A stretch of DNA of 64,000 nucleotides. Origin: Armatimonadota bacterium. Lineage in GTDB: Bacteria > Armatimonadota > HRBIN16. The translations under genes were made by a program, and so were the position numbers. This document shows, in pieces, positions 1-64,000 of this stretch; the stretch's first letter is position 1; every line of letters starts with the position of its first letter. Location of the stretch: the NCBI GenBank assembly GCA_963677485.1, contig OY781964.1, forward strand, positions 4,032,001 to 4,096,000, read 5' to 3'. Under the pieces are notes generated by a model, which saw only the letters and a list, made by a program, of their open reading frames with translations, was not told the origin of the DNA and searched no databases.

Positions 1-195
1 ATTTACGACAAACCATGGTCGCAGGACGGGTAACAGGTCTGTATTCATTAACATGTTCGGATTCCGTCCGCCCATCCTCGTTCACCCTCGGCTTGATATT
101 GCCCCACTCATGAAGTAACATGAACCAATGCCCGTTTCCTAACCATTCTGGTATCATCTGACGTCACGGCAGGTAGCTGCACTCTGGAGGAACAC

Positions 196-2598
196 ATGTC
201 TCGAAAATATACCGGTGAGAATCTCGACCGCATCGCATATCCACTGGGCGGAATCGGCGCAGGGATGATTTGCCTGGACGGCACGGGCGCCATCTCCAAC
301 GTCTCTGTGCGTAACCAACCGAATGTGTTCCTTGAGCCCTGCATGTTCTCGGCCCTGAGCGTGCTGGGTGACAGCGTGTCTGCGCGTGTGCTGGAGGCGC
401 CTGTGCCGCGCTGGAAGGCGTTCGGCAGCCCTGGCACCGGCAACGGTCTGCCTGACAAAACCTATGGCCTACCGCGCTTTTCAGGTGCCGAGTTTCAATC
501 CCGATACCCGTTTGCCAGCGTTGATCTGCAGGATCATGAACATGGGCCTATAGAAGCCAGCCTACTCGGCTGGAGCCCGTTCGTGCTTGGCGATGCAGAC
601 AGTTCCTCGCTGCCGATGGCGGCCTTGGAGTATCAGTTTGCGAACTTGACTGAAGAGCCGGTGGATGCGGTCTACTCTTTCCACAGCCGAAACTTCATGG
701 CGACTGGTTCACCAGGTGCGGGAGTGGCTGCGGCGCCAGGCGGTTTTGTGCTGCAGCAGGCGTCTGTTGAGGGCAAACCCTGGGAGCAGGGCGCGTTCTG
801 CGCCTGCGTGGATGATGCGGATGTAGTGGTAGAACACAAGTGGTTTCGTGGTGGATGGTTTGACAGTCTGACGATGGCGTGGAATGCGGTCGCAGCCGGA
901 AAAGTGGTCGCCAACCCGCCGGTCAGCGAAGGCGACGCCAGCCCTGGGGGCAGCCTGTATGTGCCGTTCCGTCTGGAAGCCGGCCAGGTTAAGACCATCA
1001 CGCTGATGCTCTGCTGGTATGTGCCTCACAGTGAGCTCCAAATCGGCGAGAGCTGCGGCTGTGCTTCGTGCGATCAGCCCAAACCGACCCACTCACCCTG
1101 GTATGCCGGGCAGTATGCCGATATCCAAGCGGTCGCGGCTACTTGGCGCGCCGATTATCATCAACTGCGTGCTGAGGCCATGAACTTCACCGACTGCTTC
1201 TTCGACAGCACCTTGCCTGATACTGCGCTGGAGGCTGTGGAGGCGAACCTCTCAATACTAAAGTCACCCACGATTTTGCGTCAAACCGACGGCCGGATAT
1301 GGGCCTGGGAGGGCTGCTGCGACTCGACCGGCTGCTGCCACGGCTCCTGCACTCACGTGTGGAACTACGCCCAGGCACTGCCGAACCTCTTCCCAGAGCT
1401 GGAACGCACGATGCGTGAGACGGAATTCCAGGTGAACCAGGATGAGCGCGGGCATCAGAACTTCCGCGCCTGGCTGCCGATACGGACGCCGGACCACAGC
1501 TTCCACGCGGCGGCTGATGGTCAGTTGGGCGGCATCATCAAGCTCTACCGCGATTGGCGGATTTCGGGCGACAAAGCGTGGCTGCGCTCTCTGTGGCCGA
1601 AGGCGAAGGCCAGCCTCAACTACTGTATCGAGCTGTGGGACCCGGACCATCTTGGTGTGACCGTAGAGCCGCACCACAACACCTATGACATCGAGTTCTG
1701 GGGAGCTGACGGCATGTGCAGCAGCATCTACCTTGGCGCGCTGAAAGCGGCGGAGCGTATGGGCGCTGCGTGTGGTGATGCCGAACCGCTTTACTCTGAA
1801 CTGCTGAACAAGGGCCTGGCCTATCTTGATGAGCAGCTTTATAACGGCGAGTATTACACCCAAAAGGTGCAGTGGCGTGACCTGAAAGCCACTCAGGCCA
1901 TGCTGAACACATACGGCTACTCACCTGAGGCGCAGGCGATTCTGGAGATCGAGGGGCCGAAGTATCAGTACGGCACCGGTTGCCTCTCCGATGGGGTGAT
2001 CGGCTTTTGGATGGCGCAAGCGGCCGGGTTGGGTATGGTGGGTGATGCTGACCGGGTGAAAAGCCATCTGGCATCGATCTATCGATACAACCTGAAACAC
2101 GATCTCTCCAAACACGCCAATCCTCAACGCCCAACTTTCGCACTGGGTGATGAAGGTGGTCTGCTGCTTTGTTCGTGGCCGAATGGTGGCAAGCCGCAGC
2201 TTCCGTTTGTGTACAGCGACGAGGTGTGGACCGGCATAGAATACCAAGTGGCTTCGCACTGCATCATGAATGGTCTGGTGGATGAGGGGCTGGACATCGT
2301 GCAAACCTGTCGCGACCGCTATGACGGCCGGAAGCGCAACCCGTATAACGAATACGAATGTGGGCATTGGTATGCACGGGCGATGGCCTCGTATACGCTG
2401 CTTCAAGCACTCACAGGTGCGTGCTACGATGCGGTGACTAAGGTTCTTGCGCTGCATCCAGCTATTCAGGGAGATTTCCGTGGTTTCCTTAGCACGGCGT
2501 ATGGGTATGGCACTGTGGGTGTGAAAGATGGCCTGCCGTTCATGGACGTTGTGCAAGGACCGATAGAGATTAACCGCATCGACTACATACCGGTATGA
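196..2598 (+). CDS. GH116 family glycoside hydrolase (non-lysosomal glucosylceramidase/beta-glucosidase-like), no signal peptide
   Basis: 800 aa; N-terminal PLGGIGAG motif, HVWNYAQ, AADGQLG, HNTYDIEFWG, YSDEVWTGIEY and NPYNEYECGHWYARAM typical of GH116; GGAGG RBS. Confidence 0.9.
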   Translation: MSRKYTGENLDRIAYPLGGIGAGMICLDGTGAISNVSVRNQPNVFLEPCMFSALSVLGDSVSARVLEAPVPRWKAFGSPGTGNGLPDKTYGLPRFSGAEFQSRYPFASVDLQDHEHGPIEASLLGWSPFVLGDADSSSLPMAALEYQFANLTEEPVDAVYSFHSRNFMATGSPGAGVAAAPGGFVLQQASVEGKPWEQGAFCACVDDADVVVEHKWFRGGWFDSLTMAWNAVAAGKVVANPPVSEGDASPGGSLYVPFRLEAGQVKTITLMLCWYVPHSELQIGESCGCASCDQPKPTHSPWYAGQYADIQAVAATWRADYHQLRAEAMNFTDCFFDSTLPDTALEAVEANLSILKSPTILRQTDGRIWAWEGCCDSTGCCHGSCTHVWNYAQALPNLFPELERTMRETEFQVNQDERGHQNFRAWLPIRTPDHSFHAAADGQLGGIIKLYRDWRISGDKAWLRSLWPKAKASLNYCIELWDPDHLGVTVEPHHNTYDIEFWGADGMCSSIYLGALKAAERMGAACGDAEPLYSELLNKGLAYLDEQLYNGEYYTQKVQWRDLKATQAMLNTYGYSPEAQAILEIEGPKYQYGTGCLSDGVIGFWMAQAAGLGMVGDADRVKSHLASIYRYNLKHDLSKHANPQRPTFALGDEGGLLLCSWPNGGKPQLPFVYSDEVWTGIEYQVASHCIMNGLVDEGLDIVQTCRDRYDGRKRNPYNEYECGHWYARAMASYTLLQALTGACYDAVTKVLALHPAIQGDFRGFLSTAYGYGTVGVKDGLPFMDVVQGPIEINRIDYIPV

Positions 2599-4100
2599 CG
2601 ATGCCTACACATAACGTGAAACAGCAGTTATGGGTCTACCCGGCTCCAGGGCAGGATGCTTACCGCTCGGAGCAATACCGCGTGCGTGTGGAACAGGCTG
2701 TGCAGTCGAAAACGGCATTCTGTTACCAGGCACGCTCGATATGGCACCATGAGTACCCGGAGCCCTACACCGCCGATTACTTTCCAAAAGAGAATAACTG
2801 GGTGAGTTTTTCCTTCTCAGGTACGGTCACGGTGGTCATCGAACCCAGAGGTATTAAGGCGATAGGGGTCGAAGTGCGCCCTGACCCACAAGGCGTAAAG
2901 GCCTCATTAAAGGATGGAAAGATAAGGGTAGATATATCCAGACCCGGGCAATATTACGTGTTGGTGAAAGCGCAGGGTGACGAGAAGTTCGACTTCGAGC
3001 ACCCGCTGTTCATTTTCGCAAATCCCCCGGAGACCGATGTGCCGGTGAAGAGGACTCGTGGCGTTCACTACTTTGGGCCAGGTGTTCACAACATCGGGTT
3101 TCAATATAAAGTGAAGGCTGGCGAGACCGTCTATCTGGCAGGCGGGGCCATGGTTCAGGGATCGATCTACTATGACGGAGCGGGAGTTAAGATTCTAGGC
3201 AGAGGCATTCTGACTGACCGCAAGCTCATGATCCAGCGGGTGAAGTCGGCATTAGCAGAGAAAGCCGCGGGGAAATCGAATGCCTGGGACCTTGGTCACG
3301 ACAAGATGTATGCGGATAAGTGGGCTACGATCTTTGGAGATGTCCAGGGTAACGGAGCACTGATCGAGGGCATCACCATCATCGAATCGCCATTCTATAT
3401 GGTGAGAACTCACGGCTCAGACACGGTGTTCCGTAACCTGAAAATCATGTCCGACCTTTATAATAACAACGGGATTATCGGGGGGCATAACCACAAGATA
3501 CTCGACTGCTTCTTCAAGGTGGAAGACGATGTGTTTTGCTGGATAGCACCAAAATCGGAGACCCGAAACTGCGTGATCTGGAAGCAGGACAATGCGTGTA
3601 TGGTGCAGCTCGGGTATGGTTACAGCTACACATCATCTGAGCATCTGTTCAAGGATAACTGGGTGATCATGGACCGATCCAGTGTGCAGGATTTGGCCCG
3701 CGGCCTGTTTGGTTTGGCATCATCCGCAGGCACCAGCTTCACCGACTGCCGGATCGAGAACCTTAAGGTGTATGGCGATGTGCTCAACTTTCTGGCCATC
3801 GACAACCGGAATATCCCCACTCCATGGTCACTCAAACTCGAGGGTAAGGTCACACTCCGGCCCGTAAATCTGAGTTGCAAGAACGTTCAGATTACCGGCA
3901 CAGAGAGGGGAATCTACTGGGGGCCGGCGGTCGCCGATTTAAAGGACAGCCCCATGCGCTCACGCTTACGCACGGAGAACGATGGTACCATCAACATCGT
4001 TCTGGATAATGTCAGCATCAACGGCAAGCTGTTGAGAAGTGATGCAGACTGGCCCAACGGCTTGTTGAGAACTGGGAAAGTCGCAGTAGACTACAGATAG
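2595..4100 (+). CDS. Right-handed beta-helix glycoside hydrolase (GH28/GH49-like fold)
   Basis: 501 aa; LFIFANPPE..VHYFGPGVH..GETVYLAGGAMVQGSI..ILGRGIL and DCFFKVEDD pattern; start overlaps GH116 stop (ATGA). Confidence 0.7.
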   Translation: MTMPTHNVKQQLWVYPAPGQDAYRSEQYRVRVEQAVQSKTAFCYQARSIWHHEYPEPYTADYFPKENNWVSFSFSGTVTVVIEPRGIKAIGVEVRPDPQGVKASLKDGKIRVDISRPGQYYVLVKAQGDEKFDFEHPLFIFANPPETDVPVKRTRGVHYFGPGVHNIGFQYKVKAGETVYLAGGAMVQGSIYYDGAGVKILGRGILTDRKLMIQRVKSALAEKAAGKSNAWDLGHDKMYADKWATIFGDVQGNGALIEGITIIESPFYMVRTHGSDTVFRNLKIMSDLYNNNGIIGGHNHKILDCFFKVEDDVFCWIAPKSETRNCVIWKQDNACMVQLGYGYSYTSSEHLFKDNWVIMDRSSVQDLARGLFGLASSAGTSFTDCRIENLKVYGDVLNFLAIDNRNIPTPWSLKLEGKVTLRPVNLSCKNVQITGTERGIYWGPAVADLKDSPMRSRLRTENDGTINIVLDNVSINGKLLRSDADWPNGLLRTGKVAVDYR

Positions 4101-4180
4101 CGCAGAGCGGAAATAATCGAGCGTGGCAGACAAGGTGCTGTATGGTGGTTTTGTTCTAGTCGGCACCGTGTCCGATAGGG

Positions 4181-4522
4181 TTACTGGGGAAGCACGTGAT
4201 CATCTATACCGCTGGGGCAGGTCACTGTGTGATTCTCGTTCCCGAGATTGGTGTATGGTTGCTGTTCAGTGGGGCAGACGGGCATCTGCTTTAAGGGGCA
4301 GTTTGGGCCGATCAGATTATGCTGATTGATGCCGATGTTGCGCATCATCAACTGCTGTTTCCCGTCTTCGATCGCTTTCATGTTGGCGATACAGGCTTTT
4401 GTGTGGCTGGTGTTGCGAGCGTTGAGGACACCCGGTACTGCGATCATCAGCAATACGGCAATGATGCATATGACGACCATGATCTCTATCAATGTAAACC
4501 CGTATGGTCGCGCAGGCTTCAT
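4181..4522 (-). CDS. Type IV prepilin-like protein (N-terminal cleavage/methylation motif)
   Basis: G|FTLIEIMVVICIIAVLLMIAVP class III signal, short C-domain with 4 Cys; AGGAG RBS upstream; alternative ATG at 4531. Confidence 0.9.
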   Translation of the reverse strand: MKPARPYGFTLIEIMVVICIIAVLLMIAVPGVLNARNTSHTKACIANMKAIEDGKQQLMMRNIGINQHNLIGPNCPLKQMPVCPTEQQPYTNLGNENHTVTCPSGIDDHVLPQ

Positions 4523-4603
4523 GGTAAGCATTGCTCCTACAAATGGTCGTTAAGTGACCGGCAAGAAACACTCAGGCTGATAAACCTGTGGGGCTCCATG
4601 TCA

Positions 4604-4632
4604 AGGGTAGGCGAAAAGCTTCTTGATGTCAA
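4604..4632 (-). promoter_or_regulatory. Sigma70-type promoter for the pilin gene
   Basis: Minus strand TTGACA (4632-4627), 17-nt spacer, TACCCT (4609-4604). Confidence 0.6.
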
Positions 4633-4785
4633 GCGTTTCGATGGCCTTTTTCTTGGATTTCTTATCAAACCACAGATAATTCGGTAACTGAGGTGCTGAT
4701 GGCATCGTCCATTATGTATAACACTCTGTTGTGCAACAATGGCGTTGGGCAGCAAATTAATGGTGTTATCCGAAAGAGGCAGTAG

Positions 4786-6171
4786 ATGTCTGTATCACGA
4801 ACTATTGCAATCGGTATCTCAAGCGTGGCGTTGATGACGATGTCCGCTTATTGCCTGGCGTGGGCGTGTCCGCCATACAACATCCGCGTGTTGGCCATGG
4901 TAGGACTAACTCTCTGCTGTATCACTTCCCTTCTGCATACCCGCGGTCTTTACCCCACTGGTCTTGGACTGTTTACAGGCCTGCTGATGGGTGTTTTAGT
5001 GATAGGCCGAGGCGCCGACTACACCGCCGTCGCAAACATGTTGCCCATCTTCGGCACGGTAGGCATCAACCTTGGCATCACCTGCTGGCTGATCTGCTGG
5101 GCCCGGAAGCGGCTTCCCTTAACCTCCCTATGGTGGTTCATCCCGACCGCGGCTGTGGGCACTGAGTTTGTCGGTGCACACATGTTCCCGGTCTCTCTGG
5201 CCGTTACCCAGCACACCAGTGCATGGGCGTGTCAGTTGGCAGGGATCACTGGTCAGTGGGGTATTTCCTGGGTGCTGTGGCTGGCTCCATCGGCGTTAAT
5301 CATGGGTGCCATCACCCGGAAGGGCTGGCTCATAGCGGCAGGAATCGCACTGTTTGTGCTCACCTGCTTGCCCATCACACCAAAGCTGGTCTCTGTGCCA
5401 GGGCAGGTATGGGTCGCGGCCGTGCAGGCACCTGGCGAACGAACAGCAGCTGAGATCACGATGAAACTGCCGAAGGAGGTCCGCTACGTTGCCTGGCCGG
5501 AGCAAGTGCAGCTATGCTGGGATACCACTACCAGGCAAACTGCCATGCGATCCGGTAAAACTATATCAGGCAGTTTTGAGCGCGAAATCCCCAAGCAGCG
5601 GTCCACCAACTCCGCCAGACTATACGGACCATCGGGCAAGTTATTGCTGGTCACAGATAAGTATCACTTGTTTGGTAAAGAGGTGCTGCAGTATCAAAAA
5701 GGCAACTCAAACAAGGCGGTAGAGGTGGCTCCGGGTGTGCGCGTCGCGGTGCCGATCTGCTTCGATATGGTCTATCCCGATGTGCCGCGTAAACTGGCAC
5801 TGGGTGGGGCCACGCTTCTGCTGGTGCCGAACTCCGATCCTGATTCGCCCAACCATGCCTTCCACAAGCTTCATCTGGTGATGGTGAGTCTGCGCGCCGC
5901 TGAGAATCGCATCCCAATCGTGTGGTCAGAGGTGAGCTCCCTTTCGTCCGTGATCGACGCTTCGGGCGCGGTCATCAAGCAGGCTGGAGAGAACGAAGAG
6001 GCAGCGGTCATCGCGAAGATACGTCCTCGCTACCAACGGACGCTGTATACACGCTTCGGCGATTGGTTCGCCCTGATCTGCCTGACGGTCACGCTGGCAT
6101 TAGTCGGTTATCGACTGTTGGTTCGCATAAAACAGGCTTGTAAATGGGTAAGTGGTCTGAAGCTGAGGTAA
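4786..6171 (+). CDS. lnt: Apolipoprotein N-acyltransferase-like protein (membrane nitrilase superfamily)
   Basis: Several N-terminal TM helices; E-K-C triad motifs WPEQ, DKYHLFG, PICFD; LRAAENRIP; C-terminal TLYTRFGDWF plus TM. Confidence 0.75.
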   Translation: MSVSRTIAIGISSVALMTMSAYCLAWACPPYNIRVLAMVGLTLCCITSLLHTRGLYPTGLGLFTGLLMGVLVIGRGADYTAVANMLPIFGTVGINLGITCWLICWARKRLPLTSLWWFIPTAAVGTEFVGAHMFPVSLAVTQHTSAWACQLAGITGQWGISWVLWLAPSALIMGAITRKGWLIAAGIALFVLTCLPITPKLVSVPGQVWVAAVQAPGERTAAEITMKLPKEVRYVAWPEQVQLCWDTTTRQTAMRSGKTISGSFEREIPKQRSTNSARLYGPSGKLLLVTDKYHLFGKEVLQYQKGNSNKAVEVAPGVRVAVPICFDMVYPDVPRKLALGGATLLLVPNSDPDSPNHAFHKLHLVMVSLRAAENRIPIVWSEVSSLSSVIDASGAVIKQAGENEEAAVIAKIRPRYQRTLYTRFGDWFALICLTVTLALVGYRLLVRIKQACKWVSGLKLR

Positions 6172-6179
6172 CACCGAGT

Positions 6180-6206
6180 GTAGGGCGGAGCAAGTCTCCG
6201 CCCTAC
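6180..6206. repeat. GTAG-type REP-like hairpin
   Basis: GTAGGGCGGAG-caagt-CTCCGCCCTAC, perfect 11-bp stem 9 nt after the lnt stop. Confidence 0.7.
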
Positions 6207-6270
6207 CTCTTGACTTGAGTTATGATGTAAGCTGAACGCTGGGTGAGCGATTACTAGCGACAAGAGGTAT

Positions 6271-8259
6271 ATGCCTGTGAAGCATTGTTTTTTCGTTGTG
6301 TTTCTGGCCGCCATCATCTTAGTGATTATCGTGACCTCTGGCAACGCTGCACCTCGCGAAGGATTGTCAAAAGCTGCCATCATTCCGAAGCTGATGCCAG
6401 AAACTGTGAATTCCGCCTCGTTTATTGATGTGACCCGTGCGGACGGCACCTATGTGAAGTCTCCACTCATCCGCAGCGGCCGGTATGACAAGCGTATCGC
6501 CGATCTGAACACATCACGGATGAAATCTATCATGAGCTCCTCTGGGATAGGAGCGCACTGCAGGTTTCATTTCCCGGCCGGCTCCTACTATTTCAACGGA
6601 GCGGCCGCCGGTTGGCAGGCCAGCATTCAGTCGACGGCCAGGAACCAGTCGTTCACCGGCGATGGTGTGAATGCCACACAGATCATCCAGAAAAGTGCCG
6701 ATGTCCCAGCCACGATTAGAATCACCCACAGCAACTGCACCATACAGGACCTGTCGATCACTTCAGCGGACACCCAAGCGACATATCGCCTGGACTGGGA
6801 TCAGCACCCGCTTAAAACTGCCATCCATCTGGAATTTCCAGAGCTCCCTCCGCCGGCCTGGGGCACGGACCCTCAGATTTTGAATGTGAACATCAACACC
6901 ACCGGCAACAATATGGTGACTGACGGGTTCTGCCGGCCGTTCGAGACAGGCATTAAGGTCAACGGTCCCTGGTTGAATATCACGGCCCATACGATGTTTA
7001 TCCATGACGTGCATAACGCCATTTACATCAACCAAGGGCATATGCTGGCGGGACCAGCCACGTTTACGGATATCAACGCCGTCGCCACCGCAATCCAAGG
7101 TCCGAAGGTCCCGCAGCCCTGGAACGTGTTTTTCAAAAGTGAAAGCAACTTCATGGAGGCTGTATCGCTGATCAACTGCTTCTATATGGGCTCACAATTC
7201 ATCAGTATGGATGGTTCCAAGATCGCGCTTGTTGACAGGAACAGTAGCCGGATCCCTACCACACCCGCCTACCTGATGACCGTCAGCGGCTGTTACGTCA
7301 ATGCGCTCTGGCAGGCCTCACCGTCGGATGATGCGAAGTGGTCGAGTATCTATATGAACCTGCCACCAAGGCCGGGTGGAGTGCAACCCGGTTTGGGCGA
7401 GCCGCTCTACAGTCACACGCTTATCTTCAAGGACAATAACTTCACCGGCAAAACGCCGGGCCATGGTGCCTTCTTCTATACGGAGGGTAACGTCAAGAAC
7501 CTGGAATTGAGAGGCAACGAGTTCAGTTCAGGTGGAGGTGACCGTGCGATCTATGTGCGCACTAACAAGCCGCTTGCAGATTCCGATGTTGCCGTGCGGA
7601 ACATCACGATCGCCGATAACACATTCATGGATTTCCGTAATCCGATCACCGTCGGCGGTAGTCAATTCGATCCTTCTCGGGCGGTTGATGCGGCCAGTGT
7701 GGATGATGATCCATTCTGGGCCGAAGGAGTGACCATCATTGGCAATCAGTCCGCCTATTTCCCGGTCACCGAGAGGGGACAACTCACCTCGATATTCGTG
7801 AACCGTGCCCGGCGGGTGATTGTGAGCGGCAACCGACTGGCGAAGACGGTTGGTTCGCCTGTGATCCTGCGTGAATGTGAAGAGATCACGGTGAACGGCA
7901 ATATCATCGCAGGCATTAATGACACAGGGCAGAATGCGATATACCTTCAGCGTTGTAAAAATGCATCGATCAACGGGAACACGCTTCGGGGCTTTCGGCG
8001 GGGGATATGGCTGGACGGCTCCGAGGGTATCGCACTCACCGGAAACAGCCTGGCAAGCTGTCAGACGGGGTTGTCATTGTTGAAGTCACCAGGTCTGTCC
8101 GTCATGGGCAACGTCATCAGTGACACACCTGAGGGTATACTGGTGGGCTCGCAGGAGGCAGCCGGTGTTGCCAACAACACGCTGCTGCGCAGTGGTGCTA
8201 TCCGTGTAGTTGATGATGGTGGCGGAACGAAGGCCGACACTAAACCGGAACCTAAGTAA
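6271..8259 (+). CDS. Secreted parallel beta-helix protein (pectin-lyase fold, NosD/CASH-like C-terminal repeats)
   Basis: 662 aa; signal peptide, FHFPAGSYYF, repeated (I/V)xGNxx coils in the C-terminal half. Confidence 0.75.
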   Translation: MPVKHCFFVVFLAAIILVIIVTSGNAAPREGLSKAAIIPKLMPETVNSASFIDVTRADGTYVKSPLIRSGRYDKRIADLNTSRMKSIMSSSGIGAHCRFHFPAGSYYFNGAAAGWQASIQSTARNQSFTGDGVNATQIIQKSADVPATIRITHSNCTIQDLSITSADTQATYRLDWDQHPLKTAIHLEFPELPPPAWGTDPQILNVNINTTGNNMVTDGFCRPFETGIKVNGPWLNITAHTMFIHDVHNAIYINQGHMLAGPATFTDINAVATAIQGPKVPQPWNVFFKSESNFMEAVSLINCFYMGSQFISMDGSKIALVDRNSSRIPTTPAYLMTVSGCYVNALWQASPSDDAKWSSIYMNLPPRPGGVQPGLGEPLYSHTLIFKDNNFTGKTPGHGAFFYTEGNVKNLELRGNEFSSGGGDRAIYVRTNKPLADSDVAVRNITIADNTFMDFRNPITVGGSQFDPSRAVDAASVDDDPFWAEGVTIIGNQSAYFPVTERGQLTSIFVNRARRVIVSGNRLAKTVGSPVILRECEEITVNGNIIAGINDTGQNAIYLQRCKNASINGNTLRGFRRGIWLDGSEGIALTGNSLASCQTGLSLLKSPGLSVMGNVISDTPEGILVGSQEAAGVANNTLLRSGAIRVVDDGGGTKADTKPEPK

Positions 8260-8359
8260 GCCCCGCTCTTGATTTCGGGGCAGACCGCAGTAATGTACGC
8301 GTCCCGCTGAAGCGACTGATTGATATGAGAATGGCAGTACGCCTCTATTGCAACCGAGC

Positions 8360-8528
8360 GTTGCCTATGTCCGGGGCGGTCTGGCCGTAGGCTAATAGAT
8401 GCAGAAGACCTAAGACCGCGCCGGTCTGGCGGACAGCCATGAAAGGTATGTGTCAGGAAAAAGACCGGCGCGGTCTATAGACAGTGGCCTTCGCAGTCGT
8501 ACTGACAGACCGCCCGGACATAGCCAAC
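8360..8528. repeat. Nested inverted-repeat element (REPIN/MITE-like)
   Basis: Outer imperfect IR GTTGCCTATGTCCGGGGCGGTCTG (8360-8383) / CAGACCGCCCGGACATAGCCAAC (8506-8528); inner perfect 15-bp IR AGACCGCGCCGGTCT (8413-8427) / AGACCGGCGCGGTCT (8462-8476); related copies at 25212-25250 and 27298-27350. Confidence 0.85.
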
Positions 8529-8736
8529 CAAGTTACTACAAGGTGAAAGATATCCTCGGTTCGGTCACGCGAATACTAGGTCATCGATATGGATCAACTG
8601 CGAAATAACGGTCGTTTTAGTGGTTGGGCAGGGTATACTAGTTTCGAACACCGTCCGATTTCCGTATGGTCATACGGCATCTTTTGGCTCCAGTGTCTAC
8701 ACTGTCAAGTGAAATGCGATCCGGGAGGATTATCTG

Positions 8737-9333
8737 ATGAAAAAATGGCTTCTATTGCCGCTGCTCATGGTGGCGACATCCCAACTGTTCGCCGCACCAA
8801 CCCAAACCATCAAGAACCTGCAGACCGCCTATAGTGGCGAATCCAACGCATCGAGCAAATATGCGCAGTTCGCAGTGAAGGCCGATAAAGAGGGATACAA
8901 GGCCGTCGCGGCACTGTTCCGAGCGGCTTCGATGGCTGAGAAGATTCATGCAGGTCATGACGCCAAGCAATTGATAGCACTCAAGGCCAAACCGAAGATG
9001 AAGCATGATATGGTGGTGTTGAAAAGCACCGCTGAGAACCTCAAGGCCGCTATCAAAGGTGAGAACTACGAAGCGACTGTGATGTATCCTTCGTTTGTCA
9101 AAGAGGCGAAGGCTTCAGGACAGAAGGATGCGGTGATTGCTTTTGCATCGGATAGTGCCGTTGAAATAAGCCATCGTGCTTTGTATACGAAGACTCTGAA
9201 GAACCTATCGAAGATGAAGGTAGCAGCGACCTTCTATGTCTGTCCGGTATGCGGATACACCGTAGACAAGCTTTCCTTTACGAACTGCCCTGTGTGCGAA
9301 ACCGCCAGCAGCAAATTCAAAGTAATCAAATAG
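8737..9333 (+). CDS. rbr: Rubrerythrin family protein with N-terminal signal peptide
   Basis: GESNASSKY, AEKIH, GENYE, VEISH diiron ligands and C-terminal CPVCG..CPVC rubredoxin knuckle; leader MKKWLLLPLLMVATSQLFA; GGGAGG RBS. Confidence 0.88.
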   Translation: MKKWLLLPLLMVATSQLFAAPTQTIKNLQTAYSGESNASSKYAQFAVKADKEGYKAVAALFRAASMAEKIHAGHDAKQLIALKAKPKMKHDMVVLKSTAENLKAAIKGENYEATVMYPSFVKEAKASGQKDAVIAFASDSAVEISHRALYTKTLKNLSKMKVAATFYVCPVCGYTVDKLSFTNCPVCETASSKFKVIK

Positions 9334-9346
9334 CATCATGATTCAG

Positions 9347-9383
9347 GGAGGCAGCACTCGCAGTCATACGGGTGTTGCCTTCT
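9347..9383 (+). terminator. Stem-loop downstream of rubrerythrin (terminator or mRNA-stabilising hairpin)
   Basis: GGAGGCAGCACTCG...CGGGTGTTGCCTTC pairs with G-U on the + strand; weak U-tract. Confidence 0.45.
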
Positions 9384-9421
9384 GTCATGTCTACCACCAT
9401 CCAAGAAACGGGGTATTCAAT

Positions 9422-9979
9422 ATGTTCGGCTTATCAGCCTTTATCCTACCGTCTCCACCTCCATCTGAGGGACTGCATCCATTAATCGTACACATGCCGA
9501 TCGGACTATTACTGGTTGTGCCCTTTCTGATTCTGGGCGGTCTGCTGGCCAGGAAGTGCAACATGGCCTGGTGGGGGGCTGCACTTGTCACCTTACTGAT
9601 AGGCACCATCTCAGCATGGGTCGCCGTTCGGACTGGCGGTATGTCGATCAAGGGCGGAGTGGTGGCTACAGCCATCGCTATGAACCCAGATAGTTCTGAT
9701 GCTATTATGAAACTTGTGGGCGAACACGCTGATGCGGCAAAGGACGTGCGCAACATATTCACGGTTATCACAGTTCTATTTGCTGCCTTCATGGCGACTG
9801 TCGCCATGCGAAAACTAGAATTGAAGAAACTGGTGTTGTGGGGTGTTGCCGCCATCTTCATGGTGTTGTGGCTGTTCGGTGCGGTTAAGCTTACCCAGGC
9901 TGGGCATATGGGCGCCACTCTGGTGCATAAGTACCAAGTCACTGTGCCTGTGGAGGCGACGCCGGACGCGAAACCATAG
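9422..9979 (+). CDS. DUF2231-type four-TM membrane protein
   Basis: LHPLIVHMPIGLL, AWVAVRTG, EHA and AGHMGATLVH motifs with four hydrophobic helices; start uncertain (ORF open from 9338). Confidence 0.75.
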   Translation: MFGLSAFILPSPPPSEGLHPLIVHMPIGLLLVVPFLILGGLLARKCNMAWWGAALVTLLIGTISAWVAVRTGGMSIKGGVVATAIAMNPDSSDAIMKLVGEHADAAKDVRNIFTVITVLFAAFMATVAMRKLELKKLVLWGVAAIFMVLWLFGAVKLTQAGHMGATLVHKYQVTVPVEATPDAKP

Positions 9980-10096
9980 GCTTCCCGCACGAACCGGATA
10001 TCGTATCTTCGCTGAGGTCATAGAGGGCATGTCAGTTCGTAGTTTCATGTCCTTTATTGTGTCCAAGTAACGAATAAGAAGATGAGATGGTGGTGT

Positions 10097-11494
10097 ATGT
10101 CGAACAGGTTTCTGTTTATTGTGATCGCGATGCTGACTGCGAACTGCGCGGGGCTTACTCACGCCGCGCCGATAAAGCCCGGTAAATCTGTGGCTGGTTT
10201 CTATAAGGTTCGCCAGCAGGATGGTGTCTGGTGGCTGATCGAACCCAACGGTAAAAAGTTCTATTCAGTGGGCGTCTGCTCAATTCAGCCTGTGGGGGAT
10301 GATGCTCCTGAGCTGGGATATGCCCCTTACAACCGAAACATCAAGGCGAAATACGGCAGCGAAGGGGCCTGGGTGACCGTGACAGAGATCCGCCTGAAGT
10401 CGTGGGGGTTCAACAGCCGAGGGGCTTGGAGCACGCAGCCGAAAGCTCTCCCAGAGTTCATCAACCTCGACTTCAGCAGCGGTCACTGGCAGAAGGGCAC
10501 CTTGCCCGACTACTTCAGCCCGCAGTTTACGCAAAGTGTGGATGAGACAGCGAAGGCAAGGACACGCCCCACCGACCACAACCTCATCGGATATTTCACC
10601 GACAACGAGCTGCAATGGGAGACAGACTGGCGGTTTGGCCCGTCGATGTTCGACCTCTACACCGCACTGCCACAGACTGCCGAAGGGAAGCAGCAACAGA
10701 AGACTTTTCTGCAGCAGCGGTATGCCACACCTGCCGATTTCAACAAGGTATGGTCGCCAGCCATCAATAGTTGGGATGAGTATGATAGCTTGACTAAGCT
10801 GAAAGCCGTCGACGAAGTGCTGGCACAGCGTGACCGCACAGAGTGGACGTTGAAGGTGGCGCGACACTATTTCCAGGTGACCACCACCGCCATCCGAAAG
10901 TACGATCCAAACCATCTGATCGCTGGATGCCGGATCACCAGTTGGACGGTTCCCGAAGTGGTGGTGCAAGCCTGCGGCGAATATTGCGACATCATCTCAA
11001 TCAACCACTACGAGCTGGGTCCGTTGGGATCCTTCGCCTATGCTGCGATGAGGCCGTCGGTCAAGACTCTGGCGGTGGATCTGAGCTTCAAGGAGTTCTA
11101 CCGGGCGGGCAAGAAGCCGTTGCTGATCACTGAGTTTGGCTTTCGGGCCGATGACAGCGGATTGCCGAACTCCCACCCCGATGGCAAGCTGGTGCAACCG
11201 ACCGTTCCCACCCAGAAATCCAAGGGTGAGAAGTATGCACAGTGGGTGACCACCTGGGCGAAGACGCCTTACTTTGTGGGCTGCCACTGGTTCAAGTATA
11301 TGGATGAACCCAAAGAGGGCCGGTTCGATGGCGAGAACGGCAACTACGGGCTGGTGAACATCGAGGATGCGCCTTACACGCCGTTTGTGTCGCTTGTGAC
11401 CAAAGCAAACAAGCAGTTGGTGACACTGCATACGCCCCAGTCCACGAAGAAGCCAGCCAAGGTGGGGCCGAAACCAAAAGTGAAGCCACAGTGA
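10097..11494 (+). CDS. Secreted beta-agarase-like (GH50-related, clan GH-A) glycoside hydrolase
   Basis: GFYKV..DGVWWLIEPNG, LKSWGFN, LIGYFTDNEL, LLITEFGF, HWFKYMDEP..DGENGNYGLV; signal peptide. Confidence 0.75.
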   Translation: MSNRFLFIVIAMLTANCAGLTHAAPIKPGKSVAGFYKVRQQDGVWWLIEPNGKKFYSVGVCSIQPVGDDAPELGYAPYNRNIKAKYGSEGAWVTVTEIRLKSWGFNSRGAWSTQPKALPEFINLDFSSGHWQKGTLPDYFSPQFTQSVDETAKARTRPTDHNLIGYFTDNELQWETDWRFGPSMFDLYTALPQTAEGKQQQKTFLQQRYATPADFNKVWSPAINSWDEYDSLTKLKAVDEVLAQRDRTEWTLKVARHYFQVTTTAIRKYDPNHLIAGCRITSWTVPEVVVQACGEYCDIISINHYELGPLGSFAYAAMRPSVKTLAVDLSFKEFYRAGKKPLLITEFGFRADDSGLPNSHPDGKLVQPTVPTQKSKGEKYAQWVTTWAKTPYFVGCHWFKYMDEPKEGRFDGENGNYGLVNIEDAPYTPFVSLVTKANKQLVTLHTPQSTKKPAKVGPKPKVKPQ

Positions 11495-11495
11495 T

Positions 11496-12551
11496 ATGGA
11501 TGTAGAAAGCACGAGCACACCTCAGTCGACCCGATTATCGCGCATCACGGGCTGTCTGCTGGCGGGTGCGGTGGGCGATGCGGTGGGCGCTGCTGTGGAG
11601 TTCAGGAGCATGGCCGAAATCCGCCGGACATACGGCAAGAAGGGCATTCAGGATTATGCGCCGTGTTACGGTCAGGCTGGGCGGTTCACGGATGACACGC
11701 AGATGACCCTTTTTACCGCAGAAGGGCTACTACAGGCACGGCAAAGCAGTATGGATGCTCACGAAGCGGATTACAGAAAATGCGTGCTGGAGGCTTACAT
11801 CCGCTGGCTAGGAACGCAAGGCACGATATCAAAGAGGTCCGAGCTGGCGTATATCTACCAGGGTGTTTTGTGGAACACACGTGAGCTTCATGCCCGGCGC
11901 GCTCCCGGTGGCACCTGCCTGAGCGGACTCTCGCGATATCTTGGCAGTATGGAGTCAGGCGGTGGCGATACGGATCTGCATCCGCTCAACCACAGCAAAG
12001 GCTGCGGCGGTGTGATGCGCATGGCGCCAGTCGGCTTTGTCTCGGGTGTAGACCACTTTGCATTGGGATGCGAGCTGGCGAAGCTGTCTCATGGGCACGT
12101 CACCGGCTACCTGCCCTCGGGTTATCTGGCCTTAATGATCCACCATTTGGTGGAAGGTACAGGCCTCATGCCGGCTATCGAGTTATGCACAGAACGGCTG
12201 ATTCAAGAAGCTGGGCATGAGGAAACCTTGGCATGTATCACGCTGGCGTGCGAGCTGGCGGTATCGGTTGAATCCTCGCCTGAGACTATCGAGCGCATAG
12301 GCGCGGGATGGGTGGCGGAGGAGGCCCTGGCCATTTCGCTGTTCTGTGCCATCAAGGCGCAGAATTTTGAGCACGGCCTCCGGTTGGCGGTTAACCACAG
12401 TGGTGACAGCGACTCCACCTGTGCGATCACTGGCAACATACTTGGCGCGTTACACGGTATGGAGTATATACCCAGTCGCTGGATCGAGCCACTGGAACTC
12501 AGAGGGCTGATCGAAACAGTGGGGCAACAATGCGCTTCGACATGGACATAA
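11496..12551 (+). CDS. ADP-ribosylglycohydrolase (ARH/DraG family)
   Basis: GAVGDAVG, FTDDTQMT, SKGCGGVMR, NHSGDSDST motifs. Confidence 0.93.
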   Translation: MDVESTSTPQSTRLSRITGCLLAGAVGDAVGAAVEFRSMAEIRRTYGKKGIQDYAPCYGQAGRFTDDTQMTLFTAEGLLQARQSSMDAHEADYRKCVLEAYIRWLGTQGTISKRSELAYIYQGVLWNTRELHARRAPGGTCLSGLSRYLGSMESGGGDTDLHPLNHSKGCGGVMRMAPVGFVSGVDHFALGCELAKLSHGHVTGYLPSGYLALMIHHLVEGTGLMPAIELCTERLIQEAGHEETLACITLACELAVSVESSPETIERIGAGWVAEEALAISLFCAIKAQNFEHGLRLAVNHSGDSDSTCAITGNILGALHGMEYIPSRWIEPLELRGLIETVGQQCASTWT

Positions 12552-12627
12552 ACACCATCCACAGATGCGATACCATGAAGATGGTGGGCATTTATGATGC
12601 CCGCCACACCAATCCGGGAGTAGACAG

Positions 12628-13176
12628 ATGCAAGTCACCACAGACCAGATATTAGAGATCGCCAACGGGCATGGGGCCACCTTTGTGCGGGAGGTAAACC
12701 CACTAGACATCACCGCGGAGCAGTGCTACCGCGATGCCTGCGCCACCAATGCGTGCGGAAGCTATGGTAAATACTGGACCTGCCCTCCAGGCATAGGCGA
12801 CCCCGAGAACAAAATCGCTGAAATCAAGGGTTACGAGAAACTGTTTGTCGTCCAAAACATCACCGAACTCGAGGACTCATGGGATTTCGAGGGAATGGGT
12901 GAGGCTGCTGAAAAGAACCAGACGGTGGTACGGGCCATCGCGGCAGATCTGCGATTGCGGTTCCCTGATCTTCGGATCAAGGCGATGGGCAATGGCGGCT
13001 GTGGCTTGTGTGAAAAATGCACCTGCCCTGACGAACCGTGCCGGCATCCCGACGAGGCCACTCAGGCGATTGAGGGTCTGGGCATCAACGTGAAGGCGCT
13101 GGTGGAGAGCGTGGGCTTGAAATACATCAACGGCCAGAACACCGTCTCGTTTGTGGGCATGGTGCTGGTGGGGTAA
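12628..13176 (+). CDS. DUF2284 Cys-rich metal-binding protein
   Basis: ACxxNACGSYGKYWTCPP and GGCGLCEKCTCPDEPCRHP, IEGLGINV. Confidence 0.85.
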   Translation: MQVTTDQILEIANGHGATFVREVNPLDITAEQCYRDACATNACGSYGKYWTCPPGIGDPENKIAEIKGYEKLFVVQNITELEDSWDFEGMGEAAEKNQTVVRAIAADLRLRFPDLRIKAMGNGGCGLCEKCTCPDEPCRHPDEATQAIEGLGINVKALVESVGLKYINGQNTVSFVGMVLVG

Positions 13177-13192
13177 GTATGGGAAATCATAG

Positions 13193-13987
13193 ATGGACCG
13201 TATCATGAAGACAGGACTAGCATTGAGCGGGGGTGGTGCCTTGGGCATTGCCCATCTGGGCGTTTTAGATGGACTTGAGACGTCGCAAATCGACATTGAT
13301 ATGGTGTGCGGCACCTCTGCCGGTGCCATTGTGGGCGTGCTGTATGCCGCTGGTGGTGTGGAGTATGTTCGCCGATTTTTCAAAGAACTGGGCACTTACA
13401 GTGTGATCAACCCTCGGAACATCCTCAAGATACGCAACCCTCACGGGTTCTTCCTTCAGATTGAGAAACTGCTTCGAGAGATCATCACCGTTACATCCTT
13501 CGAGCAGCTACGGATCCCATGCTCCTGCGTCGCCACCGACGTGGAGAGCGGGATGGTGACTGTGCTCAACTCCGGCGACCCCATCGAATGCGCCATGGCC
13601 TCCGCCGCCTATCCCGGTGTTTTTCCGATGCAGAGGATCGGCAGCCGGCACTTCATTGATGGGGCGGTCAGCTTGAACATGCCCGTAAGTCCGCTGAGAG
13701 AGCAGGGCGCGGAGTATGTGATCGCCTCGTCGGTGTATTGTCTGGCAGGGCTAAGCCATGAAGCCGAGAAGCTGAACGCCTGGCAGATCGCAGCGCGCGC
13801 GCTGGAGATCATGGAAAACCGCATCAACGCATATGAACTGCAAAACGCCGATTTCGTGTTTTCACCGCCTGTGATGGGCTACACATGGTTCCAGTTTTCT
13901 GAGTTCGATAGCATTTTGGAAGTCACCAAACCTTATGTGCTTCAGCGAGTTAAGGAGCTTAAGGACGTGTGCCCGGTGAGGGTCTGA
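13193..13987 (+). CDS. Patatin-like phospholipase
   Basis: LALSGGGALGIAHLG, GTSAG nucleophile, ASAAYPGVF, DGA. Confidence 0.93.
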   Translation: MDRIMKTGLALSGGGALGIAHLGVLDGLETSQIDIDMVCGTSAGAIVGVLYAAGGVEYVRRFFKELGTYSVINPRNILKIRNPHGFFLQIEKLLREIITVTSFEQLRIPCSCVATDVESGMVTVLNSGDPIECAMASAAYPGVFPMQRIGSRHFIDGAVSLNMPVSPLREQGAEYVIASSVYCLAGLSHEAEKLNAWQIAARALEIMENRINAYELQNADFVFSPPVMGYTWFQFSEFDSILEVTKPYVLQRVKELKDVCPVRV

Positions 13988-14075
13988 ATTCCGCACGGGA
14001 TGCGATGGTGCATGAGCGAGTTGTATACTTGGCGGAAAATCGCATGACCGATTCGTGAAAAAGTGGGAGAGATGA

Positions 14076-15518
14076 GTGGAATACGTATTAGGGCTTGACC
14101 TCGGCACCACCAGCATTAAACTAGTGGCGTTCGATCTCCATGCTAAACAAGCCGCCGCCTGCCAGGCACCCAATCCGATTACCATACAGGCTGATGGATC
14201 GCGTGTGACGTGGGCCGCTGATGTGGTAAATGTGGTCGAAGGGCTGATGACGCAGATGGCCACGCTGGTTCCCAAAGACCGGGTGGCTGGTATTGGCATC
14301 AGCACCGCGATGTTTGCTATCCAGCCTGTCTCAACGGAGAATGAGCCGCTTTCCATGTCGCGGAGCTGGGCCGACGGAGTCAAACAGCAGCCGCTCGGTA
14401 CCAGCCAGGCTGAGTTCTATGCCCAGACGGGCTGCCGCATGAATCCGATCTACCCACTATACAAAATCCGCCGATTACAGCTAGACCATCCTGAGCTGGA
14501 TGCGCCGAATATCCGCTGGGTGAGCACAGCCGAATATCTCTTCTTCAAGTTGACCGGTGAATGGCTGGTCAGCAAGTCGATCGCCTCATGCTCGGGCCTT
14601 CTGAATGTGCACACGCTGGCATACCATCAGTCTGCGCTAGACTGGGCGCATCTGAGCGTATCACAGCTAAACCCGCTGACGGATGAAGATACCGTCCGGC
14701 CGATCAAGGCCGGTGCGTATGCCGGCGTGCCGTTGGCGATCGGCGCGACCGATGGGCCGCTGTGCCACTACGGTACGAACTCGCTGGCCCGCGGCCAGAT
14801 GACCTCCACCATCGGAACCAGTGCCGCGGTGAGGATTGTCAGCGAACGTCCGCTGCTTGATGAGCAGATGCGAACCTGGTGTTATTACCTCGGCAACAAT
14901 CTATGGGCTGTCGGGGGAGCCATCAATGGCGGAGGCATCGCGCTGCAGTGGCTGCGCGAGCAGCTCCTTGGAACTGAAGTGGGTTCGGATGCCTTGGTAT
15001 CCGATGCGATACACGCGGTGGCTGCCGGCTGTGATGGTTTGACTGTGGTGCCTGAGCTGATGGGTGAACGCTGCCCTGGCTGGGACGAAAACATGCGCGG
15101 AGCCATCTACGGCTTGTCGTTGAACCATACGAAACACCATCTGGTCAGGGCGATTATCGAGGGCATCCTGTATCGGCTGCTGAACATCAGCCGGATTGTG
15201 CAGCAGCTCTCCGGTCTAGATGAGACCGTGCTCCGAGCAAGCGGTGGGTATGCCAACAACAAGTCCTGGGTGCAGGTGCAGGCCGATCTGTTCGGGTGTC
15301 CAGTGGAGCTGCCGATGGTGACTGAAGCTTCCGCGCTGGGAGCGGCCTGCTTTGCCGCGCAGGGCAGCGGGTTGATGTCCGCTGAGAGTATGGCGCAGGG
15401 TGTGGTCAGCCACCAGAGGCATCTGCCCGACGCTGATCTCTATGAGGCATACCAGCAGGCATACGAACGATCAGAACGCTTGTGGGCGGCGGTGTCGCAG
15501 GCGTTTGGCGGCAAGTGA
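14076..15518 (+). CDS. FGGY-family carbohydrate kinase (gluconokinase-like)
   Basis: LGLDLGTTSIK, IGATDG, TIGTSAAVR, GGAINGGG, GERCPGW, ASGGY, EASALGA. Confidence 0.85.
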   Translation: MEYVLGLDLGTTSIKLVAFDLHAKQAAACQAPNPITIQADGSRVTWAADVVNVVEGLMTQMATLVPKDRVAGIGISTAMFAIQPVSTENEPLSMSRSWADGVKQQPLGTSQAEFYAQTGCRMNPIYPLYKIRRLQLDHPELDAPNIRWVSTAEYLFFKLTGEWLVSKSIASCSGLLNVHTLAYHQSALDWAHLSVSQLNPLTDEDTVRPIKAGAYAGVPLAIGATDGPLCHYGTNSLARGQMTSTIGTSAAVRIVSERPLLDEQMRTWCYYLGNNLWAVGGAINGGGIALQWLREQLLGTEVGSDALVSDAIHAVAAGCDGLTVVPELMGERCPGWDENMRGAIYGLSLNHTKHHLVRAIIEGILYRLLNISRIVQQLSGLDETVLRASGGYANNKSWVQVQADLFGCPVELPMVTEASALGAACFAAQGSGLMSAESMAQGVVSHQRHLPDADLYEAYQQAYERSERLWAAVSQAFGGK

Positions 15519-15520
15519 CG

Positions 15521-16312
15521 ATGGATACGCGTGAACGCCTGATCGAAGAGAACCGCCAGCGGTGGGACGCGCTGGCAAAGGCGAATGTGATGTATTCAGT
15601 GCCCTTCCTGCAGTTCAACAAGGAAGACGCGGCTCGATACATTTACCGGCATGAGTTCATCACCGACGTGGCGGGTAAAGAGGTGCTCTGCTTGGCCAGC
15701 GGTGGTGGTCAGGACTCCGCCGCTTTCGGGTTGCTGGGTGCTCACGTGACGGTGTATGATCTGTCCGAGGTGCAGTTGCAGCGTGATCAGCAAGCTGCTG
15801 AGCACCACGGCTACGATGTGGCGACTGTGCAGGGCGACATGTGCGATTTATCGGTATTCGCAGATGGCCGTTTTGACATGGTCTGGCAGCCCTACTCCAT
15901 CAACTTCTGCCCTGAGATCACTCCCGTCATCGCTGAGGTCGCCCGAGTGCTAAAACCCGGCGGGCTCTACCATCTGGCATTTGCGAACCCGTTCGCGGCG
16001 GCCACCGACAACGAGTGGGCAGACGGCGGATATCGCCTCCGCGGTCTGTATGCCGATGGTGAGGAGATCAGCAGGTATCTGCCGGCGATGTTTGAGGTGC
16101 AGCAGCCCGACAGCTCGGTCATCAGCGTGCCGCACCCTCATGAGTTCCGGCATACCTTCAGCACTGTGATGAACACGATGGCTCAGAACGGGTTTGTGTT
16201 TCTGAAACTTACCGAGTGGATGCGTGAAGAAAATCCGCTTGTGGAGGGGAGCTGGGCCCACTTCACACTGTGTATGCCACCCTTCTTCGAAAGCTACTGG
16301 CGTCGATCCTAA
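15521..16312 (+). CDS. Class I SAM-dependent methyltransferase
   Basis: VLCLASGGGQ motif I, VTVYDLS, QGDM, ARVLKPGG; alternative GTG at 15515 overlaps kinase stop. Confidence 0.9.
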   Translation: MDTRERLIEENRQRWDALAKANVMYSVPFLQFNKEDAARYIYRHEFITDVAGKEVLCLASGGGQDSAAFGLLGAHVTVYDLSEVQLQRDQQAAEHHGYDVATVQGDMCDLSVFADGRFDMVWQPYSINFCPEITPVIAEVARVLKPGGLYHLAFANPFAAATDNEWADGGYRLRGLYADGEEISRYLPAMFEVQQPDSSVISVPHPHEFRHTFSTVMNTMAQNGFVFLKLTEWMREENPLVEGSWAHFTLCMPPFFESYWRRS

Positions 16313-16373
16313 CATAAACCTAAAGTGGTAAACTGTAGCAAAGCAAACCTTGCTTCGAAAGGAAGTCCCACAG

Positions 16374-17456
16374 ATGACTCTATTAAGCCTGTTCGTGATC
16401 TCTGTAATCGCATTAGTGACCCTACAGCCAAAGAAGGCGTTGGCCGATGATATCAAATGGCGAGATGCCGCCTCACTAGAAGTCGAGGGGAGGGGATGGA
16501 GCCACACCGCAGGTCCATATGACAGGCTGCCTGATTCCGCCAAAGGTAAAATCAACTGGCTGGCTTGGGATCTCAGCAAGAACACGGCTGGTATTTGCAT
16601 CCGCTTCATCACAAATGCTGCAGTAGTCAGCGTGAAGTGGACGGTGACGAGTGCTAATATGGCCATGCCTCATATGCCAGCGACTGGGGTGAGCGGACTC
16701 GATCTGTATAGTAGGAACGCCAATGGTGAGTGGCGGTTTGTGGGTAATGGCCGACCTGGCGGTGTAGACAACGAATCGTCATTTAACCTACCTGAGGGTG
16801 CTAAGCTTCTTCGTGAGTGCCTGCTCTATTTACCTCTATATAACGGAATTAAATCGCTGACCATCGGAGTGCCCGCTGACTGCCGACTGGATGTTGCCGC
16901 TCCCCGGCCAGCGCGTCAGCGAAAGCCTGTGGTGGTATACGGGACTTCGATTGCTCAAGGCGGATGTGCTTCGAGGCCGGGTATGCTCTGTTCGTCGATT
17001 CTGGGCAGATGGCAGGACCGTACGATGGTAAACCTGGGTTTCTCAGCTTCAGGTGATATGGTACCTCCAGTCGGCGAAGTGCTGGCGGAGATTGATGCGG
17101 CGGCTTTTGTCATCGACTGCCTGTGGAACATGGGTGACCTCGAGCAGAAGGAGTTCGATCGGCGTGTGTTTGGGTTGGTACAGGCTATCCGAAAAATACA
17201 TCCTGTCACACCCATCGTGTTTGTAGGGCAGTCGTTGATACAGTCCGAAGCACATCCCACATCCATGACCCGCAAGCAAGAGGCCTCGGTGCACAGCTTG
17301 CAGAAGCAGGGTGACAAGAACCTCGTGCTGATACCAGGCGACAAGCTGATCGGCGACGATGGCGAAGCCACCGTGGACGGCGTCCATCTGACCGACTTGG
17401 GCATGGACCGTCAAGCCAAGGTGATGCTGCCGGTGTTGAAGAAGCTGCTTCGTTAA
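16374..17456 (+). CDS. Secreted SGNH/GDSL hydrolase with GxDLY N-terminal domain
   Basis: SGLDLY, YLPLYN, YGTSIAQG, NLGFS, DGVHLTD; signal peptide. Confidence 0.9.
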   Translation: MTLLSLFVISVIALVTLQPKKALADDIKWRDAASLEVEGRGWSHTAGPYDRLPDSAKGKINWLAWDLSKNTAGICIRFITNAAVVSVKWTVTSANMAMPHMPATGVSGLDLYSRNANGEWRFVGNGRPGGVDNESSFNLPEGAKLLRECLLYLPLYNGIKSLTIGVPADCRLDVAAPRPARQRKPVVVYGTSIAQGGCASRPGMLCSSILGRWQDRTMVNLGFSASGDMVPPVGEVLAEIDAAAFVIDCLWNMGDLEQKEFDRRVFGLVQAIRKIHPVTPIVFVGQSLIQSEAHPTSMTRKQEASVHSLQKQGDKNLVLIPGDKLIGDDGEATVDGVHLTDLGMDRQAKVMLPVLKKLLR

Positions 17457-17507
17457 ATTGGATGTCTTCTGGCTGCTCTTCAGCGGCCAGAAGACATCGC
17501 ATGCCGT

Positions 17508-17732
17508 TTATGATTTACGGACTTTGGCGACGATGATGGCATCTTCCTCATTCAATGAGATCAGCTCATTCCTCGTCTTTTTGCACCAGGCATCGATATC
17601 TTGTTTGAACCCTAAGTCCCCGACTTCTATGGTCACAATGTCACCAGGATCAAGCTCTTTAACTTTGCTTGACAGGCGCACGATGGGTCCAGGGCACTGC
17701 AGTTCCCGAGCATCTATGTTGTATACAGCCAT
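17508..17732 (-). CDS. tusA: TusA/SirA family sulfur carrier
   Basis: IDARELQCPGPIV motif, 74 aa; AAGGAG RBS. Confidence 0.85.
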   Translation of the reverse strand: MAVYNIDARELQCPGPIVRLSSKVKELDPGDIVTIEVGDLGFKQDIDAWCKKTRNELISLNEEDAIIVAKVRKS

Positions 17733-17844
17733 GATCGTCTCCTTATTGACACGGGTAGTCCACCAAACGGATCTAGACGGGTGTGGCAGCAGCCTGTTTG
17801 TGAGCTGTGACTTGGCCACAGTGGCCTCAGTACTGATACAAAAC

Positions 17845-17894
17845 TAAACCAGTCTGTTTACTAGATTATATCTGTTACCATGGCCGTATTGCGA
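17845..17894 (-). promoter_or_regulatory. Promoter of tusA-like gene with palindromic operator candidate
   Basis: Minus-strand TATAAT at 17870-17865, weak -35 TCGCAA at 17894-17889; TAAAC-N6-GTTTA palindrome at 17845-17860 next to the predicted +1. Confidence 0.45.
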
Positions 17895-17933
17895 TAGCGG
17901 TGCTTGATGAACCTGAAATCCTGGTAAATATAT

Positions 17934-18473
17934 TTAAAGAGCCGTGCTATCATGAGCCGGGGTTGGGCGTTGTCTGCGTGCCAGACGCAAACACCTCGTT
18001 ATGAATGGGGTCTTTCCCGCGATGTACAGATCAATGTCATGTGGGTACAGCGCGGCTAGCTGCTTCTTCAGCTCACCATACTCGATGACGGCCTCTCGAT
18101 GGGAGCGCAGATAGTCGCGTAGATCAATGTGGTCAGCCAACGCACCCGCACCAGCAACACAGGCGTAGAGGTGGTGAGCTGGAAGGCCATTTAACGGTTG
18201 GCGAAATGCTTCCCGGCCTGTGATGCCTAAATCGCCTTCATGAGAGTATCCCAGAGCAGATAGTCTTGTGATCACCTCAGGCAGCAGTTCAATTGAGGGC
18301 AGCACGATGTCCATGTCGATGATAGGTTTCGCTGCTAACCCAGGAACTGATGTGCTTCCTACGTGTTCTATAGGGACTGTCAGTGGCGTGATCCCGGCTT
18401 CGATATGCTCCCTGATCTGCTCGAACCAACGGACCCATTCGGGATTGTAGTCATCGACAATGATTGTTCGTAG
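17934..18473 (-). CDS. GrpB family (nucleotidyltransferase-fold) protein; 5' end lacks a canonical start codon
   Basis: Frame is open 53 codons upstream of the ATG at 18314 and encodes RTIIVDDYNPEW..IEHVGSTSVPGLAAKPIIDMD; C-terminal LRDYLR..YGELKKQLA..YIAGKT. Confidence 0.8.
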   Translation of the reverse strand, partial: LRTIIVDDYNPEWVRWFEQIREHIEAGITPLTVPIEHVGSTSVPGLAAKPIIDMDIVLPSIELLPEVITRLSALGYSHEGDLGITGREAFRQPLNGLPAHHLYACVAGAGALADHIDLRDYLRSHREAVIEYGELKKQLAALYPHDIDLYIAGKTPFITRCLRLARRQRPTPAHDSTAL

Positions 18474-18478
18474 CCTAT

Positions 18479-19384
18479 TTACGGCGATGGCTCTTCACCG
18501 ATGCTGTGTACTTTCAGGGCCTTATCTCCTCTGCTGATGCTGTAAATCCGGAACGGGTAGGGTTCGGCTGCATGAATATCCTGGTATCCGCAGAAGTATA
18601 GCGTCTGCCCGTCTCGCGACCATATCGGTGAAGTGGCAAACAGATTTTCGGCGGTCATTCGCGTATGCTTTTTAGAGACCAGGTCCATGACATACAGTGC
18701 GGTATTCGGTTCATCGACGACTTTTTCGAACAACGCGGTGGGCTTGACAAAGCGGGTATACGCGATGAGTTTGGGGTTATTCGGACAGGGAGCAAAGCTG
18801 TCCGTGCTCGAAATCTGGCTGCCGCCCAGTAACGACTTCACACTCGTCTTCCAAACCACCGTTCCGCAAAGATCCAATCGATAAACTTTGTTCATGTCAT
18901 GAAACATTAGGCTGCGCCCATCACCTGCCCAGCGCAGTGAATAGAAGTTGTCGATGCCATATTTACCGGATACACCGATGCGTTTGAACCCTTTGCCGTC
19001 TGCCTGTATCGTACATAGAAGATGACCAACCCCTGTAAAGCAGGTGAAAGCAATCGTCTGAGAGCTGGGACCCCACTTTACGTCGTAAATCAAGTTCCGT
19101 TTTGTGAGCACAGTGGCTCGCCTCGTCCTGAGGTTCCAGACCACCAACTCGTATATCTCGCTGTCGGGCATCGATCTGCGGGTGAATGCGATCTTCGACT
19201 GGTCTGCACTAAGGCTTGGGCTACGGCCTTTCGTGATTTTGATGGGCGTTTTAGATCCTGCCGGCAGCAAATAGATGATGTTTTTGCGGCTGAACACCAG
19301 CGTATCGGGTGCGGATGCCAGGCATGAGGCAGCGGCGGCCATCAAACCGGCTGCGATGATCAGACGACAAAGTGTGTTGTTCAT
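18479..19384 (-). CDS. Secreted TolB-like (PD40) beta-propeller protein
   Basis: Signal peptide; repeats SPSLSADQSKIAF, WGPSSQTIAF, WAGDGRSLMF, SPIWSRDGQTLYF. Confidence 0.8.
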   Translation of the reverse strand: MNNTLCRLIIAAGLMAAAASCLASAPDTLVFSRKNIIYLLPAGSKTPIKITKGRSPSLSADQSKIAFTRRSMPDSEIYELVVWNLRTRRATVLTKRNLIYDVKWGPSSQTIAFTCFTGVGHLLCTIQADGKGFKRIGVSGKYGIDNFYSLRWAGDGRSLMFHDMNKVYRLDLCGTVVWKTSVKSLLGGSQISSTDSFAPCPNNPKLIAYTRFVKPTALFEKVVDEPNTALYVMDLVSKKHTRMTAENLFATSPIWSRDGQTLYFCGYQDIHAAEPYPFRIYSISRGDKALKVHSIGEEPSP

Positions 19385-19516
19385 GTGAGACCTCTAGGGT
19401 GCGGTGGTTGTGTTAATCAAGCTCTATATGACATTATTGTACAAGAATCCAGGTTGGTCCGAATGGTATTATGAGGGTGATGTCAAGGCATGGGAGAACC
19501 GCCAAAAGGAGAAATC

Positions 19517-20341
19517 ATGGATATCAAAGGTAGAACCGTCATCGTCACCGGCTCAGGCAGCGGGATCGGCAGGGCACTGGCCGTTGAGTTTGCCGCGAAT
19601 GGCGCGAACGTGGTCTGCTGCGGGCGACGCGAAGCGCCACTCCTCGAAACGGCGGCGCTGATCGAAGCCGGAGGCGGCACCGCGCTGGCGATACCGGCCG
19701 ATGTGACCGATCTGCTGCAGGTCAACCGACTGGTGTTGCAGACCATCGAGCGGTTCGGCTCCATCGATGTGCTATTCAACAACGCAGGCAGTTTCAACGC
19801 CATCGGTGCCTTCTGGGAGGTCGATCCTGATGCCTGGTGGAACGACGTGATGATCAACATCCGCAGCGTGCAGCTTTGCTCACGGGCGGTGCTGCCGCAT
19901 ATGATGGTGCGAAATGAAGGAATCATCATCAGCATGAATGGTGAGGGAGCACTGGGACCGCTGCCGGGTGGCTCCGGATATGGCAGCTCCCGGGCGGCGG
20001 TGCTTCGCATGACAGACACCCTGGCCCGAGAGCTAGCCATCGCAGGCTCTGATGTGCAGGTATATGCCCTCGGCCCAGGGTTTGTTCGCACCGAGATGAC
20101 GGAGCTGCAGGTCACCACCGAGGGCGGCCGGAAATGGCTACCCGGTTCCGGGCAGGCGTTTGACGAAGGTGCCAACCGCCCTGCCGAAGATTGCGCCAAA
20201 GCGGCCGTGCGGCTGCTGCATCACGCCTGCAACGAGCTGAGCGGGCGGATTTTTGATGTGGACACCGACTTCGAGGCGATGGCCAGGCAAGCAGCCGAGA
20301 TTGCCGCCGCTGATTCTTATACCATGCGGTTTCACGTATAG
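19517..20341 (+). CDS. Short-chain dehydrogenase/reductase
   Basis: VTGSGSGIG, DVLFNNAG, YGSSR (YxxxK variant), LGPGFVRT; AAGGAG RBS. Confidence 0.9.
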   Translation: MDIKGRTVIVTGSGSGIGRALAVEFAANGANVVCCGRREAPLLETAALIEAGGGTALAIPADVTDLLQVNRLVLQTIERFGSIDVLFNNAGSFNAIGAFWEVDPDAWWNDVMINIRSVQLCSRAVLPHMMVRNEGIIISMNGEGALGPLPGGSGYGSSRAAVLRMTDTLARELAIAGSDVQVYALGPGFVRTEMTELQVTTEGGRKWLPGSGQAFDEGANRPAEDCAKAAVRLLHHACNELSGRIFDVDTDFEAMARQAAEIAAADSYTMRFHV

Positions 20342-20353
20342 GAAAGGGAACGT

Positions 20354-20496
20354 CTCACGCGAAGCCGCGAAGGACGCGAAGAGGGAAGCATTGCATGGCG
20401 GTAGCTCCATCGGTCCGATCCGACGGATTGGACGGATTGGACCGATAGGCTGCTTCCTTCTTTCCTCCTCTTCTCCTTCACTCCTCTACTCCCTTA
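20354..20496. repeat. Mosaic of short-period tandem repeats and hairpin
   Basis: CTCA-CGCGAAG x3 (20354-20381); ATCGGTCCGATCCG..CGGATTGGA x2..CCGAT hairpin (20409-20446); CTCCTCTT/CTCCTTCA/CTCCTCTA/CTCCCTTA 8-mers (20465-20496). Confidence 0.85.
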
Positions 20497-20595
20497 CGCT
20501 ACTGTAACCTTTCCAAACACCATATTTCTACCTGTGTCGGTGCTTACGATATAATGCAAACTGTGGGTTCATAACAATTCTCACGGAGGCCTGTA

Positions 20596-21468
20596 ATGGG
20601 TATATCTCGTATAGCCGTCATCGGTGGCGAAGGCATGCTTGGCAAAGATGTCGTCAGCGCATTTCAGCTTCGCGGAATCGAGGCGATTGCCGCTGATAAA
20701 ACAAGCACAGAACACCCGGTAGACATCACCGATATGCACTCAGTTGAGAGCATATTAAGCGGATGTGATGCCGCGGTTTTGACGGCAGCCTATACCGATG
20801 TGGACGGCTGCGAGCGCAACCCGAAGTTGGCCTATCACGTGAACGCATTTGGAGCTGGCGCGGTGGCATCTGTATGTCGCCGCTACTCTATTCCGATGGT
20901 TTATATTAGCACCGACTTCGTGTTTGATGGCTGCACAGAGAGCCCTTACCGTGAACACCAGCCGGCCAACCCGCTTGGCGTGTATGGTGCCAGTAAGTGG
21001 GCAGGTGAGCAATGGGTGCGAGAGGTATGCCCGGAGCACTACATTTGCCGCACGGCCTGGTTATTCGGTGCCAATGGGAAGAGCTTTCCGAAGACCATGC
21101 TGAACGCGCACCGCGCGGGCAGAGAGCTGAGGGTGGTGGCAGACCAGCAGGGTTGCCCAACCTACACCAAGGACCTGGCGGACTGGGTATGCCATCTGCT
21201 GCTGAGTGGCGCGCCATACGGCACATACCACACGGTAAACTCCGGCAGCACGAGCTGGCATGGTCTGGCTGAAGAGGTGTTTCGGATAGCCGGTCTCGAT
21301 GTGACGATCAAGCCGATCGATCATACCGAATTCACGACACCGACGGAACGCCCGCCATATTCAGTTCTCAACACGGAGCGGCTGCAGCAAACGGGAGCAA
21401 CAGAACCGAGGCCATGGCAACTGGCCTTGAAAGATTTTATGAAAGAGATCGGCGAATGCGCCGATTGA
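20596..21468 (+). CDS. rfbD: dTDP-4-dehydrorhamnose reductase
   Basis: GGEGMLG, AAYTDVDGCE, YISTDFVFDG, YGASKWAGE, VVADQQGCPT, RPPYSVL. Confidence 0.95.
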   Translation: MGISRIAVIGGEGMLGKDVVSAFQLRGIEAIAADKTSTEHPVDITDMHSVESILSGCDAAVLTAAYTDVDGCERNPKLAYHVNAFGAGAVASVCRRYSIPMVYISTDFVFDGCTESPYREHQPANPLGVYGASKWAGEQWVREVCPEHYICRTAWLFGANGKSFPKTMLNAHRAGRELRVVADQQGCPTYTKDLADWVCHLLLSGAPYGTYHTVNSGSTSWHGLAEEVFRIAGLDVTIKPIDHTEFTTPTERPPYSVLNTERLQQTGATEPRPWQLALKDFMKEIGECAD

Positions 21469-21488
21469 TATATAGATAGAGGCGACTG

Positions 21489-24233
21489 ATGGATTTCAAT
21501 AAGACACTGAATCTACCCAAGACCGACTTCCCCATGCGGGCAGACCTCGTGAAGAGGGAGCCCGTGTGGCAGCAGTTCTGGGCAGAGCATGATATCACCC
21601 GCAAGGCTGTGGAGCAGAACCGTCCGAACGGCGTATTCGTGCTGCATGACGGCCCGCCATACTCCAACGGCAACATCCACATGGGACATGCGCTGAACAA
21701 GATACTCAAAGACTTCATCGTGAAGTATAAAACCCTCCGCGGATTCAGCGCGCCGTATGTTCCGGGCTGGGACAACCACGGGATGCCGATTGAGAACGAG
21801 GTGACCAAGGAGTTCCGCGCGAAAAAGCAGACTCCAGATAAAGTCACCCTTCGCAAGCGGTGCCGCAGCTACGCCGCGGAATACGTTGAGAAGCAGAAGT
21901 CACAGTTCCTTCGGCTTGGTATCGGCGGCGACTGGGATAACCCTTACCTGACCATGAAACCTCATTTTGAAGCCACCATCGTGCGCGTATTCGGCGAGCT
22001 CGTGGAAAAGGGGTTCGTCTATCGCGGGCTGAAACCTGTTCTGTGGTGCCCTGTCTGCGAGACCGCTCTGGCGGATGCTGAAGTGGAGTATCACGAGCAT
22101 ACCTCACACAGCATCACCGTGAAGTTCCCCCTGCTGGCTGACCCAAAAAAGCTGGCTGACGGGCTAATAGATCCGCATGTGGTGATCTGGACCACCACCC
22201 CCTGGACCATCCCGGCTAACCTGGCCGTCGCGGTGCATCCCGACGAGGAGTATGCCTGGGTTAAGTGCGAGGCCGGCACCCTTCTGATGGCCACCGCACT
22301 GATCGACAGCGTCATAGATGTCTGCGGCTTGGAATGGCATGAAGTGATCCGTACCTGCACCGGCCGCGGTCTTGAGGGATTGGTGTTCAAACACCCTCTG
22401 TATGATCGCGAATCGCCTGTGGTTCTGGCCGACTACGTCACGATGACCGACGGCACCGGTGTGGTTCATACCGCGCCTGGCCACGGTGAGGACGACTTCC
22501 GCACAGGTAAGCGCTACGGGTTGGATGCCTACTGCCCTGTCGATGGCTCCGGCCATTATAACCAGACGGTGGGCGAGCGGCTGGCGGGTCTGCATATCAA
22601 AGAGGCGAACGGAGCTGTCATCGAGTGGCTGAGGGAGAACGGGGTTCTGCTGAACCACACGCCATTTGAGCACCAGTATCCATACTGCTGGCGATGCCGC
22701 AGCTCGCTGATCTTCCGGGCCACCACGCAGTGGTTTATGAACATCGACCACGATGGACACCGCCAGAAGTGCGTGGAGAGCATCAAGCAGACCAAATGGT
22801 ATCCCGCACAGAGCATCAACCGCATCACCAGCATGGTGGAGGGGCGCCCTGACTGGTGCCTCAGCCGTCAGCGAAGCTGGGGTGTGAATATCCCAGCCTT
22901 CCATTGCTCTGACTGTGGCGAAGTGCTGTTGGATTCTCATATCATTGCGAACGTAGCTGATCTGGTGGAACAAAACAACTCCGATATCTGGAGCGAACAG
23001 CCTGCGGAATTCTTCTTGCCCGAGGGGCAGAAGTGTACCAAGTGCGGTGGCAGCACGTTCGAGAAAGAGACCGACACACTGGATGTCTGGTTCGATAGCG
23101 GATCGACCAACCGAGCTGTGCTGGAGAGCCGCCCTGAGCTGCACTGGCCAGCCGACGTCTACCTTGAGGGCTCTGACCAGCACCGTGGTTGGTTCAACTC
23201 CAGTCTGATGGTCGCACAGGCCACCAAAGGCCAAGCACCGTATAAAACTGTCATCACCAACGGCTGGATGCTGGATGCTCAGGGTCACCCGATGCACAAG
23301 TCACTTGGCAATGTGATCTTGCCGTCGGAAGTCATCGCCAAATACGGTGCTGATGTGATGCGGTTATGGGTAGCCAGCGTGAACTACATGGAAGATGTGC
23401 GGCTGAGCTACGACATCTTGGACCGCACCTCGGAGAACTTCCGGCGCATCCGCAACACTGCGCGGTTCATACTTGGCAACATCAGTGACTTCGATGTGGA
23501 GACGCAAGCGGTGCCAGAGGCTGATCTGCTGCCACTCGACCGCTGGGCCTTGGCCCGGCTGCGAGAGGTGATGAACAACTGCCGCGCCTATTTCGATGAG
23601 TTCGAGTTCAACAAGGTATATCAAGAGGTGCATCTCTACTGCGCTCAAGACCTGAGCGGCTTCTATATGGATGTGCTGAAAGACCGGCTGTATGCCTCCA
23701 AGGCGGACAGTCTGGACCGGCGCAGCGCGCAGACGGTTCTGCTGGAAATCTGCAAGAGGCTGGCGCAGGTTTTGGCGCCGATCATGACGCACACCTCTGA
23801 AGAGATATGGCAGGCACTGCCCATCGGCAACAAGCAGGAGAGCGTGCTGCTGAGCGTGCTTGAGTGTCAGGACTTCGGCCCTGAAGACGCCGCTGTGGTG
23901 GCGAAGTGGGCACCTGTGTTAGAGCTGCGTGAAGTGGTCAACAAGGCAATGGAAGAGTTCCGTCAAGGCGGCGAGATCAAGCGTAGTCAAGAAGCGGCTG
24001 TTCTTGTGACGGCATCCGCTGAGATGCTGGCATCTCTGGCAGATTACACCGGCATGATGGCCGATCTGTTCATGGTAGGTGGCGTCGAACTGTCCGAGGG
24101 TGCTGAGCTTCTCGTGACCGTCAGCAAGGCGGTAGGGGAGAAGTGCCCTCGCTGCTGGCTGATCAAAACCGACATCGGGGCCAACTCGGCACAGCCGGAA
24201 GTTTGCGGCCGATGTGCTGAAGCGCTGACTTAA
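21489..24233 (+). CDS. ileS: Isoleucine--tRNA ligase (type 1)
   Basis: TLNLPKTDFPMRA, HDGPPY..HMGH, WTTTPWTIPAN, GTGVVHTAPGHG, LEGSDQHRGWF, PMHKSLGN, C-terminal CPRCW..CGRC. Confidence 0.98.
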   Translation: MDFNKTLNLPKTDFPMRADLVKREPVWQQFWAEHDITRKAVEQNRPNGVFVLHDGPPYSNGNIHMGHALNKILKDFIVKYKTLRGFSAPYVPGWDNHGMPIENEVTKEFRAKKQTPDKVTLRKRCRSYAAEYVEKQKSQFLRLGIGGDWDNPYLTMKPHFEATIVRVFGELVEKGFVYRGLKPVLWCPVCETALADAEVEYHEHTSHSITVKFPLLADPKKLADGLIDPHVVIWTTTPWTIPANLAVAVHPDEEYAWVKCEAGTLLMATALIDSVIDVCGLEWHEVIRTCTGRGLEGLVFKHPLYDRESPVVLADYVTMTDGTGVVHTAPGHGEDDFRTGKRYGLDAYCPVDGSGHYNQTVGERLAGLHIKEANGAVIEWLRENGVLLNHTPFEHQYPYCWRCRSSLIFRATTQWFMNIDHDGHRQKCVESIKQTKWYPAQSINRITSMVEGRPDWCLSRQRSWGVNIPAFHCSDCGEVLLDSHIIANVADLVEQNNSDIWSEQPAEFFLPEGQKCTKCGGSTFEKETDTLDVWFDSGSTNRAVLESRPELHWPADVYLEGSDQHRGWFNSSLMVAQATKGQAPYKTVITNGWMLDAQGHPMHKSLGNVILPSEVIAKYGADVMRLWVASVNYMEDVRLSYDILDRTSENFRRIRNTARFILGNISDFDVETQAVPEADLLPLDRWALARLREVMNNCRAYFDEFEFNKVYQEVHLYCAQDLSGFYMDVLKDRLYASKADSLDRRSAQTVLLEICKRLAQVLAPIMTHTSEEIWQALPIGNKQESVLLSVLECQDFGPEDAAVVAKWAPVLELREVVNKAMEEFRQGGEIKRSQEAAVLVTASAEMLASLADYTGMMADLFMVGGVELSEGAELLVTVSKAVGEKCPRCWLIKTDIGANSAQPEVCGRCAEALT

Positions 24234-24235
24234 CA

Positions 24236-24715
24236 TTGCGGCGATTACACTTCCTATTGGTTGCTGCACTGGTCATGATACTAGACCAGTGCAGCAAACT
24301 CTGGGCCACCAGAGCCTTGATGCCCATACGCGAAATTGATTTGATTGATGGCATTTTTACGCTAACCTATGTGCGTAACCGGGGGGTAGCCTTCGGGCTG
24401 TTGCAGGGTACTGGTATGGCCATTGCCATGATCACCATTATCGTCATTGGCTGGGCGATCTGGTGGGCGTTCCAGCGTCCCCGGCTGGCACGTATCGAGA
24501 TATGGGCTTTGGGGCTCGTCACTGGCGGAAGCCTGGGCAATCTGATCGACCGTATCCGGCTGGGGTATGTGGTCGACTTCTTCGACTTTCAAGTTTGGCC
24601 CGTGTTCAACGTGGCGGATATCTGCATCTGCACCGCCGCGGCGTTGTGGATGTACCAGATATGGCAGCAGGAACGCCAGGCTAGTAAACCCGTGAAGGTC
24701 AAACGCAAACGGTAG
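24236..24715 (+). CDS. lspA: Signal peptidase II
   Basis: LDQCSK, NRGVAFG, GGSLGNLIDR, VVDF, FNVAD; follows ileS. Confidence 0.96.
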   Translation: MRRLHFLLVAALVMILDQCSKLWATRALMPIREIDLIDGIFTLTYVRNRGVAFGLLQGTGMAIAMITIIVIGWAIWWAFQRPRLARIEIWALGLVTGGSLGNLIDRIRLGYVVDFFDFQVWPVFNVADICICTAAALWMYQIWQQERQASKPVKVKRKR

Positions 24716-24741
24716 GTTTGGGTTCTGCATGCCGGAGATCC

Positions 24742-25376
24742 TCTGAACCACGGATGACGCGGATTGCACGAATGGGGTGTTGGTGACTGGTTTCACCAAC
24801 ACCCCATTTTGAATTGACCCGCATCGGGGGTAGGGTTTCCGGCGGTTCCTACCACGGGTTGCGCTGGCGCTTGCAAGTAACTGGTCGTTATTAAGGTTAT
24901 GCCGCCAAACTTCGACGGATTCCATCAGCCCGCTAAAGCAGGCCTCGTCACCCGTCGCTTATCATCTAGCTGTCCGCTGAAGCGGACGCGGGGATACGCC
25001 CTGCGCCGGCCGGAGCGAAGCGACGCCGGCCGCTAATGATCAGCCACGCGGTGAGGAAACCCCGTAGGGACGCCAGTCCCGTGGGGTGACTGAACCCGTG
25101 GCCATATGCCGACATCATCCGTTACACCATGGGCTGCCGTACCTTCACGGGCGAGTGCTTGTTGAGCAGTAGCCGAGACATTGATGTCGCGGTGGGAAGA
25201 CCGATGGTGTAGGCTCTCCGCCAGACCTGCCCGGTTAGGCAAAACCGCCCAAGAAATCGGTATTTAAGACAGCTGTGGCGGGCAAAAACCGCACCGGTCG
25301 ATGCCTCATCTGTGTCATCTGTGTAATCCGTGGATGTGTTCTTCCCATTCGCGTCTATTCGTGTCCATTCGTGGTT
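24742..25376. repeat. Composite palindromic repeat mosaic, locus 1 (module order A-B-C)
   Basis: Module A 24742-24872 resembles 27105-27226; module B 24999-25102 resembles 27372-27501; module C 25212-25250 resembles 27298-27338; closes with 9- and 10-mer tandem arms at 25307-25376. Confidence 0.9.
24771..24810 (+). terminator. Perfect 16-bp hairpin ending in TTTT; likely terminates rfbD-ileS-lspA
   Basis: AATGGGGTGTTGGTGA-ctggtt-TCACCAACACCCCATT followed by TT; part of repeat module A. Confidence 0.55.
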
Positions 25377-25648
25377 CTATAACAGATCGCGATTGACCCA
25401 GTGTCTTGCGACGATGCAAAGGTGGTTTGCAACGGCCCTGCTCGATACGGTTCTGTAACACCCCCATAGCAAGCCGTCGACAGAAAACACACGCATTCCT
25501 CCGTCCTCGATATGGGTTGGTAATGCCAAGACAAAAAAGGATAATATATACCGATGTCATTCGACACGGATGAAAGAACCTAAAGCTCGGATTGGTTAAT
25601 CGAGCATCTGTGTGCAATAAAACTAGTTGGTAAAGATGGGTCGGCAAT

Positions 25649-27085
25649 ATGAATATCAGAATCGTAAAAACTACCCTGCAGTTTGTTCTCCTGGCCGCAA
25701 TATGCCTGGCGGTAACGATGGCCTCAGGCTGTGCGAAATCCACACAAGCCCCGAAAGCGATTGCTATGATTGATGCCCTGGCGAAGGGCGACTACGCCAC
25801 CGCAACCGTCGATGTGAACGCGGATATGAAGAACACGCTTTCGGCGGAAGTCCTAAAATCATTATGGACAAAGTTGACAGCCAAATCGGGAGCATATGTA
25901 TCCCACAACGGCTACCGCCAGATCAGTAGGGGTGAATATAAAGCGGTCACTATCCCGTGCAAGTTCGAAAAAGCGGTTTGGGACCTGGAAGTCACTTTTA
26001 ACCGAAATGATCAGGTCGTGGGGATACGCTACAGCCTGCCCGAACAGCAATCCGTCGGGCTAGAAAAAACACCTGCGTATGTTCATAAGGACCGCTTCGA
26101 TGAGCGCAGTGTCAGCTTTAAAAGTGGCGAGGGTAAAGGATCGGATTTAATATTAGCGGTGGAAAAAACCAACACGACTAGTCGTGGTTTCAGCAACACG
26201 ACTAGTCGTGTTTCCATCAAGAATGGTGTCAAGAAGGTTACGGCTACCCTTTCTGTGCCCTATGGAGTGGGCCCGTTTCCCGTCGTCATCCTGGTTCCCG
26301 ACACATCAGTAGAAGGTGCTCAGGGATCAGGGCCTGCGGAACCGCTGCAGGATATCGCCTGGGGCCTGGCATCTCAGGGGATCGCCGCATTGCGGTATGA
26401 TAATACGCTGAGTAACCGGCAACACACGAAAACCTGGACGGTGAACGAAGAGGTTATTGACGATGTGGCGGCGGCGATGAAGTCAATCGAGAACGAAAAG
26501 ATGATCGACCAGCATCGGATTTTCGTGCTTGGGCATGGACTGGCAGGCTATCTGGCTCCACGGATGGGCAGGGATCATCAGCAAATCGCCGGTCTGATTG
26601 TGATGGCTGGAATGGCCCGCCCTCTGGAGGATGTGATTTCGGGTTCAGAGAAATATAAAGCGTTGGCTTTAGAGCCTACAGTGAGTGATTATACGAAAAA
26701 GTCACTGTTGCAGCTAAGTCAGGACGTCTCCAGAGTTAAGATAATCGATCCGTCTGAAAAGGAAACGACGACTGTCCTTGGTCAGCCCATATCCTACTGG
26801 CGCGACCTCTATGGGTATTCCCCGGTGTCTGTGGCCAAGGGGCTCAAGCAACCAATGTTGATCATGCTTGGGGGTCGTGATTATACAGCGACAAATGCCG
26901 ATCTGAAGCTGTGGAAGCAGTTATCCGCTTCACGGGCGAATGTGGCGGTGAAGCTCTATCCCGACTTGAATCAACTGTTCATCTCTGGCAAAGGGATGGC
27001 GACGCCCATCGAGTATGGCATCTACGGCAACGTCCCGCAGCAGGTGGTGAGTGACATCTGTGGCTGGGTACGCGGGCAGAAATAG
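25649..27085 (+). CDS. DUF3887 + alpha/beta-hydrolase-fold lipoprotein with degenerate catalytic motifs
   Basis: Lipobox-like MASGC; DUF3887-type N-domain; DIAWGLASQGIAALRYD, TVNEEVIDD, FVLGHGLAG, GGRDY, YPDLNQLF. Confidence 0.8.
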   Translation: MNIRIVKTTLQFVLLAAICLAVTMASGCAKSTQAPKAIAMIDALAKGDYATATVDVNADMKNTLSAEVLKSLWTKLTAKSGAYVSHNGYRQISRGEYKAVTIPCKFEKAVWDLEVTFNRNDQVVGIRYSLPEQQSVGLEKTPAYVHKDRFDERSVSFKSGEGKGSDLILAVEKTNTTSRGFSNTTSRVSIKNGVKKVTATLSVPYGVGPFPVVILVPDTSVEGAQGSGPAEPLQDIAWGLASQGIAALRYDNTLSNRQHTKTWTVNEEVIDDVAAAMKSIENEKMIDQHRIFVLGHGLAGYLAPRMGRDHQQIAGLIVMAGMARPLEDVISGSEKYKALALEPTVSDYTKKSLLQLSQDVSRVKIIDPSEKETTTVLGQPISYWRDLYGYSPVSVAKGLKQPMLIMLGGRDYTATNADLKLWKQLSASRANVAVKLYPDLNQLFISGKGMATPIEYGIYGNVPQQVVSDICGWVRGQK

Positions 27086-27104
27086 AGGGTATCTGCGGGG
27101 TTAT

Positions 27105-27772
27105 TGTCTGAAACACGGATTGCGCTAATGGGGTTTAAGTGCCGTTTGTCACCAACACCCCATTATGAATCGACCCACTTCGGGGTAGGCTTTCGGCGGT
27201 TCCTTCCAGGGGTTGCGCTGCGCTTACCCCTGGCTATAAGAATCTTACCCACTCCGTGGGTGTCCGGAGGCTGCGACCTTCTAGCATGGTGGTTACAGGC
27301 TAACCGCCAGACCGGCGCGGTTAGGGGAAAACCGCCCCGGACATAGGCAATTGGGCTACAACGGGTTTCCCCCCTGCGCCGGTCGGAGCGAAGCGACACC
27401 GGCCGATAATGATAAGCCGTGCGGTGAGGGAACCCGCACCAACGCAGCTCCTGGAGCGTCAGCTCCCGGATCGGAGTGGTGTGGGTGACTAAACCCGCGG
27501 CAGGGTGGCTGTACCACGGATTTCACGGATGGGGAGGCGACCCCGTCAACCCTTTGCGTCCTTGCACCTTGGCGTCTTTGCGTTGATCTGCTCCACCTTT
27601 TCGCGTCTTCGCGTCTTCGCGTGTCCACATTCCGTATTCGTGTCTACCTGTGTTCATTCGTGGTGAACAAGAAGACCTGTAGGATGAGTACGACGAGTAG
27701 GACGGGGGCTTGCCTTTTCGCGTCTTCGCGTCTTCGCGTGAGCCTTTTTCCATTTGTGTTCATTCGTGGTTA
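27105..27772. repeat. Composite palindromic repeat mosaic, locus 2 (module order A-C-B plus tandem-repeat train)
   Basis: Modules homologous to 24742-25250 and 8360-8440; then CACGGATTT 9-mers (27513-27530), CTTTGCGT-type 8-mers x4 (27552-27583), TTCGCGT(C) x3 twice (27599-27623, 27716-27742), ATTCGTG(T/G)T 10-mers, GTAGGATGA-type 9-mers (27679-27704). Confidence 0.9.
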
Positions 27773-27895
27773 AAATACGGCCGGCGTCATCTGTGGAACA
27801 AAACACTATCTTCCGCCCTTGCAATTATCACCTTTCACCGGCACAATATACCAAAGTGGGCTGCTTTTCGTCGTCCACCAGGAGTTTATTCATCG

Positions 27896-30652
27896 ATGCA
27901 TCACAAGTCTTACAATCGCCAACTAGCAGGAATTCTGGCTGCGCTTATAACTGTCTGTGTGGCGTCTTCACCACAAGCCAAAGCCGGTGTTCCAGCTCAA
28001 AAGAATAGGGATAAAGAGATGTCTGCCATTACAAAAATGCACATCACGGGTCCGTTGGGCCAGCGTATCGAAGCGAATCTGAACCAGTGGCTGTTGCCCG
28101 CTCCAGATGCTAACCCGTCTATGGTGGAGATGTTCAACGTCCGGGACCGGTCGCAGCCGTATCCCAACCCACTGGCCTGGTCGGGTGAGTTTTTCGGGAA
28201 ATACTTGATCTCCGCCGTTCAGGCACTTCGCATGACCGAAAGCAAGCAGCTTAAACAAAACATCGAGCAGATGGTCGCGCGTTTTATCAGCCTGCAAAGC
28301 GAAGAGGGCTACATGGGCCCGTTCCCGAAGGCTCAGCGGCTGCGCACCGGCTGGGATGTGTGGGGACATTATCACTGTATGCTGGGGCTCTACCAGTGGT
28401 ACCGTTACTCGGGTGACAAAACCGCGCTGACCTCGGCCATCAAGGCTGCAGACTATATCTGCGACACCTTCTTGAATGGGGATCTTCGCATCTACGATAC
28501 GGGCAGCCTGGAAATGAATATGGGTGTAGTGCATATCATGGGCATTCTGCACCGCGAGACCGGCAACCCTCGCTACCTGCAGCTTATGCGGCAGATTGAA
28601 GAGGATTGGCGCAAGCCAGAGGCGGGAGACTACCTGGAGCAGGCTTTGGCAGGTAAGGACTTCTATAACACACCCAAACCGCGATGGGAGAGCCTGCCCA
28701 TTCTGCAAGGCATCGGCGAGTTCTACCGCATCACGGGCGATGAGAAGTATCGGACCGCGTTGCTGCATGACTGGTACAGCATCCACATGACCGATGTACA
28801 CAACAGCGGCTCCTTCAGCGCAGGTGAGCAGGCGGTCGGCAACCCGTATGTGCCGATGGCTATCGAAACATGCTGCACTGTGGCCTGGATGGCGCTAAGC
28901 ATCGACGCGCTCAAGTTCAGCTCAGACAGCCGCATCGCAGATGCGTTGGAGAACGCCACCTACAACGCCATGCTGGGCGCGCAAAGCCCGACCGGCCGAT
29001 GGTGGACCTACGACACTCCCATGAACGGCCGGCGCGAGGCCGCTACGACGAACATCTACTGGCAATCCCGCCCGGGCAGCCCTGAGTTCAACTGCTGTTC
29101 GGCGAATGGACCTCGCAGCCTGGGTATGCTCAGCGAATGGTCGGTGATGGCGAATGAGCAGGGACTGGCGATCAACAGCTATGCTCCTGGTCAGATCAAC
29201 GCCAAAGATGCACAGGGTCACAAGTGGAAAATCGAGCTCAAGGGCGAGTACCCCGTGGAGCTGGCCACCGAGATCACACTCAAACCAGAGTCGAGTGTCG
29301 AGGCTTGCGTGCGGTTCCGCATCCCTGGCTGGTCGACAAAAACTCAGGTTAAGCTGAACGGAAAGTCACTGGCTATCCCAGAGGCTGGTGAATATCTGGC
29401 TATCACCAGAAAGTGGAAGTCCGGCGATAGAGTTTCCATCCAGTTTGATGAAACGCTGCGTGTGCTCCGCGCCGATCAGCGTCAGCAAAACAACGGCTGC
29501 ATCTACAGAGGGCCTCTGCTGCTGGCGATAGATCAGCACGACAACCCGTATGATCCCGACCAGATGAAGGCGCTGGACGCGGAGAAGCTGGAGTATAAGC
29601 TGCTTAAGCCGCAGGCTCCTCTGGCTCCTATGTGTTCCTTGCAGTTCAAGGACGTAGAGGGTCAGAATGTGGTGCTGCGTGACTTCGCGTCGGCAGGCAA
29701 CCTGGGCACGACCTACCGAAGCTGGATGCCGATGGTCAACACTGCTCCGGCGGCATTCCTGCTGGAATTCCCGGCATATGGTGCGGTGGTGGCTCCAGGG
29801 CGTCTGTCGTTCCGTTGGGGCGATGCCGGTGATGAGTGCAGTTACAAGTTCGAACTGGCTGATAATTCGCAAATGAAGGATCCGCTGGTAGTAAAAGATG
29901 GCCTGACCACATTCTCCGTGGCGTGCGATGATGTGCAGTCCGAGAGGCCGCTTTACTGGCAGGTTACGGCAGTGAACAGCAAGGGCAAGCAGCTCTGTAT
30001 CAACGGTCCTTGGAAGCTGTCCCTCGATGCCAGTATGAAGCCGGACGAAGAGGGTGCTGTGGCACGGGCTGCTATGCATGGCGACGCGAAAGTGGAACTC
30101 GGTGCACTGGTGCAGGCTGTGGCTATCGCGCCAACTTCCAACCACGATGGCGTTGAGAATACCGCGAGCGGCTTCAATGGCGGGTCGAGTAAGATTCAGA
30201 TCAAACCGACCGTGATGCCGTTGCGCGACTACACCGCCAGCTTGTGGGTCAAACCGCTGTATGCTGATCCCAAGAATACTGACAACCGAATGATCATCAG
30301 CGCCTGGCGACTGCCGATGGATGATCCCATGCGCCTGGTGATGATCGGCAACCAGATCATGGGTGCCATTGAGAACGGCGCGAACTACATGACGCCTGGC
30401 ATCCCTGTGGTTCACGGCAAGTGGATACACATCACTATGGTGAAGAAGGGTACCGAACTGGCCGTGTATGTGGATGGCAAGAAGAAGCAAAAGGTGGCTT
30501 GTCCCGAGGAGTTGATCAGTTACGCGGATGATCTGGCCATAGGGGCCAATCCACACTTCGCGATAGGACAGAACTCCTGGTGCGAAGTGTCGGACTTCGT
30601 GCTTTACGCTCGGGCGTTGTCTGATGATGAGATCAAACAGCTTGTGAAGTAG
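27896..30652 (+). CDS. GH127/GH146 beta-L-arabinofuranosidase-like hydrolase with C-terminal LamG domain
   Basis: WSGEFFGKY, ETCCTVAW, FNCCSANGPR Cys motifs, FRIPGWS, YRGPLLLA; C-terminal WIHITMV..VYVDG..YARALSDDEI; signal peptide; AGGAG RBS. Confidence 0.88.
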   Translation: MHHKSYNRQLAGILAALITVCVASSPQAKAGVPAQKNRDKEMSAITKMHITGPLGQRIEANLNQWLLPAPDANPSMVEMFNVRDRSQPYPNPLAWSGEFFGKYLISAVQALRMTESKQLKQNIEQMVARFISLQSEEGYMGPFPKAQRLRTGWDVWGHYHCMLGLYQWYRYSGDKTALTSAIKAADYICDTFLNGDLRIYDTGSLEMNMGVVHIMGILHRETGNPRYLQLMRQIEEDWRKPEAGDYLEQALAGKDFYNTPKPRWESLPILQGIGEFYRITGDEKYRTALLHDWYSIHMTDVHNSGSFSAGEQAVGNPYVPMAIETCCTVAWMALSIDALKFSSDSRIADALENATYNAMLGAQSPTGRWWTYDTPMNGRREAATTNIYWQSRPGSPEFNCCSANGPRSLGMLSEWSVMANEQGLAINSYAPGQINAKDAQGHKWKIELKGEYPVELATEITLKPESSVEACVRFRIPGWSTKTQVKLNGKSLAIPEAGEYLAITRKWKSGDRVSIQFDETLRVLRADQRQQNNGCIYRGPLLLAIDQHDNPYDPDQMKALDAEKLEYKLLKPQAPLAPMCSLQFKDVEGQNVVLRDFASAGNLGTTYRSWMPMVNTAPAAFLLEFPAYGAVVAPGRLSFRWGDAGDECSYKFELADNSQMKDPLVVKDGLTTFSVACDDVQSERPLYWQVTAVNSKGKQLCINGPWKLSLDASMKPDEEGAVARAAMHGDAKVELGALVQAVAIAPTSNHDGVENTASGFNGGSSKIQIKPTVMPLRDYTASLWVKPLYADPKNTDNRMIISAWRLPMDDPMRLVMIGNQIMGAIENGANYMTPGIPVVHGKWIHITMVKKGTELAVYVDGKKKQKVACPEELISYADDLAIGANPHFAIGQNSWCEVSDFVLYARALSDDEIKQLVK

Positions 30653-30688
30653 GCGCACGATAAAACTGGTTGAGTGCTCAACCATAGG

Positions 30689-30731
30689 GCGGGATGCGGA
30701 TAGCAGTGTTGCTAATCTGCGTCCCGCTTTT
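30689..30731 (+). terminator. Rho-independent terminator
   Basis: GCGGGATGCGGAT..ATCTGCGTCCCGC followed by TTTT, after the GH127 gene. Confidence 0.7.
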
Positions 30732-30827
30732 GTGTGTGGCTCAAAGTACAGGTTGTCGTACAATAGAGTTGGTATACAAAAGTTGAAATGAATAGATGAT
30801 ACCGCATCTTGAGAGGGGATACGAAAT

Positions 30828-31814
30828 ATGATTTGCGTGATTGGTGGAGCGGGATATATTGGCTCGCATACGGTCAAACAGCTCAACAAGAAGGGTTATC
30901 AAACGCTGGTACTTGACAACCTGGAACTGGGGCATATCGAGGCCGTCAAGTGGGGCGAGTTCGTTCAAGGTGATTATACCGACCGTGCTGTGCTTGATGA
31001 GGTGTTCACAAAGTACCCGATAGATTGCGTGATGCATTTCGCGGCGTATGCCAGCGTGGCGGAGTCGATGACCGACCCTGCGAAGTTTTACCGGTTAAAC
31101 GTGGTCGGTGGATACACCCTGCTTGAGGCGATGCGGGCTCACGGAGTGAACAAAATCATCTTTTCGTCATCGGCCGCCACCTACGGTGAGCCTGTGACCC
31201 TGCCAATCCCTGAGAACCACCCTCAAGACCCTACCAACGCTTACGGTGAATCGAAACTTACCTTTGAGAAGATGCTGAAGTGGTATGACGTGGCCTACGG
31301 CGTGAAGTCCGTCAGTCTGCGTTACTTCAACGCTGCCGGTGCGGATATGGAGGGCGAGCTGGGCGAAGACCATGACCCGGAAACCCACTTGATCCCGCTG
31401 GTGATCGACGCGGTGATGGGTAAACGCGCTAATGTCAAAATCTTTGGTACGGACTATCCGACCTCAGACGGCACCTGCGTTCGTGATTATGTGCATGTGA
31501 CCGACCTGGCCGATGCCCATATGCTGGCCTATGAAAGGCTGCTGGCTGGTGAGGCCACGACCCGCTACAATCTGGGGAACGGTGCCGGAATCTCGGTCAG
31601 GGAGATCATCGATACGGTGGCGCAGGTCTCTGGCAAGGAGGTGCCTGTGGTAGACGCGGATCGCCGTGCTGGTGACCCTGCGCGCCTCGTGGCCAGCAGT
31701 GCCAAAGCGCAGAGCGAACTCGGCTGGGTGCCTCAGTATGGTGATATCCGCAGCATCGTGGAGAGTGCATATCATTGGCGGATCGCCCATCCAAACGGGT
31801 TTGACAAAGCTTGA
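30828..31814 (+). CDS. galE: UDP-glucose 4-epimerase
   Basis: GGAGYIGSH, MHFAA, FSSSAATYG, YGESK, LRYFNAAGA, DGTCVRDYVHV. Confidence 0.96.
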   Translation: MICVIGGAGYIGSHTVKQLNKKGYQTLVLDNLELGHIEAVKWGEFVQGDYTDRAVLDEVFTKYPIDCVMHFAAYASVAESMTDPAKFYRLNVVGGYTLLEAMRAHGVNKIIFSSSAATYGEPVTLPIPENHPQDPTNAYGESKLTFEKMLKWYDVAYGVKSVSLRYFNAAGADMEGELGEDHDPETHLIPLVIDAVMGKRANVKIFGTDYPTSDGTCVRDYVHVTDLADAHMLAYERLLAGEATTRYNLGNGAGISVREIIDTVAQVSGKEVPVVDADRRAGDPARLVASSAKAQSELGWVPQYGDIRSIVESAYHWRIAHPNGFDKA

Positions 31815-32833
31815 GCCATCGCATGATCAAGCAAGCTGCCGTCGAAGCGTTGTTTCGAGAGTTTTCGGAGAAGAAGCTGCTGGTGTTGGGCGACCTGATG
31901 GTCGATGCCTACATCACCGGCACGGTGGAGCGCATCAGCCCTGAAGCGCCTGTGCCTGTACTGGTGAGCGAACAACGCTTCAGCGTGCCTGGTGGTGCTG
32001 CCAATGTGGCGAATAACCTCAACGCCTGGGGAGCTTCCACTACCCTCATCGGTGTGGTGGGTGATGATCTGCCCGGTCAGCAGTTGTGCAGCCAGCTAAG
32101 CGAAACCGGCATTGATGTTAGCCGCATGGTGATAGACGGCTCACGACCCACGACCGTGAAGACGAGGCTCGTCGCCGGAAATCAGCAGATCGTGCGCGTC
32201 GACACCGAGTGCAACGACGATGTCTCAGGCGAGGTCGAATCTCGCTTGATTGAAGCCGCGATGGGTGCACTCTTCGGTGTGGATGCGGTGCTGATTTCAG
32301 ACTACCAGAAGGGTGTGCTCACGCCGCGTGTGGTCGGTGATGTGATCAAGACGGCGCTACAGGCTGGCATACCGGTGATCTGCAACCCGAAACCGCCGTT
32401 GATGCCTTATCTGCAGCAGGCAACGCTTCTGAGCGTCAACATCCACGAAGCACGCGCCTATGCGAAAGTGGCTCACTGCCATCTACCGTTGGAAACTCCT
32501 GAGCAGTTGCTGACCGCGACCTCCCAGTGGCTCGAACCTCTGGATGTCGAATACTTGATGGTGACACTGGGCAAGCACGGCTGCCTGCTCAGCTCTCGCC
32601 AAAACAGCCTGCATCAGCCTGCTTACTCGGTGGATGTGAGTGACCCTGCAGGAGCGGGTGACACCGTCATCTCCATGCTGGCTTTGTGCATGACTTGTGG
32701 GGTATCAATGGATGTTGCGATGATGTTTGCCAACGCCGCCGCTGGCAGCGTGGTGCGGCATGTAGGGGTGGTCACGCCCATAAAGGATGAAGTGATGCAG
32801 CTATTGTGTCACGGGGAAGAGGAATCTGCTTAG
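31811..32833 (+). CDS. rfaE1: D-glycero-D-manno-heptose-7-phosphate kinase (HldE/RfaE domain I, stand-alone)
   Basis: GDLMVDAY..RISPEAPVPV, PGGAANVA, TTVKTR, SDYQKG, GAGDTV; no adenylyltransferase domain. Confidence 0.88.
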   Translation: MSHRMIKQAAVEALFREFSEKKLLVLGDLMVDAYITGTVERISPEAPVPVLVSEQRFSVPGGAANVANNLNAWGASTTLIGVVGDDLPGQQLCSQLSETGIDVSRMVIDGSRPTTVKTRLVAGNQQIVRVDTECNDDVSGEVESRLIEAAMGALFGVDAVLISDYQKGVLTPRVVGDVIKTALQAGIPVICNPKPPLMPYLQQATLLSVNIHEARAYAKVAHCHLPLETPEQLLTATSQWLEPLDVEYLMVTLGKHGCLLSSRQNSLHQPAYSVDVSDPAGAGDTVISMLALCMTCGVSMDVAMMFANAAAGSVVRHVGVVTPIKDEVMQLLCHGEEESA

Positions 32834-32838
32834 TTATC

Positions 32839-34626
32839 ATGATGAATCAATACAATCGCCGGATTTTGGTTATCTGGTTATCAATATCACTTTTTATTTG
32901 CGCTGCCTTGGTGAATGCAGCATCGAGAATACAGCTTCAGGACAGGGACGTGCTGGTAGCGGGCTCTGTGGTCTTCCGGGGGAGCAGCACGTCACAGGCT
33001 GAAACTGTGGCCCAGAGGATCAACAAAGCGTTAGAGTTCGGTGCTTCGGCTGGTTCTGTCAGCCTCAAAGGGAAACGGCGAAACTACGCTGTGTGGATGT
33101 CCGGGCAGCTCATCAGCAGCTACGGAGGGCGCCAGGCAAGAGGCATGGCTATGGGTTTTGCATCGAAACTTAAGCATGCAGTGGCGCAGCCCGCTGTAAG
33201 GATGCCGGTATCCGGTATGGTGGTTCCGTTGGGTTCCAGCCGCACCGTCAGTGTATCTGGGTATGGTGTGTCGGATAGCGAGATATCGGTGCTGCAGTCC
33301 GATATCTCTCCTGTGCTTGAATCGAAATTCGATCGCGCCAGTAAAAAGCTGACGATCAACGGCTTGAGTGCTGGTGATACCACAGTTGTGGTTTCAGGCC
33401 CTGAAGGCGAGGACCGGATGGCTATCAAGGTTCGTCCGTGGGCCGGGCATGTCGGCTACGGCGGGACCGTGGGTGTGATGGGCTCGGTGGTGTCTGCCTC
33501 ATTGATCAAAAGGGCCGTCACATCAGCCATCTATCGGCACTCTATTCGGCAGCCGCAAGCGGTGCTGAATGTGAAATACCTTACACCGATGAATAGAACG
33601 CTACATGAAGGTCACAAGATGACCATCACTGTCAAAGTAGGTATCACCGCTCCAGACGCTTTACCGGTAAACTACACCGCGGCCGTGCCTGTATACAATC
33701 TCAGTGTTCTGTCGGCACAGGAGACCGTTCTGCGCGTCAGCAACAATCCTGAGACGGTGAAGAAGGCGGGCCGATTGTTTGAGGGCACCGTGCTGCCTGG
33801 TAGATCGACCCGTTTGCTGTATCACCACGTGAATGAAACCGGGCGTATGGCTTGGATGCGCATTGAGCTATCCAACCCATCTGATCAGCCTCGAAGTTTG
33901 CAGTTGATCGGTGCTACGCCTGCCGCACGCATCGACCCGCTGCAGCTTGGTGCTGTGGCGGGCAAGGAGTTCTTGTCGCGCTTGTTTGGGCAGCAGGGGA
34001 TGGTGATTACCATCAAACCACGCAGCAAGATGAACCTCTTCACTCAACGGGTGCCGAACAAGCTATCGTCCAGCGGTGTGATCCAGATCACGATGGGCCG
34101 AGACATGGATGCCGCCTGTGGTCTTCGCGTGAGCCTCGATGGGCAGCCGCCAGTCGATTCCGCGACTGAGCTTCTTGCCGCCAGCCTGCCGCAGGATATC
34201 TCTGCGATAGATGGAATGATCTATGAGAAAGACTCCATATATGAAACCAGCCATAAGTCGATCAAGGCCAGTTACGAGGTAGGGAAGGCTTGGCAGTTTA
34301 TCCGCATTGGTGAACATGCCGTGGTAGATAAGCAGGGAAATAAACTGTTTGGTAACTATGGCGTGGTCTACTCGGTAGATATCGACATGTATAACCCGAG
34401 TGATGTGATAAAGAAGGTGCGTGTGGCTTTGGAGCCGAGTGGCGGTCTGGCTGATGCTGCGTTTGCCATCGGCGGGGACATGGTGCAGCTAGGGCTGCTG
34501 CAACCCAACCGCGACTACACGGTGAGGATCCTGGTGCTACAGCCGGGGCAGCGTAAACAGATCAGAATTCATACGATGCCGCTAGCTGGCAGCAACTATC
34601 CCGTGACGTTGGTGGTTGGCAGTTGA
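32839..34626 (+). CDS. Exported hypothetical protein with DUF3370-like C-terminal domain
   Basis: Signal peptide, beta-rich; SNNPETV, RLLYHHVN, GNYGVVY, PLAGSNYP motifs. Confidence 0.6.
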   Translation: MMNQYNRRILVIWLSISLFICAALVNAASRIQLQDRDVLVAGSVVFRGSSTSQAETVAQRINKALEFGASAGSVSLKGKRRNYAVWMSGQLISSYGGRQARGMAMGFASKLKHAVAQPAVRMPVSGMVVPLGSSRTVSVSGYGVSDSEISVLQSDISPVLESKFDRASKKLTINGLSAGDTTVVVSGPEGEDRMAIKVRPWAGHVGYGGTVGVMGSVVSASLIKRAVTSAIYRHSIRQPQAVLNVKYLTPMNRTLHEGHKMTITVKVGITAPDALPVNYTAAVPVYNLSVLSAQETVLRVSNNPETVKKAGRLFEGTVLPGRSTRLLYHHVNETGRMAWMRIELSNPSDQPRSLQLIGATPAARIDPLQLGAVAGKEFLSRLFGQQGMVITIKPRSKMNLFTQRVPNKLSSSGVIQITMGRDMDAACGLRVSLDGQPPVDSATELLAASLPQDISAIDGMIYEKDSIYETSHKSIKASYEVGKAWQFIRIGEHAVVDKQGNKLFGNYGVVYSVDIDMYNPSDVIKKVRVALEPSGGLADAAFAIGGDMVQLGLLQPNRDYTVRILVLQPGQRKQIRIHTMPLAGSNYPVTLVVGS

Positions 34627-36284
34627 ACCGAATCTTACTACCAGCATTGATCATGTGGCTTTGTGCATCGTGTGTTACGGCACAACAGACACCTACCGTG
34701 ACGCAGGAGATGTCTTCACGACTTAATCTGAAGGCACATGTGCTGTGGGTAGACCCATCATGGAACTTGAAGTCGGTGAATACGCTGGAGGGTGTGCGTG
34801 CCCTAATCGACAGGGTGGCACAAGCGAAGTTCCACACCATCATCCTTGATGTGAAGCCGATCACTGGCGAGGTGATATTCAAAAGCAAGGTAGCAGCACC
34901 GTTTCCTGACTGGAAGGGTGTGAACCTGTCACCCGACTTTGATGTGCTGAAGGCGATGACTGAAGCCGCTCATGCCAAGGGACTGGAACTGTATGCCAGC
35001 TTTAACACCTTCACTGAAGGGCACCGGCAGGTCGAACGCGGCAAGGCGTATGAGAAGAAGCGGTGGCAGGTGCAGTATCTTGTGCCGTTGTATCGCATCA
35101 CTTTGCCCAATGGCGAGGTGGTGCCCCTGGCCGAAACCGATGAGGAGGTACTTGACAAGCCGTCTGGCTGGTTTGTGACAAAAGGAAAAGCCACTGCAGC
35201 CAAAGACAGTGGAGTGCGATTCTTCATTTTTGGCCCAGACAGTGTTCTGATCGGCCCTGTAGATGCTGCAGGCCAACCGGATGGCGGATTCCCATATCCT
35301 GCAGGCGGGTATGCACTGGGATGCCGAGGTTCGTTGCGCGAATATCTAGACACCGCATTGAAACCGGGAGACCGGATTAGTGTGAGCTCTGAGTGGTCTT
35401 TGGTGACCTCTGAGGCGGCTCCGGTGAAGGAAGCGGGGCTGTTTGTGAATCCGGCACTACCGGAAGTGCGTAACTACCAGTTGAACCTCATCCGTGAGGT
35501 GGTGCAGAACTACGATGTGGACGGCATCGTGCTGGACCGTATGCGGTATCCGGCTCCTGAAGCGGACTTCTCAGAGGCGAGCCGCTACCTTTTCGAGCAA
35601 CAGACGGGTGCCAACACCAAAGACTGGCCTGAATGTGTGCTGAAACCGCCGTCTATACCCAATGGCGAAGCCGAGTATGGCCCATTATGGGGCAAGTGGC
35701 AACAGTGGCGGGCCAAACAGATCCACGACTTTGTGCTCGACATTCGCGATCATGTGATTCCTGTAAAACCCAAGATCAAACTGGCGGCGTATGTGGGTAG
35801 TTGGTATGGCAATTATGCTGGAGTGGGTGTGGAGTGGGGCAACGATCTGACCCATACACCGTATTCCTGGGCCGATGACGATTACCGGATCAACGGCTTT
35901 GCAGGCATGATGGATTGGTTGACCACCGGCTGTTACTACAAATGGCCTACCATGGCAGAGGCCCGCGAGAACGGAGCTCCCGCTGGGGCCAGCGTCGAGG
36001 CCGCGGCTCAGTTGTCGGTCACCGGCGCCAAAGATGCGTGCTGGGTCTATCCGGGCATCTATGTGCTGGACTTCAAGGGTGACCCCAACCGGTTCAAGAA
36101 CGCCATCGCACAGGCATTGAAGAACGGGCAGGGGATCATGATATTCGATAGCTATTATTTGGATGAATACAACTGGTGGGGACTGCTTTCCGAAACACTT
36201 AACGAGAACGAACACTCACCGCACCTTCATCCTGAGTTGCTGGAGCAGGCACGCGATATTAGGGACCGGATCAACCCACGGTAG
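34623..36284 (+). CDS. GHL10 family glycosyl hydrolase-like protein
   Basis: LWVD, ILDVKP, DFDVL..AHAKGLELYA, FVNPALPEVR, YDVDGIVLDRMRYP; signal peptide; start overlaps upstream stop. Confidence 0.85.
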   Translation: MNRILLPALIMWLCASCVTAQQTPTVTQEMSSRLNLKAHVLWVDPSWNLKSVNTLEGVRALIDRVAQAKFHTIILDVKPITGEVIFKSKVAAPFPDWKGVNLSPDFDVLKAMTEAAHAKGLELYASFNTFTEGHRQVERGKAYEKKRWQVQYLVPLYRITLPNGEVVPLAETDEEVLDKPSGWFVTKGKATAAKDSGVRFFIFGPDSVLIGPVDAAGQPDGGFPYPAGGYALGCRGSLREYLDTALKPGDRISVSSEWSLVTSEAAPVKEAGLFVNPALPEVRNYQLNLIREVVQNYDVDGIVLDRMRYPAPEADFSEASRYLFEQQTGANTKDWPECVLKPPSIPNGEAEYGPLWGKWQQWRAKQIHDFVLDIRDHVIPVKPKIKLAAYVGSWYGNYAGVGVEWGNDLTHTPYSWADDDYRINGFAGMMDWLTTGCYYKWPTMAEARENGAPAGASVEAAAQLSVTGAKDACWVYPGIYVLDFKGDPNRFKNAIAQALKNGQGIMIFDSYYLDEYNWWGLLSETLNENEHSPHLHPELLEQARDIRDRINPR

Positions 36285-36326
36285 TATAGGAATATTACAG
36301 CTTCGAACTCGAAGGAGACCTGACTC

Positions 36327-38384
36327 ATGAAGCGCATTCTTGCCTGTCTGTCATGCCTGGTGTTTACTGCGATGGCCTTCGCTAACCCGAATGGTGAATA
36401 TCCCAAGATCGGCAACATGTGGGGGCTGGATGCGTGGTCGTTGAAATCCGCCAGCAACCTGGACTTTAGTGTCTGGGGCCGTTATGATTTGATGGTGATC
36501 GCTGGTTGGACTGTAGATGACCTGAAGACCATCCGGCAGAACACCCGCGCCGTCAACCCCCATTCGCTGCTTCTGCACACCGAGACACTCACCAACGCCT
36601 ACGAAAGACCACCTGGCACCGATGACAACTGGTCGTTATATCGGCCGAATGGCGAGGAGCTCCGATGGTGGGCAGGGCAGATACGAATCCCAAACCTGCT
36701 GGATGACAAAGTGAGTAAAGGGCTTCGCATCATGGCCGGCAGGGTTTCTCAACCGGCGCTTCAGCAGGGACTGATCGACGGACTGTTTTTCGACAGCGTG
36801 ACGGGCAGTATCAGCTATTTCGGCGATATCGACCTCAACCGTGATGGCAAGGCTGATGACCCTGTCAAGCTGAATCGAAGCTGGTTGGCGGCTCAGAACC
36901 GGTTCTTTGATAGTTTCTCTGAGTGGAGCCCGAAACCGCTGATCATGGGAAATGACTGCGATATGGGACACGCATCCCATGTGAATGGCCGGCAGGTAGA
37001 GGGGCAGGTTATCCTTGATACCGTGGCTGACGGGATGTTGAGTGCCATCGACGCGGTGAATGGGTTCAGCCGCTGGCAGGGAGCCACCAAGAAGCCACCG
37101 ATCACATTTGTGGTGATGTGCCACCCGGACGGCAACCAGGACTGGCGCATAGGTAAAGGGCGCGAGTCTCTGACACCTGGCGTTCGTGAGCTGGTGCGTC
37201 GCGATTTCCGGCGGATGCGAGTGGGGCTGGGAGTCGCCCTGCTGAGCGGAAGCTACTACGCATATGACTTCGGCACCACCTTCTACGGGCTGCCGCTTTG
37301 GTACCCCGACTATGATGCACCGCTGGGGAAGCCGATATCCGCCAGCAAACAAGTTCCCTTATCAAAAGCCGTAGACCAAACAGTTTTGGACTGGACCTCC
37401 AGCCATAAACTGCCTGGTTGGACGAATCCCGTAGCCAAATCGGATCATGGGCTGAAGTGGAGTATCGTCAAGGCGAAACCCACGGACTGGACGCCACTGC
37501 TCAGTATCCCTGTGGCTGAACTAGGTCTGACGGCGGGGGACAGCTTCCGTGTAGATGCAGAGTTTGAGATCGCCTCTGGGCCTCAGCCCGGTCTGCAGTG
37601 GACCTGCCGAAGTGACAAAGGCGGATGGCTGCAAGACCGCGGCGTGATGAGCCCATACCAGCGCTCCGTATGGATGCGGGATTCGGGGTTATCTCCTATG
37701 TGGCGATTCACCGCGCATGGCACGCAGGATCAATTTTCGGATTACCGGTTCCTTCTGAGTATGGCTGGCCAAGGCGGTGTCACCTTGAAGCGACTAAAAA
37801 TCACTCGGGTCGCGCCGGTGTATCTGAGGCGTGAGTTTACGGGTGGTGTGGTAGTGGTGAACCCACAGCCTAGACCGATCACGGTCGACCTGGGCGGCAA
37901 CTACCGAGAGCTTGCCATCGCAGAAGCACCCTCTGTGCAGCTTATTGAAGACGATGACAAAGCCGTCTACAAAGGCGAGTGGAAGGAGCTGGTGACACCC
38001 ATCCAGTATTATGCCCGTGGGTATCGGCAGAGCAGCAGCGCAGGGGAGAAGGCATCCTGGAGCTTTGTGGCACCCGAGACAGGACGATATGTTCTTTCAG
38101 CCAGCATTCCAGGCGGTGAGGGCTGCTCACCGGATGCCGTGTATACCTGCGGCGCTCAGAACATCACTATCGACCAGCGAAAGGGCGACGGCGGCTGGCA
38201 GAAGCTGTTTGAAGTGCAGGCCACCAAAGGCCAGCGGATCAGGCTGGAGTTGACCACGGGTCTGACGGGCAGCACCATCGCCGACGCCGTGCAGATGGAG
38301 AGCACCACTCCGCTGCAGCAAGGTCGACTGCTGCGGAAGCTCACCATCGGCGCCACCGACGCGCGGATATTACTGAGGCCGTGA
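36327..38384 (+). CDS. Secreted putative glycoside hydrolase (GHL15-like) with inserted beta-sandwich domains
   Basis: DGLFFDS, IMGN, RMRVGLGVALL, WYPDYDAPLGKP, RREFTGGVVVVNP; golvesin/xanthan-lyase-like module ending IADAVQ. Confidence 0.65.
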   Translation: MKRILACLSCLVFTAMAFANPNGEYPKIGNMWGLDAWSLKSASNLDFSVWGRYDLMVIAGWTVDDLKTIRQNTRAVNPHSLLLHTETLTNAYERPPGTDDNWSLYRPNGEELRWWAGQIRIPNLLDDKVSKGLRIMAGRVSQPALQQGLIDGLFFDSVTGSISYFGDIDLNRDGKADDPVKLNRSWLAAQNRFFDSFSEWSPKPLIMGNDCDMGHASHVNGRQVEGQVILDTVADGMLSAIDAVNGFSRWQGATKKPPITFVVMCHPDGNQDWRIGKGRESLTPGVRELVRRDFRRMRVGLGVALLSGSYYAYDFGTTFYGLPLWYPDYDAPLGKPISASKQVPLSKAVDQTVLDWTSSHKLPGWTNPVAKSDHGLKWSIVKAKPTDWTPLLSIPVAELGLTAGDSFRVDAEFEIASGPQPGLQWTCRSDKGGWLQDRGVMSPYQRSVWMRDSGLSPMWRFTAHGTQDQFSDYRFLLSMAGQGGVTLKRLKITRVAPVYLRREFTGGVVVVNPQPRPITVDLGGNYRELAIAEAPSVQLIEDDDKAVYKGEWKELVTPIQYYARGYRQSSSAGEKASWSFVAPETGRYVLSASIPGGEGCSPDAVYTCGAQNITIDQRKGDGGWQKLFEVQATKGQRIRLELTTGLTGSTIADAVQMESTTPLQQGRLLRKLTIGATDARILLRP

Positions 38385-38541
38385 GCTCGGTTCATGGTGG
38401 TCTGTGATCATACGTTATATCGACTCTTGTCGGTGCCCGAAACATCCCTGCAGTTTGGGTATTGATAATCGATCATCTATGTGATTCTATGGTAATGACC
38501 ATCCGTCAGAGCCTAACAATATAGAGCAACCTAACCCGAAA

Positions 38542-41500
38542 ATGATGAGGATAGAACACTTGAACACTATACGATTAATGTGCGTCATGCTGGTGATGCT
38601 GTTGCTTGCGGGAAGTTATACGCCGGTGAGTGCGGCACCGAAGTCCATCAAAAGCTGGAGCTTTGAAAAAGGTACCCAGGGCTGGGCAGCCGGGCACGAC
38701 TGCACCGTAGAAGCCGCTGATGGCATACTCAAGATCACGAACAGCAATACCGAGCCGTTCGTCTTCAGCCCGACGCTGACCATCAACGCGCCGTTTGTCG
38801 TCAGGATCAAGGCCCGATCTACCAGTTCTGGTCAGGCACGTCTCTACTGGACGGTGAAGCTGCCCTCGCTGGTGTCATCAGCATGGGGTGAAGACGCGGT
38901 GGTCTACTTCGATGTCATCCACGACGGGCAGTGGCACGACTACGCCATACCGATCGACATTGATGGAGTGATCACGCAGCTCCGGCTGGATCCGGGCAAG
39001 GGCATCGGGAAGTTTGATGTGCAGAGCATCGAGCTGGAAACCCTCAGTGTGGAGGGCTCTGACGCCAAACCGGCTGCGAAGCTTGCTCCGATGGTGAAGC
39101 TGAAAAATGGTGCCATCACGCTGCAGCTTGATACCGCGAAGCACGTGTACACGATCACCGATCAGCGCACGAAACGGGTATGGCGCACGGCGTCAGCGGG
39201 CTCCATACGCTTGGTTGGTGTGAAACCTCTGAACTCATCAAGCATGGAACTGAGCTTGATTGACCGGACACAGCTTGCCAGTTACACCTGCATGGTCAGT
39301 TTAGACAAAAACGCCGCGGTTCGGTTCAAGATCACAGCCAAGGACAACAATTCGAAGCTGAACCGGATGAACTACCCTCCACGCCTGGAAACCGACCTGA
39401 AGCACGGTGCTCTGGTGGTGACTGAGCGATGCAACGGGCAGCTGGTTGACCAAAAAGATAAGCTGTTCCCGACCAGGAGCTTTGGATGCTACCAAAACCT
39501 GGGCTTGGACATGCCATGGATCGGCGTGACCGACACCGTGACGGGTGAAGGCGTCATGTCGTTGTTCGAGACACCCGCGAACGTGTTTGTGGATCTGCGG
39601 GAGGACGCGGCGGGTCGGATGTGGCCGCAGGTGCGATGGGCACCTTCTATGGGCAGCTTTTCTTACACCCGCAGCATGAAATGGCAGTTTCTGCCCAGTG
39701 GCGGCTATGTGGCCATGGCGAAAAGCTTCAGGGTTTACGCTCAGCAGACCGGGCTGTTCAAGACGCTGGCCCAGAAAAGTGCTGAACGTCCGAAGGTCGA
39801 CTGGCTGCGCGGTGCCACACTCATCTGGGGAAGCAACAGCAGCGTGGAGTTCGCGAAGCAATTGAAGGCCACGGGTATCCTCCGAGCCATGATCTACGGC
39901 CGGCCTGCGGCGGAAGTGTTGGCTGAAATCGGAAAGATGGGTTTTCTGACCGGCGAATATGACTGTTATACGGACATCCTGGAAGGCCCAGTGGGTATGA
40001 ACAAGGATGATGTCCAGAAGAACGCATACTGGAACACAGAGGGTAAGCCGGAACCTGGATGGCGCACGATGGAAGGTTTGCAATACTATACCCGTTCCAG
40101 TTCACGTGCGATTCAAGCGGCAGAGAGCTATGTGCCGGCCATTTTAAAGACATACCCTTTCAGCGGCCGTTTCCTGGATGTCTCGGCCGCTGTGGATTTG
40201 TATGAGGATCATCATCCGCAGCACACCTTCGACCGACGGCAGGACATGGCGTATCGGCGTGACTTGTATAAATACATGGCTGATCACGGCCTGGTAGTCG
40301 GCGGTGAGCATGGGAAAGCGTGGAACGCAGATATTCTGGACTACAATGAGGGCATGGCTAGCGGCCCGTTCTGGTGGGAGATGCCGGCGGGTTATCTGCT
40401 GCCGCCGAAGTCGCGAGATGAGATCAAGCCCAACTATCTGAGATACGGAGCCGTGTATGATAAGCAGATTCCGCTCTGGGAGCTGGTGTTTCATGACTGC
40501 GTTCAGTCGGCCTGGTACTGGGGCGACTCCAGCGACTACTACTACGCGGTGGCTCCCGAGATGTGTGACCGCAAGGAGCTGGTGAATATGCTCTACGGCA
40601 CCATGCCGTTGATGTGGGCGAACAATCTTGGGTATGGCTGGGACCGCAACCGTTCGCGCTTCGTGGAGACCTACTGGAAGACCTGCCGATTAAATGCGGT
40701 GCTGTTCGGGCAGGAGCTGAAACGGCATGAGTTCCTGAGTGCCGACCGTATGATTCAACGCTCGGTCTTCGCGAACGGTTCCACGACCGTGGTGAACTTC
40801 GATTCCAAGCCGCGCGCTTACGGAAAGCTGACGTTGGCTCCCAATGGGTTCACCGTCACCGCTCCAGGCATCACGCAATCCAAGCTGATGGTTGGCAAAA
40901 ATGTTGTTACGCGGGTGGATGGTAAAAACTACCTCTGGGTGCAGACAGAGGCACTGCAGCAGGTGGGAGCTGTGAAGATACAAGGTAAGCTCGGGTTGTT
41001 CCAAGCGAAGCCCGGCCAGTGGAACATCGTGCTGGACAGCCAGCATGAGACCAGCATAGACCTCGCCAAGTGCATCCCTCTGCCGAAAGGCGGGAGTTAC
41101 CGTGTGTTCCAGCTGAAAGAGGACAGCGAACCACTTCATGAGATGCCAAATGCTGTGAAGAACGGGAAACTGCTGATCCCTGGCGGCGACGGTCTGCGGT
41201 TACTCGGCGTGCTGACCAACGCCACCGGCAGGCTGATTGTGGCTCCACAATTTGGGATGATGCTATCGACGGACCAGGTGATGGTCTCAACCGGCGGTAC
41301 CGCTGGCGTGATTCGCTACACAGTGGACGGCAGCGATCCGACAGCAGCTTCATCTATCTACAGCAAGCCACTGCCGTGCGAATGGACGAAGCTTAAAGTG
41401 GGCCTGTTTGTGAGTAGCAAACGTGTTGGGCCGGTGGTGGAAGGCAGTTACCGGCGGCTGGCGTTCCAGAGCCCGATTTGCCGCTTCGGCGAACCGGCAG

Positions 41501-41883
41501 TCAGCGGTGTGATGTCAGTTAAAGGCGCGCACAAGATTACATTGCTGGTAGATGATGCCGGAGATGGTCCGGCGAATGACCGTGCGATATGGGCGGACGC
41601 CAAGCTGTTCACCTCCGACGGTCAGATGGTCTACCTCAGTGACCTCAAGCCGATCAGGGCGACCCAGAACTCGGGTCTGCTGGGATACAACCTCACCTTC
41701 GATGGCAAGCCGCTCGGGATTGGTCAGGTTGTCTACAAGAAGGGCATCAGCACCCATGCCGATTCGGACATCCAGTATGACCTGCAGGGCATGTATGAGC
41801 GGTTTGAGGTGCAAGTGGGCTCGGATATCTTGGTGGCGCCGTTCAAGCAGGGCAGCGTGCGGTTCAAGGTAGTGCTTGACTAG
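38542..41883 (+). CDS. Secreted multidomain GH129/GH101-related glycoside hydrolase with Fn3-like and NPCBM domains
   Basis: 1113 aa; GGYVAMAK, YDCYTD, FLDVSAA, VVGGEHG, IPLWELVFHDC; IRYTVDGSDP; YLSDL..KGISTHA. Confidence 0.75.
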   Translation: MMRIEHLNTIRLMCVMLVMLLLAGSYTPVSAAPKSIKSWSFEKGTQGWAAGHDCTVEAADGILKITNSNTEPFVFSPTLTINAPFVVRIKARSTSSGQARLYWTVKLPSLVSSAWGEDAVVYFDVIHDGQWHDYAIPIDIDGVITQLRLDPGKGIGKFDVQSIELETLSVEGSDAKPAAKLAPMVKLKNGAITLQLDTAKHVYTITDQRTKRVWRTASAGSIRLVGVKPLNSSSMELSLIDRTQLASYTCMVSLDKNAAVRFKITAKDNNSKLNRMNYPPRLETDLKHGALVVTERCNGQLVDQKDKLFPTRSFGCYQNLGLDMPWIGVTDTVTGEGVMSLFETPANVFVDLREDAAGRMWPQVRWAPSMGSFSYTRSMKWQFLPSGGYVAMAKSFRVYAQQTGLFKTLAQKSAERPKVDWLRGATLIWGSNSSVEFAKQLKATGILRAMIYGRPAAEVLAEIGKMGFLTGEYDCYTDILEGPVGMNKDDVQKNAYWNTEGKPEPGWRTMEGLQYYTRSSSRAIQAAESYVPAILKTYPFSGRFLDVSAAVDLYEDHHPQHTFDRRQDMAYRRDLYKYMADHGLVVGGEHGKAWNADILDYNEGMASGPFWWEMPAGYLLPPKSRDEIKPNYLRYGAVYDKQIPLWELVFHDCVQSAWYWGDSSDYYYAVAPEMCDRKELVNMLYGTMPLMWANNLGYGWDRNRSRFVETYWKTCRLNAVLFGQELKRHEFLSADRMIQRSVFANGSTTVVNFDSKPRAYGKLTLAPNGFTVTAPGITQSKLMVGKNVVTRVDGKNYLWVQTEALQQVGAVKIQGKLGLFQAKPGQWNIVLDSQHETSIDLAKCIPLPKGGSYRVFQLKEDSEPLHEMPNAVKNGKLLIPGGDGLRLLGVLTNATGRLIVAPQFGMMLSTDQVMVSTGGTAGVIRYTVDGSDPTAASSIYSKPLPCEWTKLKVGLFVSSKRVGPVVEGSYRRLAFQSPICRFGEPAVSGVMSVKGAHKITLLVDDAGDGPANDRAIWADAKLFTSDGQMVYLSDLKPIRATQNSGLLGYNLTFDGKPLGIGQVVYKKGISTHADSDIQYDLQGMYERFEVQVGSDILVAPFKQGSVRFKVVLD

Positions 41884-41913
41884 CATTACCTATACCTAAC
41901 GACAATCCCCAAG

Positions 41914-41951
41914 GATAAGGGCGTATGGCTGAACGGTCATACGCCCTTATC
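41914..41951. repeat. Long hairpin (REP-like; possible terminator)
   Basis: GATAAGGGCGTATG..CATACGCCCTTATC perfect 14-bp stem about 30 nt after the stop; no U-tract. Confidence 0.6.
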
Positions 41952-42117
41952 ATATCGGTCTGAACGGTCGAATCTGTCGGCGTGAAAAACTAGTATTTCT
42001 GCTATATTTTGGCTTCAATGCGTATAAACCGATACTTTATCGTGTTTCGATATGGCATACTTGTGGCAGATACTGCCGCAGTGTAGAAGCGGCAGTTCAT
42101 CCTTGGAGGGAATCCGC

Positions 42118-43950
42118 ATGAAAATGCTGTCGAGTATTTTAGCATTGCTAGCCGCATCACAGTGTGTGATGGGTTCACCGGTGTTGTCCTATACCGCCAT
42201 AGGCAGTATTATCAAGGGAACACCGACGGTCACAGATATACCCAACGAAGCAGTCTTAACTCCGAATGCGGTCACACCGCCCTCTGCTGCGGCTGTCGGT
42301 GTGAAGCTGAACACCAATAAAATGCAGGCAGGTGAAGTCACATGCACATTCAAACTGGCAGGAACAGGTGATGCAGGAGGACGGGTTGGGCTACGTATGA
42401 ATCTAGGTGCAACATCAACCTCAGCTAAGTTTCATGTAAAGATAAACAGCAGGGTTGTGGTCAATTACGAGACAATCAGCGGTGGCGGAACACACATAGA
42501 ACAGGTGGCGATAGGTGACACCATTACAGTGCTAATCACTAATACAGCATCAGCCACTACCGCAAAGACTGCGTATGTCTGCCTGCAAGTAGCCGCGGCT
42601 CCCGGTGTGACGGTCATTGGATCCCTTAGCCCTGTGTATTCATCCCACAGTATCCTTGATGGAAGCACCTACACAGACACCGACCCATTTCGCGAGGGAT
42701 ATCAGATCATACAGGAAAAACCTCTGACCCTCAACTTCGCGGTGAATTCCATTACCTTGCATAGGAATGATATGTTTCCGGCGTATAGTTATAATGGCAC
42801 CGGCTATCTGGCAGTGCCATCGATTTATACAGACGGTATCGGTTTTGAACGTATAGCCAAATTGGTCAGCGAGGATACCACCAGGGATTTCTACCACAGC
42901 AATATAGATACCTGGGCTGAAATACCCGCAGGAGGTAGCAGCGTGGTAAAAGACCTCGGTTCTCTGCCCGCGGTGGAAGTACCTACCATACCCAGCGGCA
43001 CCTGGTTCAAGCCACAATACCAAATCAAGCTCTATCAAAACTGCGGAATAGATACACCCGTCTACCAGCTCATAGATGACGAAACCTCGCCGCTACCTTC
43101 CACGCCGATACAAATGCTGAGTAAGCCGACGGTGACCGCGACAGGGCTTGAAATGACTGCTTTCCGCCGCGCCTATCCCACGGAGGTGCCGATCACCATC
43201 AAGTTTGGCTCTGTACCCGCAGCCGGAAAGCAAGTCATCGTTCAAGACGAAACCAACACCACATTGTGCAGCCGGATTCTGGATGCGAATGGCCAGACCA
43301 CTGTGCCGGTGGTCGTGCCGAGTAACTTCGTGAACGCCACGTTCGAACGGCGGATACGATGGATCAGCGACGAACCACTGTGGAATTCGGTCGACCTGAT
43401 CAAGGGCGGGTTGAGTGTCCGCAATAACTATAGCAACAGCCTTGCCGGTAGATTAACTCTGGAAGGCGGATGCTCCAATCCTGCGGATATCGCCTGCATG
43501 ATACGCCTTCAGAAGATGGCGGGTGTTGCTGTCGAATCCACCCAGTACCGATACCCGGTCATACTAGACAACGGTAATTACCAACTGCAAGATATCGATC
43601 CCGGCACATACCGCGTGCTGATTGCCCCCATCAAATACCAACTGGACAGCCCAGATAAACTCCGCTGGCTGAGCCTATTGCTTGGTGAAATGACTTTGGC
43701 GAACAGCAGTCAAAGCCTCGGCAACAACGCCAGTCTGCATTCAGGTGACATTGCCGGAGAGTACGGTGAGATCGGCACCCGTGATGATGAGGTAAACTTG
43801 GCTGACCTGACTGCGCTGATCGCAAGGTATGGCACCACCGTGCGCAGCAGCGCATGGAATGATGAGGCCGATATGGACGCCGACGGCGAGGTGACTCTGT
43901 ATGATGTCATGGTGATCGATCGCAACTTCATGGCCAGAGGCGACGATTAG
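42118..43950 (+). CDS. Secreted beta-rich surface protein with C-terminal dockerin-like (EF-hand) module
   Basis: Signal peptide; GNYQLQDIDPGTYRVLI (prealbumin/carboxypeptidase-regulatory-like); GD..DDEVNLADL and ADMDADGEVTLYD Ca-loop pair; GGAGG RBS. Confidence 0.7.
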   Translation: MKMLSSILALLAASQCVMGSPVLSYTAIGSIIKGTPTVTDIPNEAVLTPNAVTPPSAAAVGVKLNTNKMQAGEVTCTFKLAGTGDAGGRVGLRMNLGATSTSAKFHVKINSRVVVNYETISGGGTHIEQVAIGDTITVLITNTASATTAKTAYVCLQVAAAPGVTVIGSLSPVYSSHSILDGSTYTDTDPFREGYQIIQEKPLTLNFAVNSITLHRNDMFPAYSYNGTGYLAVPSIYTDGIGFERIAKLVSEDTTRDFYHSNIDTWAEIPAGGSSVVKDLGSLPAVEVPTIPSGTWFKPQYQIKLYQNCGIDTPVYQLIDDETSPLPSTPIQMLSKPTVTATGLEMTAFRRAYPTEVPITIKFGSVPAAGKQVIVQDETNTTLCSRILDANGQTTVPVVVPSNFVNATFERRIRWISDEPLWNSVDLIKGGLSVRNNYSNSLAGRLTLEGGCSNPADIACMIRLQKMAGVAVESTQYRYPVILDNGNYQLQDIDPGTYRVLIAPIKYQLDSPDKLRWLSLLLGEMTLANSSQSLGNNASLHSGDIAGEYGEIGTRDDEVNLADLTALIARYGTTVRSSAWNDEADMDADGEVTLYDVMVIDRNFMARGDD

Positions 43951-44108
43951 GGAGGATCACCAACCGGCATCACCAACCTACCAATTACGCAGGCAGGCGT
44001 ATACACTAATCATAGGTATCCACAAGCTGCGAGCTACTTGTCACCACGTGATGGTAGTGGTTGCGTGGCATATACCTAATATTGCTATACATTCATGGAG
44101 CGACATAC

Positions 44109-45134
44109 ATGCCTGCCGACTATACCCAGTTCCTTAAGGCCATCACGCGGACTGGCCGACCAGATCATCTGCCAGCTTACGAGCACATCGCCAGCTCGGG
44201 GTTCATCAGCCGCCGTCTGGGCAAAGAAATCAACGAGGTTCCCGCTGGCAGCCGTGAATACTGGCAGATGTTTGTAGATTTTTGGCTGGGCATGGGCTTT
44301 GATGTGGTGCCGATGGAGATACCGCTAAATTGTACTCTGGGCACGCCTGGTGGTGGTGGTTCCAGCTTTGGCAGCGAGTCACGGGTGGTGATTGCGAGCT
44401 GGGAGGACTTCGAAAAGTACCCATGGCCCGATGTCAGCAACCCGCTGGAATTCTCGCACTTCGACACCGTGGCGGAGCTGCTGCCCGAAGGTGCCAAAAT
44501 CGTGGGCGGAGTCTGCATGGGCCCATATGAGTGGCTGTCGGAGATGATGGGCACTATTGGACTTTCCTATGCACTCGCCGATGAGCCGGAGTTGGTGGAA
44601 GCTGTCGCGCACAAGATCGGTGAGCTGCACATCAGCGCCGACAAACAGATCGCCCAGATGGATGCGGTGTGTGCGCTTCGGCAGGGAGATGACCTTGGGT
44701 TCAACTCCGCCACATTCCTGAGCCCGGAGCTGCTGCGGAAGCTGATCTTCCCGACCTACAAGCAGATGGTGCAGGCCGCGCATGATGCCGATAAGCCTTT
44801 TGTGCTGCACTCCTGCGGCAACCTCACCCGCGTTTATGAGGAGCTGATTTCGGACATCAAGATTGACGCGAAACATTCCTATGAAGAGAAGATTACTCCA
44901 GTTGAGGTGTTCAAGAGGCAGTACGGTGACCGCTGCACTCCGATGGGCGGGCTGGATGTGGACTTCATCTGCCGCCGCAGCGAGCAGGAGATACGCGCCT
45001 ACACCCGCAGCAAGATCGATCAGTGCTTCGCGGACGGTTATTACACCATCGGCACCGGCAACTCGCTGACGGACTATATGCCGGTAGAGAACTACATGAC
45101 GGTTCTTGATGAGGCGAAACGCTACACAGCATAG
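44109..45134 (+). CDS. UroD/MetE-like family protein (MtaA/CmuA-type TIM barrel)
   Basis: WEDFEKYPWP, GDDLGF, FVLHSCGN, GGLDVD, MPVENY; lacks HemE RQAGR. Confidence 0.85.
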   Translation: MPADYTQFLKAITRTGRPDHLPAYEHIASSGFISRRLGKEINEVPAGSREYWQMFVDFWLGMGFDVVPMEIPLNCTLGTPGGGGSSFGSESRVVIASWEDFEKYPWPDVSNPLEFSHFDTVAELLPEGAKIVGGVCMGPYEWLSEMMGTIGLSYALADEPELVEAVAHKIGELHISADKQIAQMDAVCALRQGDDLGFNSATFLSPELLRKLIFPTYKQMVQAAHDADKPFVLHSCGNLTRVYEELISDIKIDAKHSYEEKITPVEVFKRQYGDRCTPMGGLDVDFICRRSEQEIRAYTRSKIDQCFADGYYTIGTGNSLTDYMPVENYMTVLDEAKRYTA

Positions 45135-45333
45135 CCGAATATGGGACACGCCTTCTTCGTGAGTGCTCGAAGAGGTAATATCATAGATTAGGTATCTTTG
45201 GATGCTAAGTTGTCGATATGAGCCCATGCAGTGACTCACTGGCGTGTTTAGTCATCTATGTCGCGCGATCGAACAAAGCGCCCACTCGATGGTGTGGGTC
45301 ACGGCTTCCATATATTCAGGGAGATATCGGCAG

Positions 45334-48300
45334 ATGAACAGATCGAAATGGGTGCTGGTTTTGTATGTGATGGCACTTTGTATATTCCATGTGACACCGT
45401 TACGGGCGGATGACGAGGGATATATCCACGACTGGCTGGCTTGCGGAGCCTTCCGCGGTGATGACATCCATAGCAGCCTCGACCCGCTCTTCGCGACGGA
45501 CACCTTCCCATCCTCGGGCGGGTATTCTGCAGGGAAGAGCTGGCAGCCGATCCGTGCGGACGCCATGCCGGTCGACTTCGCGAAGGCGCAGCTCAACTGG
45601 GATGCGAATGAACACTGCACCGCATATACTTCGGTCTATGTCTATTCACCAGATAAGCTGAGCACCACTTTATCGGTAGGCTGTGACGACAAGTATGCGG
45701 CCTGGCTGAACGGCGTTGAAGTGGGTCGAAGTGACGCCTGGCAGTCCTATGGCGTCAACTGGTATAAGCAAAACGTGACGCTGCGTGCTGGCTGGAACCT
45801 GCTGCTGATGCGTGTGACCAACGGCACCTCCTTCTGGCAATTCTCCGCGCGGTTTTTGGATACCAACGGTCAGCCGATCACCAACTTGAAATACCAGACC
45901 GATAACCCTGACCCTAATGGCCTGTTCCAACGCCGCACGCGGTTATCATCCGAACTGAAGATCATTTCAGCCAGTATGGACGGAAACGGCAGGATTGATG
46001 GACAAAAGCTGCTGGTGAATGTCCGGCTGAGTGTAGCCAACATCGGAGCCACCGCATCGGCAGCATATCGGGTTCAGGCTAAAGATGCAGGACAGTCGGT
46101 TTTGGGTGATGTGGAGTTACCCGCTTTGAACGCGTGCCGCGCCGAGACGGTAGTGCTGGGCATCCCATATGAGAATCTAGTGCGTGCCTCACTGCTGAGC
46201 CGGCAGGATATCACTGTCGAATGTGGGCAGTCGAGGATGACCGTGCCGGTCGCACAGACTGAGATCATGGCGATGCTGTTCCGGCCATTACGGTATGAAT
46301 GGACGGCGACGCTCAACGATGGCCAGATACTCGCTGCCAACACACTCTCTCAGGCGCAGCTCAAACAGGTGAAATCCTATCATATCAGGGAGATGCTTCC
46401 TGAGTTTGTCAGAAAATACCAGCTTTCCGCAGGGATTGACATCGGTTGGGAGTGTGTCGGTCGGATGCTGGTAAATGGTAAAGAGGTGAAGGACCATTTC
46501 TCCGGCGATTCGGGCGACATTGCCCTACCGATGACACACGCTGCGGACAACCGAATTGATCTATTCGTGCCTGTCAATGCCGGAGGCGCGCCGCGATACG
46601 ACAACGGCTGGCTGCGCGTGAGGATACCAGCGGTAGAGAACTATCTGAAGAGCTACCAATTCGCACAGATACTGCTCAAAAAGACCTCCGGATCCAGCAC
46701 ACCGGAGTTGAAAGGCATCCTGAGTGCGATCTTGACCGGTGACCCAGCAAAGATTGAGGCGGCTGTGAAGACCGCAAGCTTGCCGATCGATAAACTGGCT
46801 CCGTCTGCTAAATCTTACACCGCCCACATGCTGGGCCACGGCCATATCGACCTGGCCTGGTTGTGGCAGACCTCCGAAATGATACAGGTCACCAAAGACA
46901 CATTCAAATCGGCCCTCAGCATGATGGATAAGTACCCGGAATTCAAATACTCCCAAAGCTCCGCGGCGACCTACTGGTGGATGGAGCAATATGCACCCGA
47001 CACGTTGGCCCAGATTAAACAGCGGGTTACGCAGGGTCGTTGGGACCCAGTGGGCGGGATGTGGTCGGAGTGTGACTCCAACATGCCCTCAGGCGAGGCA
47101 CTGGTGCGCCAATTCCTGTATGGTCAGCGGTATATGAAGCAGCAGCTTGGCAAATCCGCCACCGCGGGCTGGGCACCGGATACCTTCGGGCACGCTTGGT
47201 CACTCCCTCAGATCCTGCGCAAAAGTGGGCTGGAGAGCTACACGTTCATGCGATGCCGCCCATCCGATGAGCCGTTTTGGTGGGTTGGTCTTGATGGAAG
47301 CCGGATTTTCTGCAGCCCGACCGAGAACTACAACAGCTCTGTGGGTGACTGGATCGGTGAACGGCTGGTCAAAAACGAGACGACGACTAAGGGCGGTAAA
47401 GACATCGCCGTGGTCTACGGTGTGGGTGACCATGGCGGCGGGCCGACGATGCGGGATATTGAGGCGGCCATTGAGCTGGACAAAACAAAGGTCTTCCCGA
47501 ATGTGAAATTCGACACCGTTTACCAGGCCAACAAGGCATTGAGGGCGCAAAAAGCGGAGTATAAATCCGTCAACTCCGAGCTGAACTTCATCTTCCAGGG
47601 ATGTTATACCAGCCAGGCTGACGTGAAGAAGGCGAACCGTCTGCTGGAAAATCTGCTTCCTCAAAGCGAGGCTTTCTCCGTGGTGGCACAGCGATATGGA
47701 GGCAGCTACCCATCGAAGGACATCTTTACCGCCTGGCGGCATACCCTGTTCAACCAGTTCCATGACATCCTGGACGGCTCGGGCATACACCCGATCTACG
47801 ATGATGGCGCGAAGGAATACCAGCAGGCGATCAAGCTGGGACAGTCTGCCCTCTCGCTGTCACTGGATACCATCACGCGCAACATCAAAGTGAGCGGCGA
47901 CTCGGTGGTGGTGTATAACCCGATGGCCTGGTCGCGCACCGATGTGGTGGAGCTTCCCAATCCGGGCAACGCAGACATCAGTGTAGGCGACCCTGGCGAC
48001 TGCCAGAAGGAAGATGGTAAGCTGGTGTTTATCGCACGCGACGTGCCTGCGATGGGATACAAACTGTTCCCGATCCGTCAGACGGCACCTGCCTCAGCGG
48101 CACCAGTGAAGTCTTCGGTGAGTGCCACGCTCGATCCGAAAACCGGCTGTATGAGCAGCGTGAAGGATGCGGCGGGCCGTGAGCTGCTGATCAGCGGCAA
48201 GATGGCCAACGATCTGTGGCTTCACCGCGAAACTGGCGACGGCTGGAATATCTACCCGACCGGTGTCATTGACAAGATCACCGCGAATGCCGATATCAAC

Positions 48301-49095
48301 GTCCTGGCGGAAGGTCCGGTGAGGTCGATCAAGCGGGTCACCCTTAAGCAAGACAAGACCGAGTATGTTCAGGACATCGTGCAGTATGCATCCCTGCCAC
48401 GGCTGGACATCCGCTACAAGGTTCGCTGGCAAGACCGCAAAACCATGTTGAAAGCCGATTTTCCGTTCGAGATCAAGGGCGCCACCGCCAGGTTTGAGAT
48501 ACCATTTGGAAGCATCGTGCGGGCCGCAGACGGCAATGAGGTGGTGACGCAGAAGTGGGTCGACCTGTCGAACAAGCAACATGGCGTGGCACTGCTGAAC
48601 GACAGCAAATACGGTGTCAGCGTGAGTGGGAGCACCATCCACATGACACTGCTGCGCCAGCCCATCTCTCCTGACCCTAACGGCGATGTGGGTGACCACG
48701 AGTTCGCGCTGTCGCTATATCCGCATGATGGTGACTGGGCAAAAGTCGATGTGGTGCGCAAAGGCTACGAATTCAACAACCCGCTGATCGCAGTGCGCAC
48801 GGCTGCCCATACGGGATCACTGCCGGAAGCGCATTCTTATCTGGAGGGCTCCGCCAATGTGGTGGTGACCGCCATGAAAAAGGCGGAAGACTCCAACGAT
48901 CTGGTGGTGAGGTTCTACGAACATGCTGGCGAGGCCTCAGAGGCCGTCATCACCCTTGACAGGCCGGTGGCCTCCGCGGTCGAGATGGACAACATGGAGT
49001 GGAAGACGCTGGGCAAACTGACGGTCAAGGGCAACCAGATCATCGCACCCATGAAGCCATGGGAGTATAAGACCGTGCGGATACGGTTGCGGTAG
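45334..49095 (+). CDS. GH38 alpha-mannosidase with N-terminal accessory beta domains
   Basis: GHGHIDLAWLW, GEALVRQ, WAPDTFGH, YGVGDHGGGPT, GCYTSQ, NQFHDIL, NDSKYG; signal peptide. Confidence 0.94.
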   Translation: MNRSKWVLVLYVMALCIFHVTPLRADDEGYIHDWLACGAFRGDDIHSSLDPLFATDTFPSSGGYSAGKSWQPIRADAMPVDFAKAQLNWDANEHCTAYTSVYVYSPDKLSTTLSVGCDDKYAAWLNGVEVGRSDAWQSYGVNWYKQNVTLRAGWNLLLMRVTNGTSFWQFSARFLDTNGQPITNLKYQTDNPDPNGLFQRRTRLSSELKIISASMDGNGRIDGQKLLVNVRLSVANIGATASAAYRVQAKDAGQSVLGDVELPALNACRAETVVLGIPYENLVRASLLSRQDITVECGQSRMTVPVAQTEIMAMLFRPLRYEWTATLNDGQILAANTLSQAQLKQVKSYHIREMLPEFVRKYQLSAGIDIGWECVGRMLVNGKEVKDHFSGDSGDIALPMTHAADNRIDLFVPVNAGGAPRYDNGWLRVRIPAVENYLKSYQFAQILLKKTSGSSTPELKGILSAILTGDPAKIEAAVKTASLPIDKLAPSAKSYTAHMLGHGHIDLAWLWQTSEMIQVTKDTFKSALSMMDKYPEFKYSQSSAATYWWMEQYAPDTLAQIKQRVTQGRWDPVGGMWSECDSNMPSGEALVRQFLYGQRYMKQQLGKSATAGWAPDTFGHAWSLPQILRKSGLESYTFMRCRPSDEPFWWVGLDGSRIFCSPTENYNSSVGDWIGERLVKNETTTKGGKDIAVVYGVGDHGGGPTMRDIEAAIELDKTKVFPNVKFDTVYQANKALRAQKAEYKSVNSELNFIFQGCYTSQADVKKANRLLENLLPQSEAFSVVAQRYGGSYPSKDIFTAWRHTLFNQFHDILDGSGIHPIYDDGAKEYQQAIKLGQSALSLSLDTITRNIKVSGDSVVVYNPMAWSRTDVVELPNPGNADISVGDPGDCQKEDGKLVFIARDVPAMGYKLFPIRQTAPASAAPVKSSVSATLDPKTGCMSSVKDAAGRELLISGKMANDLWLHRETGDGWNIYPTGVIDKITANADINVLAEGPVRSIKRVTLKQDKTEYVQDIVQYASLPRLDIRYKVRWQDRKTMLKADFPFEIKGATARFEIPFGSIVRAADGNEVVTQKWVDLSNKQHGVALLNDSKYGVSVSGSTIHMTLLRQPISPDPNGDVGDHEFALSLYPHDGDWAKVDVVRKGYEFNNPLIAVRTAAHTGSLPEAHSYLEGSANVVVTAMKKAEDSNDLVVRFYEHAGEASEAVITLDRPVASAVEMDNMEWKTLGKLTVKGNQIIAPMKPWEYKTVRIRLR

Positions 49096-49099
49096 GGTT

Positions 49100-49180
49100 G
49101 GAGAGGAGCCAAGGAGTAAGGAGAAGAGAAGAAAAGAAACTGCTCCTGTTCTCCTTTTCTCCTCTGCTCCTGCCTCCTCC
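49100..49180. repeat. Inverted GGAG/CTCC 8-mer tandem arms between convergent genes
   Basis: GGAG units at 49100-49123 facing CTCCTGTT/CTCCTTTT/CTCCTCTG/CTCCTGC (49143-49173); same 8-mer family as 20465-20496. Confidence 0.7.
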
Positions 49181-49216
49181 GAGCCCCATGTGGCTGCCCT
49201 GCACCCACGGCCAGCT

Positions 49217-51985
49217 TCACCGCTCCGTCCAGATGGGTCTGCCCTGGCTGATCACGGTGACGTTTGCTCGGGTGCTCAAACCACCGTCGGCATCGGCCTT
49301 GAAACTCAGCCTGTTCACACCTGCCTTGAGGGAGGGGATATCTCCGACCGGCGTAATGTCGCGAATAAACTGACCGTCAGGGCCGTAGAGTTTACACTCC
49401 ATGGCGGATATCAGCTCAAGGTAGCTGCCGCTGGGCAGTTCCACCGGAAAAGTGATGCTCTGTCCGCCAAGGGTGACCCTCGGATTTATGATCCTGGCTG
49501 CCAGCAACGGCAACGCCTTCACCGCGCTGATGTGGCACGAGACGCCTCCGTTCGCGGGCAGGTTGTTGACCCAGATACGCAGGTTTTGGATACCGGCGAA
49601 GTCCACGGATTCGCGGAATGTCGGATAGGGCCCTCCATATGGCCACTGGTAATCCAACCAGCGGTCACCCTCCGTCTCGATCAGCTCCACATATCTCCAA
49701 CCAGTGAAGTCGACGGTCAAATAGTGCTCGCTGAAAGCCGCACTGATGTGCTCCGGTGACTTCAACTGGAAGTTGAGCAGTTCGCCCTTGCCGTCGCCAT
49801 GCACCCAGATACCCAGTGCCCTCTTGGCTGAGATATCACGCCATGGTGTGAATGCACTGCCAACATACGCCCATGAGCCTTCTCGCTTTGGGTTGGCATT
49901 GACGGCGGACAACTCCACAGCCTTCAGGCCAGCCGTTGGGTGGAGGTTGGAATCCGCGAGGCTGACAGACACGCCAGCGGCCGCAGCCTTGTCTGGGCAG
50001 GAGGCTGATAGCGAGGGATCGAGCAGCACCACACTTTCTGGCGAATCATAAGCCGCTGCGGACATCAAGGCCTCGATTCGTAGCTTGAGCGGCTGCGGCT
50101 CGTGGCCGTTGGTGACCGACCACTCTGCGCTTCCATCGCGGCTGCCCGTGACTTTGTGTTTTGAGTAATTCACCGGCGACAGGCTGCGCTTGCCATGGCG
50201 ATCGGTGCTGAGTGTGTGCTCAGCTCCTGGCACGGCGAGTTTGGCCAGCACGGCCGCAGGAAGCTTGTGGGCATGGCGCAACTGCTCGTAGCTCTTGAAG
50301 ATACCGGCGAGTCGGGCGATTCCGGGTTTGGCTTTATAGGTCTCCGGGTCGATGCCCATCAGGGCCAGTCCTGTGTCTGTGGCAAGTGCCTTGCCGGCGA
50401 GATACTCGATGTCATCGGGGAATGTCGGCTCGGTGTCGGGGCTGGTCCAACCTTTTGCTGCCCACCAGCCCAACTGAGCGGGCATGAACATTTTGGTGTA
50501 AGCCTCGTTATCCTTGCAGTGCATGTCGATGAACCGCTTGTGGCTGCGGTTGGGATGGTCCCAGGCCCCCAGCCGGCTGCGCAGATACCACAGGTGGTGG
50601 TGGAAGGTGCTCATCTCCATCAAAGCCGGTTTCTTGAGGCGCTTAGCGATTTCAAATACAAACTTCGAGCCGTAGTGCCAGCCATTCTCTGACCCAGCCA
50701 GGATGTCTTCACCATCGAGCGCGTCCAGGTAGATCATGTCAAAACCGCACGCATTATAGACCTCGGCGGTTTTCGCGGCCGCCTCTGTATAGAGCGTGGA
50801 ATCGCCATCGGGCACAAACAGACCAAAACACTCCTTCAGGTGATACAGCTTCGCTCCCGCAGGATGGGCCGCTGCTTTGGTGCCCAGTGCTCCGCGAGTG
50901 CAGCCGGTAAATCCCCAGGGCGCCGTTTTCGATGAGGCCGTGTAGGTGATCAGTTCGTTCTCGATGCGTAGGGTCACGCTGTTTCGGGTTTGGAAGCCCG
51001 TGATGTCCAGCATGGCGGCGGTCGATTCGTCTGTTGTGAGGCTGGTCGTATCCTGTGAAATTGGATTTGATAGGGTGAGGATGGCATCACTGGCCAGCCG
51101 TTTGTCGGGCACCGGCGTGACCCAAGGGCACTTCTTGTCGATGAAGAAAGCGTATGTGTGCAGCCCCGCTTTGATGCCCGCGCGGTGCAGCCGGTCGATG
51201 ACCGCCTTGAGGCTGGCGTAGCCGTTGGGATACATGTCCATATTGGGTTCGCAGTCGCCGAACCGGAAGGATGTGCCGCCATGAAAATCGAGCTGGTTGA
51301 AGCCGAGCGCTTTGATGACGGTGACCCACTCTACCACGCTCTTCTCGGTGACGTTGCCGAAGTTGAAGAGGTATGAGCCGCGGCTGTCCGGACTCTCCAT
51401 TGCCCAGGGACCGCCAAGCCGCGAGTGGGGGAGTTCCGGCGCAGATTCCACCGCCAGCTTCATCACCTCGCGCAGCTTTGGTGCGGGGCATCCGATGATC
51501 GCCACGCTCGCTCCCGCCAGACCAAACCGCGGGACGCATCCCGCCCAGAGGTGGCTGCTGGGCTGCGGCAGCTCCAGCACGTTGGTCTGCAGGTTGCGGG
51601 CCAGCGCGCAGGCCACGAAGGGCTCATCGGCTGTGGCCTTCATCTTCAACGGCAGGTCGATCAGCGTGAGCTCTTCGATTTGCTGGTCAGAAATGGAAAG
51701 CAGCTCCAGCACGAAGTGGCGTTTTAGTGCCTTCAAGGAGAACTCTGCCGTAATCCCCGAGCTGCCGAACAGCACCTTCAGCCGGTGGGCGGGACCGGAT
51801 ACCTGGGTGGCTGGGATGTCCACACCGTTCTTCCGCAGCCGTGCGAAGGGCGTTGGGTTCGCGGTGTCGCAGTAGTTGGTGCGGCTGCGTTTGTCGAGGA
51901 ACTCCACACTGCGTGCCTGCTGGTCCAGGGTGTAGCGGCAGTATTCGTTCTCGATGCTCAGTGTGTTGGCGGTTTGCTGGTTCAT
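49217..51985 (-). CDS. Large hypothetical protein, probable TIM-barrel glycoside hydrolase (GH36/clan D-like)
   Basis: 922 aa from MNQQ (GGAGG RBS); YPNGYASLKAVIDRLHRAGIKAGLHT and GFDMIYLDALD; C-terminal jelly-roll (GIWVHGDG..VDFTGWRY); no signal peptide. Confidence 0.6.
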   Translation of the reverse strand: MNQQTANTLSIENEYCRYTLDQQARSVEFLDKRSRTNYCDTANPTPFARLRKNGVDIPATQVSGPAHRLKVLFGSSGITAEFSLKALKRHFVLELLSISDQQIEELTLIDLPLKMKATADEPFVACALARNLQTNVLELPQPSSHLWAGCVPRFGLAGASVAIIGCPAPKLREVMKLAVESAPELPHSRLGGPWAMESPDSRGSYLFNFGNVTEKSVVEWVTVIKALGFNQLDFHGGTSFRFGDCEPNMDMYPNGYASLKAVIDRLHRAGIKAGLHTYAFFIDKKCPWVTPVPDKRLASDAILTLSNPISQDTTSLTTDESTAAMLDITGFQTRNSVTLRIENELITYTASSKTAPWGFTGCTRGALGTKAAAHPAGAKLYHLKECFGLFVPDGDSTLYTEAAAKTAEVYNACGFDMIYLDALDGEDILAGSENGWHYGSKFVFEIAKRLKKPALMEMSTFHHHLWYLRSRLGAWDHPNRSHKRFIDMHCKDNEAYTKMFMPAQLGWWAAKGWTSPDTEPTFPDDIEYLAGKALATDTGLALMGIDPETYKAKPGIARLAGIFKSYEQLRHAHKLPAAVLAKLAVPGAEHTLSTDRHGKRSLSPVNYSKHKVTGSRDGSAEWSVTNGHEPQPLKLRIEALMSAAAYDSPESVVLLDPSLSASCPDKAAAAGVSVSLADSNLHPTAGLKAVELSAVNANPKREGSWAYVGSAFTPWRDISAKRALGIWVHGDGKGELLNFQLKSPEHISAAFSEHYLTVDFTGWRYVELIETEGDRWLDYQWPYGGPYPTFRESVDFAGIQNLRIWVNNLPANGGVSCHISAVKALPLLAARIINPRVTLGGQSITFPVELPSGSYLELISAMECKLYGPDGQFIRDITPVGDIPSLKAGVNRLSFKADADGGLSTRANVTVISQGRPIWTER

Positions 51986-52073
51986 GGCGGCCTCCGAGGG
52001 CGTGGGCTGTGCTGATGTGTTCAGTTTACCTGATAGCGGTGAGGATGGTTTAACCACAGATGGCAGGGGGGAA

Positions 52074-52238
52074 TGTCTGAACCACGGATTACGCGGATTT
52101 ATAGGATTACACGGATGGAGAGCAAGGGAACGGGATTGTGCGCCTCTCCTCTCCATCCGAACCCATCCGTGTCATCCGTGTAATCCGTGGTTCAGACAAC
52201 CCTCTCCACCCTCCGCGACCTCCGCGTCTCAGCGTGAG
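52074..52238. repeat. 125-bp inverted-repeat element built of 9-mer tandem units, plus adjacent 8/9-mer arm
   Basis: Perfect 19-bp TGTCTGAACCACGGATTAC (52074-52092) / GTAATCCGTGGTTCAGACA (52180-52198); inner CGGATGGAGAG / CTCTCCATCCG; then CTCCGCGAC-CTCCGCGT-CTCAGCGTGAG (52211-52238). Confidence 0.9.
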
Positions 52239-52349
52239 GCAAATCCCCCTCCTCGGGAGCGGTTTTCCTCACGCGGTTTGACAGCGATGCTCCACTTTCG
52301 TTACACTAAAGCGATATGGTGCCGTATTTTACCCAAACTGGAGGTGGCT

Positions 52350-53360
52350 ATGAGCTCAACACGAAACGACGTTCTTCTGACACTTGCTCATAAGCAACCG
52401 AGCAGAACCCCGTATGATATAGGATTTACACAGCACGCCTGGAAGGCTTTCGTAGAATACGCTGGCGAAGGCGTCAGTTCGCAGATACATAACTGCCTGA
52501 CCACCGGCAACCTCAGCTCTGCCAATGCCTGGAAGGATTTGGGATCCGACATATGGTCAGATGAGTTTGGAGTGAAGTGGAACCGCTCGATTGACCCGGA
52601 CATCGGCAATGTTTGCAACGAGCTGGTGACGCCCGATACGCTGGACGATTATGTGTTCCCGGATGCGAACGACCCCAGCCGCACCGAATGGTATAAGCAG
52701 GTCTGCCCTGACAAGGTCGCAAATGACCAGTTCATCGTGGCCAACCTGGGCTTCAGCCTGTTCGAGCGTGCCTGGACCATGACTGGCTTTGAGCAGTTCA
52801 TCGCTGACCTTCTTGAGGAGCCTGAGTTTGCTGAAAAGCTGCTGGACAGGATTTTAGAGTATAACCTGAAGGTCATACACAATGTCTGCCAGTATGATGT
52901 GGACGCCGTGATGTTCGGCGACGACTGGGGCACCCAGACTGGACTGATCACCGGCCCGCGGATTTGGCGAAATGTGATCAAGCCGCGCATCCGTGAGATG
53001 TATCAAGCGGTGAAGTCGCACGGCAAGTTCGTGTTTATTCACAGTTGCGGTAAAGTCACGGAGCTGTTCCCAGACCTGATCGAATGCGGACTGGACTGCT
53101 TCAACCCGTTCCAGCCGGAAGTGATCGATGTGGCGCAGGCCAAGAAGGATTTCGGCGACCGGCTGAGCTTCTATGGCGGCATCAGCACCCAGCGCACGCT
53201 GCCCTACGGCACCGTGCAGCAGGTTCGGGATGAGACAAAGAGACTGATCGATATCGTAGGGAAAGACGGTGGGCTGATTGCCTCGCCTGCTCACGCGATT
53301 CCTGGCGACGCCAAACCGGAGAACATCATGGCTATGCTCGATGTTCTCAATAACCAATAG
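52350..53360 (+). CDS. UroD/MetE-like family protein (MtaA/CmuA-type TIM barrel)
   Basis: DEFGVKW, SLFERAW, FGDDWGTQ, FIHSCG, NPFQPE, YGGISTQ, PAHAI..PENI; GGAGG RBS. Confidence 0.88.
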   Translation: MSSTRNDVLLTLAHKQPSRTPYDIGFTQHAWKAFVEYAGEGVSSQIHNCLTTGNLSSANAWKDLGSDIWSDEFGVKWNRSIDPDIGNVCNELVTPDTLDDYVFPDANDPSRTEWYKQVCPDKVANDQFIVANLGFSLFERAWTMTGFEQFIADLLEEPEFAEKLLDRILEYNLKVIHNVCQYDVDAVMFGDDWGTQTGLITGPRIWRNVIKPRIREMYQAVKSHGKFVFIHSCGKVTELFPDLIECGLDCFNPFQPEVIDVAQAKKDFGDRLSFYGGISTQRTLPYGTVQQVRDETKRLIDIVGKDGGLIASPAHAIPGDAKPENIMAMLDVLNNQ

Positions 53361-53393
53361 TACACAGAGTAAGAAGAGGAACCGCAACACCTG

Positions 53394-54749
53394 ATGTTTG
53401 AAAATCTAGGCAAAAAGATGCAGGATCTCTTCCGGCGGATGAAAGACCGCGGGAAGCTGACCGAATCTGATGTCAACGAGATACTTCGTGAAGTGCGTGT
53501 AGCGCTTCTGGAGGCGGATGTCAACTTCAAGGTGGTCAAGGAGTTCATCGCTGCGATCAAGGAGAAGGCGATCGGCACCGAGGTGCTGGAAAGCCTGACC
53601 CCTGACCAGCAGGTGGTCAAGATCGTCCATGACCAGTTGGTGGAAATGCTGGGAACTCAAGCGGAGCCGCTGAAGTATTCGCCCAGGCCTCCCACAGTGC
53701 TGCTGTTGTGCGGTTTGCAGGGAAGTGGTAAAACCACCACCGCAGCCAAACTGGGCGTGTATTACAAGAAGCAGGGACGCAACCCTCTGCTGGTGGCCTG
53801 TGACCTTCAACGCCCGGCGGCTGTGAAGCAGCTTCAGGTTTTGGGCGAGCAGACCAAAACCCCTGTGTTCGTGATGCCAGGTGAGACCGACCCAGTGAAA
53901 GTGGCGCAAGCTGCGGTGGCTTGGGCTCCCAAGAACGGCTGCGACATCGTGATCCTGGACACGGCAGGCCGACTGCACGTGGACGAGGATCTGATGGACC
54001 AGGTGCGCCGAGTCAAGTCGACCACCAACCCGGCGGAAACACTGCTGGTGCTGGATGCCATGACCGGGCAGGATGCGGTTCGTGTGGCGGAAGAGTTCAA
54101 CAAAGCTCTAGACGTGGACGGCTTCATCATGTCGAAGCTGGATGGCGATACCCGAGGTGGAGCGGCCATCAGCATCCGCGCAGTGGTGGGCAAGCCCATC
54201 AAGATGTGCGGCATCAGCGAAAAGAATGACGGTCTTGAGATATTCCACCCAGACCGGATGGCTGGCCGAATTTTAGGAATGGGCGACGTGCTCACCTCCA
54301 TCGAGACGGTGTTGGGCAGCATCGACCAAGACGCCATGGCGGACAGTATGAAGCGGCTGCAGGATGGCGGCGGCTTCACGATGAATGAGTTCCTGGCGCA
54401 GTTGCGGCAGGTGCAAAAGCTTCCTATCAAGCGGTTGATGAGCATGATCCCGGGCATGCCGGCGATGCCGGATGGCTTTGACGTCAACCCAAAAGATTTG
54501 AAACGCATAGAGGCGATCATCCTATCGATGACCAACCTCGAACGCGTGAGACCGGATTTGATCAACGGTTCGCGGCGGCGGCGTATAGCCAAAGGCTCTG
54601 GGACTACCGTGCAGCAGGTAAATGAACTGATGGCACAGTATGCACAGATCAAGAAGATGTTCAAAAAAGTGAATGTCATGCAAAAAGACGCGAAACAGTT
54701 GAAGAGGCAAGTGAACAAAGGCATGCCTCGCTTCCCATTTGGCAAATAA
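53394..54749 (+). CDS. ffh: Signal recognition particle protein
   Basis: ALLEADV, GLQGSGKTT, DTAGRLH, DAMTGQDA, KLDGDTRGG, RILGMGD, AIILSMT, SRRRRIAKGSG. Confidence 0.98.
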   Translation: MFENLGKKMQDLFRRMKDRGKLTESDVNEILREVRVALLEADVNFKVVKEFIAAIKEKAIGTEVLESLTPDQQVVKIVHDQLVEMLGTQAEPLKYSPRPPTVLLLCGLQGSGKTTTAAKLGVYYKKQGRNPLLVACDLQRPAAVKQLQVLGEQTKTPVFVMPGETDPVKVAQAAVAWAPKNGCDIVILDTAGRLHVDEDLMDQVRRVKSTTNPAETLLVLDAMTGQDAVRVAEEFNKALDVDGFIMSKLDGDTRGGAAISIRAVVGKPIKMCGISEKNDGLEIFHPDRMAGRILGMGDVLTSIETVLGSIDQDAMADSMKRLQDGGGFTMNEFLAQLRQVQKLPIKRLMSMIPGMPAMPDGFDVNPKDLKRIEAIILSMTNLERVRPDLINGSRRRRIAKGSGTTVQQVNELMAQYAQIKKMFKKVNVMQKDAKQLKRQVNKGMPRFPFGK

Positions 54750-54774
54750 CGAATGAAGAAAGGAGGAGGGAAAT

Positions 54775-55059
54775 TTGGCTGTAAAAATCAGACTTCGACG
54801 CATGGGCGCTAAAAAGCGACCGTTCTACCGAATTGTTGTTACGCCCAGCACCAACCCTCGCGACGGCGGTTTCATCGAGAACATAGGGTTCTACAACCCG
54901 ATCACTGATCCGGCCGAGGTTAAGGTGAACGCTGAGCGAGCGATCTATTGGCTCAGCAAAGGCGCAATTCCGACGGAAACTGTCACCAGCATCCTTAGGA
55001 AGCAGGGCGTATATGACGCCATCGCTGCCAGCAAGGCTGCCGAAACTACCGAAGCCTAA
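54775..55059 (+). CDS. rpsP: 30S ribosomal protein S16
   Basis: [34 protein letters not shown]; TTG start with GGAGG RBS. Confidence 0.98.
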
Positions 55060-55122
55060 GACGGGTTTCTAAAGCAATACACCCCTCAGCCGATGTACTG
55101 AGGCCGATAAGGAGATTACAAC

Positions 55123-55353
55123 TTGAAGAAGATCATCGAATACCTCGTAAAAGAGATCGTCGATCAACCTGAGAAGGTGCAGATTCGCGAGACCGAGAGC
55201 GATGGCGTGGTGAACCTGGAGGTGGTAGTTTCCCAAACCGACATCGGGAAAGTCATCGGCAGGCAGGGGCGTATCGCTAATGATCTGAGAACAATCGCCA
55301 AAATTGCCGCGACGAAGCAGAAGAAGCGTGTCTTCTTGGACATCGTTGCTTAG
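55123..55353 (+). CDS. khpA: KH-domain RNA-binding protein
   Basis: LVKEIVDQPEKV, DIGKVIGRQGR; position after rpsP. Confidence 0.93.
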   Translation: MKKIIEYLVKEIVDQPEKVQIRETESDGVVNLEVVVSQTDIGKVIGRQGRIANDLRTIAKIAATKQKKRVFLDIVA

Positions 55354-55389
55354 GAGTGTTGGCTGACACTCTCACCGTCTGAATATATA

Positions 55390-55425
55390 GGCCGGCGTGA
55401 CCCTTAACGCCGGCCCGCTTTTTTT
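55390..55425 (+). terminator. Rho-independent terminator between khpA and rimM
   Basis: GGCCGGCGT-gaccctta-ACGCCGGCC then cgc and T7. Confidence 0.75.
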
Positions 55426-55480
55426 GCCCTATGTAGCACCGCTCTCGAGTACAATGCGGCCCGTATTATGTTGGATACGC

Positions 55481-55565
55481 TCGTAGGGGCCACCCTTGTG
55501 GTGGCCCTAAACGTTGTTCATTCGATAGGTCTTGTTTAGGGCCACCACAAGGGTGGCCCCTACGA
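55481..55565. repeat. GTAG-type REP doublet (REPIN)
   Basis: Perfect 32-bp IR TCGTAGGGGCCACCCTTGTGGTGGCCCTAAAC (55481-55512) / 55534-55565; each arm is itself a GGGCCACC..GGTGGCCC hairpin preceded by GTAG. Confidence 0.92.
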
Positions 55566-55596
55566 CCAGTGACTTTCAAGGAGAATTCGATCGTAT

Positions 55597-56115
55597 ATGC
55601 AAGACCAACCCAAGTGGCGCACCATCGGTGCCATCACACGAACACACGGTCTGGCTGGTCAGGTGTTTGTGTTTCCCCTGACGGATTTCCCAGATCGCTT
55701 CAAAAAGGGCACTAAAGTCCAACTGCAGGATTCCAAGGGTAACCTGAAACCTGTGGTTATTACCGACTGCTCGAAATTCAAGAACGGCTTTTTAGTTCTA
55801 TTTGACGTCTGCCACAGCATCGAACTGGCTGAGGAACTCAAAGGTGTCAACTTGGTTGTTGACTACGACGACCGCATGCCCATGCCTGATGAACAGACTT
55901 TTTATGTAGATGACATCGTAGGACTGAAAGTATATACAGATGACGGTAAATTCCTTGGAGTGATTTCTGAGGTACTGCCGAATCCAGCCAACGATATTTA
56001 CTGCATCGGCGACATCATGATTCCGGCTGTGAGTGAGTTCGTTCTGGACATCAACCTGGCTGAAAACAAGATGGTCGTCAAGATCATACCAGGGATGCTT
56101 CCAGAGGACGAGTAG
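55597..56115 (+). CDS. rimM: Ribosome maturation factor RimM
   Basis: IGAITRTHGLAG, AEELKG, FYVDDIVGL, PANDIY, MIPAV. Confidence 0.95.
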   Translation: MQDQPKWRTIGAITRTHGLAGQVFVFPLTDFPDRFKKGTKVQLQDSKGNLKPVVITDCSKFKNGFLVLFDVCHSIELAEELKGVNLVVDYDDRMPMPDEQTFYVDDIVGLKVYTDDGKFLGVISEVLPNPANDIYCIGDIMIPAVSEFVLDINLAENKMVVKIIPGMLPEDE

Positions 56116-56867
56116 TGCACATCGATATTGTCAGTACCTTTCCTGAGATGGTCGAAGCGGTCCTGGATGCCAGTATCGTGGGCAGAGCCAGGCGTACAGG
56201 CCTTTTACAGGCGGCGGCACTGAATCTGCGCGCGTTTACCCATGACCGTCACAACACCACCGACGATGAGCCTTTCGGCGGCGGTGCAGGCATGGTCATG
56301 AAGCCCGCACCCTTCTTCGAAGCGGTGGAGTATCTCAGCCAGCAGTGCGGCGGATGTGCTCATCGCGTGATTGTCACCACTCCGCAGGGACGCCCCTTCA
56401 CCCAACAGGTGGCGCAGGAACTGGCAGCCTGCCCGCATTTAATCATGCTCTGCGGCCACTATGAGGCGATCGATGAGCGTGTGAGTGAGCATCTTGCGAC
56501 GGATGAGATCAGTGTGGGTGACTATGTGCTCACCGGCGGCGAACTACCGGCTCTGGTCATGACCGATGCGATCGCACGGCTGTTACCGGAAGTGCTGGGC
56601 AACCCTGAATCGCTGAGCGACGAAACCTTCGCCGAACGGCTGTTAGGGTATCCGCAGTATACACGGCCTGCTGATTACAATGGGCACCCAATTCCCGAAG
56701 TGCTGCAGTCTGGCCATCACGCCAACATCGCCCAATGGCGCAGGCTTCAACGGATGGAGCGAACCAAGCGTTACCGACCCGACCTGTGGGCGGAGTTTGT
56801 GCCTACCAAAGATGATATCAAGATGCTGAAAAAGAAGGGTCGAACCGACCTGCTGGAAGGGAAATAA
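56115..56867 (+). CDS. trmD: tRNA (guanine-N1)-methyltransferase
   Basis: DDEPFGGGAGMVMK, LCGHYEAIDER, GDYVLTGGE, YPQYTRP. Confidence 0.97.
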   Translation: MHIDIVSTFPEMVEAVLDASIVGRARRTGLLQAAALNLRAFTHDRHNTTDDEPFGGGAGMVMKPAPFFEAVEYLSQQCGGCAHRVIVTTPQGRPFTQQVAQELAACPHLIMLCGHYEAIDERVSEHLATDEISVGDYVLTGGELPALVMTDAIARLLPEVLGNPESLSDETFAERLLGYPQYTRPADYNGHPIPEVLQSGHHANIAQWRRLQRMERTKRYRPDLWAEFVPTKDDIKMLKKKGRTDLLEGK

Positions 56868-56870
56868 TCT

Positions 56871-57629
56871 GTGCTGGGATTAGAAACAAATCAGTGGGTT
56901 GTGGGTTTGATCGCTGCCATGCTGATAGGAATCAGCAAAACCAGTGTCCCCGGTATTGGGATGCTGGCAGTTCCCTTGCTAGCCTACATATTCGGTGGCC
57001 GGATGTCGGTGGGTGTGATGCTTCCGATGCTGATTTTTGCAGACATCTGGGCTGTGAGCTGGTATCGCCAACATACCCAGTGGGATGCTATCGTCCGGCT
57101 GTTACCCTCCGTGCTGCTTGGTTTAGTTACCGGCGGGGCATACCTTGCGCTAGTCGCTCAGCGAAGCAACGGCACGCACTCTATGAATGTCACCATCGCG
57201 GTGATGGTGCTTGCCATGCTGGTGTTGAGCTATTTCAAGAGTTACAAACCGCACCACGGTGTGGGCAAAGTGGTGACTGGCGTGCTGGCTGGGTTCACCA
57301 CCACGGTATCGAATGCGGCCGGTTCCATCATGGCGATCTATTTAACCGCCTGTGGCATGAGCAAAGATCAGTTTGTGGGCACCAGTGCATGGTATTTCTT
57401 CATCGTGAATGTTTCTAAAGTGCCGATACTCATCGGGCTCAGTCTGGCGAACAGCAAATTCCCGTTTATGACGGGTACCAGCTTAAAGTTTGATTTATAC
57501 TGCATACCTGCCATACTTATAGGTGTATGGGCAGGAAGATGGCTGTTACCGCGCATCCCGCAGAAGGGGTTCAATGCGACTGTGCAAATTCTGGCAGCCG
57601 CCGGAGCCATCAAACTGCTGTTTCCCTGA
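56871..57629 (+). CDS. TauE/SafE family (sulfite exporter-like) membrane transporter
   Basis: GISKTSVPG, LPMLIFAD, GFTTTVSNAAG, FVGTSAWYFFIVNVSKVP; about 8 TM. Confidence 0.85.
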   Translation: MLGLETNQWVVGLIAAMLIGISKTSVPGIGMLAVPLLAYIFGGRMSVGVMLPMLIFADIWAVSWYRQHTQWDAIVRLLPSVLLGLVTGGAYLALVAQRSNGTHSMNVTIAVMVLAMLVLSYFKSYKPHHGVGKVVTGVLAGFTTTVSNAAGSIMAIYLTACGMSKDQFVGTSAWYFFIVNVSKVPILIGLSLANSKFPFMTGTSLKFDLYCIPAILIGVWAGRWLLPRIPQKGFNATVQILAAAGAIKLLFP

Positions 57630-57708
57630 GCAATATGGGCCTTGTGTCATGCAGTGCCCGTCTAATATAATATAAAACGCTGATCGTAACAATCATTGGA
57701 GTAACTTC

Positions 57709-58371
57709 ATGGCGATGAACCTTGAGCAAGTCTGGGCAGAGACAGTTGACCGAGTCAAAGATAAAATCGTCAATATCACTTTCTGGGGTGCGCTGGAAGC
57801 GGCGAAACCCATCATACTTGATGGCGACTTTTTTGTTGTAGGTATGCCGCCTTCTGATGCCCACCTGGGTGGACATCTACGGAACAGCACATACCGCAGT
57901 GAACTTGAGCGGACGATTGAAGAGATCTCTGGTGTGCATGTGCTTCTGCGCATCATTGATGGCATCACCCGTGAGGACTGGCAGCGTGTCAAGGTCCGTG
58001 AAGCCACGCAGGACCGCCAGAAGCAGCAAGTCGAAGCGGTCCGCAAGCGTGAAAAAGCGAGTGACGAACTCTGGAGCGAACTGTTTGAACGCACTCAGCG
58101 TATGTATGCATCTCAGCCGCTGCGTTCGCTGCCCCAAGGCCGTGCGATCTATCTGCAAAAAGTTCTCGAACTGACGGTGGAGACCATGGACCGCATCATA
58201 CCGCCAGACGAACCGGTAGATGAAATCAACGCCCGCAACTTGGCCCGCGTGATCGAACGCATCGCCACCAACACGGATACACCCTCGACGCTGATCGCTC
58301 ATGAATTCCTGAAGGTGCGTGACCGGGTTCACCCTGGCATGCCGATGGAGCATGAGCAGAGGCTGACGTAG
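57709..58371 (+). CDS. Hypothetical protein with DnaA-domain-I/DciA-like N-terminus and helical C-terminus
   Basis: 220 aa; GGAG RBS, TATAAT at 57666-57671; N-terminal pattern VWAETVDRV..FWGALE..LDGDFFVVGMP..LERTIEEISG. Confidence 0.6.
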   Translation: MAMNLEQVWAETVDRVKDKIVNITFWGALEAAKPIILDGDFFVVGMPPSDAHLGGHLRNSTYRSELERTIEEISGVHVLLRIIDGITREDWQRVKVREATQDRQKQQVEAVRKREKASDELWSELFERTQRMYASQPLRSLPQGRAIYLQKVLELTVETMDRIIPPDEPVDEINARNLARVIERIATNTDTPSTLIAHEFLKVRDRVHPGMPMEHEQRLT

Positions 58372-58373
58372 TC

Positions 58374-59276
58374 ATGCCGTATGATATCTGCTTGTATGGA
58401 ACGATATGCCTCGACCGTATCTCTACGGTGGAGGCATTGCCGCCTTTAGGCGGGTATGTTGACATCGATTCTCAGATGGTAGCGGCAGGTGGGGAAGCAC
58501 TGAACACAGCGGTGGCACTTGCCACTTGGGGTGTGAAGGTGGTCATCGTGGGTAACGCGATCGGCCAGGATACCGCTGGCGATCTGTTGATGCATAAGTT
58601 CTCCGAATACCCCAGCATCGAGACCCGCTTTCTACGCCGTATAGCATCCCTTCCCACGCCTACCTGCGAAGTTTACGTGACTCCAGATGGCGAACGCACG
58701 ATGTTTGGCACCGGCTTCAAAGAGATGAGCACCGAATGGCTGCCGCATGATGCCATCGCGGGCTGTAAGGCGTTCAGTTGCGACATGAACCCAGGCGAAG
58801 CGTCAACCCAGGCCTGTATCGACGCCCATGAATATGGTGTTCCTGTGGTGAACATGGACATGCACACCTCTGAAGCTGCCTGCAACGCATCCAGCATCAT
58901 CTTGACCAGCTATGAACAGGTCGGCCGTATCGACGATATACCGCACCTCATGAAAAAGGCTCAAGAGTATTTCGCCAGCTATGGCTGCAGTGTGGTGCTG
59001 ACCGCCGGTGATAAGGGATGTGTGGTGCTGGATCGGTTGGCCGGTGAGGCCGTGCATCTGCCCGCCTATATTCCGCCAGTGGTTGTCGATGGCACTGGTT
59101 CCGGTGACACCTTCCGCGCCGGGCTGCTTTACCGCTGGGCTGTGTGCGGCGACACGCTGTTAGAGGCTTGCCGGTTTGGCAGTGCCGTGGCGGCGCTCAA
59201 CATCGGAGCTATGGGTGCCTGCGCCGGCGTGCAGCCTGAGGCTGCGATTTGGGAGTTTATGAAGAGCCAAGGGTAG
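58374..59276 (+). CDS. PfkB family carbohydrate kinase
   Basis: GGEALNTAVALA, DGERTM, LTAGDKG, VVDGTGSGDTF. Confidence 0.9.
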   Translation: MPYDICLYGTICLDRISTVEALPPLGGYVDIDSQMVAAGGEALNTAVALATWGVKVVIVGNAIGQDTAGDLLMHKFSEYPSIETRFLRRIASLPTPTCEVYVTPDGERTMFGTGFKEMSTEWLPHDAIAGCKAFSCDMNPGEASTQACIDAHEYGVPVVNMDMHTSEAACNASSIILTSYEQVGRIDDIPHLMKKAQEYFASYGCSVVLTAGDKGCVVLDRLAGEAVHLPAYIPPVVVDGTGSGDTFRAGLLYRWAVCGDTLLEACRFGSAVAALNIGAMGACAGVQPEAAIWEFMKSQG

Positions 59277-59355
59277 GACCCTAGAACGTTGCCCGCACCG
59301 CACACGAGCGATATGAAATGTGCTATCTTTTTACTGGAGGTACTCAGTAACGGTC

Positions 59356-59682
59356 ATGGCACCCAAAATTACTACAGAAGAAGCCATACAGGTCATGGTG
59401 GACAGGATCGCAGCTCGGTTCAAACCCGAACGCATCATTTTGTTCGGATCTCAAGCACGTGGAGACACACACCGGGATAGCGATATTGACCTACTTGTGG
59501 TTCTATCTACATGTGACAATCGTAGAGCGGTCACAGTATCGATCATGAAAGAACTCGCTGACATCCCATTCAGCAAAGACATCATTGTCACGACGCCGCA
59601 AGAAATTGAAACCCGTGGAAAGCTAGTGAGTACAATATGGTCTCCAGCATTGCTAGAGGGTAAGGTTCTGTATGCCAGATGA
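59356..59682 (+). CDS. Minimal nucleotidyltransferase (MNT), putative antitoxin
   Basis: IILFGSQARG..DSDIDLLVV; ends EGKVLY; GGAGG RBS. Confidence 0.9.
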   Translation: MAPKITTEEAIQVMVDRIAARFKPERIILFGSQARGDTHRDSDIDLLVVLSTCDNRRAVTVSIMKELADIPFSKDIIVTTPQEIETRGKLVSTIWSPALLEGKVLYAR

Positions 59683-60073
59683 AGCGAATGGCCATGATAT
59701 CGCCCGCTGGATGCAATTTGCCAGAGAAGACATGGACGCAGCCATTGCTATGCTATCTGGAACGCTTAGGCATAGCTGCATGTTTGCCCAGCAAAGTGCT
59801 GAAAAAGCCATAAAAGCCTTATATATTGTCTACGGTCAACGAATACCAAAAAGCCATGACCTTGACATGTTGATCAGCAACCTTCCCGATGAATGTACCA
59901 TTAAGAAACAATTTACCGATCTGTCGGATCTTTCTTTTTGGGCTGTTGAATCAAGATACCCAGGTGATTTACCAGACGCCATGTATGAAGATGCCGATCG
60001 TATGGTGTCAATTGCTAAGGACGTAGTGTCATGTGTAGAGCAGATATTACTAGACAAAGGTTATATCAATTAG
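59672..60073 (+). CDS. HEPN domain protein
   Basis: W..FAREDM, AQQSAEKAIKA, PKSHDL, ESRYPG; overlaps the MNT gene. Confidence 0.9.
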   Translation: MPDEANGHDIARWMQFAREDMDAAIAMLSGTLRHSCMFAQQSAEKAIKALYIVYGQRIPKSHDLDMLISNLPDECTIKKQFTDLSDLSFWAVESRYPGDLPDAMYEDADRMVSIAKDVVSCVEQILLDKGYIN

Positions 60074-60100
60074 TATATATATCGATTAACTTAAAATACC

Positions 60101-61003
60101 TCAATCCTCCTGCCCAACCTTATTCTTCGGCAGAAACTTCGCACGGTAATTGACTGGGCTGACGCCAACCTTTTGCTTGAACAGCCGTGAAAAGTAGTAG
60201 ATGGAATCAAACCCCAGCTCTCTGGTGATCTGGCCCACGGAGTAGTGCGTGTACTGCAACAGCCGACACGCCTCATCTATGCGCAACTGCATATGGTAAT
60301 GTCCAGGCGAAAAGCCGGTGATGCGCTTAAACTCTCGACGAAAGTTATTGTAGTTCACACCTGAGTTGTGGCAAAATTCTGCAAAGTCAAATAGTTGGGT
60401 ATAGTTCGTCAGCAACTGTGACTTCGCCTGTTCGATGCAGTTGTTCAATGGTGAATAAGCCAGACTTTTCCGCTGTGACAGTGCTGCCGCATGGGCGATG
60501 ATTAATATCGCCTGGGCCGCCACTACCTGTGTATAACCCACCGCCTCGGTCTGCATCTCCTCTACAAGCTGCACGTAGTCGTTCACGATTCGCTCATGCA
60601 CCCCAACTTCCATGACTGGCTTCGAGCGCGTGAGCTGACGGTCCTGAAGCAGGCTGTAAACATCGCTCCCGCGTAACGCCACCCAATACTCGTGCCAGCC
60701 GGTGACCGGGTCGGGTTGATAGCGGTGCCATTCGCCTGGGAACAAAGCAAAAAGCGTACCCTCCGTGATATGTTGCTTGCCAGCGGATGTGGATTCGAAG
60801 CTTCCACGCCCTTTGCCGATATACACAAGTTGAAACTCATGCAGGATTCTACCCGTCTTCGCGTCGAAATGGTAACTGGTAGGGTGGAATGACGGTGGAT
60901 ACACGGTGTTTGCATCCACGTGGGTGTAACCTCCTGCGATGACATACAGGCCGTTGTTTTGGGTTTCGACTGATATGGGAAGGTAGCGGCATGCATATTT
61001 CAT
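60101..61003 (-). CDS. AraC family transcriptional regulator
   Basis: GRILHEFQLVYI..LFPGEWHRY cupin domain; FKRITGFSP..LGFDSIYYFSRLFKQKVGVSP..YR. Confidence 0.94.
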   Translation of the reverse strand: MKYACRYLPISVETQNNGLYVIAGGYTHVDANTVYPPSFHPTSYHFDAKTGRILHEFQLVYIGKGRGSFESTSAGKQHITEGTLFALFPGEWHRYQPDPVTGWHEYWVALRGSDVYSLLQDRQLTRSKPVMEVGVHERIVNDYVQLVEEMQTEAVGYTQVVAAQAILIIAHAAALSQRKSLAYSPLNNCIEQAKSQLLTNYTQLFDFAEFCHNSGVNYNNFRREFKRITGFSPGHYHMQLRIDEACRLLQYTHYSVGQITRELGFDSIYYFSRLFKQKVGVSPVNYRAKFLPKNKVGQED

Positions 61004-61120
61004 TTATCGGAGCTCCTGGTCAAAATCTGCAAATATCACACCATTAATGCTATTGAATTCCCATATATGGCTATCCATAATATAAACACGTTCTAGACAA
61101 ATAGACAAATTCTGGAGATA

Positions 61121-62188
61121 ATGATGCATTCAAATCCTGCGTTAGGTGTTTTACTACATGCCATCGGCGGGCTGGCTGCTGCCAGCTTTTATATCCCTTA
61201 TAAACGTGTCCAAAAGTGGAGCTGGGAGCTTTACTGGATTCTGGGCGGTATCTTTAGCTGGGTCGTGATGCCATGGATCATCGCCGCCTCGGTGTGCCCC
61301 TATACGATGAATATCTTGTCATCCGCCCCTAAGAGCAGCCTCATCTGGAGCTACGTATTTGGCTGCCTATGGGGAATCGGCGGTATGACCTTCGGACTGT
61401 CGATGCGTTACCTGGGTGTGTCACTGGGGTATGCCATGGCACTGGGTTTTTGCGCGTTGTTTGGCACCATCGTGCCGCCCATATTCAAAGGCGAGTTCAT
61501 GGAGCTGATCGCTAAACCATCAGGATTAGTGCTGATGCTGGGTATGGTGGTGTGTCTGTTGGGTGTGGGCATCAGCGGACTTGCTGGCATGATGAAAGAG
61601 CGTGAGGTATCTGACACCGAGAAGAAGAGCACCATCAAGGAGTTCAGCTTCGTGAAGGGTGTCTGGGTGGCGATTTTCGCCGGTGTGATGAGTGCCTGTA
61701 TGGCCTTCGCCATTCAAGCAGGCAAGCCGATGGCAGAACAAGCCAAAATGTATGGCACTCCCGAACTGTGGGTGAACTCGGTCTCCTACATCGTGATCTT
61801 CGCTGGTGGATTTACCGTCAACCTGATCGCCTGCGCGTATTTGCTTCTCAAGAACAAAAGCTGGCAGGAACTCTCGCCAAAGAACGCGGCTCCGAATGCG
61901 ATCAACCTGCTGTTTTCGGCACTGGCAGGTATCACTTGGTATTTGCAGTTCATGTTCTACGGCATGGGCACCACCCAGATGGGCCGTTATGACTTCTCAA
62001 GCTGGACCATCCACATGGCCTTCATCATCGTGTTCAGCACCTTGTGGGGAATACTCTACAAAGAGTGGAAAGGCTGCTCGAAGAAGACCTTCAACACCTT
62101 GTTGGCTGGCATCTACGTATTGGTGGGATCTACGGTGTTGGTCGGCGTTGGCAACTACATCGATAAGATCACGAAGGTGACAAAATGA
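61121..62188 (+). CDS. rhaT: L-rhamnose/proton symporter family transporter
   Basis: ASFYIPYKRVQKWSWE, LWGIGGMTFGLSMRYLGVSLG, TWYLQFMFYGMG, SWTIHM, KEWKG. Confidence 0.9.
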   Translation: MMHSNPALGVLLHAIGGLAAASFYIPYKRVQKWSWELYWILGGIFSWVVMPWIIAASVCPYTMNILSSAPKSSLIWSYVFGCLWGIGGMTFGLSMRYLGVSLGYAMALGFCALFGTIVPPIFKGEFMELIAKPSGLVLMLGMVVCLLGVGISGLAGMMKEREVSDTEKKSTIKEFSFVKGVWVAIFAGVMSACMAFAIQAGKPMAEQAKMYGTPELWVNSVSYIVIFAGGFTVNLIACAYLLLKNKSWQELSPKNAAPNAINLLFSALAGITWYLQFMFYGMGTTQMGRYDFSSWTIHMAFIIVFSTLWGILYKEWKGCSKKTFNTLLAGIYVLVGSTVLVGVGNYIDKITKVTK

Positions 62189-63633
62189 GCGATCATGTTA
62201 CAACAAGTGACACCCCTATGGTGAAGGTTGGCGTGTTTGCCATCGGGCTTGACACCTACTGGGCGCAGTTTGGTGAGCTCAAAGAGCATCTTCTTGGGTA
62301 TCACGCCGGGATATGCAAACGTATCGGCGGGTTCGGCGCTGAGGTTGTGGATGCGGGCCTTATTGATAACCCAGTCAAGGCACGCGGAGCTGCCGATCTG
62401 TTCAGCCGTGAGCAGGTCGAGGTCATCTTTCTGTATGTCAGCACCTATGCGCTCTCCTCCACCGTGTTGCCAGTGGTGCAAAAGGTGGGAGTTCCGGTGG
62501 TGGTGTTGAACCTTCAACCGGTGGCCAGGCTGGATTACGACAAATTCAACGCGCTTGGCGACCGTGGCTTGATGACGGGCATCTGGCTGGAGCATTGCCA
62601 GGCCTGCTCAGCACCTGAGATTGCCAGCGTGTTCAATCAGGCGCATATCCCGTATCATCTTGTGACAGGCACGCTGGATGACCCTGAGGCCTGGGTCGAG
62701 ATTGAGGATTGGGTGCAGGCCTCACACGTGAAAGCTGTGATGCAGCAAAACCGTGTGGGGGTTCTGGGTCACTATTACTGCGGCATGCTGGACGTCTACA
62801 CCGACCTCACCCAGCAAAGCATCGTGTTTGGCAACCACTTTGAGCTGCTGGAGATGTGCCAGTTGGCGGCTTTGCGGCATGGGGTCACTGACACCGCGCT
62901 GCAGGCTAAGCTGAAGCAGTTCCAGGAGTGGTTTGTAGTCGATCCGGCGTGTACGCCCTATGAGATGGAGCGCGCAGCCCGCACCTCCTGCGCACTGGAT
63001 GCGCTGGTGGCGAAACACAACCTGGGCTCGATGGCCTACTATTACGAGGGTGAGGCCGGTAACGAGTATGAAGACATCGTGACCAGCGTGATCCCTGGCA
63101 ACACATTGCTCACGGCTAACCATGTGCCCATCGCCGGGGAGTGCGAAGTGAAGAACGTGCAGGCCATGAAGATCATGGATGCGTTCGGTGCAGGTGGCTC
63201 TTTCTCAGAGCTTTACTTGATGGACCTGGAGGACGACATCGTGATGCTAGGTCACGATGGTCCGGCCCATGCGGCGATCGCTCAGGAGAAGGTGAGACTG
63301 GTGCCATTGCCGCTGTATCACGGCAAACCTGGTCAGGGACTTTCCATTCAGATGGAAGTGAAGCATGGGCCTGTTACACTGCTGAGCGTGGTTCAAGATG
63401 GCGATGGAAAACTGCTGCTGCTCATCGCAGAAGCGGAGTCGGTAGCCGGACCCACTCTGCAGATCGGCAACACAAACAGCCGTTACCGCTTCAGCATCGG
63501 TGCCAAAGGCTTCATCAACGCCTGGTGCGCGGCAGGGCCGGCTCACCACTTCGCAATTGGAGTAGGGCACATTGGCGGTAAACTCGTGAAACTGGCCAGC
63601 TTGCTGGGCATCCGGTCGTTGAAAGTTTGCTAG
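62185..63633 (+). CDS. L-arabinose/L-fucose isomerase family protein
   Basis: YYCGMLD, AGECE, GGSFSE, LGHDGPAH, GNTNSRYRF, GPAHHFAIGVGH; ATGA overlap with rhaT. Confidence 0.85.
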   Translation: MSDHVTTSDTPMVKVGVFAIGLDTYWAQFGELKEHLLGYHAGICKRIGGFGAEVVDAGLIDNPVKARGAADLFSREQVEVIFLYVSTYALSSTVLPVVQKVGVPVVVLNLQPVARLDYDKFNALGDRGLMTGIWLEHCQACSAPEIASVFNQAHIPYHLVTGTLDDPEAWVEIEDWVQASHVKAVMQQNRVGVLGHYYCGMLDVYTDLTQQSIVFGNHFELLEMCQLAALRHGVTDTALQAKLKQFQEWFVVDPACTPYEMERAARTSCALDALVAKHNLGSMAYYYEGEAGNEYEDIVTSVIPGNTLLTANHVPIAGECEVKNVQAMKIMDAFGAGGSFSELYLMDLEDDIVMLGHDGPAHAAIAQEKVRLVPLPLYHGKPGQGLSIQMEVKHGPVTLLSVVQDGDGKLLLLIAEAESVAGPTLQIGNTNSRYRFSIGAKGFINAWCAAGPAHHFAIGVGHIGGKLVKLASLLGIRSLKVC

Positions 63634-63665
63634 AACACATCACGTCATCGTATGGGAGGTCCGTT

Positions 63666-64000
63666 ATGAGACGTCTGATTCTCGCTATTCTCGTGCTGCT
63701 TTGCAGCTTGTCGGCAGGTGCTGACGTGATGCGGCAGCATTTTGTTAATCCACCCGCGTCTGCACGGCCATGGGTCTACTGGTTTTGGTTGAATGGGAAT
63801 ATCACCGAACAGGGCATCAAGGCCGACCTTCAAGCGATGGCCAAGGTGGGCATCGGCGGTGTATTGATCATGGAGGTCGACCAGGGTGCTCCCGTTGGCC
63901 CTGTTGATTTCATGGGTCCAAACTGGCAGATATTGTTCCGCGTGATGGTGAAAGAAGCCGCCCGGCTGGGCATCGAAGTGAATATGAACAACGATGCTGG
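63666..64000 (+). CDS. GH106 alpha-L-rhamnosidase-like protein, 5' part (runs off the window)
   Basis: Not in the ORF track; my translation is MRRLILAILVLLCSLSAGA..FVNPPASARPWVYWFWLNGNITEQGIKADLQAMAKVGIGGVLIMEV; GGGAGG RBS. Confidence 0.88.
   Translation, partial: MRRLILAILVLLCSLSAGADVMRQHFVNPPASARPWVYWFWLNGNITEQGIKADLQAMAKVGIGGVLIMEVDQGAPVGPVDFMGPNWQILFRVMVKEAARLGIEVNMNNDA

Follow-up and report, generated by a model that had tools for sequence, protein, structure and literature searches.

Gene-less repeat arms dispersed in an Armatimonadota genome are the same structures as the inverted ends of GxxExxY and four-helix-bundle gene cassettes

Two related systems have been described. In the Coxiella intervening sequence (IVS), a 28-bp terminal-inverted-repeat stem encloses an S23p (four-helix-bundle) ORF. 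This ORF is preceded by two to three tandem GACAGAT heptamers, in strain-variable number, and RNase III cleaves within the stem (PMC4990558). RAYT-like genes with long flanking terminal inverted repeats (TIRs), which form repeat families, were described by Di Nocera et al. 2013 (PMC3733652). For the arm family reported here, no published description was found. The window, a 64,000-nt stretch of an Armatimonadota genome, carries trains of short repeats at five loci (A–E), all where an earlier sequence-only reading had placed them. The five loci represent a short DNA arm, made of 8–10-base repeats, of which the genome has approximately 740 dispersed copies; those at the five loci are gene-less.

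Briefly, each arm is ~30–50 bp long and consists of a head, 2–4 units of 8–10 nt and a G-rich tail. The heads are GTCTGAAC, GTCTCA or TTTAAC and the units share C-R-C-R-R-A-K; seven arm types follow this plan. Trains were detected as C-R-C-R-R-A-K units at 8–10-nt spacing; the control was a sequence generated from the genome by an order-3 Markov model. We found 741 trains of at least two units (35 in the control) and 432 of at least three (0 in the control). The commonest is the CACGGAT type, with 197 arms. In the 5.22-Mb genome, TCTGAACCACGGAT occurs 142 times, against ~0.02 expected, and CTTCGCGTCTTCGCGT 135 times. TRF arrays number 392, 626 and 316 at periods 8, 9 and 10; there are 83 at period 6 and 155 at period 12. 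The proposal of one dispersed family, present in both orientations and more frequent than chance, is thus confirmed, and the related end signatures noticed earlier are conserved arm heads.

Arms lie between ordinary genes with their heads pointing toward them. Of the three-unit trains, 296/432 fall outside rough ORFs, which make up 89% of the genome. Where an arm lies within 120 nt downstream of a stop codon (ORF of at least 150 aa), it is co-oriented with the gene, head adjoining, in 221/264 cases. Neighbouring arms within 2 kb form 96 head-out and 33 head-in pairs. Facing arms are of the same type in 15/83 pairs, compared with 19 ± 3.5 for shuffled partners. Hence, simple closed elements with matching ends are a minority of the local copies.

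The detector finds 11 arms of at least two units in the window, all at loci A, B, C and E. TRF instead found locus D, which has units of the GGAG/CTCC kind. At locus A, the left arm (20352..20389, plus strand) starts 11 nt past the stop codon of an SDR gene (19490–20341). It has the head GTCTCA, three 8–9-nt CGCGAAG units and the tail AGGGAAGC. A palindromic centre (20409..20446) with CGGATTGGA units inside is followed by the right arm (20452..20499, minus strand) of CTCCTNNN 8-mers, GGAG-type on the minus strand. The right arm is not complementary to the left and only the centre pairs in the fold. Locus D (49096..49181) is a closed element between two convergent genes, in which a purine-rich GGAG-type arm faces a CTCCTNNN arm (fold -40 kcal/mol, z -3.5). 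The closed element of locus E (52074..52198) has two TCTGAAC-CACGGAT arms. Its perfect 19-bp terminal inverted repeat, noted previously, can be read directly and is supported by the fold (-74.6 kcal/mol, z -11.5). An adjoining arm (52200..52239, minus strand) reads CCTCACGCTGAGA-CGCGGAG-gt-CGCGGAG-GGTGGAGAGGG on that strand.

Loci B and C are mosaics, in which arms are chained to one another and to REP-like modules of Y1 transposases. At locus B, the left arm (24742..24777, plus strand; TCTGAAC-CACGGAT-ga-CGCGGAT-tg-CACGAAT-GGGG) starts 27 nt past the lspA stop. On the right are an inner arm (25304..25336, minus strand CATC-CACGGAT-ta-CACAGAT-ga-CACAGAT-GAGG) and an outer arm of 10-nt period (25341..25379, minus strand TAGAAC-CACGAAT-gga-CACGAAT-aga-CGCGAAT-GGGAAG). 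At locus C, a degenerate left arm (27107..27133, plus strand; TCTGAAACACGGAT, one intact unit) starts 22 nt past the stop of a hydrolase gene. The TCTGAA(C/A)CACGGAT starts noted earlier at 24742, 27107 and 52076 were all present. Seven further arms lie within 27514–27775. Two are on the plus strand: 27514..27537 (CCACGGAT-tt-CACGGAT-GGGGAGG) and 27677..27708 (GTAGGACGA-type 9-mers). The minus-strand arms are 27550..27586 (CTTTGCGT-type 8-mers, head TCAACGC), 27596..27624 (CTTCGCGT 8-mers; minus strand CGCGAAG x3), 27713..27744 (GGCTCA-CGCGAAG x3), a degenerate arm of 10-nt period at 27630..27668 (ATTCGTGTNN units, head GTTCAC) and another of 10-nt period at 27745..27775 (TTTTAAC-CACGAAT-gaa-CACAAAT-GG). 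GxxExxY cassettes have GGCTCA-CGCGAAG x3 as their consensus arm.

The stretches of ~500 nt inside loci B and C are not arm cargo; they are copies of other repeat families, which flank Y1 (IS200/RAYT-like) transposase genes. Locus B contains a REP-B copy (25157..25192, GCCGAGACAT..ATGTCGCGG) and locus C a REP-A copy (27168..27274, hairpin plus GGCTATAAGAATCTTACCCACT..GTGGGTG). Locus C also contains a 135-nt module (27372..27511, plus strand), the plus strand of which folds better than shuffles (z -3.4). A BLAST search of the genome gave ~135 hits for REP-B, a family that flanks the Y1 gene at position 2992049. REP-A has 71–91 hits per query and flanks, as inverted pairs, the Y1 genes at 376078 and 4121913; the genome has three Y1 genes. 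The 135-nt module has dozens of copies in the congener G001, likewise in G002, and flanks another Y1 gene in G001. In both loci, the core consists of separate REP-like modules linked to genes for Y1 transposases. The earlier view of tandem-repeat-bounded elements survives in part. The arms are real and gene-less, but they carry no cargo at loci B and C and facing arms are mostly unmatched.

These modules raise an improbable alternative, namely that HUH Y1 (IS200/RAYT/TIRYT-like) transposases mobilise the arms, as unusual REPs or TIRs of REPtron or TIRtron systems. TCTGAAC-CACGGAT arms at 4121679 (plus) and 4122589 (minus) enclose Y1 gene 4121913, the only gene to lie between two CACGGAT-type arms. 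REP-A and REP-B copies inside loci B and C, and the precedent of RAYT-like genes with long TIRs (PMC3733652), point the same way. However, REP-A modules directly flank gene 4121913, with the arms further out, and no arms lie within 520–600 nt of the other two Y1 genes here or of two in G001. Y1 enzymes, in IS200/IS605 and RAYT biology, need a hairpin, which an arm by itself lacks. The purine strand does tend to the leading strand (46 plus and 15 minus at 3.0–4.5 Mb; 28 plus and 70 minus at 0–1.25 Mb), as might suit a Y1 enzyme, but the co-orientation of arms with genes can account for this.

The sequence-only reading had also pointed to a link with GxxExxY genes (TIGR04256/PF13366, PD-(D/E)XK fold) and four-helix-bundle (23S-rRNA-IVS protein) genes (TIGR02436/PF05635). 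The link is upheld. In this genome, 3/3 such genes are bracketed by inverted arms. As had been noted, none lies in the window; all of the genome's PF13366, PF05635 and PF01797 genes are elsewhere. With ~740 arms and three such genes, nearly all arms are gene-less, including every arm in the window. Inverted arms likewise bracket such genes in 80 metagenome loci and 30 phylum genomes, and short tandem arrays are enriched there more than 5-fold within 100 nt of the gene. At the metagenome GxxExxY loci, a biased sample comprising the 80 most similar of 574 query relatives, arrays of period 7–11 occur at 0.66 (before) and 0.67 (after) per locus within 100 nt. More than 400 nt from the gene the figure is 0.02–0.18 per 100 nt. 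Of PF05635 genes in 30 genomes, 25/30 have arrays no more than 100 nt upstream and 26/30 no more than 100 nt downstream (background bins 0–11/30). The arms of four-helix-bundle cassettes have units very different from those of GxxExxY-type arms. We conclude that trains of the type in the window are the same structures as the inverted ends of GxxExxY and four-helix-bundle gene cassettes in many bacteria.

The two arms of a gene-bearing cassette co-vary. For the 67/80 metagenome loci with both flanks, the median inverted-arm alignment score was 41 for true partners. It was 21 when arms were paired across loci and 18 in direct orientation. In the 30/67 loci with strict 3 x 8-nt arms, partners agreed at 0.69 over 13 variable positions. 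Shuffled partners gave 0.45 ± 0.027 (maximum 0.546 in 1000 shuffles). Such co-variation would suit a role in RNA, as in 23S rRNA intervening sequences, with a long duplex forming between the transcribed arms. This duplex would be cut by RNase III or would hide a ribosome-binding site in the G-rich tail, so that an intergenic insertion is made harmless; spread would be a separate matter. The architecture of the Coxiella IVS (PMC4990558), the stable fold of locus E and the composition of the arms, purine-rich in the 5′ arm and pyrimidine-rich in the 3′ arm and hence unable to self-fold, are consistent with this. So too are arm tails such as GGAGG or GAAGGG directly preceding cargo-gene start codons. 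Yet facing arms in this genome are mostly unmatched and locus A pairs at its centre only. Furthermore, mismatches between partner arms have no G.U bias in sense RNA (29 compatible and 40 incompatible transitions). The three 23S genes here also lack an insert, each being 2937 nt against a 2925-position model. An RNA-level role alone is possible, though we think it unlikely; it is compatible with a nuclease acting on the arms.

Association was also evident between genomes. Among 151 genomes of the phylum, PF13366 genes occur in 24/25 arm-rich genomes (at least five strict arms) and 33/126 others (Fisher p 3e-11, related genomes not being independent). For genomes of at least 4.5 Mb the values are 20/21 and 17/32 (p 0.0016). 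Large genomes have more of both arms and PF13366 genes. Arms exceed GxxExxY genes 10- to 100-fold (for example 167:2, 125:1 and 91:1). Within the genus, there are two GxxExxY genes and 77 strict arms in G000, one and 51 in G001, and none found and 0 in G002. One arm-rich genome, G022, lacks any PF13366 match although it has 63 strict arms and is 95% complete, and 23/57 PF13366-positive genomes have no strict arm. The genome-level link would also be expected if arms merely arrive with a cassette and then spread by host recombination.

Outside this genome, a two-CACGGAT-unit pattern gave 156 matches in 118 loci. By record titles, these belong to Verrucomicrobiota, Planctomycetota, Acidobacteriota, Chloroflexota, Bacteroidota and others. 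A third CRCGGAT unit, absent from the query pattern, is present in 92/156 matches, and one pair brackets a GxxExxY gene (L031). It is barely credible that the trains arose by in-place replication slippage in low-complexity intergenic DNA, unrelated by descent. Unit copy number does differ between arms, and units resemble one another more within an arm than between cassettes (6.23 and 5.69 of 7 positions, respectively), as slippage would leave them. Identical 14–19-nt heads in 142 copies already contradict it, as do the likeness of head, units and tail in distant phyla and the lack of three-unit trains in the Markov control.

Comparison of orthologous sites in a congener, proposed previously for close relatives, revealed arm gain, loss and replacement. 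G001 has kept the centre and flanks of locus A but has other arms on both sides. At locus E, a different element replaces the closed element and the adjoining arm is conserved. Whole arms are gained or lost beside other arms. In a 400-kb stretch of G001, 10/67 arms fall in G000-aligned blocks, though 68% of the stretch aligns. Hence, arms turn over quickly between the two congeners and flanks stay. No target duplication was visible at swapped arm sites. A further reading is that the arms are host sequences with a chromosomal role, kept by selection rather than mobility. Such sequences could be binding-site arrays for a DNA- or RNA-binding protein at gene ends, or 3′-end stabilisers like E. coli REPs. 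Heads that strictly adjoin gene ends (arms start 11–27 nt past stops at loci A, B and C), conserved units with variable spacers and a period close to one helical turn would all fit. Against this, arms are not conserved at orthologous sites and most relatives lack them (exact head in 2/31 relatives; strict arms in 38/151 phylum genomes). The many coexisting unit families, and the unrelated units of four-helix-bundle cassettes, argue against a single host protein reading the arms. We hold a host role to be improbable.

Overall, the sequence-only interpretation is partly supported; mobilisation in trans, by a protein other than RAYT, we infer. That protein is most plausibly the GxxExxY nuclease itself. 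Three such proteins, when aligned, all keep the GxxExxY motif and the D...(E/D)xK positions predicted to be catalytic. Some observations run counter to this. Four-helix-bundle cassettes also carry arms, and the four-helix-bundle protein is no nuclease; facing arms are unmatched; and CACGGAT-type arms, the commonest, surround no GxxExxY gene in this genome. We assign a probability of about 0.5 to the reading that the arms are non-autonomous elements spread by the GxxExxY nuclease in trans. Arm swaps at fixed sites with untouched flanks, no visible target duplication and unmatched facing arms argue for copying or repair rather than cut-and-paste transposition. The nuclease, supplied in trans, would start such copying between arm-bearing sites, a homing-like gene conversion, and so spread gene-less arms. 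In intact cassettes the two arms are kept alike. They would also pair when transcribed, like those of 23S rRNA intervening sequences, and this pairing may give them a second function. The arms would thus be a counterpart of REP/RAYT, with many gene-less repeats and few genes, but one in which a PD-(D/E)XK nuclease takes the role of the HUH Y1 transposase.

We focused on five intergenic repeat sites in the window: loci A (20352-20499), B (24742-25379), C (27107-27775), D (49096-49181) and E (52074-52239). Direct reading of the sequence recovered, at all five, every train of short tandem units listed by the sequence-only reading. The perfect 19-bp terminal inverted repeat claimed for 52074-52198 is present, as is the common start TCTGAA(C/A)CACGGAT at 24742, 27107 and 52076. 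The observation is thus confirmed. Its interpretation, that the trains are empty derivatives of elements mobilised in trans, is supported in part and is sharpened here. The neighbouring genes are all ordinary (short-chain dehydrogenase, rmlD, ileS, lspA, hydrolase, GH127, GH38, URO-D-like and ffh). The intervals between these genes are filled by arms of repeats, whose starts lie 11-27 nt past stop codons at loci A, B and C. No Rfam 15 family reached its gathering score anywhere in the window, a search of 24600-27900 at E up to 5 returned two chance-level miRNA matches and nothing else, and a tRNA scan of the window found 0 tRNAs. The hydrolase gene contains, at 26157-26292, a hairpin formed by a ACACGACTAGTCGTG direct repeat that surrounds TGGTTTCAGCA; its Rfam miRNA matches are at chance level (E 0.2 and 1.9).

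The genome is a single contig of 5.22 Mb (54.4% G+C), in which the window spans 4032001-4096000. The trains had been taken for a dispersed family, and genome-wide counts bear this out, since units and heads lie far above expectation. The sequence TCTGAACCACGGAT has 142 copies (78 on the plus strand and 64 on the minus) against ~0.02 expected; CTTCGCGTCTTCGCGT and CTCACGCGAAG have 135 and 104. TRF arrays of period 8, 9 and 10 number 392, 626 and 316, an excess judged against periods 6 (83) and 12 (155) of the same, unshuffled genome. Most unit families reduce to the plan C-R-C-R-R-A-K (CACGGAT, CGCGGAT, CACGAAT, CACAGAT, CGCGAAG, CGCGGAG and CGCAAAG), beside which stand one GTAGGACGA family and one GGAG family. 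Trains of at least three C-R-C-R-R-A-K units at 8-10-nt spacing occur 432 times, versus 0 in an order-3 Markov copy of the genome; for at least two units the counts are 741 and 35. A CRISPR array was ruled out, the units being 8-10 nt long, head-to-tail and in 2-4 copies rather than repeats of at least 25 nt with unique spacers of similar length. The heads TTTAAC/GTTAAA resemble the integron core sites RYYYAAC/GTTRRRY; the dispersed, two-orientation distribution of the arms argues against attC sites.

Briefly, an arm of ~30-50 bp consists of a head, two to four units and a G-rich tail. On the purine-rich strand the head is ttGTCTGAAC, GTCTCA, tTTTAAC, cATC or GTTAAG, the units share a single period (8, 9 or 10 nt) and the tail is, for example, GGGAAGGGAGG. 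Arms form head-to-tail chains with a lower-quartile gap of 12-17 nt. Neighbouring arms no more than 2 kb apart are arranged ++ in 165 cases, -- in 160, +- (heads out) in 96 and -+ in 33. The head-out pairs face each other across short centres, with a median inner gap of 78 nt. Most three-unit trains (296/432) lie outside rough ORFs, which make up 89% of the genome. Where an arm lies within 120 nt downstream of the stop codon of an ORF of at least 150 aa, it is co-oriented with the gene in 221 of 264 cases, the head adjoining the gene. Near 5' ends, 119 of 175 arms point away from the gene. Heads are thus turned toward the genes on either side. The origin-proximal half of the chromosome is richest in arms, which concentrate between 1.0 and 3.0 Mb and are rare near the terminus; GC skew has its minimum, the inferred origin, near 2.1 Mb and its maximum near 4.7 Mb. 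Gene co-orientation can explain the strand bias of the arms.

Facing arms mostly do not match in this genome. Among pairs with a gap of at most 250 nt, 15/83 share a unit type, compared to 19 +/- 3.5 with shuffled partners, and this speaks against a simple 'closed element' picture. Matching terminal inverted repeats are found at locus E and in many pairs of other genomes, but not in most pairs of this genome. A single arm is a set of direct repeats, purine-rich on one strand and free of self-complementarity, so that a hairpin needs two facing arms, as at loci D and E. Consistent with the scarcity of matched pairs, folding gave a strong hairpin at locus E (-74.6 kcal/mol, z -11.5), a weaker one at locus D (-40 kcal/mol, z -3.5) and pairing confined to the centre at locus A. 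Nested insertion of matched pairs was rejected as the source of arm chains because the innermost facing arms match at chance level.

The sequence-only reading suggested a link to GxxExxY genes (PF13366/TIGR04256, PD-(D/E)XK fold) and four-helix-bundle genes (PF05635/TIGR02436) and stated that the window holds neither. The link is real: the genome has two of the former and one of the latter, all outside the window, and 3/3 are bracketed by inverted arms of tandem 7-9-mers. The two GxxExxY genes are at genome positions 554463-554813 and 4809842-4810192. The PF05635 gene, at genome position 2741117 (124 bits), sits between GGAG-type and CTCCTGA-type arms. Here, ORF calls extend into the arms, which accounts for the low-complexity protein tails noted in the sequence-only reading. 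More widely, open frames around PF13366 matches often run far beyond the 117-position domain, up to 575 aa. Such lengths are consistent with run-through of stop-free arms, and database proteins may carry spurious tails.

Locus-level association was assessed for GxxExxY using the best 80 of 574 confirmed metagenome relatives of a three-protein alignment, a sample that is not unbiased. Arrays are concentrated within 100 nt of the genes, in this set and in the four-helix-bundle set described below. For GxxExxY, the frequency of period 7-11 arrays is 0.66 per locus in the 100 nt preceding the gene and 0.67 in the 100 nt following it; more than 400 nt away it is 0.02-0.18 per 100 nt. In the 67/80 loci with both flanks, the best inverted flank alignment has a median score of 41, versus 21 across loci and 18 in direct orientation; scores of at least 40 were reached by 37/67 loci and by 20/396 cross-locus pairs. 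A strict arm of three 8-nt units lies on both sides in 30/67 loci, with the consensus tTCTCA-CGCRRAG-n-CGCRRAG-n-CGCRRAG-g. On each side the arm is directed toward the gene and stops ~28 nt short of the Pfam match. We therefore used the 30 cassettes to define the GxxExxY-cassette arm as a head, (T)TCTCA, and three 8-nt CGCRRAGn units pointing toward the cargo. Four arms of the window match this consensus: 20352-20389 in locus A, 27596-27624 and 27713-27744 in locus C, and 52200-52239 in locus E. Arms of CACGGAT type fit the wider C-R-C-R-R-A-K plan only. All three aligned proteins keep the GxxExxY motif and a D...(E/D)xK signature; a search by sequence found no solved structure for the GxxExxY profile.

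Partner arms of the 30 cassettes agree with each other at 0.69 over 13 variable positions, against 0.45 +/- 0.027 for shuffled partners (maximum 0.546 in 1000 shuffles). Such matched arms in intact cassettes would also fit a role at the RNA level, in which the two arms pair in the transcript as in a 23S IVS. There is a precedent in Coxiella, for which PMC4990558 describes tandem GACAGAT heptamers before an S23p ORF that is enclosed by a 28-bp stem cut by RNase III. However, the G.U bias that sense RNA would leave is absent between partner arms (29 compatible vs 40 incompatible transitions) and facing arms in the genome under study are mostly unmatched. We consider an RNA-level role rather unlikely.

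The four-helix-bundle genes behave alike. We sampled 30 loci, each from a different genome of the phylum: the 100 nt upstream of the PF05635 gene contain arrays in 25/30 and the 100 nt downstream in 26/30, compared with 0-11/30 for background bins. The paired arms of a cassette match each other and the units vary widely among cassettes (AGTCGGT, GGGTGAT, AGAAAAC, AGTCGAA, GGGGAGT, ACGACAGGTATA and others). The protein matches XCC0516, structure entry 2gsc. Across 151 genomes of the phylum, GxxExxY/PDDEXK_3 genes were found in 57 and four-helix-bundle genes in 75. We know of no activity or role for either protein.

Arms and genes are also linked at the level of whole genomes. Strict three-unit arms occur at least once in 38 of the 151 genomes and at least five times in 25; with the pattern reversed as a control, most genomes had 0-2 matches per strand and two had as many as 10. 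A PF13366 gene is present in 24/25 arm-rich genomes and 33/126 others (Fisher p 3e-11). With genomes below 4.5 Mb left out, the gene is present in 20/21 and 17/32, respectively (p 0.0016). Both p-values overstate the link, because related genomes are non-independent. The exceptions are one arm-rich genome without a PF13366 match and 23 gene-bearing genomes without a strict arm. Gene-less copies are in large excess: single genomes have 167 arms to 2 genes, 134 to 9, 125 to 1 and 91 to 1. Within the genus, genes and strict arms number 2 and 77, 1 and 51, and none found and 0, the same rank order as in the phylum. In several genomes of the phylum, our listing shows close inverted pairs with identical arm variants.

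Arms of this kind extend beyond the phylum. One genome per species was scanned for two CACGGAT units together with GGTT, giving at least 118 loci. By our own arithmetic, ~140 matches are expected by chance in 596 Gb, so the match count proves nothing by itself. Of more weight are features outside the search pattern. Among the 156 matches listed, 92 extend to a third CRCGGAT unit and TTT is the commonest trinucleotide before AACC (31/156). Also among the matches listed, 25 loci have at least two matches and 47 matches are followed by the inverted form within 250 nt. By record title, the loci listed comprise 62 of Verrucomicrobiota type, 19 Planctomycetota, 9 Acidobacteriota, 4 Chloroflexota, 5 Bacteroidota, 5 Proteobacteria and a dozen others. 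At one outside locus among those listed (L031), two CACGGAT-type arms bracket a GxxExxY gene; the remaining arms lie mostly beside ordinary genes, as they do here. Two contigs, from Verrucomicrobiota (L045) and Isosphaeraceae (L080), carry closed CACGGAT elements 3-5 times within 1-2 kb, as tandem arrays of the whole element.

The interiors of loci B and C have ~400 nt in common, in permuted order, and are composed of modules that each recur 30-100 times. REP-A (window 27168-27274) is ~100 nt long, with a hairpin CCACGGGT...ACCCGTGG and GGCTATAAGAATCTTACCCACTTCGTGGGTG, and gives 71-91 BLAST matches per query in the genome. Inverted pairs of REP-A surround two mutually similar Y1 transposase (PF01797) genes, at 376078-376404 and 4121913-4122239. 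The arrangement is the same in the congener G001; a query with the REP-A-flanked Y1 protein found no Y1 gene in the second congener, G002, or in two further relatives, G004 and G005. REP-B (window 25157-25192) consists of GCCGAGACATTTATGTCGCGG and a CTGCTTCAGCAG hairpin, with ~135 BLAST matches in the genome. Two copies flank, on both sides, the third Y1 gene of the genome, which is of YYHIVWSTKNRE type (2992049-2992381). A further Y1 gene, in G001, is surrounded by same-orientation copies of a 135-nt module (window 27372-27511; …GCGGTGAGGGAACCC…GGGTGACTAAACCCGCGGC), dozens of copies of which, at 82-96% identity, occur in each of G001 and G002. The fold of this module has z -3.4 against shuffles on the plus strand; the minus strand (z -1.1) is no better than shuffles. 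At G001 1217645 (loci L144/L145), a clean 365-nt REP-A doublet is inserted relative to the genome under study; a CCCTTCGGG direct repeat and inverted ends of GTAACTACT type mark its limits. Another doublet insertion, of 384 nt, is at G001 1261665. We conclude that REP-A, REP-B and the 135-nt module are REPtron or TIRtron systems of the kind described by Di Nocera et al. 2013 (PMC3733652), distinct from the arms. The genome's commonest 12-mers, GACCGGCGCGGT (398 copies) and GTCCGGGGCGGT (377), lie at window 27304-27350 and 25220-25252. They form the opposite strands of one hairpin module, CCAGACCGGCGCGGT..ACCGCCCCGGACATAGGC, in which a mismatch is invariant. This is the genome's most abundant repeat family, and no associated gene was found.

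A Y1 transposase could in principle mobilise the arms as well, because the gene at 4121913 is additionally enclosed by them, outside its REP-A flanks. This keeps the idea alive but weak, since the four other Y1 genes lack arms: the enclosed gene is 1/3 here, and in G001 the count is 0/2. Type-1 arms were also tried, and rejected, as the ends of an autonomous element. There are 13 head-out pairs 250-2000 nt apart; the pair around the 4121913 Y1 gene, the sole one checked with Pfam, contains a mobility gene.

Arms are exchanged rapidly between congeners. The exact head GTCTGAACCACGGAT occurs in 2 of 31 relatives searched, namely this genome (129 copies) and G001 (188), and has 0 copies in the second congener (3.8 Mb). 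At the G001 site orthologous to locus E, an unrelated element with CGGATTGGA-type units has taken the place of the closed element, whereas the neighbouring CGCGGAG arm and the flanks are kept. At locus A, flanks and palindromic centre are kept and both arms are swapped for other types. Comparison of 400 kb of G001 with this genome gave 61 collinear gaps. Arms are found in G001 only in 6, in this genome only in 5 and in both in 7; few arms in the compared gaps have a like partner (4/18 and 3/22). Although 68% of the G001 stretch aligns, 10/67 of its arms are inside aligned blocks. Lone arms are gained or lost immediately beside the head of another arm. No target-site duplication was seen by eye at six TCTGAAC-type closed pairs, and none of the 61 orthologous gaps gave a clean filled/empty comparison for an arm element. 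Assemblies of four runs have contigs that break at repeats, and those contigs show no strain differences at arms. Synteny between G001 1000001-1400000 and this genome is limited to blocks 1-17 kb long (~73-98% identity), which are spread across the chromosome. One such break coincides with locus B, where G001 has a different gene downstream of lspA.

Our inference is that the arms rely on the GxxExxY nuclease acting in trans. We favour break-and-copy between arm-bearing sites over cut-and-paste, because arms are swapped in situ, their flanks do not change and facing arms can differ. Our widest reading is tentative, with a probability of roughly 0.3. It holds that a class of foldback elements found throughout bacteria may have GxxExxY proteins as its active enzymes, the small PD-(D/E)XK nuclease recognising C-R-C-R-R-A-K units and spreading its own arms by break-and-copy. 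ORF-bearing 23S IVSs and four-helix-bundle cassettes would belong to the same wider class.

Among known systems, REP/REPIN/BIME repeats with RAYT resemble the arms in their tens to hundreds of short extragenic copies, as singles, inverted pairs and mosaics; in a small gene, present in one or few copies and itself bracketed by the repeats; and in repeats largely restricted to gene-bearing genomes. However, an arm consists of strand-asymmetric direct repeats rather than a palindrome tagged by GTAG or CGTC, and the linked gene encodes a PF13366 PD-(D/E)XK fold or a PF05635 four-helix bundle, not an HUH Y1 protein. MITEs are likewise small, non-coding and of high copy number, with inverted ends and a presence that differs among relatives. 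In contrast, the ends seen here are themselves repetitive, an arm can stand alone or be exchanged individually, and no parent insertion sequence sharing their ends was found. Drosophila foldback (FB) transposons have long inverted ends of short tandem repeats, most copies lacking a coding region; they are eukaryotic, far larger and unrelated in sequence, so the likeness is one of architecture only. Cyanobacterial STRR are short tandem heptamers dispersed in intergenic DNA, of unknown function, and are not known to form inverted arms that surround genes. As four-helix-bundle cassettes carry heptamer arms, STRR may by analogy be the same phenomenon. TIRtrons with TIRYT (Di Nocera et al. 2013, PMC3733652) have a small gene within long TIRs that are also moderately abundant dispersed families, and the arm-enclosed Y1 gene at 4121913 resembles one. 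Their gene is a Y1 transposase, however, and the available text does not describe their repeats as tandem-unit arms.

A similar layout is that of 23S IVSs with an S23p ORF (Coxiella, Leptospira), in which a small four-helix-bundle ORF lies between inverted arms, as does the PF05635 gene of this genome. According to PMC4990558, the IVS 5' arm contains tandem heptamers of variable number, ORF-bearing IVSs are regarded as selfish with mobility unknown, and the origin and mobility of 23S rRNA IVSs have been open since ~1990. Unlike IVSs, the elements described here lie between protein genes and not in helix 25 or 45 of 23S rRNA, most copies are ORF-less and most facing arms are unpaired. No IVS was found in the 23S rRNA of this genome, whose three genes are 2937 nt each against a 2925-position model. 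The 23S_rRNA_IVP genes wedged between cas genes, as reported in PMC3936711, fit insertion between genes.

The arms are probably a previously undescribed variant of the REP/RAYT kind of system, with mobilisation in trans as the proposed mechanism. Literature searches, incomplete in coverage and so compatible with an earlier description, found no account of tandem-repeat inverted arms framing GxxExxY and four-helix-bundle genes or of their gene-less multiplication; searching with 15-16-nt trains gave no match. In practical terms, arms break short-read assemblies, gene callers read through them to give predicted proteins low-complexity tails, and they mark variable, rearranged parts of the chromosome. 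GxxExxY/PDDEXK_3 and four-helix-bundle genes are among the commonest small 'hypothetical' families in bacteria, and they share an unusual cassette architecture. Arms of the nuclease cassette multiply as gene-less copies, by the tens or hundreds and nearly always in gene-bearing genomes, and they turn over within a genus. With this architecture, multiplication and turnover, open questions become testable at the bench with defined DNA substrates. If the foldback reading is true, the arms would be a second, mechanistically different counterpart of REP/RAYT. This reading would also explain, in a way that can be tested, where IVSs come from, and would give two very common 'hypothetical' families a function.
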